Part shown: positions 1-64,000 of the stretch, piece by piece
Position numbering within the stretch: position 1 is the first letter of the stretch
Layout: each line of letters begins with the position of its first letter
NCBI GenBank assembly: GCA_964016885.1
Contig: OZ024744.1
Span: forward strand, 133,238,001-133,302,000
Reading direction: 5' to 3'
Source: Eledone cirrhosa
Taxonomy: Eukaryota
DNA length: 64,000 bases
The notes under the pieces: model-generated
What the model was told of the DNA's origin: nothing
Seen by the model: the letters and a program-made list of their open reading frames with translations, nothing else
The model's database searches: none
Translations under genes and position numbers: made by a program

Positions 1-3000
1 ATCCCCAACTTAACTGAACCCCAACTTAACTCAACCCCAACTTAAATTAACCCCAACTTAACTTAACCCCAACTTAACTTAACCCCAACTTAATTAACCC
101 CAACTTAAATTAACCCCAACTTAACTTAACACCAACTTAACGTAACCCCAACTTAATTTAACCCCAACTTAAATTAACCCCAACTTAACTTGCCCCCAAC
201 TTAACTTACCCCCAACTTAACTTAACCCCAACTTAATTTAACCCCAACTTAATTTAACCCCAACTTAACTTAAACCCAACTTAACTTAACCCCAACTTAA
301 CTTAACCCCAAATTAACTCAACCCCAACTTAACTCAACCCCAACTTAACTTAACCCCAACTTAACTTAACCACAAATTAAATTAGCCCCAACTTAAATTA
401 ACCCCAACTTAACTCAACCACAACTTAACTTAACCCCGACTTAACTTAACCCCACCTTAACTTAACCTCAACTTAACTTAACTGCAACTTAACTTAACCC
501 CAACTTAACTTAACCCCAACTTAACTCAACACCAACTTAACTCAACCCCAACTTAACTCAACGCCAATTTAACTCAACCCCAACTTAACTCAACCCCAAC
601 TTAACTTAACCCCGACTTAAATTAACCCCGACTTAACTTAACCCCAACTTAACTCAACCCCAACTTAACTTAACCCCAACTTAACTTAACCCCAACTTAA
701 CTTAACCCCAACTTAAATTAACCCCAACTTAACTTAAACTCAACTTAACTAACCAACTTAACTTAACCCCAACTTAACTTGACCCCAACTTAACTTAACC
801 CCAACTTAACTTAAACCCAACTTAACTTAACCCCAACTTAACTTAACCCCAACTTAACTTAACCCCAACTTAACCCCAAATTAAATTAACCTCAACTTAA
901 CTTAACCCCAACTTAACTTAGCCCCAACTTAACTTAGCCCCAACTTAACTTAGCCCCAACTTAACTTAACCCCAACTTAACTTAACCGCACCTTAACTTA
1001 ACCTCAACTTAACTTAACTGCAACTTAACTTAACCCCAACTTAACTTAACCCCAACTTAACTCAAAACCAACTTAACTCAACCCCAACTTAACTCAACCC
1101 CAATTTAACTCAACCCCAACTTAACTCAACCCCAACTTAACTTAACCCCAACTTAACTGAACCCTAACTTAACTTAACCCCGACTTAACTTAACCCCGAC
1201 TTAACTTAACCCCAACTTAACTTAACCCCAACTTAACTTAACCCCAACTTAACTTAACCCCAACTTAATTTAACCCCATCTTAACCCCAACTTATCTTAA
1301 CCCCAACTTAACTGAACCCCAACTTAATTTAACCCCAACTTAAATAAACCCCAACTTAACTTAACCCCAACTTAACTTAACCCCAACTTAACTTAACCCC
1401 AACTTAACTCAGCCCCAACTTAACTTAGCCCCAACTTAACTTAACCCCAACTTAACTTAACCCCAACTTAACTTAACCCCAACTTAACTTAACACCAACT
1501 TAACGTAACCCCAACTTAATTTAACCCCAACTTAACTTAACCTCAACTTAACTTAACCCCAACTTAACTTAACCCCATCTTAACTTAACCCCAACTTAAC
1601 TTAACCCCAACTTAACTTAACCCCAACTTAAATTAACCCCAACTTAACTTAACCCCAACTTAAATTAAACCCGACTTAACTTAACCCCAACTTAACTTAA
1701 TCCCAACTTAACTTAACCCCAACTTAACTTAACCACAAATTAACTTAACCCCAACTTAACTTAACCCCAACTTAACTTAACCCCAACTTAACTTAACCCC
1801 AACTTAACTTAACCCCAACTTAACTTAAACCTAACTTAACTTAACCCCAACTTAACCCCAACTTAACTTAACCCCAACTTAACTTAACCCCAACTTAACT
1901 CAGCCCCAACTTAACTCAGCCCCAACTTAACTTAGCCACAACTTAACTTAACACCAACTTAACTTAACCCTAACTTAACTTAACCCCAACTTAACTTAAC
2001 CCCAACTTAACTTATCCCCAACTTAACTGAACCCCAACTTAACTTAACCCCAACTCAATATAACCCCAACTTAACTTAACCCCAACTTAACTCAACCCCA
2101 ACTTAAATTAACCCCAACTTAACTTATCCCCAACTTAACTTAACCCCAACTTAATTAACCCCAACTTAAATTAACCCCAACTTAACTTAACACCAACTTA
2201 ACGTAACCCCAACTTAAATAAACCCCAACTTAAATTAACCCCAACTTAACTTAACCCCAACTTAACTTAACCCCAACTTAACTCAGCCCCAACTTAACTT
2301 AGCCCCAACTTAACTTAACCCCAACTTAACTTAACCCCAACTTAACTTAACCCCAACTTAACTTAAACCTAACTTAACTTAACCCCAACTTAACCCCAAC
2401 TTAACTTGACCCCAACTTAACTTAACCTCAACTTAACTTAACCCCAACTTAACTTAACCCCATCTTAACTTAACCCCAACTTAACTTAACCCCAACTTAA
2501 CTTAACCCCAACTTAAATTAACCCCAACTTAACTTAACCCCAACTTAACTTAACCCCGACTTAACTTAACCCCAACTTAACTTAACCCCAACTTAAATTA
2601 ACCCCAACTTAACTTAACCACAAATTAACTTAACCCCAACTTAACTTAACCCCAACTTAACTTAACCCCAACTTAACTTAACCCCAACTTAACTTAAACC
2701 TAACCTAACTTAACCCCAACTTAACCCCAATTTAACTTGACCCCAACTTAACTTAACCCCAACTTAACTCAGCCCCAACTTAACTTAGCCACAACTTAAC
2801 TTAACACCAACTTAACTTAACCCCAACTTAACTTAACCCCAACTTAACTTAACCCCAACTTAACTTATCCCCAACTTAACTGAACCCCAACTTAACTTAA
2901 CCCCAACTTAATATAACCCCAACTTAACTTAACCCCAACTTAACTCAACCCCAACTTAAATTAACCCCAACTTAACTTATCCCCAACTTAACTTAACCCC

Positions 3001-5914
3001 AACTTAATTAACCCCAACTTAAATTAACCCCAACTTAACTTAACACCAACTTAACGTAACCCCAATTTAACTTAACCCCAACTTAACTTAAACCTAACTT
3101 AACTTAACCCCAACTTAACCCCAACTTAACTTGACCCCAACTTAACTTAACCCCAACTTAACTCAACCCCAACTTAACTTAACCCCAACTTAACTCAGCC
3201 CCAACTTAACTCAGCCCCAACTTAACTTATCCCCAACTTAACTGAACCCCAACTTAACTGAACCCCAACTTAAATTAACCCCAACTTAACTTAACCCCAA
3301 CTTAACTTAACCCCAACTTAACTCAACACCAACTTAACTCAACCCCAACTTAAATCAACCCCAATTTAACTCAACCCCAACTTAACTCAACCCCAACTTA
3401 ACTTAACCCCAACTTAACTGAACCCTAACTTAACTTAACCCCGACTTAACTTAACCCCGACTTAACTTAACCCCAACTTAACTTAACCCCAACTTAACTT
3501 AACCCCAACTTAACTTAACCCCAACTTAATTTAACCCCATCTTAACCCCAACTTAACTTAACCCCAACTTAACTGAACCCCAACTTAACTTAACCCCAAC
3601 TTAAATAAACCCCAACTTAACTTAACCCCAACTTAACTTAACCCCAACTTAACTTAACCCCAACTTAACTCAGCCCCAACTTAACTTAGCCCCAACTTAA
3701 CTTAACCCCAACTTAACTTAACCCCAACTTAACTTAACCCCAACTTAACTTAAACCCAACTTAACTTAACCCCAACTTAAATTATCCCCAACTTAACTTA
3801 TCCCCAACTTAACTTAACCCCAACTTAACTTAACCCCAACTTAACTTAACCCCAACTTAATTTAACCCCAACTTAACTTAACCTCAACTTAACTTAACCC
3901 CAACTTAACTTAACCCCATCTTAACTTAACCCCAACTTAACTTAACCCCAACTTAACTTAACCCCAACTTAAATTAACCCCAACTTAACTTAACCCCAAC
4001 TTAACTTAACCCCGACTTAACTTAACCCCAACTTAACTTAACCCCAACTTAACTTAACCCCAACTTAACCCCAACTTAACTTGACCCCAACTTAACTTAA
4101 CCCCAACTTAACTCAACCCCAACTTAACTTAACCCCAACTTAACTCAGCCCCAACTTAACTCAGCCCCAACTTAACTTAGCCCCAACTTAACTTAACACC
4201 AACTTAACTTAACCCCACCTTAACTTAACCCCAACTTAACTTAACCCCAACTTAACTTATCCCCAACTTAACTGAACCCCAACTTAACTTAACCCCAACT
4301 TAATATAACCCCAACTTAACTTAACCCCAACTTAACTCAACCCCAACTTAAATTAACCCCAACTTAACTTAACCCCAACTTAACTTAACCCCAACTTAAT
4401 TAACCCCAACTTAAATTAACCCCAACTTAACTTAACACCAACTTAACGTAACCCCAACTTAATTTAACCCCAACTTAAATTAACCCCAACTTAACTTGCC
4501 CCCAACTTAACTTACCCCCAACGTAACTTAACCCCAACTTAATTTAACCCCAACTTATTTTAACCCCAACTTAACTTAACCCCAAATTAACTCAACCCCA
4601 ACTTAACTCAACCCCAACTTAACTTAACCCCAACTTAACTTAACCCCAACTTAACTTAACCACAAATTAACTTGGCCCCAACTTAAATTAACCCCAACTT
4701 AACTCAACCACAACTTAACTTAACCCCGACCTAACTTAACCCCAACTTAACTTAACCCCAACTTAACTTAACCCCAACTTCACTCAACCCCAACTTAACT
4801 CAACCCCATCTTAACCCCAACTTAACTTAACCCCAACTTAAATTAACCACAAAGTTAACTTAACCCCAATTTAAATTAACCCCAACTTAACTTAACCCCA
4901 ACTTAACATAACCACCACTTAATTAACCCCAACTTAACTCAACCCCAACTTAACTTAACCCTAACTTAACTTAACCCCAACTTAACCGCAACTTAACTTA
5001 ACCCCAACTTAACTTACCCCCAACTTAACTTACCCCCAACTTAACTTAACCCCAACTTAACTTAACCCCAACTTAACTTAACCCCAACTTAACTTAACCC
5101 CAACATAACTTAACCCCAACTTAAATTAACCCCAACTTAACTTAAACTCAACTTAACTAACCAACTTAACTTAACCCCAACTTAACTTAACCCCAACTTA
5201 ACTTAACCCCAACTTAACCCCAACTTAACTTAACCCCAACTTAACTTAACCCCAACTTAACTTAACCCCAACTTAAATTAACCCCAACTTAACTTAACCC
5301 CAACTTAACTTAACCCCGACTTAACTTAACCCCAACTTAACTTAACCCCAACTTAACTTAGCCCCAACTTAACTTAGCCCCAACTTAACTTAGCCCCAAC
5401 TTAACTTAACCCCAACTTAACATAACCGCACCTTAACTTAACCTCAACTTAACTTAACTGCAACTTAACTTAACCCCAACTTAACTTAACCCCAACTTAA
5501 CTCAACACCAACTTAACTCAACCCCAACTTAACTCAACCCCAATTTAACTCAACCCCAACTTAACTCAACCCCAACTTAACTTAACCCCAACTTAACTGA
5601 ACCCTAACTTAACTTAACCCCGACTTAAATTAAGCCCAACTTAACTTAACCCCAACTTAACTCAGCCCCAACTTAACTTAGCCCTAACTTAACTTAACCC
5701 CAACTTAACTTAACCCCAACTTAATTAACCCCAACTTAAATTAACCCCAACTTAACTTAACACCAACTTAACATAACCCCATCTTAAATAAACCCCAACT
5801 TAAATTAACCCCAACTTAACTTAACCCCAACTTAACTTAACCCCAACTTAACTCAGCCCCAACTTAACTTAGCCCCAACTTAACTTAACCCCAACTTAAC
5901 TTAACCCCGACTTA

Positions 5915-6087
5915 GGGCTTAAGTTAAGTTGGGGCTAAGTTAAGTTGGGGTTAAGTCAAGTTGGAAGTTGTGGTTGAGTGAAGTTGGGGTTAAGTTAAGT
6001 TGGGGTTGAGTGAAGTTGGGGTTAAGTTAAGTTGGGGTTGAGTTACGTTGGGGTTGAGTGAAGTTGGGGTTAAGTTAAGTTGGGGTT
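5915..6087 (-). repeat. Inverted satellite cassette copy 1 (173 bp)
   Basis: Starts GGGCTTAAGTTAAGTTGGGG after CCCCGACTTA and ends GGGGTT|AACCCC. Carries the GAGTTACG variant. Confidence 0.97.
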
Positions 6088-9000
6088 AACCCCAACTTAA
6101 CTTAACCCCAACTTAACTTAACCCCAACTTAACTTAACCCCAACATAACTTAACCCCAACTTAAATTAACCCCAACTTAACTTAAACTCAACTTAACTAA
6201 CCAACTTAACTTAACCCCAACTTAACTTAACCCCAACTTAACTTAACCCCAACTTAACTTAACCCCAACTTAACTTAACCCCAACTTAAATTAACCCCAA
6301 CTTAACTTAACCCCAACTTAACTTAACCCCGACTTAACTTAACCCCAACTTAACTTAACCCCAACTTAACTTAGCCCCAACTTAACTTAGCCCCAACTTA
6401 ACTTAGCCCCAACTTAACTTAACCCCAACTTAACATAACCGCACCTTAACTTAACCTCAACTTAACTTAACTGCAACTTAACTTAACCCCAACTTAACTT
6501 AACCCCAACTTAACTCAACACCAACTTAACTCAACCCCAACTTAACTCAACCCCAATTTAACTCAACCCCAACTTAACTCAAACCCAACTTAACTTAACC
6601 CCAACTTAACTGAACCCTAACTTAACTTAACCCCGACTTAAATTAAGCCCAACTTAACTTAACCCCAACTTAACTCAGCCCCAACTTAACTTAGCCCTAA
6701 CTTAACTTAACCCCAACTTAACTTAACCCCAACTTAATTAACCCCAACTTAAATTAACCCCAACTTAACTTAACACCAACTTAACATAACCCCATCTTAA
6801 ATAAACCCCAACTTAAATTAACCCCAACTTAACTTAACCCCAACTTAACTTAACCCCAACTTAACTCAGCCCCAACTTAACTTAGCCCCAACTTAACTTA
6901 ACCCCAACTTAACTTAACCCCAACTTAACTTAACCCCAACTTAACTTATCCCCAACTTAACTTAACCCCAACTTAACTTAAACCCAACTTAACTTAACCC
7001 CAACTTAAACTATCCCCAACTTAACTTATCCCCAACTTAACTTAACCCCAACTTAACTTAACCCCAACTTAACTTAACCCCAACTTAATTTAACCCCAAC
7101 TTAACTTAACCTCAACTTAACTTAACCCCAACTTAACTTAACCCCAACTTAACTTAACCCCAACTTAAATTAGCCCCAACTTAACTTAACCCCAACTTAA
7201 ATTAACCCCAACTTAACTTAACCCCAACTTAACTTAACCCCGACTTAAATTAACCCCAACTTAACTTAACCCCAACTTAACTTAACCCCAACTTAACTTA
7301 ACCACAAATTAACTTAACCCCAACTTAACTTAACCCCAACTTAACTTAACCCCAACTTAACTTAACCCCAACTTAACTTAACCCCAACTTAACTTAAACC
7401 TAACTTAACTTAACCCCAACTTAACCCCAACTTAACTTGACCCCAACTTAACTTAACCCCAACTTAACTCAACCCCAACTTAACTTAACCCCAACTTCCC
7501 TCAGCCCCAACTTAACTCAGCCCCAACTTAACTTAGCCCCAACTTAACTTAACACCAACTTAACTTAACCCCAACTTAACTTAACCCCAACTTAACTTAA
7601 CCCCAACTTAACTCAACCCCAACTTAACTTAACCCCAACTTAACTCAGCCCCAACTTAACTCAGCCCCAACTTAACTTAGCCCCAACTTAACTTAACACC
7701 AACTTAACTTAACCCCAACTTAACTTAACCCCAACTTAACTTAACCCCAACTTAACTTATCCCCAACTTAACTGAACCCCAACTTAACTTAACCCCAACT
7801 TAATATAACCCCAACTTAACTTAACCCCAACTTAACTCAACCCCAACTTAAATTAACCCCAACTTAACTTAACCCCAACTTAACTTAACCCCAACTTAAT
7901 TAACCCCAACTTAAATTAACCCCAACTTAACTTAACACCAACTTAACGTAACCCCAACTTAACTTAACCCCAACTTAACTTAAACCTAACTTAACTTAAC
8001 CCCAACTTAACCCCAACTTAACTTGACCCCAACTTAACTTAACCCCAACTTAACTCAACCCCAACTTAACTTAACCCCAACTTAACTCAGCCCCAACTTA
8101 ACTCAGCCCCAACTTAACTTAGCCCCAACTTAACTTAACACCAACTTAACTTAACCCCAACTTAACTTAACCCCAACTTAACTTAACCCCAACTTAACTT
8201 ATCCCCAACTTAACTGAACCCCAACTTAACTGAACCCCAACTTAAATTAACCCCAACTTAACTTAACCCCAACTTAACTTAACCCCAACTTAACTCAACA
8301 CCAACTTAACTCAACCCCAACTTAACTCAACCCCAATTTAACTCAACCCCAACTTAACTCAACCCCAACTTAACTTAACCCCAACTTAACTGAACCCTAA
8401 CTTAACTTAACCCCGACTTAACTTAACCCCGACTTAACTTAACCCCAACTTAACTTAACCCCAACTTAACTTAACCCCAACTTAACTTAACCCCATCTTA
8501 ACCCCAACTTAACTTAACCCCAACTTAACTGAACCCCAACTTAAATTAACCCCAACTTAAATAAACCCCAACTTAACTTAACCCCAACTTAACTTAACCC
8601 CAACTTAACTCAGCCCCAACTTAACTTAGCCCCAACTTAACTTAACCCCAACTTAACTTAACCCCAACTTAACTTAACCCCAACTTAACTTAACCCCAAC
8701 TTAACTTAACCCCAACTTAACTTAAACCCAACTTAACTTAACCCCAACTTAAATTATCCCCAACTTAACTTATCCCCAACTTAACTTAACCCCAACTTAA
8801 CTTAACCCCAACTTAACTTAACCCCAACTTAATTTAACCCCAACTTAACTTAACCTCAACTTAACTTAACCCCAACTTAACTTAACCCCATCTTAACTTA
8901 ACCCCAACTTAACTTAACCCCAACTTAACTTAACCCCAACTTAAATTAACCCCAACTTAACTTAACCCCAACTTAACTTAACCCCGACTTAACTTAACCC

Positions 9001-10079
9001 CAACTTAACTTAACCCCAACTTAACTTAACCCCAACTTAACCCCAACTTAACTTGACCCCAACTTAACTTAACCCCAACTTAACTCAACCCCAACTTAAC
9101 TTAACCCCAACTTAACTCAGCCCCAACTTAACTCAGCCCCAACTTAACTTAGCCCCAACTTAACTTAACACCAACTTAACTTAACCCCACCTTAACTTAA
9201 CCCCAACTTAACTTAACCCCAACTTAACGTATCCCCAACTTAACTGAACCCCAACTTAACTTAACCCCAACTTAATATAACCCCAACTTAACTTAACCCC
9301 AACTTAACTCAACCCCAACTTAAATTAACCCCAACTTAACTTAACCCCAACTTAACTTAACCCCAACTTAATTAACCCCAACTTAAATTAACCCCAACTT
9401 AACTTAACACCAACTTAACGTAACCCCAACTTAATTTAACCCCAACTTAAATTAACCCCAACTTAACTTGCCCCCAACTTAACTTACCCCCAACGTAACT
9501 TAACCCCAACTTAATTTAACCCCAACTTAATTTAACCCCAACTTAACTTAACCCCAAATTAACTCAACCCCAACTTAACTCAACCCCAACTTAACTTAAC
9601 CCCAACTTAACTTAACCCCAACTTAACTTAACCACAAATTAACTTAGCCCCAACTTAAATTAACCCCAACTTAACTCAACCACAACTTAACTTAACCCCG
9701 ACCTAACTTAACCCCAACTTAACTTAACCCCAACTTAACTTAACCCCAACTTCACTCAACCCCAACTTAACTCAACCCCAACTTAACCCCAACTTAACTT
9801 AACCCCAACTTAAATTAACCACAAAGTTAACTTAACCCCAATTTAAATTAACCCCAACTTAACTTAACCCCAACTTAACATAACCACCACTTAATTAACC
9901 CCAACTTAACTCAACCCCAACTTAACTTAACCCTAACTTAACTTAACCCCAACTTAACCGCAACTTAACTTAACCCCAACTTAACTTACCCCCAACTTAA
10001 CTTACCCCCAACTTAACTGAACCCCAACTTAAGTTAAGCCTAACTTAACTTAACGCCAACTTAACTTAACCCCGACTTA

Positions 10080-10252
10080 GGGCTTAAGTTAAGTTGGGGC
10101 TAAGTTAAGTTGGGGTTAAGTCAAGTTGGAAGTTGTGGTTGAGTGAAGTTGGGGTTAAGTTAAGTTGGGGTTGAGTGAAGTTGGGGTTAAGTTAAGTTGG
10201 GGTTGAGTTAAGTTGGGGTTGAGTGAAGTTGGGGTTAAGTTAAGTTGGGGTT
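10080..10252 (-). repeat. Inverted satellite cassette copy 2 (173 bp)
   Basis: Same junctions and length as copy 1. Carries the GAGTTAAG variant. Confidence 0.97.
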
Positions 10253-11108
10253 AACCCCAACTTAACTTAACCCCAACTTAACTTAACCCCAACTTAACTT
10301 AACCCCAACTTAACTTAACCCCAACATAACTTAACCCCAACTTAAATTAACCCCAACTTAACTTAAACTCAACTTAACTAACCAACTTAACTTAACCCCA
10401 ACTTAACTTAACCCCAACTTAACTTAACCCCAACTTAACTTAACCCCAACTTAACTTAACCCCAACTTAAATTAACCCCAACTTAACTTAACCCCAACTT
10501 AACTTAACCCCGACTTAACTTAACCCCAACTTAACTTAACCCCAACTTAACTTAGCCCCAACTTAACTTAGCCCCAACTTAACTTAGCCCCAACTTAACT
10601 TAACCCCAACTTAACATAACCGCACCTTAACTTAACCTCAACTTAACATAACTGCAACTTAACTTAACCCCAACTTAACTTAACCCCAACTTAACTCAAC
10701 ACCAACTTAACTCAACCCCAACTTAACTCAACCCCAATTTAACTCAACCCCAAGTTAACTCAACCCCAACTTAACTTAACCCCAACTTAACTGAACCCTA
10801 ACTTAACTTAACCCCGACTTAAATTAAGCCCAACTTAACTTAACCCCAACTTAACTCAGCCCCAACTTAACTTAGCCCTAACTTAACTTAACCCCAACTT
10901 AACTTAACCCCAACTTAATTAACCCCAACTTAAATTAACCCCAACTTAACTTAACACCAACTTAACATAACCCCATCTTAAATAAACCCCAACTTAAATT
11001 AACCCCAACTTAACTTAACCCCAACTTAACTTAACCCCAACTTAACTCAGCCCCAACTTAACTTAGCCCCAACTTAACTTAACCCCAACTTAACTTAACC
11101 CCGACTTA

Positions 11109-11281
11109 GGGCTTAAGTTAAGTTGGGGCTAAGTTAAGTTGGGGTTAAGTCAAGTTGGAAGTTGTGGTTGAGTGAAGTTGGTGTTAAGTTAAGTTGGGGT
11201 TGAGTGAAGTTGGGGTTAAGTTAAGTTGGGGTTGAGTTACGTTGGGGTTGAGTGAAGTTGGGGTTAAGTTAAGTTGGGGTT
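11109..11281 (-). repeat. Inverted satellite cassette copy 3 (173 bp)
   Basis: Same junctions. Carries GAGTTACG plus a GGTGTT variant at about 11181. Confidence 0.97.
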
Positions 11282-14200
11282 AACCCCAACTTAACTTAAC
11301 CCCAACTTAACTTAACCCCAACTTAACTTAACCCCAACTTAACTTAACCCCAACATAACTTAACCCCAACTTAAATTAACCCCAACTTAACTTAAACTCA
11401 ACTTAACTAACCAACTTAACTTAACCCCAACTTAACTTAACCCCAACTTAACTTAACCCCAACTTAACTTAACCCCAACTTAACTTAACCCCAACTTAAA
11501 TTAACCCCAACTTAACTTAACCCCAACTTAACTTAACCCCGACTTAACTTAACCCCAACTTAACTTAACCCCAACTTAACTTAGCCCCAACTTAACTTAG
11601 CCCCAACTTAACTTAGCCCCAACTTAACTTAACCCCAACTTAACATAACCGCACCTTAACTTAACCTCAACTTAACTTAACTGCAACTTAACTTAACCCC
11701 AACTTAACTTAACCCCAACTTAACTCAACACCAACTTAACTCAACCCCAACTTAACTCAACCCCAATTTAACTCAACCCCAACTTAACTCAACCCCAACT
11801 TAACTTAACCCCAACTTAACTGAACCCTAACTTAACTTAACCCCGACTTAAATTAAGCCCAACTTAACTTAACCCCAACTTAACTCAGCCCCAACTTAAC
11901 TTAGCCCTAACTTAACTTAACCCCAACTTAACTTAACCCCAACTTAATTAACCCCAACTTAAATTAACCCCAACTTAACTTAACACCAACTTAACATAAC
12001 CCCATCTTAAATAAACCCCAACTTAAATTAACCCCAACTTAACTTAACCCCAACTTAACTTAACCCCAACTTAACTCAGCCCCAACTTAACTTAGCCCCA
12101 ACTTAACTTAACCCCAACTTAACTTAACCCCAACTTAACTTAACCCCAACTTAACTTATCCCCAACTTAACTTAACCCCAACTTAACTTAAACCCAACTT
12201 AACTTAACCCCAACTTAAACTATCCCCAACTTAACTTATCCCCAACTTAACTTAACCCCAACTTAACTTAACCCCAACTTAACTTAACCCCAACTTAATT
12301 TAACCCCAACTTAACTTAACCTCAACTTAACTTAACCCCAACTTAACTTAACCCCAACTTAACTTAACCCCAACTTAAATTAGCCCCAACTTAACTTAAC
12401 CCCAACTTAAATTAACCCCAACTTAACTTAACCCCAACTTAACTTAACCCCGACTTAAATTAACCCCAACTTAACTTAACCCCAACTTAACTTAACCCCA
12501 ACTTAACTTAAACCTAACCTAACTTAACCCCAACTTAACCCCAATTTAACTTGACCCCAACTTAACTTAACCCCAACTTAACTCAGCCCCAACTTAACTT
12601 AGCCACAACTTAACTTAACACCAACTTAACTTAACCCCAACTTAACTTAACCCCAACTTAACTTAACCCCAACTTAACTTATCCCCAACTTAACTGAACC
12701 CCAACTTAACTTAACCCCAACTTAATATAACCCCAACTTAACTTAACCCCAACTTAACTCAACCCCAACTTAAATTAACCCCAACTTAACTTATCCCCAA
12801 CTTAACTTAACCCCAACTTAATTAACCCCAACTTAAATTAACCCCAACTTAACTTAACACCAACTTAACGTAACCCCAATTTAACTTAACCCCAACTTAA
12901 CTTAAACCTAACTTAACTTAACCCCAACTTAACCCCAACTTAACTTGACCCCAACTTAACTTAACCCCAACTTAACTCAACCCCAACTTAACTTAACCCC
13001 AACTTAACTCAGCCCCAACTTAACTCAGCCCCAACTTAACTTATCCCCAACTTAACTGAACCCCAACTTAACTGAACCCCAACTTAAATTAACCCCAACT
13101 TAACTTAACCCCAACTTAACTTAACCCCAACTTAACTCAACACCAACTTAACTCAACCCCAACTTAAATCAACCCCAATTTAACTCAACCCCAACTTAAC
13201 TCAACCCCAACTTAACTTAACCCCAACTTAACTGAACCCTAACTTAACTTAACCCCGACTTAACTTAACCCCGACTTAACTTAACCCCAACTTAACTTAA
13301 CCCCAACTTAACTTAACCCCAACTTAACTTAACCCCAACTTAATTTAACCCCATCTTAACCCCAACTTAACTTAACCCCAACTTAACTGAACCCCAACTT
13401 AACTTAACCCCAACTTAAATAAACCCCAACTTAACTTAACCCCAACTTAACTTAACCCCAACTTAACTTAACCCCAACTTAACTCAGCCCCAACTTAACT
13501 TAGCCCCAACTTAACTTAACCCCAACTTAACTTAACCCCAACTTAACTTAACCCCAACTTAACTTAACCCCAACTTAACTTAAACCCAACTTAACTTAAC
13601 CCCAACTTAAATTATCCCCAACTTAACTTATCCCCAACTTAACTTAACCCCAACTTAACTTAACCCCAACTTAACTTAACCCCAACTTAATTTAACCCCA
13701 ACTTAACTTAACCTCAACTTAACTTAACCCCAACTTAACTTAACCCCATCTTAACTTAACCCCAACTTAACTTAACCCCAACTTAACTTAACCCCAACTT
13801 AAATTAACCCCAACTTAACTTAACCCCAACTTAACTTAACCCCGACTTAACTTAACCCCAACTTAACTTAACCCCAACTTAACTTAACCCCAACTTAACC
13901 CCAACTTAACTTGACCCCAACTTAACTTAACCCCAACTTAACTCAACCCCAACTTAACTTAACCCCAACTTAACTCAGCCCCAACTTAACTCAGCCCCAA
14001 CTTAACTTAGCCCCAACTTAACTTAACACCAACTTAACTTAACCCCACCTTAACTTAACCCCAACTTAACTTAACCCCAACTTAACTTATCCCCAACTTA
14101 ACTGAACCCCAACTTAACTTAACCCCAACTTAATATAACCCCAACTTAACTTAACCCCAACTTAACTCAACCCCAACTTAAATTAACCCCAACTTAACTT

Positions 14201-14937
14201 AACCCCAACTTAACTTAACCCCAACTTAATTAACCCCAACTTAAATTAACCCCAACTTAACTTAACACCAACTTAACGTAACCCCAACTTAATTTAACCC
14301 CAACTTAAATTAACCCCAACTTAACTTGCCCCCAACTTAACTTACCCCCAACGTAACTTAACCCCAACTTAATTTAACCCCAACTTATTTTAACCCCAAC
14401 TTAACTTAACCCCAAATTAACTCAACCCCAACTTAACTCAACCCCAACTTAACTTAACCCCAACTTAACTTAACCCCAACTTAACTTAACCACAAATTAA
14501 CTTGGCCCCAACTTAAATTAACCCCAACTTAACTCAACCACAACTTAACTTAACCCCGACCTAACTTAACCCCAACTTAACTTAACCCCAACTTAACTTA
14601 ACCCCAACTTCACTCAACCCCAACTTAACTCAACCCCATCTTAACCCCAACTTAACTTAACCCCAACTTAAATTAACCACAAAGTTAACTTAACCCCAAT
14701 TTAAATTAACCCCAACTTAACTTAACCCCAACTTAACATAACCACCACTTAATTAACCCCAACTTAACTCAACCCCAACTTAACTTAACCCTAACTTAAC
14801 TTAACCCCAACTTAACCGCAACTTAACTTAACCCCAACTTAACTTACCCCCAACTTAACTTACCCCCAACTTAACTGAATCCCAACTTAAGTTAAGCCTA
14901 ACTTAACTTAACGCCAACTTAACTTAACCCCGACTTA

Positions 14938-15110
14938 GGGCTTAAGTTAAGTTGGGGCTAAGTTAAGTTGGGGTTAAGTCAAGTTGGAAGTTGTGGTTGA
15001 GTGAAGTTGGGGTTAAGTTAAGTTGGGGTTGAGTGAAGTTGGGGTTAAGTTAAGTTGGGGTTGAGTTACGTTGGGGTTGAGTGAAGTTGGGGTTAAGTTA
15101 AGTTGGGGTT
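14938..15110 (-). repeat. Inverted satellite cassette copy 4 (173 bp)
   Basis: Same junctions. Carries the GAGTTACG variant. Confidence 0.97.
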
Positions 15111-15966
15111 AACCCCAACTTAACTTAACCCCAACTTAACTTAACCCCAACTTAACTTAACCCCAACTTAACTTAACCCCAACATAACTTAACCCCAACT
15201 TAAATTAACCCCAACTTAACTTAAACTCAACTTAACTAACCAACTTAACTTAACCCCAACTTAACTTAACCCCAACTTAACTTAACCCCAACTTAACTTA
15301 ACCCCAACTTAACTTAACCCCAACTTAAATTAACCCCAACTTAACTTAACCCCAACTTAACTTAACCCCGACTTAACTTAACCCCAACTTAACTTAACCC
15401 CAACTTAACTTAGCCCCAACTTAACTTAGCCCCAACTTAACTTAGCCCCAACTTAACTTAACCCCAACTTAACATAACCGCACCTTAACTTAACCTCAAC
15501 TTAACTTAACTGCAACTTAACTTAACCCCAACTTAACTTAACCCCAACTTAACTCAACACCAACTTAACTCAACCCCAACTTAACTCAACCCCAATTTAA
15601 CTCAACCCCAACTTAACTCAACCCCAACTTAACTTAACCCCAACTTAACTGAACCCTAACTTAACTTAACCCCGACTTAAATTAAGCCCAACTTAACTTA
15701 ACCCCAACTTAACTCAGCCCCAACTTAACTTAGCCCTAACTTAACTTAACCCCAACTTAACTTAACCCCAACTTAATTAACCCCAACTTAAATTAACCCC
15801 AACTTAACTTAACACCAACTTAACATAACCCCATCTTAAATAAACCCCAACTTAAATTAACCCCAACTTAACTTAACCCCAACTTAACTTAACCCCAACT
15901 TAACTCAGCCCCAACTTAACTTAGCCCCAACTTAACTTAACCCCAACTTAACTTAACCCCGACTTA

Positions 15967-16139
15967 GGGCTTAAGTTAAGTTGGGGCTAAGTTAAGTTGG
16001 GGTTAAGTCAAGTTGGAAGTTGTGGTTGAGTGAAGTTGGGGTTAAGTTAAGTTGGGGTTGAGTGAAGTTGGGGTTAAGTTAAGTTGGGGTTGAGTTACGT
16101 TGGGGTTGAGTGAAGTTGGGGTTAAGTTAAGTTGGGGTT
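15967..16139 (-). repeat. Inverted satellite cassette copy 5 (173 bp)
   Basis: Same junctions. Reads the same as copy 1. Confidence 0.97.
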
Positions 16140-19100
16140 AACCCCAACTTAACTTAACCCCAACTTAACTTAACCCCAACTTAACTTAACCCCAACATAA
16201 CTTAACCCCAACTTAAATTAACCCCAACTTAACTTAAACTCAACTTAACTAACCAACTTAACTTAACCCCAACTTAACTTAACCCCAACTTAACTTAACC
16301 CCAACTTAACTTAACCCCAACTTAACTTAACCCCAACTTAAATTAACCCCAACTTAACTTAACCCCAACTTAACTTAACCCCGACTTAACTTAACCCCAA
16401 CTTAACTTAACCCCAACTTAACTTAGCCCCAACTTAACTTAGCCCCAACTTAACTTAGCCCCAACTTAACTTAACCCCAACTTAACATAACCGCACCTTA
16501 ACTTAACCTCAACTTAACTTAACTGCAACTTAACTTAACCCCAACTTAACTTAACCCCAACTTAACTCAACACCAACTTAACTCAACCCCAACTTAACTC
16601 AACCCCAATTTAACTCAACCCCAACTTAACTCAAACCCAACTTAACTTAACCCCAACTTAACTGAACCCTAACTTAACTTAACCCCGACTTAAATTAAGC
16701 CCAACTTAACTTAACCCCAACTTAACTCAGCCCCAACTTAACTTAGCCCTAACTTAACTTAACCCCAACTTAACTTAACCCCAACTTAATTAACCCCAAC
16801 TTAAATTAACCCCAACTTAACTTAACACCAACTTAACATAACCCCATCTTAAATAAACCCCAACTTAAATTAACCCCAACTTAACTTAACCCCAACTTAA
16901 CTTAACCCCAACTTAACTCAGCCCCAACTTAACTTAGCCCCAACTTAACTTAACCCCAACTTAACTTAACCCCAACTTAACTTAACCCCAACTTAACTTA
17001 TCCCCAACTTAACTTAACCCCAACTTAACTTAAACCCAACTCAACTTAACCCCAACTTAAACTATCCCCAACTTAACTTATCCCCAACTTAACTTAACCC
17101 CAACTTAACTTAACCCCAACTTAACTTAACCCCAACTTAATTTAACCCCAACTTAACTTAACCTCAACTTAACTTAACCCCAACTTAACTTAACCCCAAC
17201 TTAACTTAACCCCAACTTAAATTAGCCCCAACTTAACTTAACCCCAACTTAAATTAACCCCAACTTAACTTAACCCCAACTTAACTTAACCCCGACTTAA
17301 ATTAACCCCAACTTAACTTAACCCCAACTTAACTTAACCCCAACTTAACTTAACCACAAATTAACTTAACCCCAACTTAACTTAACCCCAACTTAACTTA
17401 ACCCCAACTTAACTTAACCCCAACTTAACTTAACCCCAACTTAACTTAAACCTAACTTAACTTAACCCCAACTTAACCCCAACTTAACTTGACCCCAACT
17501 TAACTTAACCCCAACTTAACTCAACCCCAACTTAACTTAACCCCAACTTCCCTCAGCCCCAACTTAACTCAGCCCCAACTTAACTTAGCCCCAACTTAAC
17601 TTAACACCAACTTAACTTAACCCCAACTTAACTTAACCCCAACTTAACTTAACCCCAACTTAACTCAACCCCAACTTAACTTAACCCCAACTTAACTCAG
17701 CCCCAACTTAACTCAGCCCCAACTTAACTTAGCCCCAACTTAACTTAACACCAACTTAACTTAACCCCAACTTAACTTAACCCCAACTTAACTTAACCCC
17801 AACTTAACTTATCCCCAACTTAACTGAACCCCAACTTAACTTAACCCCAACTTAATATAACCCCAACTTAACTTAACCCCAACTTAACTCAACCCCAACT
17901 TAAATTAACCCCAACTTAACTTAACCCCAACTTAACTTAACCCCAACTTAATTAACCCCAACTTAAATTAACCCCAACTTAACTTAACACCAACTTAACG
18001 TAACCCCAACTTAACTTAACCCCAACTTAACTTAAACCTAACTTAACTTAACCCCAACTTAACCCCAACTTAACTTGACCCCAACTTAACTTAACCCCAA
18101 CTTAACTCAACCCCAACTTAACTTAACCCCAACTTAACTCAGCCCCAACTTAACTCAGCCCCAACTTAACTTAGCCCCAACTTAACTTAACACCAACTTA
18201 ACTTAACCCCAACTTAACTTAACCCCAACTTAACTTAACCCCAACTTAACTTATCCCCAACTTAACTGAACCCCAACTTAACTGAACCCCAACTTAAATT
18301 AACCCCAACTTAACTTAACCCCAACTTAACTTAACCCCAACTTAACTCAACACCAACTTAACTCAACCCCAACTTAACTCAACCCCAATTTAACTCAACC
18401 CCAACTTAACTCAACCCCAACTTAACTTAACCCCAACTTAACTGAACCCTAACTTAACTTAACCCCGACTTAACTTAACCCCGACTTAACTTAACCCCAA
18501 CTTAACTTAACCCCAACTTAACTTAACCCCAACTTAACTTAACCCCATCTTAACCCCAACTTAACTTAACCCCAACTTAACTGAACCCCAACTTAAATTA
18601 ACCCCAACTTAAATAAACCCCAACTTAACTTAACCCCAACTTAACTTAACCCCAACTTAACTTAACCCCAACTTAACTCAGCCCCAACTTAACTTAGCCC
18701 CAACTTAACTTAACCCCAACTTAACTTAACCCCAACTTAACTTAACCCCAACTTAACTTAACCCCAACTTAACTTAACCCCAACTTAACTTAAACCCAAC
18801 TTAACTTAACCCCAACTTAAATTATCCCCAACTTAACTTATCCCCAACTTAACTTAACCCCAACTTAACTTAACCCCAACTTAACTTAACCCCAACTTAA
18901 TTTAACCCCAACTTAACTTAACCTCAACTTAACTTAACCCCAACTTAACTTAACCCCATCTTAACTTAACCCCAACTTAACTTAACCCCAACTTAACTTA
19001 ACCCCAACTTAAATTAACCCCAACTTAACTTAACCCCAACTTAACTTAACCCCGACTTAACTTAACCCCAACTTAACTTAACCCCAACTTAACTTAACCC

Positions 19101-20147
19101 CAACTTAACCCCAACTTAACTTGACCCCAACTTAACTTAACCCCAACTTAACTCAACCCCAACTTAACTTAACCCCAACTTAACTCAGCCCCAACTTAAC
19201 TCAGCCCCAACTTAACTTAGCCCCAACTTAACTTAACACCAACTTAACTTAACCCCACCTTAACTTAACCCCAACTTAACTTAACCCCAACTTAACGTAT
19301 CCCCAACTTAACTGAACCCCAACTTAACTTAACCCCAACTTAATATAACCCCAACTTAACTTAACCCCAACTTAACTCAACCCCAACTTAAATTAACCCC
19401 AACTTAACTTAACCCCAACTTAACTTAACCCCAACTTAATTAACCCCAACTTAAATTAACCCCAACTTAACTTAACACCAACTTAACGTAACCCCAACTT
19501 AATTTAACCCCAACTTAAATTAACCCCAACTTAACTTGCCCCCAACTTAACTTACCCCCAACGTAACTTAACCCCAACTTAATTTAACCCCAACTTAATT
19601 TAACCCCAACTTAACTTAACCCCAAATTAACTCAACCCCAACTTAACTCAACCCCAACTTAACTTAACCCCAACTTAACTTAACCCCAACTTAACTTAAC
19701 CACAAATTAACTTAGCCCCAACTTAAATTAACCCCAACTTAACTCAACCACAACTTAACTTAACCCCGACCTAACTTAACCCCAACTTAACTTAACCCCA
19801 ACTTAACTTAACCCCAACTTCACTCAACCCCAACTTAACTCAACCCCAACTTAACCCCAACTTAACTTAACCCCAACTTAAATTAACCACAAAGTTAACT
19901 TAACCCCAATTTAAATTAACCCCAACTTAACTTAACCCCAACTTAACATAACCACCACTTAATTAACCCCAACTTAACTCAACCCCAACTTAACTTAACC
20001 CTAACTTAACTTAACCCCAACTTAACCGCAACTTAACTTAACCCCAACTTAACTTACCCCCAACTTAACTTACCCCCAACTTAACTGAACCCCAACTTAA
20101 GTTAAGCCTAACTTAACTTAACGCCAACTTAACTTAACCCCGACTTA

Positions 20148-20320
20148 GGGCTTAAGTTAAGTTGGGGCTAAGTTAAGTTGGGGTTAAGTCAAGTTGGAAG
20201 TTGTGGTTGAGTGAAGTTGGGGTTAAGTTAAGTTGGGGTTGAGTGAAGTTGGGGTTAAGTTAAGTTGGGGTTGAGTTAAGTTGGGGTTGAGTGAAGTTGG
20301 GGTTAAGTTAAGTTGGGGTT
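20148..20320 (-). repeat. Inverted satellite cassette copy 6 (173 bp)
   Basis: Same junctions. Reads the same as copy 2. Confidence 0.97.
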
Positions 20321-21176
20321 AACCCCAACTTAACTTAACCCCAACTTAACTTAACCCCAACTTAACTTAACCCCAACTTAACTTAACCCCAACATAACTT
20401 AACCCCAACTTAAATTAACCCCAACTTAACTTAAACTCAACTTAACTAACCAACTTAACTTAACCCCAACTTAACTTAACCCCAACTTAACTTAACCCCA
20501 ACTTAACTTAACCCCAACTTAACTTAACCCCAACTTAAATTAACCCCAACTTAACTTAACCCCAACTTAACTTAACCCCGACTTAACTTAACCCCAACTT
20601 AACTTAACCCCAACTTAACTTAGCCCCAACTTAACTTAGCCCCAACTTAACTTAGCCCCAACTTAACTTAACCCCAACTTAACATAACCGCACCTTAACT
20701 TAACCTCAACTTAACATAACTGCAACTTAACTTAACCCCAACTTAACTTAACCCCAACTTAACTCAACACCAACTTAACTCAACCCCAACTTAACTCAAC
20801 CCCAATTTAACTCAACCCCAAGTTAACTCAACCCCAACTTAACTTAACCCCAACTTAACTGAACCCTAACTTAACTTAACCCCGACTTAAATTAAGCCCA
20901 ACTTAACTTAACCCCAACTTAACTCAGCCCCAACTTAACTTAGCCCTAACTTAACTTAACCCCAACTTAACTTAACCCCAACTTAATTAACCCCAACTTA
21001 AATTAACCCCAACTTAACTTAACACCAACTTAACATAACCCCATCTTAAATAAACCCCAACTTAAATTAACCCCAACTTAACTTAACCCCAACTTAACTT
21101 AACCCCAACTTAACTCAGCCCCAACTTAACTTAGCCCCAACTTAACTTAACCCCAACTTAACTTAACCCCGACTTA

Positions 21177-21349
21177 GGGCTTAAGTTAAGTTGGGGCTAA
21201 GTTAAGTTGGGGTTAAGTCAAGTTGGAAGTTGTGGTTGAGTGAAGTTGGTGTTAAGTTAAGTTGGGGTTGAGTGAAGTTGGGGTTAAGTTAAGTTGGGGT
21301 TGAGTTACGTTGGGGTTGAGTGAAGTTGGGGTTAAGTTAAGTTGGGGTT
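21177..21349 (-). repeat. Inverted satellite cassette copy 7 (173 bp)
   Basis: Same junctions. Shares the GGTGTT variant with copy 3. Confidence 0.97.
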
Positions 21350-24300
21350 AACCCCAACTTAACTTAACCCCAACTTAACTTAACCCCAACTTAACTTAAC
21401 CCCAACTTAACTTAACCCCAACATAACTTAACCCCAACTTAAATTAACCCCAACTTAACTTAAACTCAACTTAACTAACCAACTTAACTTAACCCCAACT
21501 TAACTTAACCCCAACTTAACTTAACCCCAACTTAACTTAACCCCAACTTAACTTAACCCCAACTTAAATTAACCCCAACTTAACTTAACCCCAACTTAAC
21601 TTAACCCCGACTTAACTTAACCCCAACTTAACTTAACCCCAACTTAACTTAGCCCCAACTTAACTTAGCCCCAACTTAACTTAGCCCCAACTTAACTTAA
21701 CCCCAACTTAACATAACCGCACCTTAACTTAACCTCAACTTAACTTAACTGCAACTTAACTTAACCCCAACTTAACTTAACCCCAACTTAACTCAACACC
21801 AACTTAACTCAACCCCAACTTAACTCAACCCCAATTTAACTCAACCCCAACTTAACTCAACCCCAACTTAACTTAACCCCAACTTAACTGAACCCTAACT
21901 TAACTTAACCCCGACTTAAATTAAGCCCAACTTAACTTAACCCCAACTTAACTCAGCCCCAACTTAACTTAGCCCTAACTTAACTTAACCCCAACTTAAC
22001 TTAACCCCAACTTAATTAACCCCAACTTAAATTAACCCCAACTTAACTTAACACCAACTTAACATAACCCCATCTTAAATAAACCCCAACTTAAATTAAC
22101 CCCAACTTAACTTAACCCCAACTTAACTTAACCCCAACTTAACTCAGCCCCAACTTAACTTAGCCCCAACTTAACTTAACCCCAACTTAACTTAACCCCA
22201 ACTTAACTTAACCCCAACTTAACTTATCCCCAACTTAACTTAACCCCAACTTAACTTAAACCCAACTTAACTTAACCCCAACTTAAACTATCCCCAACTT
22301 AACTTATCCCCAACTTAACTTAACCCCAACTTAACTTAACCCCAACTTAACTTAACCCCAACTTAATTTAACCCCAACTTAACTTAACCTCAACTTAACT
22401 TAACCCCAACTTAACTTAACCCCAACTTAACTTAACCCCAACTTAAATTAGCCCCAACTTAACTTAACCCCAACTTAAATTAACCCCAACTTAACTTAAC
22501 CCCAACTTAACTTAACCCCGACTTAAATTAACCCCAACTTAACTTAACCCCAACTTAACTTAACCCCAACTTAACTTAACCACAAATTAACTTAACCCCA
22601 ACTTAACTTAACCCCAACTTAACTTAACCCCAACTTAACTTAACCCCAACTTAACTTAACCCCAACTTAACTTAAACCTAACTTAACTTAACCCCAACTT
22701 AACCCCAACTTAACTTGACCCCAACTTAACTTAACCCCAACTTAACTCAACCCCAACTTAACTTAACCCCAACTTCACTCAGCCCCAACTTAACTCAGCC
22801 CCAACTTAACTTAGCCCCAACTTAACTTAACACCAACTTAACTTAACCCCAACTTAACTTAACCCCAACTTAACTTAACCCCAACTTAACTCAACCCCAA
22901 CTTAACTTAACCCCAACTTAACTCAGCCCCAACTTAACTCAGCCCCAACTTAACTTAGCCCCAACTTAACTTAACACCAACTTAACTTAACCCCAACTTA
23001 ACTTAACCCCAACTTAACTTAACCCCAACTTAACTTATCCCCAACTTAACTGAACCCCAACTTAACTTAACCCCAACTTAATATAACCCCAACTTAACTT
23101 AACCCCAACTTAACTCAACCCCAACTTAAATTAACCCCAACTTAACTTAACCCCAACTTAACTTAACCCCAACTTAATTAACCCCAACTTAAATTAACCC
23201 CAACTTAACTTAACACCAACTTAACGTAACCCCAACTTAACTTAACCCCAACTTAACTTAAACCTGACTTAACTTAACCCCAACTTAACCCCAACTTAAC
23301 TTGACCCCAACTTAACTTAACCCCAACTTAACTCAACCCCAACTTAACTTAACCCCAACTTAACTCAGCCCCAACTTAACTCAGCCCCAACTTAACTTAG
23401 CCCCAACTTAACTTAACACCAACTTAACTTAACCCCAACTTAACTTAACCCCAACTTAACTTAACCCCAACTTAACTTATCCCCAACTTAACTGAACCCC
23501 AACTTAACTGAACCCCAACTTAAATTAACCCCAACTTAACTTAACCCCAACTTAACTTAACCCCAACTTAACTCAACACCAACTTAACTCAACCCCAACT
23601 TAACTCAACCCCAATTTAACTCAACCCCAACTTAACTCAACCCCAACTTAACTTAACCCCAACTTAACTGAACCCTAACTTAACTTAACCCCGACTTAAC
23701 TTAACCCCGACTTAACTTAACCCCAACTTAACTTAACCCCAACTTAACTTAACCCCAACTTAACTTAACCCCATCTTAACCCCAACTTAACTTAACCCCA
23801 ACTTAACTGAACCCCAACTTAAATTAACCCCAACTTAAATAAACCCCAACTTAACTTAACCCCAACTTAACTTAACCCCAACTTAACTTAACCCCAACTT
23901 AACTCAGCCCCAACTTAACTTAGCCCCAACTTAACTTAACCCCAACTTAACTTAACCCCAACTTAACTTAACCCCAACTTAACTTAACCCCAACTTAACT
24001 TAACCCCAACTTAACTTAAACCCAACTTAACTTAACCCCAACTTAAATTATCCCCAACTTAACTTATCCCCAACTTAACTTAACCCCAACTTAACTTAAC
24101 CCCAACTTAACTTAACCCCAACTTAACTTAACCCCAACTTAACTTAACCCCGACTTAACTTAACCCCAACTTAACTTAACCCCAACTTAACTTAACCCCA
24201 ACTTAACCCCAACTTAACTTGACCCCAACTTAACTTAACCCCAACTTAACTCAACCCCAACTTAACTTAACCCCAACTTAACTCAGCCCCAACTTAACTC

Positions 24301-25245
24301 AGCCCCAACTTAACTTAGCCCCAACTTAACTTAACACCAACTTAACTTAACCCCACCTTAACTTAACCCCAACTTAACTTAACCCCAACTTAACTTATCC
24401 CCAACTTAACTGAACCCCAACTTAACTTAACCCCAACTTAATATAACCCCAACTTAACTTAACCCCAACTTAACTCAACCCCAACTTAAATTAACCCCAA
24501 CTTAACTTAACCCCAACTTAACTTAACCCCAACTTAATTAACCCCAACTTAAATTAACCCCAACTTAACTTAACACCAACTTAACGTAACCCCAACTTAA
24601 TTTAACCCCAACTTAAATTAACCCCAACTTAACTTGCCCCCAACTTAACTTACCCCCAACGTAACTTAACCCCAACTTAATTTAACCCCAACTTAATTTA
24701 ACCCCAACTTAACTTAACCCCAAATTAACTCAACCCCAACTTAACTCAACCCCAACTTAACTTAACCCCAACTTAACTTAACCCCAACTTAACTTAACCA
24801 CAAATTAACTTAGCCCCAACTTAAATTAACCCCAACTTAACTCAACCACAACTTAACTTAACCCCGACCTAACTTAACCCCAACTTAACTTAACCCCAAC
24901 TTAACTTAACCCCAACTTCACTCAACCCCAACTTAACTCAACCCCAACTTAACCCCAACTTAACTTAACCCCAACTTAAATTAACCACAAAGTTAACTTA
25001 ACCCCAATTTAAATTAACCCCAACTTAACTTAACCCCAACTTAACATAACCACCACTTAATTAACCCCAACTTAACTCAACCCCAACTTAACTTAACCCT
25101 AACTTAACTTAACCCCAACTTAACCGCAACTTAACTTAACCCCAACTTAACTTACCCCCAACTTAACTTACCCCCAACTTAACTGAACCCCAACTTAAGT
25201 TAAGCCTAACTTAACTTAACGCCAACTTAACTTTACCCCGACTTA

Positions 25246-25418
25246 GGGCTTAAGTTAAGTTGGGGCTAAGTTAAGTTGGGGTTAAGTCAAGTTGGAAGTT
25301 GTGGTTGAGTGAAGTTGGGGTTAAGTTAAGTTGGGGTTGAGTGAAGTTGGGGTTAAGTTAAGTTGGGGTTGAGTTAAGTTGGGGTTGAGTGAAGTTGGGG
25401 TTAAGTTAAGTTGGGGTT
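25246..25418 (-). repeat. Inverted satellite cassette copy 8 (173 bp)
   Basis: Same junctions. Carries the GAGTTAAG variant. The upstream flank has a private CTTTACCCCG variant. Confidence 0.97.
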
Positions 25419-28400
25419 AACCCCAACTTAACTTAACCCCAACTTAACTTAACCCCAACTTAACTTAACCCCAACTTAACTTAACCCCAACATAACTTAA
25501 CCCCAACTTAAATTAACCCCAACTTAACTTAAACTCAACTTAACTAACCAACTTAACTTAACCCCAACTTAACTTAACCCCAACTTAACTTAACCCCAAC
25601 TTAACTTAACCCCAACTTAACTTAACCCCAACTTAAATTAACCCCAACTTAACTTAACCCCAACTTAACTTAACCCCGACTTAACTTAACCCCAACTTAA
25701 CTTAACCCCAACTTAACTTAGCCCCAACTTAACTTAGCCCCAACTTAACTTAGCCCCAACTTAACTTAACCCCAACTTAACATAACCGCACCTTAACTTA
25801 ACCTCAACTTAACATAACTGCAACTTAACTTAACCCCAACTTAACTTAACCCCAATTTAACTCAACACCAACTTAACTCAACCCCAACTTAACTCAACCC
25901 CAATTTAACTCAACCCCAAGTTAACTCAACCCCAACTTAACTTAACCCCAACTTAACTGAACCCTAACTTAACTTAACCCCGACTTAAATTAAGCCCAAC
26001 TTAACTTAACCCCAACTTAACTCAGCCCCAACTTAACTTAGCCCTAACTTAACTTAACCCCAACTTAACTTAACCCCAACTTAATTAACCCCAACTTAAA
26101 TTAACCCCAACTTAACTTAATACCAACTTAACGTAACCCCATCTTAAATAAACCCCAACTTAAATTAACCCCAACTTAACTTAACCCCAACTTAACTTAA
26201 CCCCAACTTAACTCAGCCCCAACTTAACTTAGCCCCAACTTAACTTAACCCCAACTTAACTTAACCCCAACTTAACTTAACCCCAACTTAACTTATCCCC
26301 AACTTAACTTAACCCCAACTTAACTTAAACCCAACTTAACTTAACCCCAACTTAAACTATCCCCAACTTAACTTATCCCCAACTTAACTTAACCCCAACT
26401 TAACTTAACCCCAACTTAACTTAACCCCAACTTAATTTAACCCCAACTTAACTTAACCTCAACTTAACTTAACCCCAACTTAACTTAACCCCAACTTAAC
26501 TTAACCCCAACTTAAATTAGCCCCAACTTAACTTAACCCCAACTTAAATTAACCCCAACTTAACTTAACCCCAACTTAACTTAACCCCGACTTAAATTAA
26601 CCCCAACTTAACTTAACCCCAACTTAACTTAACCCCAACTTAACTTAACCACAAATTAACTTAACCCCAACTTAACTTAACCCCAACTTAACTTAACCCC
26701 AACTTAACTTAACCCCAACTTAACTTAACCCCAACTTAACTTAAACCTAACTTAACTTAACCCCAACTTAACCCCAACTTAACTTGACCCCAACTTAACT
26801 TAACCCCAACTTAACTCAACCCCAACTTAACTTAACCCCAACTTCACTCAGCCCCAACTTAACTCAGCCCCAACTTAACTTAGCCCCAACTTAACTTAAC
26901 ACCAACTTAACTTAACCCCAACTTAACTTAACCCCAACTTAACTTAACCCCAACTTAACTCAACCCCAACTTAACTTAACCCCAACTTAACTCAGCCCCA
27001 ACTTAACTCAGCCCCAACTTAACTTAACCCCAACTTAACTCAACCCCAACTTAAATTAACCCCAACTTAACTTAACCCCAACTTAACTTAACCCCAACTT
27101 AATTAACCCCAACTTAAATTAACCCCAACTTAACTTAACACCAACTTAACGTAACCCCAACTTAACTTAACCCCAACTTAACTTAAACCTAACTTAACTT
27201 AACCCCAACTTAACCCCAACTTAACTTGACCCCAACTTAACTTAACCCCAACTTAACTCAACCCCAACTTAACTTAACCCCAACTTAACTCAGCCCCAAC
27301 TTAACTCAGCCCCAACTTAACTTAGCCCCAACTTAACTTAACACCAACTTAACTTAACCCCAACTTAACTTAACCCCAACTTAACTTAACCCCAACTTAA
27401 CTTATCCCCAACTTAACTGAACCCCAACTTAACTGAACCCCAACTTAAATTAACCCCAACTTAACTTAACCCCAACTTAACTTAACCCCAACTTAACTCA
27501 ACACCAACTTAACTCAACCCCAACTTAACTCAACCCCAATTTAACTCAACCCCAACTTAACTCAACCCCAACTTAACTTAACCCCAACTTAACTGAACCC
27601 TAACTTAACTTAACCCCGACTTAACTTAACCCCGACTTAACTTAACCCCAACTTAACTTAACCCCAACTTAACTTAACCCCAACTTAACTTAACCCCAAC
27701 TTAATTTAACCCCATCTTAACCCCAACTTAACTTAACCCCAACTTAACTGAACCCCAACTTAAATTAACCCCAACTTAAATAAACCCCAACTTAACTGAA
27801 CCCCAACTTAACTGAACCCCAACTTAAATTAACCCCAACTTAACTTAGCCCCAACTTAACTTAACCCCAACTTAACTTAACCCCAACTTAACTCAACCCC
27901 AACTTAACTTAACCCCAACTTAACTCAGCCCCAACTTAACTCAGCCCCAACTTAACTTAGCCCCAACTTAACTTAACACCAACTTAACTTAACCCCAACT
28001 TAACTTAACCCCAACTTAACTTAACCCCAACTTAACTTATCCCCAACTTAACTGAACCCCAACTTAACTTAACCCCAACTTAATATAACCCCAACTTAAC
28101 TTAACCCCAACTTAACTCAACCCCAACTTAAATTAACCCCAACTTAACTTAACCCCAACTTAACTTAACCCCAACTTAATTAACCCCAACTTAAATTAAC
28201 CCCAACTTAACTTAACACCAACTTAACGTAACCCCAACTTAACTTAACCCCAACTTAACTTAAACCTAACTTAACTTAACCCCAACTTAACCCCAACTTA
28301 ACTTGACCCCAACTTAAATTAACCCCAACTTAACTCAACCCCAACTTAACTTAACCCCAACTTAACTCAGCCCCAACTTAACTCAGCCCCAACTTAACTC

Positions 28401-31400
28401 AGCCCCAACTTAACTTAACACCAACTTAACTTAACCCCAACTTAACTTAACCCCAACTTAACTTAACCCCAACTTAACTTATCCCCAACTTAACTGAACC
28501 CCAACTTAACTGAACCCCAACTTAAATTAACCCCAACTTAACTTAACCCCAACTTAACTTAACCCCAACTTAACTCAACACCAACTTAACTCAACCCCAA
28601 CTTAACTCAACCCCAATTTAACTCAACCCCAACTTAACTCAACCCCAACTTAACTTAACCCCAACTTAACTGAACCCTAACTTAACTTAACCCCGACTTA
28701 ACATAACCCCGACTTAACTTAACCCCAACTTAACTTAACCCCAACTTAACTTAACCCCAACTTAACTTAACCCCAACTTAATTTAACCCCATCTTAACCC
28801 CAACTTAACTTAACCCCAACTTAACTGAACCCCAACTTAAATTAACCCCAACTTAAATAAACCCCAACTTAACTTAACCCCAACTTAACTTAACCCCAAC
28901 TTAACTTAACCCCAACTTAACTCAGCCCCAACTTAACTTAGCCCCAACTTAACTTAACCCCAACTTAACTTAACCCCAACTTAACTTAACCCCAACTTAA
29001 CTTAACCCCAATTTAACTTAAACCCAACTTAACTTAACCCCAACTTAAATTATCCCCAACTTAACTTATCCCCAACTTAACTTAACCCCAACTTAACTTA
29101 ACCCCAACTTAACTTAACCCCAACTTAATTTAACCCCAACTTAACTTAACCTCAACTTAACTTAACCCCAACTTAACTTAACCCCATCTTAACTTAACCC
29201 CAACTTAACTTAACCCCAACTTAACTTAACCCCAACTTAAATTAACCCCAACTTAACTTAACCCCAACTTAACTTAACCCCCACTTAACTTAACCCCAAC
29301 TTAACTTAACCCCAACTTAACTTAACCCCAACTTAACCCCAACTTAACTTGACCCCAACTTAACTTAACCCCAACTTAACTCAACCCCAACTTAACTTAA
29401 CCCCAACTTAACTCAGCCCCAACTTAACTCAGCCCCAACTTAACTTAGCCCCAACTTAACTCAACCCCAACTTAACTCAACCCCAATTTAACTCAACCCC
29501 AAGTTAACTCAACCCCAACTTAACTTAACCCCAACTTAACTGAACCCTAACTTAACTTAACCCCGACTTAAATTAAGCCCAACTTAACTTAACCCCAACT
29601 TAACTCAGCCCCAACTTAACTTAGCCCTAACTTAACTTAACCCCAACTTAACTTAACCCCAACTTAATTAACCCCAACTTAAATTAACCCCAACTTAACT
29701 TAATACCAACTTAACGTAACCCCATCTTAAATAAACCCCAACTTAAATTAACCCCAACTTAACTTAACCCCAACTTAACTTAACCCCAACTTAACTCAGC
29801 CCCAACTTAACTTAGCCCCAACTTAACTTAACCCCAACTTAACTTAACCCCAACTTAACTTAACCCCAACTTAACTTATCCCCAACTTAACTTAACCCCA
29901 ACTTAACTTAAACCCAACTTAACTTAACCCCAACTTAAACTATCCCCAACTTAACTTATCCCCAACTTAACTTAACCCCAACTTAACTTAACCCCAACTT
30001 AACTTAACCCCAACTTAATTTAACCCCAACTTAACTTAACCTCAACTTAACTTAACCCCAACTTAACTTAACCCCAACTTAACTTAACCCCAACTTAAAT
30101 TAGCCCCAACTTAACTTAACCCCAACTTAAATTAACCCCAACTTAACTTAACCCCAACTTAACTTAACCCCGACTTAAATTAACCCCAACTTAACTTAAC
30201 CCCAACTTAACTTAACCCCAACTTAACTTAACCACAAATTAACTTAACCCCAACTTAACTTAACCCCAACTTAACTTAACCCCAACTTAACTTAACCCCA
30301 ACTTAACTTAACCCCAACTTAACTTAAACCTAACTTAACTTAACCCCAACTTAACCCCAACTTAACTTGACCCCAACTTAACTTAACCCCAACTTAACTC
30401 AACCCCAACTTAACTTAACCCCAACTTCACTCAGCCCCAACTTAACTCAGCCCCAACTTAACTTAGCCCCAACTTAACTTAACACCAACTTAACTTAACC
30501 CCAACTTAACTTAACCCCAACTTAACTTAACCCCAACTTAACTCAACCCCAACTTAACTTAACCCCAACTTAACTCAGCCCCAACTTAACTCAGCCCCAA
30601 CTTAACTTAGCCCCAACTTAACTTAACACCAACTTAACTTAACCCCAACTTAACTTAACCCCAACTTAACTTAACCCCAACTTAACTTATCCCCAACTTA
30701 ACTGAACCCCAACTTAACTTAACCCCAACTTAATATAACCCCAACTTAACTTAACCCCAACTTAACTCAACCCCAACTTAAATTAACCCCAACTTAACTT
30801 AACCCCAACTTAACTTAACCCCAACTTAATTAACCCCAACTTAAATTAACCCCAACTTAACTTAACACCAACTTAACGTAACCCCAACTTAACTTAACCC
30901 CAACTTAACTTAAACCTAACTTAACTTAACCCCAACTTAACCCCAACTTAACTTGACCCCAACTTAACTTAACCCCAACTTAACTCAACCCCAACTTAAC
31001 TTAACCCCAACTTAACTCAGCCCCAACTTAACTCAGCCCCAACTTAACTTAGCCCCAACTTAACTTAACACCAACTTAACTTAACCCCAACTTAACTTAA
31101 CCCCAACTTAACTTAACCCCAACTTAACTTATCCCCAACTTAACTGAACCCCAACTTAACTGAACCCCAACTTAAATTAACCCCAACTTAACTTAACCCC
31201 AACTTAACTTAACCCCAACTTAACTCAACACCAACTTAACTCAACCCCAACTTAACTCAACCCCAATTTAACTCAACCCCAACTTAACTCAACCCCAACT
31301 TAACTTAACCCCAACTTAACTGAACCCTAACTTAACTTAACCCCGACTTAACTTAACCCCGACTTAACTTAACCCCAACTTAACTTAACCCCAACTTAAC

Positions 31401-33041
31401 TTAACCCCAACTTAACTTAAGCCCAACTTAATTTAACCCCATCTTAACCCCAACTTAACTTAACCCCAACTTAACTGAACCCCAACTTAAATTAACCCCA
31501 ACTTAAATAAACCCCAACTTAACTTAACCCCAACTTAACTTAACCCCAACTTAACTTAACCCCAACTTAACTCAGCCCCAACTTAACTTAGCCCCAACTT
31601 AACTTAACCCCAACTTAACTTAACCCCAACTTAACTTAACCCCAACTTAACTTAACCCCAACTTAACTTAACCCCAACTTAACTTAAACCCAACTTAACT
31701 TAACCCCAACTTAAATTATCCCCAACTTAACTTATCCCCAACTTAACTTAACCCCAACTTAACTTAACCCCAACTTAACTTAACCCCAACTTAATTTAAC
31801 CCCAACTTAACTTAACCTCAACTTAACTTAACCCCAACTTAACTTAACCCCATCTTAACTTAACCCCAACTTAACTTAACCCCAACTTAACTTAACCCCA
31901 ACTTAAATTAACCCCAACTTAACTTAACCCCAACTTAACTTAACCCCGACTTAACTTAACCCCAACTTAACTTAACCCCAACTTAACTTAACCCCAACTT
32001 AACCCCAACTTAACTTGACCCCAACTTAACTTAACCCCAACTTAACTCAACCCCAACTTAACTTAACCCCAACTTAACTCAGCCCCAACTTAACTCAGCC
32101 CCAACTTAACTTAGCCCCAACTTAACTTAACACCAACTTAACTTAACCCCACCTTAACTTAACCCCAACTTAACTTAACCCCAACTTAACTTATCCCCAA
32201 CTTAACTGAACCCCAACTTAACTTAACCCCAACTTAATATAACCCCAACTTAACTTAACCCCAACTTAACTCAACCCCAACTTAAATTAACCCCAACTTA
32301 ACTTAACCCCAACTTAACTTAACCCCAACTTAATTAACCCCAACTTAAATTAACCCCAACTTAACTTAACACCAACTTAACGTAACCCCAACTTAATTTA
32401 ACCCCAACTTAAATTAACCCCAACTTAACTTGCCCCCAACTTAACTTACCCCCAACGTAACTTAACCCCAACTTAATTTAACCCCAACTTAATTTAACCC
32501 CAACTTAACTTAACCCCAAATTAACTCAACCCCAACTTAACTCAACCCCAACTTAACTTAACCCCAACTTAACTTAACCCCAACTTAACTTAACCACAAA
32601 TTAACTTAGCCCCAACTTAAATTAACCCCAACTTAACTCAACCACAACTTAACTTAACCCCGACCTAACTTAACCCCAACTTAACTTAACCCCAACTTAA
32701 CTTAACCCCAACTTCACTCAACCCCAACTTAACTCAACCCCAACTTAACCCCAACTTAACTTAACCCCAACTTAAATTAACCACAAAGTTAACTTAACCC
32801 CAATTTAAATTAACCCCAACTTAACTTAACCCCAACTTAACATAACCACCACTTAATTAACCCCAACTTAACTCAACCCCAACTTAACTTAACCCTAACT
32901 TAACTTAACCCCAACTTAACCGCAACTTAACTTAACCCCAACTTAACTTACCCCCAACTTAACTTACCCCCAACTTAACTGAACCCCAACTTAAGTTAAG
33001 CCTAACTTAACTTAACGCCAACTTAACTTAACCCCGACTTA

Positions 33042-33214
33042 GGGCTTAAGTTAAGTTGGGGCTAAGTTAAGTTGGGGTTAAGTCAAGTTGGAAGTTGTGG
33101 TTGAGTGAAGTTGGGGTTAAGTTAAGTTGGGGTTGAGTGAAGTTGGGGTTAAGTTAAGTTGGGGTTGAGTTAAGTTGGGGTTAAGTGAAGTTGGGGTTAA
33201 GTTAAGTTGGGGTT
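33042..33214 (-). repeat. Inverted satellite cassette copy 9 (173 bp)
   Basis: Same junctions. Carries GAGTTAAG plus a private TTAAGTGAAG at about 33181. Confidence 0.97.
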
Positions 33215-36200
33215 AACCCCAACTTAACTTAACCCCAACTTAACTTAACCCCAACTTAACTTAACCCCAACTTAACTTAACCCCAACATAACTTAACCCC
33301 AACTTAAATTAACCCCAACTTAACTTAAACTCAACTTAACTAACCAACTTAACTTAACCCCAACTTAACTTAACCCCAACTTAACTTAACCCCAACTTAA
33401 CTTAACCCCAACTTAACTTAACCCCAACTTAAATTAACCCCAACTTAACTTAACCCCAACTTAACTTAACCCCGACTTAACTTAACCCCAACTTAACTTA
33501 ACCCCAACTTAACTTAGCCCCAACTTAACTTAGCCCCAACTTAACTTAGCCCCAACTTAACTTAACCCCAACTTAACATAACCGCACCTTAACTTAACCT
33601 CAACTTAACATAACTGCAACTTAACTTAACCCCAACTTAACTTAACCCCAATTTAACTCAACACCAACTTAACTCAACCCCAACTTAACTCAACCCCAAT
33701 TTAACTCAACCCCAAGTTAACTCAACCCCAACTTAACTCAGCCCCAACTTAACTTAGCCCTAACTTAACTTAACCCCAACTTAACTTAACCCCAACTTAA
33801 TTAACCCCAACTTAAATTAACCCCAACTTAACTTAATACCAACTTAACGTAACCCCATCTTAAATAAACCCCAACTTAAATTAACCCCAACTTAACTTAA
33901 CCCCAACTTAACTTAACCCCAACTTAACTCAGCCCCAACTTAACTTAGCCCCAACTTAACTTAACCCCAACTTAACTTAACCCCAACTTAACTTAACCCC
34001 AACTTAACTTATCCCCAACTTAACTTAACCCCAACTTAACTTAAACCCAACTTAACTTAACCCCAACTTAAACTATCCCCAACTTAACTTATCCCCAACT
34101 TAACTTAACCCCAACTTAACTTAACCCCAACTTAACTTAACCCCAACTTAATTTAACCCCAACTTAACTTAACCTCAACTTAACTTAACCCCAACTTAAC
34201 TTAACCCCAACTTAACTTAACCCCAACTTAAATTAGCCCCAACTTAACTTAACCCCAACTTAAATTAACCCCAACTTAACTTAACCCCAACTTAACTTAA
34301 CCCCGACTTAAATTAACCCCAACTTAACTTAACCCCAACTTAACTTAACCCCAACTTAACTTAACCACAAATTAACTTAACCCCAACTTAACTTAACCCC
34401 AACTTAACTTAACCCCAACTTAACTTAACCCCAACTTAACTTAACCCCAACTTAACTTAAACCTAACTTAACTTAACCCCAACTTAACCCCAACTTAACT
34501 TGACCCCAACTTAACTTAACCCCAACTTAACTCAACCCCAACTTAACTTAACCCCAACTTCACTCAGCCCCAACTTAACTCAGCCCCAACTTAACTTAGC
34601 CCCAACTTAACTTAACACCAACTTAACTTAACCCCAACTTAACTTAACCCCAACTTAACTTAACCCCAACTTAACTCAACCCCAACTTAACTTAACCCCA
34701 ACTTAACTCAGCCCCAACTTAACTCAGCCCCAACTTAACTTAACCCCAACTTAACTCAACCCCAACTTAAATTAACCCCAACTTAACTTAACCCCAACTT
34801 AACTTAACCCCAACTTAATTAACCCCAACTTAAATTAACCCCAACTTAACTTAACACCAACTTAACGTAACCCCAACTTAACTTAACCCCAACTTAACTT
34901 AAACCTAACTTAACTTAACCCCAACTTAACCCCAACTTAACTTGACCCCAACTTAACTTAACCCCAACTTAACTCAACCCCAACTTAACTTAACCCCAAC
35001 TTAACTCAGCCCCAACTTAACTCAGCCCCAACTTAACTTAGCCCCAACTTAACTTAACACCAACTTAACTTAACCCCAACTTAACTTAACCCCAACTTAA
35101 CTTAACCCCAACTTAACTTATCCCCAACTTAACTGAACCCCAACTTAACTGAACCCCAACTTAAATTAACCCCAACTTAACTTAACCCCAACTTAACTTA
35201 ACCCCAACTTAACTCAACACCAACTTAACTCAACCCCAACTTAACTCAACCCCAATTTAACTCAACCCCAACTTAACTCAACCCCAACTTAACTTAACCC
35301 CAACTTAACTGAACCCTAACTTAACTTAACCCCGACTTAACTTAACCCCGACTTAACTTAACCCCAACTTAACTTAACCCCAACTTAACTTAACCCCAAC
35401 TTAACTTAACCCCAACTTAATTTAACCCCATCTTAACCCCAACTTAACTTAACCCCAACTTAACTGAACCCCAACTTAAATTAACCCCAACTTAAATAAA
35501 CCCCAACTTAACTGAACCCCAACTTAACTGAACCCCAACTTAAATTAACCCCAACTTAACTTAACCCCAACTTAACTTAACCCCAACTTAACTTAACCCC
35601 AACTTAACTCAACCCCAACTTAACTTAACCCCAACTTAACTCAGCCCCAACTTAACTCAGCCCCAACTTAACTTAGCCCCAACTTAACTTAACACCAACT
35701 TAACTTAACCCCAACTTAACTTAACCCCAACTTAACTTAACCCCAACTTAACTTATCCCCAACTTAACTGAACCCCAACTTAACTTAACCCCAACTTAAT
35801 ATAACCCCAACTTAACTTAACCCCAACTTAACTCAACCCCAACTTAAATTAACCCCAACTTAACTTAACCCCAACTTAACTTAACCCCAACTTAATTAAC
35901 CCCAACTTAAATTAACCCCAACTTAACTTAACACCAACTTAACGTAACCCCAACTTAACTTAACCCCAACTTAACTTAAACCTAACTTAACTTAACCCCA
36001 ACTTAACCCCAACTTAACTTGACCCCAACTTAACTTAACCCCAACTTAACTCAACCCCAACTTAACTTAACCCCAACTTAACTCAGCCCCAACTTAACTC
36101 AGCCCCAACTTAACTTAGCCCCAACTTAACTTAACACCAACTTAACTTAACCCCAACTTAACTTAACCCCAACTTAACTTAACCCCAACTTAACTTATCC

Positions 36201-39200
36201 CCAACTTAACTGAACCCCAACTTAACTGAACCCCAACTTAAATTAACCCCAACTTAACTTAACCCCAACTTAACTTAACCCCAACTTAACTCAACACCAA
36301 CTTAACTCAACCCCAACTTAACTCAACCCCAATTTAACTCAACCCCAACTTAACTCAACCCCAACTTAACTTAACCCCAACTTAACTGAACCCTAACTTA
36401 ACTTAACCCCGACTTAACATAACCCCGACTTAACTTAACCCCAACTTAACTTAACCCCAACTTAACTTAACCCCAACTTAACTTAACCCCAACTTAATTT
36501 AACCCCATCTTAACCCCAACTTAACTTAACCCCAACTTAACTGAACCCCAACTTAAATTAACCCCAACTTAAATAAACCCCAACTTAACTTAACCCCAAC
36601 TTAACTTAACCCCAACTTAACTTAACCCCAACTTAACTCAGCCCCAACTTAACTTAGCCCCAACTTAACTTAACCCCAACTTAACTTAACCCCAACTTAA
36701 CTTAACCCCAACTTAACTTAACCCCAATTTAACTTAAACCCAACTTAACTTAACCCCAACTTAAATTATCCCCAACTTAACTTATCCCCAACTTAACTTA
36801 ACCCCAACTTAACTTAACCCCAACTTAACTTAACCCCAACTTAATTTAACCCCAACTTAACTTAACCTCAACTTAACTTAACCCCAACTTAACTTAACCC
36901 CATCTTAACTTAACCCCAACTTAACTTAACCCCAACTTAACTTAACCCCAACTTAAATTAACCCCAACTTAACTTAACCCCAACTTAACTTAACCCCCAC
37001 TTAACTTAACCCCAACTTAACTTAACCCCAACTTAACTTAACCCCAACTTAACCCCAACTTAACTTGACCCCAACTTAACTTAACCCCAACTTAACTCAA
37101 CCCCAACTTAACTTAACCCCAACTTAACTCAGCCCCAACTTAACTCAGCCCCAACTTAACTTAGCCCCAACTTAACTCAACCCCAACTTAACTCAACCCC
37201 AATTTAACTCAACCCCAAGTTAACTCAACCCCAACTTAACTTAACCCCAACTTAACTGAACCCTAACTTAACTTAACCCCGACTTAAATTAAGCCCAACT
37301 TAACTTAACCCCAACTTAACTCAGCCCCAACTTAACTTAGCCCTAACTTAACTTAACCCCAACTTAACTTAACCCCAACTTAATTAACCCCAACTTAAAT
37401 TAACCCCAACTTAACTTAATACCAACTTAACGTAACCCCATCTTAAATAAACCCCAACTTAAATTAACCCCAACTTAACTTAACCCCAACTTAACTTAAC
37501 CCCAACTTAACTCAGCCCCAACTTAACTTAGCCCCAACTTAACTTAACCCCAACTTAACTTAACCCCAACTTAACTTAACCCCAACTTAACTTATCCCCA
37601 ACTTAACTTAACCCCAACTTAACTTAAACCCAACTTAACTTAACCCCAACTTAAACTATCCCCAACTTAACTTATCCCCAACTTAACTTAACCCCAACTT
37701 AACTTAACCCCAACTTAACTTAACCCCAACTTAATTTAACCCCAACTTAACTTAACCTCAACTTAACTTAACCCCAACTTAACTTAACCCCAACTTAACT
37801 TAACCCCAACTTAAATTAGCCCCAACTTAACTTAACCCCAACTTAAATTAACCCCAACTTAACTTAACCCCAACTTAACTTAACCCCGACTTAAATTAAC
37901 CCCAACTTAACTTAACCCCAACTTAACTTAACCCCAACTTAACTTAACCACAAATTAACTTAACCCCAACTTAACTTAACCCCAACTTAACTTAACCCCA
38001 ACTTAACTTAACCCCAACTTAACTTAACCCCAACTTAACTTAAACCTAACTTAACTTAACCCCAACTTAACCCCAACTTAACTTGACCCCAACTTAACTT
38101 AACCCCAACTTAACTCAACCCCAACTTAACTTAACCCCAACTTCACTCAGCCCCAACTTAACTCAGCCCCAACTTAACTTAGCCCCAACTTAACTTAACA
38201 CCAACTTAACTTAACCCCAACTTAACCCCAACTTAACTTAACCCCAATTTAACTCAACCCCAACTTAACTTAACCCCAACTTAACTCAGCCCCAACTTAA
38301 CTCAGCCCCAACTTAACTTAGCCCCAACTTAACTTAACACCAACTTAACTTAACCCCAACTTAACTTAACCCCAACTTAACTTAACCCCAACTTAACTTA
38401 TCCCCAACTTAACTGAACCCCAACTTAACTTAACCCCAACTTAATATAACCCCAACTTAACTTAACCCCAACTTAACTCAACCCCAACTTAACTTAACCC
38501 CAACTTAACTTAACCCCAACTTAATTAACCCCAACTTAAATTAACCCCAACTTAACTTAACACCAACTTAACGTAACCCCAACTTAACTTAACCCCAACT
38601 TAACTTAAACCTAACTTATCTTAACCCCAACTTAACCCCAACTTAACTTGACCCCAACTTAACTTAACCCCAACTTAACTCAACCCCAACTTAACTTAAC
38701 CCCAACTTAACTCAGCCCCAACTTAACTCAGCCCCAACTTAACTTAGCCCCAACTTAACTTAACCCCAACTTAACTTATCCCCAACTTAACTGAACCCCA
38801 ACTTAACTGAACCCCAACTTAAATTAACCCCAACTTAACTTAACCCCAACTTAACTTAACCCCAACTTAACTCAACACCAACTTAACTCAACCCCAACTT
38901 AACTCAACCCCAATTTAACTCAACCCCAACTTAACTCAACCCCAACTTAACTTAACCCCAACTTAACTGAACCCTAACTTAACTTAACCCCGACTTAACT
39001 TAACCCCGACTTAAGTTAACCCCAACTTAACTTAACCCCAACTTAACTTAACCCCAACTTAACTTAACCCCAACTTAATTTAACCCCATCTTAACCCCAA
39101 CTTAACTTAACCCCAACTTAACTGAACCCCAACTTAAATTAACCCCAACTTAAATAAACCCCAACTTAACTTAACCCCAACTTAACTTAACCCCAACTTA

Positions 39201-42200
39201 ACTTAACCCCAACTTAACTCAGCCCCAACTTAACTTAGCCCCAACTTAACTTAACCCCAACTTAACTTAACCCCAACTTAACTTAACCCCAACTTAACTT
39301 AACCCCAACTTAACTTAACCCCAATTTAACTTAAACCCAACTTAACTTAACCCCAACTTAAATTATCCCCAACTTAACTTATCCCCAACTTAACTTAACC
39401 CCAACTTAACTTAACCCCAACTTAACTTAACCCCAACTTAATTTAACCCCAACTTAACTTAACCTCAACTTAACTTAACCCCAACTTAACTTAACCCCAT
39501 CTTAACTTAACCCCAACTTAACTTAACCCCAACTTAACTTAACCCCAACTTAAATTAACCCCAACTTAACTTAACCCCAACTTAACTTAACCCCGACTTA
39601 ACTTAACCCCAACTTAACTTAACCCCAACTTAACTTAACCCCAACTTAACCCCAACTTAACTTGACCCCAACTTAACTTAACCCCAACTTAACTCAACCC
39701 CAACTTAACTTAACCCCAACTTAACTCAGCCCCAACTTAACTCAGCCCCAACTTAACTTAGCCCCAACTTAACTTAACACCAACTTAACTTAACCCCACC
39801 TTAACTTAACCCCAACTTAACTTAACCCCAACTTAACTTATCCCCAACTTAACTGAACCCCAACTTAACTTAACCCCAACTTAATATAACCCCAACTTAA
39901 CTTAACCCCAACTTAACTCAACCCCAACTTAAATTAACCCCAACTTAACTTAACCCCAACTTAAGTTAACCCCAACTTAATTAACCCCAACTTAAATTAA
40001 CCCCAACTTAACTTAACACCAACTTAACGTAACCCCAACTTAATTTAACCCCAACTTAAATTAACCCCAACTTAACTTGCCCCCAACTTAACTTACCCCC
40101 AACGTAACTTAACCCCAACTTAATTTAACCCCAACTTAATTTAACCCCAACTTAACTTAACCCCAAATTAACTCAACCCCAACTTAACTCAACCCCAACT
40201 TAAATTAACCCCAACTTAACTTAACCCCAACTTAACTTAACCACAAATTAACTTAGCCCCAACTTAAATTAACCCCAACTTAACTCAACCACAACTTAAC
40301 TTAACCCCGACCTAACTTAACCCCAACTTAACTTAACCCCAACTTAACTTAACCCCAACTTCACTCAACCTCAACTTAACTCAACCCCAACTTAACCCCA
40401 ACTTAACTTAACCCCAACTTAAATTAACCACAAAGTTAACTTAACCCCAATTTAAATTAACCCCAACTTAACTTAACCCCAACTTAACATAACCACCACT
40501 TAATTAACCCCAACTTAACTCAACCCCAACTTAACTTAACCCCGACTTAACTTAAACCTAACTTAACTTAACCCCAACTTAACCCCAACTTAACTTGACC
40601 CCAACTTAACTTGACCCCAACTTAACTTAACCTCAACTTAACTTAACCCCAACTTAACCTAACCCCATCTTAACTTAACCCCAACTTAACTTAACCCCAA
40701 CTTAACTTAACCCCAACTTAAATTAACCCCAACTTAACTTAACCCCAACTTAACTTAACCCCGACTTAACTTAACCCCAACTTAACTTAACCCCAACTTA
40801 ACTTAACCCCAACTTAACTTAACCCCAACTTAACTTAACCCCAACTTAACTGAAACCTAACCTAACTTAACCCCAACTTAACCCCAATTTAACTTGACCC
40901 CAACTTAACTTAACCCCAACTTAACTCAACCCCAACTTAACTTAACCCCAACTTAACTCAGCCCCAACTTAACTCAGCCCCAACTTAACTTAGCCACAAC
41001 TTAACTTAACACCAACTTAACTTAACCCCAACTTAACTTAACCCCAACTTAACTTAACCCCAACTTAACTTATCCCCAACTTAACTGAACCCCAACTTAA
41101 CTTAACCCCAACTTAATATAACCCCAACTTAACTTAACCCCAACTTAACTCAACCCCAACTTAAATTAACCCCAACTTAACTTATCCCCAACTTAACTTA
41201 ACCCCAACTTAATTAACCCCAACTTAAATTAACCCCAACTTAACTTAACACCAACTTAACGTAACCCCAATTTAACTTAACCCCAACTTAACTTAAACCT
41301 AACTTAACTTAAGCCCAACTTAACCCCAACTTAACTTGACCCCAACTTAACTTAACCCCAACTTAACTCAACCCCAACTTAACTTAACCCCAACTTAACT
41401 CAGCCCCAACTTAACTCAGCCCCAACTTAACTTAGCCCCAACTTAACTTAACACCAACTTAACTTAACCCCAACTTAACTTATCCCCAACTTAACTGAAC
41501 CCCAACTTAACTGAACCCCAACTTAAATTAACCCCAACTTAACTTAACCCCAACTTAACTTAACCCCAACTTAACTCAACACCAACTTAACTCAACCCCA
41601 ACTTAACTCAACCCCAATTTAACTCAACCCCAACTTAACTCAACCCCAACTTAACTTAACCCCAACTTAACTGAACCCTAACTTAACTTAACCCTGACTT
41701 AACTTAACCCCGACTTAACTTAACCCCAACTTAACTTAACCCCAACTTAACTTAACCCCAACTTAACTTAACCCCAACTTAATTTAACCCCATCTTAACC
41801 CCAACTTAACTTAACCCCAACTTAACTGAACCCCAACTTAACTTAACCCCAACTTAAATAAACCCCAACTTAACTTAACCCCAACTTAACTTAACCCCAA
41901 CTTAACTTAACCCCAACTTAACTCAGCCCCAACTTAACTTAGCCCCAACTTAACTTAACCCCAACTTAACTTAACCCCAACTTAACTTAACCCCAACTTA
42001 ACTTAACCCCAACTTAACTTAACCCCAACTTAACTTAAACCCAACTTAACTTAACCCCAACTTAAATTATCCCCAACTTAACTTATCCCCAACTTAACTT
42101 AACCCCAACTTAACTTAACCCCAACTTAACTTAACCCCAACTTAATTTAACCCCAACTTAACTTAACCTCAACTTAACTTAACCCCAACTTAACTTAACC

Positions 42201-45200
42201 CCATCTTAACTTAACCCCAACTTAACTTAACCCCAACTTAACTTAACCCCAACTTAAATTAACCCCAACTTAACTTAACCCCAACTTAACTTAACCCCGA
42301 CTTAACTTAACCCCAACTTAACTTAACCCCAACTTAACTTAACCCCAACTTAACCCCAACTTAACTTGACCCCAACTTAACTTAACCCCAACTTAACTCA
42401 ACCCCAACTTAACTTAACCCCAACTTAACTCAGCCCCAACTTAACTCAGCCCCAACTTAACTTAGCCCCAACTTAACTTAACACCAACTTAACTTAACGC
42501 CACCTTAACTTAACCCCAACTTAACTTAACCCCAACTTAACTTATCCCCAACTTAACTGAACCCCAACTTAACTTAACCCCAACTTAATATAACCCCAAC
42601 TTAACTTAACCCCAACTTAACTCAACCCCAACTTAAATTAACCCCAACTTAACTTAACCCCAACTTAACTTAACCCCAACTTAATTAACCCCAACTTAAA
42701 TTAACCCCAACTTAACTTAACACCAACTTAACGTAACCCCAACTTAATTTAACCCCAACTTAAATTAACCCCAACTTAACTTGCCCCCAACTTAACTTAC
42801 CCCCAACGTAACTTAACCCCAACTTAATTTAACCCCAACTTAATTTAACCCCAACTTAACTTAACCCCAACTTAATTAACCCCAACTTAAATTAACCCCA
42901 ACTTAACTTAATACCAACTTAACGTAACCCCATCTTAAATAAACCCCAACTTAAATTAACCCCAACTTAACTTAACCCCAACTTAACTTAACCCCAACTT
43001 AACTCAGCCCCAACTTAACTTAGCCCCAACTTAACTTAACCCCAACTTAACTTAACCCCAACTTAACTTAACCCCAACTTAACTTATCCCCAACTTAACT
43101 TAACCCCAACTTAACTTAAACCCAACTTAACTTAACCCCAACTTAAACTATCCCCAACTTAACTTATCCCCAACTTAACTTAACCCCAACTTAACTTAAC
43201 CCCAACTTAACTTAACCCCAACTTAATTTAACCCCAACTTAACTTAACCTCAACTTAACTTAACCCCAACTTAACTTAACCCCAACTTAACTTAACCCCA
43301 ACTTAAATTAGCCCCAACTTAACTTAACCCCAACTTAAATTAACCCCAACTTAACTTAACCCCAACTTAACTTAACCCCGACTTAAATTAACCCCAACTT
43401 AACTTAACCCCAACTTAACTTAACCCCAACTTAACTTAACCACAAATTAACTTAACCCCAACTTAACTTAACCCCAACTTAACTTAACCCCAACTTAACT
43501 TAACCCCAACTTAACTTAACCCCAACTTAACTTAAACCTAACTTAACTTAACCCCAACTTAACCCCAACTTCACTTGACCCCAACTTAACTTAACCCCAA
43601 CTTCACTCAGCCCCAACTTAACTCAGCCCCAACTTAACTTAGCCCCAACTTAACTTAACACCAACTTAACTTAACCCCAACTTAACCCCAACTTAACTTA
43701 ACCCCAATTTAACTCAACCCCAACTTAACTTAACCCCAACTTAACTCAGCCCCAACTTAACTCAGCCCCAACTTAACTTAGCCCCAACTTAACTTAACAC
43801 CAACTTAACTTAACCCCAACTTAACTTAACCCCAACTTAACTTAACCCCAACTTAACTTATCCCCAACTTAACTGAACCCCAACTTAACTTAACCCCAAC
43901 TTAATATAACCCCAACTTAACTTAACCCCAACTTAACTCAACCCCAACTTAACTTAACCCCAACTTAACTTAACCCCAACTTAATTAACCCCAACTTAAA
44001 TTAACCCCAACTTAACTTAACACCAACTTAACGTAACCCCAACTTAACTTAACCCCAACTTAACTTAAACCTAACTTAACTTAACCCCAACTTAACCCCA
44101 ACTTAACTTGACCCCAACTTAACTTAACCCCAACTTAACTCAACCCCAACTTAACTTAACCCCAACTTAACTCAGCCCCAACTTAACTCAGCCCCAACTT
44201 AACTTAGCCCCAACTTAACTTAACCCCAACTTAACTTAACCCCAACTTAACTTAACCCCAACTTAACTTATCCCCAACTCAACTGAACCCCAACTTAACT
44301 GAACCCCAACTTAAATTAACCCCAACTTAACTTAACCCCAACTTAACTTAACCCCAACTTAACTCAACACCAACTTAACTCAACCCCAACTTAACTCAAC
44401 CCCAATTTAACTCAACCCCAACTTAACTCAACCCCAACTTAACTTAACCCCAACTTAACTGAACCCTAACTTAACTTAACCCCGACTTAACTTAACCCCG
44501 ACTTAACTTAACCCCAACTTAACTTAACCCCAACTTAACTTAACCCCAACTTAACTTAAACCTAACTTAACTTAACCCCAACTTAACCCCAACTTAACTT
44601 GACCCCAACTTAACTTAACCCCAACTTAACTCAACCCCAACTTAACTTAACCCCAACTTAACTCAGCCCCAACTTAACTCAGCCCCAACTTAACTTAGCC
44701 CCAACTTAACTTAACACCAACTTAACTTAACCCCAACTTAACTTAACCCCAACTTAACTTAACCCCAACTTAACTCATCCCCAACTTAACTGAACCCCAA
44801 CTTAACTGAACCCCAACTTAAATTAACCCCAACTTAACTTAACCCCAACTTAACTTAACCCCAACTTAACTCAACACCAACTTAACTCAACCCCAACTTA
44901 ACTCAACCCCAATTTAACTCAACCCCAACTTAACTTAACCCCAACTTAACTTAACCCCAACTTAACTGAACCCTAACTTAACTTAACCCCGACTTAACTT
45001 AACCCCGACTTAACTTAACCCCAACTTAACTTAACCCCAACTTAACTTAACCCCAACTTAACTTAACCCCAACTTAATTTAACCCCATCTTAACCCCAAC
45101 TTAACTTAACCCCAACTTAACTGAACCCCAACTTAAATTAACCCCAACTTAAATAAACCCCAACTTAACTTAACCCCAACTTAACTTAACCCCAACTTAA

Positions 45201-48200
45201 CTTAACCCCAACTTAACTCAGCCCCAACTTAACTTAGCCCCAACTTAACTTAACCCCAACTTAACTTAACCCCAACTTAACTTAACCCCAACTTAACTTA
45301 ACCCCAACTTAACTTAACCCCAACTTAACTTAAACCCAACTTAACTTAACCCCAACTTAAATTATCCCCAACTTAACTTATCCCCAACATAACTTAACCC
45401 CAACTTAACTTAACCCCAACTTAACTTAACCCCAACTTAATTTAACCCCAACTTAACTTAACCTCAACTTAACTTAACCCCAACTTAACTTAACCCCATC
45501 TTAACTTAACCCCAACTTAACTTAACCCCAACTTAACTTAACCCCAACTTAAATTAACCCCAACTTAACTTAACCCCAACTTAACTTAACCCCGACTTAA
45601 CTTAACCCCAACTTAACTTAACCCCAACTTAACTTAACCCCAACTTAACCCCAACTTAACTTGACCCCAACTTAACTTAACCCCAACTTAACTCAACCCC
45701 AACTTAACTTAACCCCAACTTAACTCAGCCCCAACTTAACTCAGCCCCAACTTAACTTAGCCCCAACTTAACTTAACACCAACTTAACTTAACCCCACCT
45801 TAACTTAACCCCAACTTAACTTAACCCCAACTTAACTTATCCCCAACTTAACTGAACCCCAACTTAACTTAACCCCAACTTAATATAACCCCAACTTAAC
45901 TTAACCCCAACTTAACTCAACCCCAACTTAAATTAACCCCAACTTAACTTAACCCCAACTTAACTTAACCCCAACTTAATTAACCCCAACTTAAATTAAC
46001 CCCAACTTAACTTAACACCAACTTAACGTAACCCCAACTTAATTTAACCCCAACTTAAATTAACCCCAACTTAACTTGCCCCCAACTTAACTTACCCCCA
46101 ACGTAACTTAACCCCAACTTAATTTAACCCCAACTTAATTTAACCCCAACTTAACTTAACCCCAAATTAACTCAACCCCAACTTAACTCAACCCCAACTT
46201 AACTTAACCCCAACTTAACTTAACCCCAACTTAACTTAACCACAAATTAACTTAGCCCCAACTTAAATTAACCCCAAGTTAACTCAACCACAACTTAACT
46301 TAACCCCGACCTAACTTAACCCCAACTTAACTTAACCCCAACTTAACTCAACCCCAACTTAACTCAACCCCAATTTAACTCAACCCCAACTTAACTCAAC
46401 CCCAACTTAACTTAACCCCAACTTAACTGAACCCTAACTTAACTTAACCCCGACTTAACTTAACCCCGACTTAACTTAACCCCAACTTAACTTAACCCCA
46501 ACTTAACTTAACCCCAACTTAACTTAACCCCAACTTAATTTAACCCCATCTTAACCCCAACTTAACTTAACCCCAACTTAACTGAACCCCAACTTAAATT
46601 AACCCCAACTTAAATAAACCCCAACTTAACTTAACCCCAACTTAACTTAACCCCAACTTAACTTAACCCCAACTTAACTCAGCCCCAACTTAACTTAGCC
46701 CCAACTTAACTTAACCCCAACTTAACTTAACACCAACTTAACTTAACCCCAACTTAACTTAACCCCAACTTAACTTAACCCCAACTTAACTTAAACCCAA
46801 CTTAACTTAACCCCAACTTAAATTATCCCCAACTTAACTTATCCCCAACTTAACTTAACCCCAACTTAACTTAACCCCAACTTAACTTAACCCCAACTTA
46901 ATTTAACCCCAACTTAATTTAACCTCAACTTAACTTAACCCCAACTTAACTTAACCCCATCTTAACTTAACCCCAACTTAACTTAACCCCAACTTAACTT
47001 AACCCCAACTTAAATTAACCCCAACTTAACTTAACCCCAACTTAACTTAACCCCGACTTAACTTAACCCCAACTTAACTTAACCCCAACTTAACTTAACC
47101 CCAACTTAACCCCAACTTAACTTGACCCCAACTTAACTTAACCCCAACTTAACTCAACCCCAACTTAACTTAACCCCAACTTAACTCAGCCCCAACTTAA
47201 CTCAGCCCCAACTTAACTTAGCCCCAACTTAACTTAACACCAACTTAACTTAACCCCACCTTAACTTAACCCCAACTTAACTTAACCCCAACTTAACTTA
47301 TCCCCAACTTAACTGAACCCCAACTTAACTTAACCCCAACTTAATATAACCCCAACTTAACTTAACCCCAACTTAACTCAACCCCAACTTAAATTAACCC
47401 CAACTTAACTTAACCCCAACTTAACTTAACCCCAACTTAATTAACCCCAACTTAAATTAACCCCAACTTAACTTAACACCAACTTAACGTAACCCCAACT
47501 TAATTTAACCCCAACTTAAATTAACCCCAACTTAACTTGCCCCCAACTTAACTTACCCCCAACGTAACTTAACCCCAACTTAATTTAACCCCAACTTAAT
47601 TTAACCCCAACTTAACTTAACCCCAAATTAACTCAACCCCAACTTAACTCAACCCCAACTTAACTTAACCCCAACTTAACTTAACGCCAACTTAACTTAA
47701 CCACAAATTAACTTAGCCCCAACTTAAATTAACCCCAAGTTAACTCAACCACAACTTAACTTAACCCCGACCTAACTTAACCCCAACTTAACTTAACCCC
47801 AACTTAACTTGACCCCAACTTAACTTAACCCCAACTTAACTCAACCCCAACTTAACTTAACCCCAACTTAACTCAGCCCCAACTTAAATTAACCCCAACT
47901 TAACTTAACCCCAACTTAACTTAACCCCAACTTAACTCAACACCAACTTAACTCAACCCCAACTTAACTCAACCCCAATTTAACTCAACCCCAACTTAAC
48001 TCAACCCCAACTTAACTTAACCCCAACTTAACTGAACCCTAACTTAACTTAACCCCGACTTAACTTAACCCCGACTTAACTTAACGCCAACTTAACTTAA
48101 CCCCAACTTAACTTAACCCCAACTTAACTTAACCCCAACTTAATTTAACCCCATCTTAACCCCAACTTAACTTAACCCCAACTTAACTGAACCCCACCTT

Positions 48201-49754
48201 AAATTAACCCCAACTTAAATAAACCCCAACTTAACTTAACCCCAACTTAACTTAACCCCAACTTAACTTAACCCCAACTTAACTCAGCCCCAACTTAACT
48301 TAGCCCCAACTTAACTTAACCCCAACTTAACTTAACCCCAACTTAACTTAACCCCAACTTAACTTAACCCCAACTTAACTTAACCCCAACTTAACTTAAA
48401 CCCAACTTAACTTAACCCCAACTTAAATTATCCCCAACTTAACTTATCCCCAACTTAACTTAACCCCAACTTAACTTAACCCCAACTTAACTTAACCCCA
48501 ACTTAATTTAACCCCAACTTAACTTAACCTCAACTTAAATTAACCCAAACTTAACTTAACCCCATCTTAACTTAACCCCAACTTAACTTAACCCCAACTT
48601 AACTTAACCCCAACTTAAATTAACCCCAACTTAACTTAACCCCAACTTAACTTAACCCCGACTTAACTTAACCCCAACTTAACTTAACCCCAACTTAACT
48701 TAACCCCAACTTAACCCCAACTTAACTTGACCCCAACTTAACTTAACCCCAACTTAACTCAACCCCAACTTAACTTAACCCCAACTTAACTCAGCCCCAA
48801 CTTAACTCAGCCCCAACTTAACTTAGCCCCAACTTAACTTAACACCAACTTAACTTAACCCCACCTTAACTTAACCCCAACTTAACTTAACCCCAACTTA
48901 ACTTATCCCCAACTTAACTGAACCCCAACTTAACTTAACCCCAACTTAATATAACCCCAACTTAACTTAACCCCAACTTAACTCAACCCCAACTTAAATT
49001 AACCCCAACTTAACTTAACCCCAACTTAACTTAACCCCAACTTAATTAACCCCAACTTAAATTAACCCCAACTTAACTTAACACCAACTTAACGTAACCC
49101 CAACTTAATTTAACCCCAACTTAAATTAACCCCAACTTAACTTGCCCCCAACTTAACTTACCCCCAACGTAACTTAACCCCAACTTAATTTAACCCCAAC
49201 TTAATTTAACCCCAACTTAACTTAACCCCAAATTAACTCAACCCCAACTTAACTCAACCCCAACTTAACTTAACCCCAACTTAACTTAACCCCAACTTAA
49301 CTTAACCACAAATTAACTTAGCCCCAACTTAAATTAACCCCAAGTTAACTCAACCACAACTTAACTTAACCCCGACCTAACTTAACCCCAACTTAACTTA
49401 ACCCCAACTTAACTTAACCCCAACTTCACTCAACCCCAACTTAACTCAACCCCAACTTAACCCCAACTTAACTTAACCCCAACTTAAATTAACCACAAAG
49501 TTAACTTAACCCCAATTTAAATTAACCCCAACTTAACTTAACCCCAACTTAACATAACCACCACTTAATTAACCCCAACTTAACTCAACCCCAACTTAAC
49601 TTAACCCTAACTTAACTTAACCCCCAACTTAACCGCAACTTAACTTAACCCCAACTTAACTTACCCCCAACTTAACTTACCCCCAACTTAACTGAACCCC
49701 AACTTAAGTTAAGCCTAACTTAACTTAACGCCAACTTAACTTAACCCCGACTTA

Positions 49755-49927
49755 GGGCTTAAGTTAAGTTGGGGCTAAGTTAAGTTGGGGTTAAGTCAAG
49801 TTGGAAGTTGTGGTTGAGTGAAGTTGGGGTTAAGTTAAGTTGGGGTTGAGTGAAGTTGGGGTTAAGTTAAGTTGGGGTTGAGTTACGTTGGGGTTGAGTT
49901 ACGTTGGGGTTAAGTTAAGTTGGGGTT
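49755..49927 (-). repeat. Inverted satellite cassette copy 10 (173 bp)
   Basis: Same junctions. Two consecutive GAGTTACG monomers. Confidence 0.97.
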
Positions 49928-50789
49928 AACCCCAACTTAACTTAACCCCAACTTAACTTAACCCCAACTTAACTTAACCCCAACTTAACTTAACCCCAAC
50001 ATAACTTAACCCCAACTTAAATTAACCCCAACTTAACTTAAACTCAACTTAACTAACCAACTTATCTTAACCCCAACTTAACTTAACCCCAACTTAACTT
50101 AACCCCAACTTAACTTAACCCCAACTTAACTTAACCCCAACTTAAATTAACCCCAACTTAACTTAACCCCAACTTAACTTAACCCCGACTTAACTTAACC
50201 CCAACTTAACTTAACCCCAACTTAACTTAGCCCCAACTTAACTTAGCCCCAACTTAACTTAGCCCCAACTTAACTTAACCCCAACTTAACATAACCGCAC
50301 CTTAACTTAACCTCAACTTAACTTAACTGCAACTTAACTTAACCCCAACTTAACTTAACCCCAACTTAACTCAACACCAACTTAACTCAACCCCAACTTA
50401 GCTCAACCCCAATTTAACTCAACCCCAAGTTAACTCAACCCCAACTTAACTTAACCCCAACTTAACTGAACCCTAACTTAACTTAACCCCGACTTAAATT
50501 AAGCCCAACTTAACTTAACCCCAACTTAACTCAGCCCCAACTTAACTTAGCCCTAACTTAACTTAACCCCAACTTAACTTAACCCCAACTTAATTAACCC
50601 CAACTTAAATTAACCCCAACTTAACTTAACACCAACTTAACGTAACCCCATCTTAAATAAACCCCAACTTAAATTAACCCCAACTTAACTTAACCCCAAC
50701 TTAACTTAACCCCAACTTAACTCAGCCCCAACTTAACTTAGCCGCAACTTAACTTAACCCCAACTTAACTTAACCCCAACTTAACTTAA

Positions 50790-51240
50790 CCCCAACTTAA
50801 CTTATCCCCAACTTAACTTAACCCCAACTTAACTTAAACCCAACTTAACTTAACCCCAACTTAAACTATCCCCAACTTAACTTATCCCCAACTTAACTTA
50901 ACCCCAACTTAACTTAACCCCAACTTAACTTAACCCCAACTTAATTTAACCCCAACTTAACTTAACCTCAACTTAACTTAACCCCAACTTAACTTAACCC
51001 CAACTTAACTTAACCCCAACTTAACTTATCCCCAACTTAACTTAACCCCAACTTAACTTAAACCCAACTTAACTTAACCCCAACTTAAACTATCCCCAAC
51101 TTAACTTATCCCCAACTTAACTTAACCCCAACTTAACTTAACCCCAACTTAACTTAACCCCAACTTAATTTAACCCCAACTTAACTTAACCTCAACTTAA
51201 CTTAACCCCAACTTAACTTAACCCCAACTTAACTTAACCC
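50790..51240 (+). repeat. 224-bp (14-monomer) local tandem duplication; repeated at about 59460-59910
   Basis: AAACTATCCCC occurs at 50863 and 51087, and again at 59535 and 59759. Confidence 0.85.
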
Positions 51241-54200
51241 CAACTTAAATTAGCCCCAACTTAACTTAACCCCAACTTAAATTAACCCCAACTTAACTTA
51301 ACCCCAACTTAACTTAACCCCGACTTAAATTAACCCCAACTTAACTTAACCCCAACTTAACTTAACCCCAACTTAACTTAACCACAAATTAACTTAACCC
51401 CAACTTAACTTAACCCCAACTTAACTTAACCCCAACTTAACTTAACCCCAACTTAACTTAACCCCAACTTAACTTAAACCTAACTTAACTTAACCCCAAC
51501 TTAACCCCAACTTAACTTGACCCCAACTTAACTTAACCCCAACTTAACTCAACCCCAACTTAACTTAACCCCAACTTCACTCAGCCCCAACTTAACTCAG
51601 CCCCAACTTAACTTAGCCCCAACTTAACTTAACACCAACTTAACTTAACCCCAACTTAACTTAACCCCAACTTAACTCAACCCCAACTTAACTCAGCCCC
51701 AACTTAACTCAGCCCCAACTTAACTTAGCCCCAACTTAACTTAACACCAACTTAACTTAACCCCACCTTAACTTAACCCCAACTTAACTTAACCCCAACT
51801 TAACTTATCCCCAACTTAACTGAACCCCAACTTAACTTAGTCCCAACTTAACTTAGCCCCAACTTAACTTAACCCCAACTTAACTTAACCCCAACTTAAC
51901 TTAACCCCAACTTAACTTATCCCCAACTTAACTTAACCCCAACTTAACTTAAAGCCAACTTAACTTAACCCCAACTTAAATTATCCCCAACTTAACTTAT
52001 CCCCAACTTAACTTAACCCCAACTTAACTTAACCCCAACTTAACTTAACCACAACTTAATTTAACCCCAACTTAACTTAACCTCAACTTAACTTAACCCC
52101 AACTTAACTTAACCCCAACTTAACTTAACCCCAACTTAACTTAACCCCAACTTAACTTAACCAGAAATTAACTTAACCCCAACTTAACTTAACCCCAACT
52201 TAACTTAAACCTAACTTAACTTAACCCCAACTTAACCCCAACTTCACTTGACCCCAACTTAACTTAACCCCAACTTCACTCAGCCCCAACTTAACTCAGC
52301 CCCAACTTAACTTAGCCCCAACTTAACTTAACACCAACTTAACTTAACCCCAACTTAACCCCAACTTAACTTAACCCCAATTTAACTCAACCCCAACTTA
52401 ACTTAACCCCAACTTAACTCAGCCCCAACTTAACTCAGCCCCAACTTAACTTAGCCCCAACTTAACTTAACACCAACTTAACTTAACCCCAACTTAACTT
52501 AACCCCAACTTAACTTAACCCCAACTTAACTTATCCCCAACTTAACTGAACCCCAACTTAACTTAACCCCAACTTAATATAACCCCAACTTAACTTAACC
52601 CCAACTTAACTCAACCCCAACTTAACTTAACCCCAACTTAACTTAACCCCAACTTAATTAACCCCAACTTAAATTAACCCCAACTTAACTTAACACCAAC
52701 TTAACGTAACCCCAACTTAACTTAACCCCAACTTAACTTAAACCTAACTTAACTTAACCCCAACTTAACCCCAACTTAACTTGACCCCAACTTAACTTAA
52801 CCCCAACTTAACTCAACCCCAACTTAACTTAACCCCAACTTAACTCAGCCCCAACTTAACTCAGCCCCAACTTAACTTAGCCCCAACTTAACTTAACCCC
52901 AACTTAACTTAACCCCAACTTAACTTAACCCCAACTTAACTTATCCCCAACTCAACTGAACCCCAACTTAACTGAACCCCAACTTAAATTAACCCCAACT
53001 TAACTTAACCCCAACTTAACTTAACCCCAACTTAACTCAACACCAACTTAACTCAACCCCAACTTAACTCAACCCCAATTTAACTCAACCCCAACTTAAC
53101 TCAACCCCAACTTAACTTAACCCCAACTTAACTGAACCCTAACTTAACTTAACCCCGACTTAACTTAACCCCGACTTAACTTAACCCCAACTTAACTTAA
53201 CCCCAACTTAACTTAACCCCAACTTAACTTAAACCTAACTTAACTTAACCCCAACTTAACCCCAACTTAACTTGACCCCAACTTAACTTAACCCCAACTT
53301 AACTCAACCCCAACTTAACTTAACCCCAACTTAACTCAGCCCCAACTTAACTCAGCCCCAACTTAACTTAGCCCCAACTTAACTTAACACCAACTTAACT
53401 TAACCCCAACTTAACTTAACCCCAACTTAACTTAACCCCAACTTAACTCATCCCCAACTTAACTGAACCCCAACTTAACTGAACCCCAACTTAAATTAAC
53501 CCCAACTTAACTTAACCCCAACTTAACTTAACCCCAACTTAACTCAACACCAACTTAACTCAACCCCAACTTAACTCAACCCCAATTTAACTCAACCCCA
53601 ACTTAACTTAACCCCAACTTAACTTAACCCCAACTTAACTGAACCCTAACTTAACTTAACCCCGACTTAACTTAACCCCGACTTAACTTAACCCCAACTT
53701 AACTTAACCCCAACTTAACTTAACCCCAACTTAACTTAACCCCAACTTAATTTAACCCCATCTTAACCCCAACTTAACTTAACCCCAACTTAACTGAACC
53801 CCAACTTAAATTAACCCCAACTTAAATAAACCCCAACTTAACTTAACCCCAACTTAACTTAACCCCAACTTAACTTAACCCCAACTTAACTCAGCCCCAA
53901 CTTAACTTAGCCCCAACTTAACTTAACCCCAACTTAACTTAACCCCAACTTAACTTAACCCCAACTTAACTTAACCCCAACTTAACTTAACCCCAACTTA
54001 ACTTAAACCCAACTTAACTTAACCCCAACTTAAATTATCCCCAACTTAACTTATCCCCAACATAACTTAACCCCAACTTAACTTAACCCCAACTTAACTT
54101 AACCCCAACTTAATTTAACCCCAACTTAACTTAACCTCAACTTAACTTAACCCCAACTTAACTTAACCCCATCTTAACTTAACCCCAACTTAACTTAACC

Positions 54201-57200
54201 CCAACTTAACTTAACCCCAACTTAAATTAACCCCAACTTAACTTAACCCCAACTTAACTTAACCCCGACTTAACTTAACCCCAACTTAACTTAACCCCAA
54301 CTTAACTTAACCCCAACTTAACCCCAACTTAACTTGACCCCAACTTAACTTAACCCCAACTTAACTCAACCCCAACTTAACTTAACCCCAACTTAACTCA
54401 GCCCCAACTTAACTCAGCCCCAACTTAACTTAGCCCCAACTTAACTTAACACCAACTTAACTTAACCCCACCTTAACTTAACCCCAACTTAACTTAACCC
54501 CAACTTAACTTATCCCCAACTTAACTGAACCCCAACTTAACTTAACCCCAACTTAATATAACCCCAACTTAACTTAACCCCAACTTAACTCAACCCCAAC
54601 TTAAATTAACCCCAACTTAACTTAACCCCAACTTAACTTAACCCCAACTTAATTAACCCCAACTTAAATTAACCCCAACTTAACTTAACACCAACTTAAC
54701 GTAACCCCAACTTAATTTAACCCCAACTTAAATTAACCCCAACTTAACTTGCCCCCAACTTAACTTACCCCCAACGTAACTTAACCCCAACTTAATTTAA
54801 CCCCAACTTAATTTAACCCCAACTTAACTTAACCCCAAATTAACTCAACCCCAACTTAACTCAACCCCAACTTAACTTAACCCCAACTTAACTTAACCCC
54901 AACTTAACTTAACCACAAATTAACTTAGCCCCAACTTAAATTAACCCCAAGTTAACTCAACCACAACTTAACTTAACCCCGACCTAACTTAACCCCAACT
55001 TAACTTAACCCCAACTTAACTCAACCCCAACTTAACTCAACCCCAATTTAACTCAACCCCAACTTAACTCAACCCCAACTTAACTTAACCCCAACTTAAC
55101 TGAACCCTAACTTAACTTAACCCCGACTTAACTTAACCCCGACTTAACTTAACCCCAACTTAACTTAACCCCAACTTAACTTAACCCCAACTTAACTTAA
55201 CCCCAACTTAATTTAACCCCATCTTAACCCCAACTTAACTTAACCCCAACTTAACTGAACCCCAACTTAAATTAACCCCAACTTAAATAAACCCCAACTT
55301 AACTTAACCCCAACTTAACTTAACCCCAACTTAACTTAACCCCAACTTAACTCAGCCCCAACTTAACTTAGCCCCAACTTAACTTAACCCCAACTTAACT
55401 TAACACCAACTTAACTTAACCCCAACTTAACTTAACCCCAACTTAACTTAACCCCAACTTAACTTAAACCCAACTTAACTTAACCCCAACTTAAATTATC
55501 CCCAACTTAACTTATCCCCAACTTAACTTAACCCCAACTTAACTTAACCCCAACTTAACTTAACCCCAACTTAATTTAACCCCAACTTAATTTAACCTCA
55601 ACTTAACTTAACCCCAACTTAACTTAACCCCATCTTAACTTAACCCCAACTTAACTTAACCCCAACTTAACTTAACCCCAACTTAAATTAACCCCAACTT
55701 AACTTAACCCCAACTTAACTTAACCCCGACTTAACTTAACCCCAACTTAACTTAACCCCAACTTAACTTAACCCCAACTTAACCCCAACTTAACTTGACC
55801 CCAACTTAACTTAACCCCAACTTAACTCAACCCCAACTTAACTTAACCCCAACTTAACTCAGCCCCAACTTAACTCAGCCCCAACTTAACTTAGCCCCAA
55901 CTTAACTTAACACCAACTTAACTTAACCCCACCTTAACTTAACCCCAACTTAACTTAACCCCAACTTAACTTATCCCCAACTTAACTGAACCCCAACTTA
56001 ACTTAACCCCAACTTAATATAACCCCAACTTAACTTAACCCCAACTTAACTCAACCCCAACTTAAATTAACCCCAACTTAACTTAACCCCAACTTAACTT
56101 AACCCCAACTTAATTAACCCCAACTTAAATTAACCCCAACTTAACTTAACACCAACTTAACGTAACCCCAACTTAATTTAACCCCAACTTAAATTAACCC
56201 CAACTTAACTTGCCCCCAACTTAACTTACCCCCAACGTAACTTAACCCCAACTTAATTTAACCCCAACTTAATTTAACCCCAACTTAACTTAACCCCAAA
56301 TTAACTCAACCCCAACTTAACTCAACCCCAACTTAACTTAACCCCAACTTAACTTAACCCCAACTTAACTTAACCACAAATTAACTTAGCCCCAACTTAA
56401 ATTAACCCCAAGTTAACTCAACCACAACTTAACTTAACCCCGACCTAACTTAACCCCAACTTAACTTAACCCCAACTTAACTTGACCCCAACTTAACTTA
56501 ACCCCAACTTAACTCAACCCCAACTTAACTTAACCCCAACTTAACTCAGCCCCAACTTAAATTAACCCCAACTTAACTTAACCCCAACTTAACTTAACCC
56601 CAACTTAACTCAACACCAACTTAACTCAACCCCAACTTAACTCAACCCCAATTTAACTCAACCCCAACTTAACTCAACCCCAACTTAACTTAACCCCAAC
56701 TTAACTGAACCCTAACTTAACTTAACCCCGACTTAACTTAACCCCGACTTAACTTAACGCCAACTTAACTTAACCCCAACTTAACTTAACCCCAACTTAA
56801 CTTAACCCCAACTTAATTTAACCCCATCTTAACCCCAACTTAACTTAACCCCAACTTAACTGAACCCCACCTTAAATTAACCCCAACTTAAATAAACCCC
56901 AACTTAACTTAACCCCAACTTAACTTAACCCCAACTTAACTTAACCCCAACTTAACTCAGCCCCAACTTAACTTAGCCCCAACTTAACTTAACCCCAACT
57001 TAACTTAACCCCAACTTAACTTAACCCCAACTTAACTTAACCCCAACTTAACTTAACCCCAACTTAACTTAAACCCAACTTAACTTAACCCCAACTTAAA
57101 TTATCCCCAACTTAACTTATCCCCAACTTAACTTAACCCCAACTTAACTTAACCCCAACTTAACTTAACCCCAACTTAATTTAACCCCAACTTAACTTAA

Positions 57201-58426
57201 CCTCAACTTAAATTAACCCAAACTTAACTTAACCCCATCTTAACTTAACCCCAACTTAACTTAACCCCAACTTAACTTAACCCCAACTTAAATTAACCCC
57301 AACTTAACTTAACCCCAACTTAACTTAACCCCGACTTAACTTAACCCCAACTTAACTTAACCCCAACTTAACTTAACCCCAACTTAACCCCAACTTAACT
57401 TGACCCCAACTTAACTTAACCCCAACTTAACTCAACCCCAACTTAACTTAACCCCAACTTAACTCAGCCCCAACTTAACTCAGCCCCAACTTAACTTAGC
57501 CCCAACTTAACTTAACACCAACTTAACTTAACCCCACCTTAACTTAACCCCAACTTAACTTAACCCCAACTTAACTTATCCCCAACTTAACTGAACCCCA
57601 ACTTAACTTAACCCCAACTTAATATAACCCCAACTTAACTTAACCCCAACTTAACTCAACCCCAACTTAAATTAACCCCAACTTAACTTAACCCCAACTT
57701 AACTTAACCCCAACTTAATTAACCCCAACTTAAATTAACCCCAACTTAACTTAACACCAACTTAACGTAACCCCAACTTAATTTAACCCCAACTTAAATT
57801 AACCCCAACTTAACTTGCCCCCAACTTAACTTACCCCCAACGTAACTTAACCCCAACTTAATTTAACCCCAACTTAATTTAACCCCAACTTAACTTAACC
57901 CCAAATTAACTCAACCCCAACTTAACTCAACCCCAACTTAACTTAACCCCAACTTAACTTAACCCCAACTTAACTTAACCACAAATTAACTTAGCCCCAA
58001 CTTAAATTAACCCCAAGTTAACTCAACCACAACTTAACTTAACCCCGACCTAACTTAACCCCAACTTAACTTAACCCCAACTTAACTTAACCCCAACTTC
58101 ACTCAACCCCAACTTAACTCAACCCCAACTTAACCCCAACTTAACTTAACCCCAACTTAAATTAACCACAAAGTTAACTTAACCCCAATTTAAATTAACC
58201 CCAACTTAACTTAACCCCAACTTAACATAACCACCACTTAATTAACCCCAACTTAACTCAACCCCAACTTAACTTAACCCTAACTTAACTTAACCCCAAC
58301 TTAACCGCAACTTAACTTAACCCCAACTTAACTTACCCCCAACTTAACTTACCCCCAACTTAACTGAACCCCAACTTAAGTTAAGCCTAACTTAACTTAA
58401 CGCCAACTTAACTTAACCCCGACTTA

Positions 58427-58599
58427 GGGCTTAAGTTAAGTTGGGGCTAAGTTAAGTTGGGGTTAAGTCAAGTTGGAAGTTGTGGTTGAGTGAAGTTGGG
58501 GTTAAGTTAAGTTGGGGTTGAGTGAAGTTGGGGTTAAGTTAAGTTGGGGTTGAGTTACGTTGGGGTTGAGTTACGTTGGGGTTAAGTTAAGTTGGGGTT
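58427..58599 (-). repeat. Inverted satellite cassette copy 11 (173 bp)
   Basis: Same junctions. Two consecutive GAGTTACG monomers, as in copy 10. Confidence 0.97.
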
Positions 58600-61199
58600 A
58601 ACCCCAACTTAACTTAACCCCAACTTAACTTAACCCCAACTTAACTTAACCCCAACTTAACTTAACCCCAACATAACTTAACCCCAACTTAAATTAACCC
58701 CAACTTAACTTAAACTCAACTTAACTAACCAACTTAACTTAACCCCAACTTAACTTAACCCCAACTTAACTTAACCCCAACTTAACTTAACCCCAACTTA
58801 ACTTAACCCCAACTTAAATTAACCCCAACTTAACTTAACCCCAACTTAACTTAAGCCCGACTTAACTTAACCCCAACTTAACTTAACCCCAACTTAACTT
58901 AGCCCCAACTTAACTTAGCCCCAACTTAACTTAGCCCCAACTTAACTTAACCCCAACTTAACATAACCGCACCTTAACTTAACCTCAACTTAACTTAACT
59001 GCAACTTAACTTAACCCCAACTTAACTTAACCCCAACTTAACTCAACACCAACTTAACTCAACCCCAACTTAGCTCAACCCCAATTTAACTCAACCCCAA
59101 GTTAACTCAACCCCAACTTAACTTAACCCCAACTTAACTGAACCCTAACTTAACTTAACCCCGACTTAAATTAAGCCCAACTTAACTTAACCCCAACTTA
59201 ACTCAGCCCCAACTTAACTTAGCCCTAACTTAACTTAACCCCAACTTAACTTAACCCCAACTTAATTAACCCCAACTTAAATTAACCCCAACTTAACTTA
59301 ACACCAACTTAACGTAACCCCATCTTAAATAAACCCCAACTTAAATTAACCCCAACTTAACTTAACCCCAACTTAACTTAACCCCAACTTAACTCAGCCC
59401 CAACTTAACTTAGCCGCAACTTAACTTAACCCCAACTTAACTTAACCCCAACTTAACTTAACCCCAACTTAACTTATCCCCAACTTAACTTAACCCCAAC
59501 TTAACTTAAACCCAACTTAACTTAACCCCAACTTAAACTATCCCCAACTTAACTTATCCCCAACTTAACTTAACCCCAACTTAACTTAACCCCAACTTAA
59601 CTTAACCCCAACTTAATTTAACCCCAACTTAACTTAACCTCAACTTAACTTAACCCCAACTTAACTTAACCCCAACTTAACTTAACCCCAACTTAACTTA
59701 TCCCCAACTTAACTTAACCCCAACTTAACTTAAACCCAACTTAACTTAACCCCAACTTAAACTATCCCCAACTTAACTTATCCCCAACTTAACTTAACCC
59801 CAACTTAACTTAACCCCAACTTAACTTAACCCCAACTTAATTTAACCCCAACTTAACTTAACCTCAACTTAACTTAACCCCAACTTAACTTAACCCCAAC
59901 TTAACTTAACCCCAACTTAAATTAGCCCCAACTTAACTTAACCCCAACTTAAATTAACCCCAACTTAACTTAACCCCAACTTAACTTAACCCCGACTTAA
60001 ATTAACCCCAACTTAACTTAACCCCAACTTAACTTAACCCCAACTTAACTTAACCACAAATTAACTTAACCCCAACTTAACTTAACCCCAACTTAACTTA
60101 ACCCCAACTTAACTTAACCCCAACTTAACTTAACCCCAACTTAACTTAAACCTAACTTAACTTAACCCCAACTTAACCCCAACTTAACTTGACCCCAACT
60201 TAACTTAACCCCAACTTAACTCAACCCCAACTTAACTTAACCCCAACTTCACTCAGCCCCAACTTAACTCAGCCCCAACTTAACTTAGCCCCAACTTAAC
60301 TTAACACCAACTTAACTTAACCCCAACTTAACTTAACCCCAACTTAACTCAACCCCAACTTAACTTAACCCCAACTTAACTCAGCCCCAACTTAACTCAG
60401 CCCCAACTTAACTTAGCCCCAACTTAACTTAACACCAACTTAACTTAACCCCACCTTAACTTAACCCCAACTTAACTTAACCCCAACTTAACTTATCCCC
60501 AACTTAACTGAACCCCAACTTAACTTAGTCCCAACTTAACTTAGCCCCAACTTAACTTAACCCCAACTTAACTTAACCCCAACTTAACTTAACCCCAACT
60601 TAACTTATCCCCAACTTAACTTAACCCCAACTTAACTTAAAGCCAACTTAACTTAACCCCAACTTAAATTATCCCCAACTTAACTTATCCCCAACTTAAC
60701 TTAACCCCAACTTAACTTAACCCCAACTTAACTTAACCACAACTTAATTTAACCCCAACTTAACTTAACCTCAACTTAACTTAACCCCAACTTAACTTAA
60801 CCCCAACTTAACTTAACCCCAACTTAACTTAACCCCAACTTAACTTAACCAGAAATTAACTTAACCCCAACTTAACTTAACCCCAACTTAACTTAACCCC
60901 GACTTAACTTAACCCCAACTTAACTTAACCCCAACTTAACTTAACCCCAACTTAACTTAACCACAAATTAACTTAACCCCAACTTAACTTAACCCCAATT
61001 TAACTTAACCCCAACTTAACTTAACCCCAACTTAACTTAACCCCAACTTAACTTAAACCTAACTTAACTTAACCCCAACTTAACCCCAACTTAACTTGAC
61101 CCCAACTTAACTTAACCCCAACTTAACTCAACCCCGACTTAACTTAACCCCAACTTAACTCAGCCCCAACTTAATTCAGCCCCAACTTAACTTAGCCCC

Positions 61200-63010
61200 A
61201 ACTTAACTTAACACCAACTTAACTTAACCCCAACTTAACTTAACCCCAACTTAACTTAGCCCCAACTTAACTTATCCCCAACTTAACTAAACCCCAACTT
61301 AACTCAACCACAAATTAACTTAACCCCAACTTAACTTAACCCCAACTTATTTAACCCCAACTTAACTTAACCCCAACTTAACTTAACCCCAACTTAACTT
61401 AAACCTAACTTAACTTAACCCCAACTTAATCCCAACTTAACTTGACCCCAACTTAACTTAACCCCAACTTAACTCAACCCCAACTTAACTTAACCCCAAC
61501 TTAACTAAGCCCCAACTTAACTCAGCCCCAACTTAACTTAGCCACAACTTAACTGAACACCAACTTAACTTAACCCCAACTTAACTTAACCCCAACTTAA
61601 CTTAACCCCAACTTAAGTTAACCTCCACTTAACTTAACCCCAACTTAACTTAACCCCAACTTAATTTAACCCCAACTTAACTTAACCCCAACTTAATTTA
61701 ACCCCAACTTAACTTAACCCCAACTTAAATTAACCCCAACTTAATTTGACCCAACTTAAATTAACCCCAACTTAACTTACCCCCAACTTAACTTACCACC
61801 AACTTAACTTAACCCCAACTTAACTTAACCCCAACTTAACTTAACCCCACTTAACTTAAACCCAACTTAAGTACCCCCAACTTAAGTTAACCCCAAATTA
61901 ACTCAACCCCAACTTAACTTAACCCCAACTTAACTTAACCCCAACTTAATTAGACCCAACTTAAATTAACCCCAACTTAACTTACCCCCAACTTAACTTA
62001 CCCCCAACTTAACTTAACCACAACCTAACTTAACCCCAACTTAACTTAACCCCAACTTAACTTAACCCCAACTTAACTTAACCCCACTTAACTTAAACCC
62101 AACTTAAGTACCCCCAACTTAACTTAACCCCAACTTAACTTAACCCCAACTCAACTTAACCCCGCCTTAACTTAACCCCAACTTAACTTAACCCCAACTT
62201 AACTTAACCACAATCTAACTTAACCCCAACTTAACTTAACCCCAACTTAACTTAACCCCAACTTAACTTAACCCCAATTTAACTTAACCCCAACTTAACT
62301 TAACCCCAACTTAACTTAACCGCAACTTAATTAGACCCAACTTAAATAAACCCCAACTTAACTTACCGCCAACTTAACTTAACCCCAGCTTAATTAGACC
62401 CAACTTAAATAAACCCCAACTTAACTTACCGCCAACTTAACTTACCCCCAACTTAACTTAACCACAACCTAACTTAACCCCAACTTAACTTAACCCCAAC
62501 TTAACTTAACCCCAACTTAACTTAACACCAACTTAACTTAACCCCAACTTAATTTAACCCCAACTTAACTCAACCCAACTTAACTTAACCCTAACTTAAC
62601 CCCAAATTAACTTAACCCCAACTTAACTTAACCCCATCTTAACTTACCCCCAACTTAACTTACCACCAACTTAACTTACCCCCAACTTAAGTTAACCTCC
62701 ACTTAACTTAACCCCAACTTAACTTAACCCCAACTTAATTTAACCCCAACTTAACTTAACCCCAACTTAATTTAACCCCAACTTAACTTAACCCCAACTT
62801 AAATTAACCCCAACTTAATTTGACCCAACTTAAATTAACCCCAACTTAACTTACCCCCAACTTAACTTACCACCAACTTAACTTAACCCCAACTTAACTT
62901 AACCCCAACTTAACTTAACCCCACTTAACTTAAACCCAACTTAAGTACCCCCAACTTAAGTTAACCCCAAATTAACTCAACCCCAACTTAACTTAACCCC
63001 AACTTAACTT
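61200..63010 (+). repeat. Diverged satellite sub-domain with private variants
   Basis: ACCTCCACTT, AAGTACCCCC, TTAGACCC, TTACCGCC and TTACCACC are confined to this stretch as far as I could see. Many monomers here are 14-15 bp. Confidence 0.85.
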
Positions 63011-64000
63011 AACCCCAACTTAACTTAACCCCAACTTAACTTAACCCCAACTTAACTTAACCACAAATTAACTTAACCCCAACTTAACTTAACCCCAACT
63101 TAACTTAACCCCAACTTAACTTAACCCCAACTTAACTTAACCCCAACTTAACTTAAACCTAACCTAACTTAACCCCAACTTAACCCCAACTTAACTTGAC
63201 CCCAACTTAACTTAACCCCAACTTAACTCAACCCCAACTTAACTTAACCCCAACTTAACTCAGCCCCAACTTAACTCAGCCCCAACTTAACTTAGCCACA
63301 ACTTAACTTAACACCAACTTAACTTAACCCCAACTTAACTTAACCCCAACTTAACTTAACCCCAACTTAACTTATCCCCAACTTAACTGAACCCCAACTT
63401 AACTTAACCCCAACTTAATATAACCCCAACTTAACTTAACCCCAACTTAACTCAACCCCAACTTAAATTAACCCCAACTTAACTTATCCCCAACTTAACT
63501 TAACCCCAACTTAATTAACCCCAACTTAAATTAACCCCAACTTAACTTAACACCAACTTAACGTAACCCCAACTTAACTTAACCCCAACTTAACTTAAAC
63601 CTAACTTAACCCCAACTTAACCCCAACTTAACTTGACCCCAACTTAACTTAACCCCAACTTAACTCAACCTCAACTTAACTTAACCCCAACTTAACTCAG
63701 CCCCAACTTAACTCAGCCCCAACTTAACTTAGCCCCAACTTAACTTAACACCAACTTAACTTAACCCCAACTTAACTTAACCCCAACTTAACTTAACCCC
63801 AACTTAACTTATCCCCAACTTAACTGAACCCCAACTTAACTGAACCCCAACTTAAATTAACCCCAACTTAACTTAACCCCAACTTAACTTAACCCCAACT
63901 TAACTCAACACCAACTTAACTCAACCCCAACTTAACTCAACCCCAATTTAACTCAACCCCAACTTAACTCAACCCCAACTTAACTTAACCCCAACTTAAC

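What the first reader, a model, noticed from the sequence alone, without database searches (positions are those of the whole stretch)
5915..58599. A 173-bp inverted cassette repeated 11 times inside a strand-polarised satellite
Seen: the + strand is nearly G-free except for 11 blocks starting at 5915, 10080, 11109, 14938, 15967, 20148, 21177, 25246, 33042, 49755 and 58427. In each block the monomer is reverse-complemented. Every block is exactly 173 bp (3x16 + 7 + 7x16 + 6) with identical junctions, while the flanking array gains and loses monomers freely. Inference: one inversion or insertion event was amplified with the higher-order repeat. The constant, roughly nucleosome-sized length could reflect functional constraint (a phasing or protein landmark) or simply recent origin.
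Basis: partly seen in the sequence, partly recalled or inferred. Interest (0 to 1): 0.75.

Follow-up and report, generated by a model that had tools for sequence, protein, structure and literature searches.

The report
Small satellite inversion copied 900-fold
Eleven identical back-to-front pieces in a 16-letter DNA repeat are near-identical members of a family of about 960 in one long array; they likely descend from a single old copying slip and were likely multiplied as passengers, and their 173-letter length is only one of many in the family, so it is probably ordinary repeat evolution rather than a nucleosome-sized landmark.

Summary
Observation confirmed: 11 inverted blocks of 173 bp, same two junctions, 0-4 differences. 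They are a local sample of a family of about 960 cassettes in a ~9-Mb 16-bp satellite. Across 204 sampled copies the length takes 33 values, 125-520 bp; 173 bp is one clade (297 scar hits) made by a 9-bp deletion from a 182-bp form. Copies share their flanks (193 of 205), 214 kb of the array lacks them, and one site in the window has lost its cassette cleanly. The 173-bp clade really is more length-stable than flanks and sister clades; lack of identical neighbouring monomers accounts for much of this, and substitutions are not reduced near the window. Seven of 8 junction types lie in the monomer's TTAA, and two independent cassette families carry an inverted copy of their flank, pointing to template switching. 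Verdict: one amplified inversion, likely a passenger; resembles Tribolium conserved inversion sites. The scan found this family before in other windows of the same array.

The parts
1..64000 (+). 16-bp satellite CCCCAACTTAACTTAA, part of a ~9-Mb array on G000:C28 (window = 133,238,001-133,302,000)
5915..6087 (-). inverted cassette 1 (173 bp)
10080..10252 (-). inverted cassette 2
11109..11281 (-). inverted cassette 3; second copy in a 1,029-bp tandem duplication whose crossover lies just upstream of the cassette
14938..15110 (-). inverted cassette 4
15967..16139 (-). inverted cassette 5 (1,029 bp after cassette 4)
20148..20320 (-). inverted cassette 6
21177..21349 (-). inverted cassette 7 (1,029 bp after cassette 6)
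25246..25418 (-). inverted cassette 8
33042..33214 (-). inverted cassette 9
49755..49927 (-). inverted cassette 10
58427..58599 (-). inverted cassette 11
5905..5925 (+). left (tail-to-tail) junction J1 of cassette 1; not a palindrome, not at TTAA, 1-base microhomology; family marker
6082..6093 (.). right (head-to-head) junction J2 of cassette 1; perfect palindrome centred on the monomer's second TTAA
5951..5973 (-). scar of a 9-bp deletion between short direct repeats that turned a 182-bp form into the 173-bp form
4912..5165 (+). empty site: the usual upstream and downstream flank markers joined with the cassette and about 4.6 upstream monomers (249 bp in all) missing

Best explanation
The 11 blocks are near-identical copies of one short inverted stretch of the satellite's own monomers, part of a family of about 960 in this array, which likely arose once by a replication template switch at the monomer's self-complementary TTAA and was then likely multiplied passively by tandem block duplication. 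Shown: family size, shared junctions and flanks, many lengths, the 9-bp deletion behind 173 bp, cassette-free stretches, one empty site. Inferred: (1) origin by template switching, from the TTAA bias of independent junctions and from two sibling families that carry an inverted copy of their flank; (2) the 173-bp clade keeps its length because it holds no two identical neighbouring monomers to slip on and, lying on the other strand, cannot exchange out of register with its flanks without flipping them; (3) now and then a cassette serves as the homologous exit of a larger strand flip, and now and then it is deleted by recombination between its flanks.
For: 963 hits for the degenerate left junction, 777/783 for the right one, reversed controls 0. 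33 lengths, 125-520 bp, in 204 copies; 173 bp is 25 of 95 in 38 blocks, most of them at round-number positions and 297 scar hits genome-wide. Lengths change mostly by whole monomers. 193 of 205 copies have the same two-monomer marker within 110 bp upstream, against 925 of 7806 background windows. No left-junction hit listed between 124.69 and 130.25 Mb; no strand switch in 214,487 gap-free bases from 133,355,377; 1 empty site among 139 upstream-anchor sites. Indel rate in 10 flank windows rises with perfect tandem monomers (Spearman 0.64, p 0.048); the fit expects 2.4 indels for the cassette, 1 seen. The 173-bp form has 0 perfect 16+16 starts against 12-26 in sister clades. 7 of 8 junction types have 4-base TTAA microhomology, which 20 of 256 phase pairs offer (binomial 1e-7; 5 of 6 counted strictly, 2e-5). 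The C18 family (3 of 3 sampled) and the 128.6-129.6-Mb family (11 of 11 sampled) contain an exact inverted copy, 46-95 bp, of their downstream flank; matched by 0 of 131 and 0 of 196 nearby windows. Two larger flips end inside or at the edge of a 173-bp cassette.
Against: The window family itself lacks the template-switch duplication (a flank block with 4 or more variant bases in only 2 of 204 copies) and its left junction is not at TTAA, so its origin is inferred from siblings. Against all flank windows unadjusted, the cassette's length stability is significant (1 indel against 5.2 expected, P 0.035; with breaks 1-3 against 9.2, P 0.001-0.015), and indels per substitution are 0.028 against 0.14-0.26 in sister clades and 0.16-0.37 in flanks (pairwise, not independent). 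In the older 29 copies of the 173 clade the inside is less diverged than the flanks (0.007 against 0.018-0.031 per base). The 173 clade is the commonest single form. The tandem-content correlation rests on 10 windows and is not significant once breaks are included (p 0.17). No chromatin data were available.
Confidence: 0.78

Rival explanations
1. The 173-bp form is kept at its length by selection or drive, as a nucleosome-sized strand flip or hairpin that positions chromatin or binds a protein.
For: 99 of 102 sampled copies with the scar are exactly 173 bp across 4.75 Mb; about tenfold fewer indels per substitution than sister clades; largest clade, 297 of ~960; cassette plus flanks fold into long stems, -163 kcal/mol, z -24; a similar role is proposed, untested, for Tribolium inversion sites (PMC13081366).
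Against: Two thirds of the family have other lengths, up to 520 bp; irregular spacing; megabases without cassettes; clean loss of one; substitutions not reduced in the clade around the window; stability largely predicted by monomer heterogeneity; the satellite seems nearly confined to one contig (estimated 9.2 Mb genome-wide against about 9 Mb on C28). Folding energy follows trivially from any inversion in a repeat.
Confidence: 0.1
2. The founding event was a break-and-rejoin inversion in place (two cuts, end trimming, microhomology joining) rather than a template switch; amplification was passive as in the best explanation.
For: The window family shows no flanking duplication; its two junctions fit an inversion with a few bases lost at each end; the C18 family has reciprocal TTAA junctions nine monomers apart; the flank copies inside sibling cassettes could be later arm-to-arm copying, as 2 of 204 main-family copies show.
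Against: In both sibling families the shared block starts at the first base of the downstream flank, 36 and 73 bases into the cassette, as a template switch with a spacer predicts; the junctions of the 128.6-129.6-Mb family are not reciprocal at the middle base of the 9-bp quasi-palindrome.
Confidence: 0.3
3. The cassette is a small mobile element (foldback, MITE or TTAA-targeting type) that inserted repeatedly.
For: One end sits in TTAA; hundreds of copies.
Against: It holds only satellite monomers; 193 of 205 copies share the same flank marker; no unrelated insertion sites among 205; only one end is at TTAA.
Confidence: 0.02
4. The cassettes are assembly or sequencing artefacts (fold-back chimeras).
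For: Both junctions are hairpin-like; a nearby contig end is visibly noisy; the exact A form of the left junction was not seen in the four runs.
Against: Copies carry shared, nested variants that sort by region; the family junction is in Logan contigs of X1 and X2 and, by my reading, in raw reads of three other samples, including a regional variant seen in the assembly.
Confidence: 0.02

Closest known systems
Conserved inversion sites and macro-dyad symmetries in Tribolium satellites (T. madens TmSat1/TmSat2, PMC13081366; T. freemani TfSat01, PMC12581902)
   Same: Strand switches inside a satellite array with no foreign DNA at the joint; a few junction types repeated in hundreds to thousands of near-identical copies; 'cassettes' with fixed ends and a variable number of repeats inside; function proposed but untested.
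   Different: Here the inverted arm is 0.1-0.5 kb in a one-strand background, not two kilobase arms of similar size; listed copies lie in one array on one contig rather than on many chromosomes; large parts of the array lack them; the genome is 3.0 Gb, so not Tribolium.
Small inverted triplications (PMC13334657) and ODIRA-type template switches (PMC10766183)
   Same: Short reverse-complementary microhomology at junctions; inverted piece near the reported median of 160 bp (here 144, 213-245, 125-520); spacers of 36 and 73 bp against a median of 30; clean loss by slippage or recombination.
   Different: The full DUP/IN/DUP form is not found: the window family has neither duplication, the two sibling families only the downstream one; here the product was amplified hundreds of times in the germ line.
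Inversion breakpoints in human HSat3/beta-satellite and mouse minor satellite arrays (bioRxiv 10.1101/2021.07.12.452052; PMC12583555)
   Same: Short-period satellites with many strand switches (over 200 in the human arrays named); larger inversions ascribed to recombination between similar repeats.
   Different: The passages I saw count breakpoints and do not trace them to one amplified founder; I did not read their supplements.

Membership tests
Tribolium-type macro-dyad symmetry | Orientation switch within the array, no foreign sequence at the joint | tested here: met
Tribolium-type macro-dyad symmetry | Inversion sites conserved in many copies | tested here: met
   963 and ~780 hits
Tribolium-type macro-dyad symmetry | Two multi-kilobase subarrays of roughly balanced length | tested here: not met
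   inverted arm 125-520 bp between 0.2-20-kb forward stretches
Tribolium-type macro-dyad symmetry | Same junction types on several chromosomes | tested here: inconclusive
   all 100 listed hits are on C28; 9, 863 and 197 hits were not listed
Tribolium-type macro-dyad symmetry | (Peri)centromeric location | not testable with these tools
   no CENP-A or cytology; array lies in the last 12 Mb of a 136.5-Mb contig
Small inverted triplication / ODIRA product | Reverse-complementary microhomology at both junctions | tested here: not met
   right junction TTAA yes, left junction 1 base; met in the two sibling families
Small inverted triplication / ODIRA product | Flanking duplications on both sides (DUP/IN/DUP) | tested here: not met
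   absent in 202 of 204 main-family copies; downstream side only in sibling families; may have been erased by later turnover
Small inverted triplication / ODIRA product | Inverted fragment of Okazaki-fragment scale (median 160 bp) | tested here: met
   144, 213-245 and modal 173 bp
Small inverted triplication / ODIRA product | Breakpoints at Okazaki junctions; dependence on FEN1 | not testable with these tools
   no replication or mutant data
Non-autonomous DNA transposon | Copies at unrelated insertion sites with target duplications | tested here: not met
   193 of 205 share the flank marker

The most novel reading that the evidence does not exclude
A 9-bp deletion froze one inverted cassette at 173 bp, and that form has since out-multiplied its variable-length sisters across 4.75 Mb because a nucleosome-sized strand flip (ten G-tracts on the C strand between two hairpin-forming joints) is favoured in this array's chromatin; the array would be a natural experiment, outside Tribolium, on whether satellite dyad symmetries are selected.
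Probability: 0.1. Interest if true: 0.7.

Novelty: new member of a known kind. Interest (0 to 1): 0.28.

Why it matters
Conserved inversion sites in satellites have been read as possible functional landmarks (PMC13081366 says such symmetries were documented only in Tribolium). This array shows that one mutation carried along by block duplication gives the same picture, with founder, length clades, losses and independent repeats of the event all readable in one assembly. It also offers a mundane reason for a nucleosome-like size (template switches of Okazaki-fragment scale, then a slippage-poor sequence) and suggests that small inversions seed larger ones. If the 173-bp form did prove selected, it would be a direct test case for the non-B-DNA view of satellite function.

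Tried and rejected
1. 'Tail-to-tail perfect palindromes are never kept': a strict pattern gave 0 hits (gap engine works), but the C18 family has exactly such a junction with a variant base just outside; rejected. 2. 'The window's strand domain is a mirror-image duplicate of the region to its right': nearest-relative order not significant (Spearman +0.28, p 0.15, 28 copies; +0.39, p 0.15, 15 copies); rejected. 3. Finding the reciprocal breakpoint of the large flip: the domain's left edge is a 200-N scaffold gap with a noisy contig end, so not testable. 4. A forward-strand donor of the cassette: all 68 hits of an internal marker have the strand expected for cassettes of their region; none identified. 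No RNA holder listed. 6. Literature: six rotations of the monomer, 0 papers; 'macro-dyad' plus 'satellite', 5 papers, 4 listed, all on insects by title; a search on a recalled guess of the taxon gave nothing relevant. 7. One catalogue row (590 bp) was a background stretch between two cassettes and was dropped but is among the 205. Junctions at AT-rich inserts, at gaps and in the diverged repeat at 124.599 Mb were left out of the 8 junction types. 8. One search failed on a script error and was repeated.
Full report
1. The observation. The window is one array of CCCCAACTTAACTTAA. Eleven G-dense blocks start at the stated places, are 173 bp, differ at 0-4 positions and share both junctions. Spacings are 4165, 1029, 3829, 1029, 4181, 1029, 4069, 7796, 16713 and 8672 bp. 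A monomer-by-monomer parse shows the cassettes riding in an irregular 4-5-kb block; cassettes 3, 5 and 7 come from a 1,029-bp tandem duplication, and later blocks are stretched by internal duplications. The right junction is a perfect palindrome on the monomer's second TTAA; the left one is not.

2. The setting. The window is G000:C28:133,238,001-133,302,000 in a 3.0-Gb genome. Samples show the satellite from about 126-127 to 135.3 Mb of the 136.5-Mb contig, with another block at 124.6 Mb. The density of a 36-letter probe gives about 9.2 Mb genome-wide, so most of it is this array; smaller arrays lie on C2 (as a 520-bp composite) and C18. Most of the array is on the other strand; the window lies in a flipped domain that begins at a 200-N scaffold gap (132,793,543) and ends at 133,355,377 in gap-free sequence.

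3. The family. The exact left junction has 109 hits, a degenerate version 963, the right junction 777/783; reversed controls 0. From 1.256 Mb in 90 blocks I catalogued 205 stretches bounded by both junctions; one 590-bp row was background and was dropped where noted. The 204 have 33 lengths, 125-520 bp, mostly in whole-monomer steps; my sample is enriched near the window, and in 38 blocks, most at round-number positions, 25 of 95 are 173 bp. The 173-bp form is a 182-bp form minus 9 bp between short direct repeats; its scar has 297 exact hits, about 31% of the family. 193 of 205 copies share an upstream marker found in 925 of 7806 background windows: the cassette moves with its flanks. No left-junction hit is listed between 124.69 and 130.25 Mb, and 214,487 bases right of the domain have no switch. 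Of 139 upstream-anchor sites, 124 lead to a cassette, 14 to other sequence and 1, at window 4912-5165, directly to the downstream flank with 249 bp missing: a clean loss.

4. Is 173 bp constrained? In 72 copies of the clade around the window the interior has 1 length change and 23 distinct substitutions; four 173-bp flank windows have 4, 4, 12 and 6 indels or breaks and 7, 15, 9 and 15 substitutions (Fisher p 0.002). Two events that broke a cassette are missed by requiring both junctions; counting them, 3 against 9.2 expected, P 0.015. Over ten flank windows pure indels rise with perfect adjacent monomer pairs (Spearman 0.64, p 0.048; with breaks p 0.17); the cassette has none, and the fit expects 2.4 against 1 seen; unadjusted, 5.2 (P 0.035). 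Substitutions are 23 against 15.1 expected (P 0.036), so sequence is not conserved there. Across clades, indels per substitution are 0.028 for the 173 clade, 0.14-0.26 for three sister groups whose commonest forms have 12-26 perfect tandem starts, and 0.16-0.37 for flanks; in the older 29 copies the interior is less diverged than the flanks. These counts use distinct alleles or related pairs, not events on a tree. I infer that slippage has little to act on and that an inverted block cannot exchange out of register with its flanks, while cassette-to-cassette conversion may homogenise it; selection on length is not excluded.

5. Origin. Two further families arose independently: about 29 copies at 128.57-129.60 Mb (213-245 bp) and 3 on C18 (144 bp). 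With two lone junctions at 131,964,578 and 132,859,238 this makes 8 junction types, 7 in TTAA; only 20 of 256 phase pairs offer that microhomology. Both sibling families hold an exact inverted copy of the start of their downstream flank (63-70 bp with 2-3 variant bases; 46-95 bp with 5-6), unmatched in 131 and 196 nearby windows, and neither matches upstream convincingly. That is half of the DUP/IN/DUP form of small inverted triplications (median inverted piece 160 bp, spacer 30 bp, junction 6 bp; PMC13334657). Template switching is therefore inferred for the window family, not shown.

6. Larger flips. At 132.857 Mb a 2,042-bp reversed block is an inverted copy of the stretch to its right and returns to the main strand through a whole cassette. 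At 133,355,377 the left junction and about 38 bases of cassette run straight into other array sequence on the opposite strand. Both fit cassettes acting as homologous exits (inference; also in note e1-10311134). The reciprocal end falls at a scaffold gap, and a mirror-duplication test failed.

7. Real DNA? The family junction lies in Logan contigs of X1 (66 and 68 letters, 4 and 2 differences) and X2 (0 differences, depth 950), one sample that may be the source. In raw reads of X17, X18 and X19, 18, 63 and 38 reads are counted at a place that plain-array reads reach only at their ends, and 12, 11 and 6 of them carry the variant of the 131.2-131.9-Mb copies; that these span the junction is my reading of the table. 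The A form specific to the window's clade was not seen.

8. Comparison. Closest are the conserved inversion sites of Tribolium satellites (PMC13081366: abstract, outline and 12 passages; PMC12581902: 12 passages). It works like them in fixed junctions and variable interiors but fails the balanced multi-kilobase arms. Strand switches are also known in human HSat3 and beta satellite (bioRxiv 10.1101/2021.07.12.452052, 7 passages) and mouse satellites (PMC12583555, 2 passages). ODIRA: PMC10766183, abstract and outline only. PMC13334657: 12 passages and the Discussion. No supplements were read; breakpoint tables there may bear on how common amplified single inversions are. The monomer was not found in print.

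9. Earlier notes. After my own catalogue, one search returned seven notes on other windows of this array with the same passenger reading; they are unreviewed and not independent support. One search found none near this window. Added here: the 9-bp scar that defines 173 bp, the rate comparison, the empty site and the half-triplication form of the sibling families.

10. Verdict. Real, well explained, new member of a known kind. Passenger reading 0.78; selected 173-bp landmark 0.1. Interest 0.28.

Noticed in passing
G000:C28:128.57-129.60 Mb (L101-L109): A second, independent inverted-cassette family (213-245 bp, about 29 copies), both junctions in the TTAA-C/G-TTAA quasi-palindrome, often about 830 bp from a 2-3-kb AT-rich insert; one copy at 128,584,730 is itself part of a reversed block.
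   Followed up: partly
G000:C18:10.129-10.189 Mb (L110, L112): A third family, 144 bp, 3 copies, with perfect palindromes at both ends, nine monomers apart.
   Followed up: partly
L029:3543-5100 (G000:C28:132,793,543 onward): 200-N scaffold gap followed by about 200 bp of a different 16-bp unit (TTTTAACCTAACCTAA-like) and about 1.1 kb of noisy C/A-only sequence that fades into the satellite; looks like a poorly called read end. The contigs between the gaps at 131.987 and 132.794 Mb resemble the 124.6-Mb block and may be misplaced.
   Followed up: partly
window, monomer: The monomer splits into CCCCAA, CTTAA, CTTAA, each one change from common telomere units (CCCTAA, CCTAA; recalled, not from a call); an 11-bp variant CCCCAACTTAA occurs 69 times. 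A telomere-derived origin is possible. G4Hunter mean is 1.08 for the cassette on the + strand.
   Followed up: no
L040 (G000:C2:209.196 Mb onward): A composite tandem repeat of about 520 bp: about 270 bp of unrelated sequence plus 140-280 bp of the 16-bp monomer; its edge also appears in a contig of run X4 (organism B).
   Followed up: no
L006-L008, L021-L028, L075-L079 (G000:C28:132.05-132.79 Mb): Very AT-rich, internally repetitive inserts of 0.7-8.4 kb (one 10-kb sample entirely) interleaved with the satellite, often ending directly on a short inverted piece.
   Followed up: no
L033, L038, L039, L020: Non-satellite flanks are dense in AT and CA microsatellites and a dispersed repeat that I recall from cephalopod genomes; recall only, untested.
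   Followed up: no
G000:C28:131,404,195 and 132,608,445: Two cassettes have taken in marker blocks from their own downstream or upstream flank in inverted orientation, likely arm-to-arm copying.
   Followed up: partly
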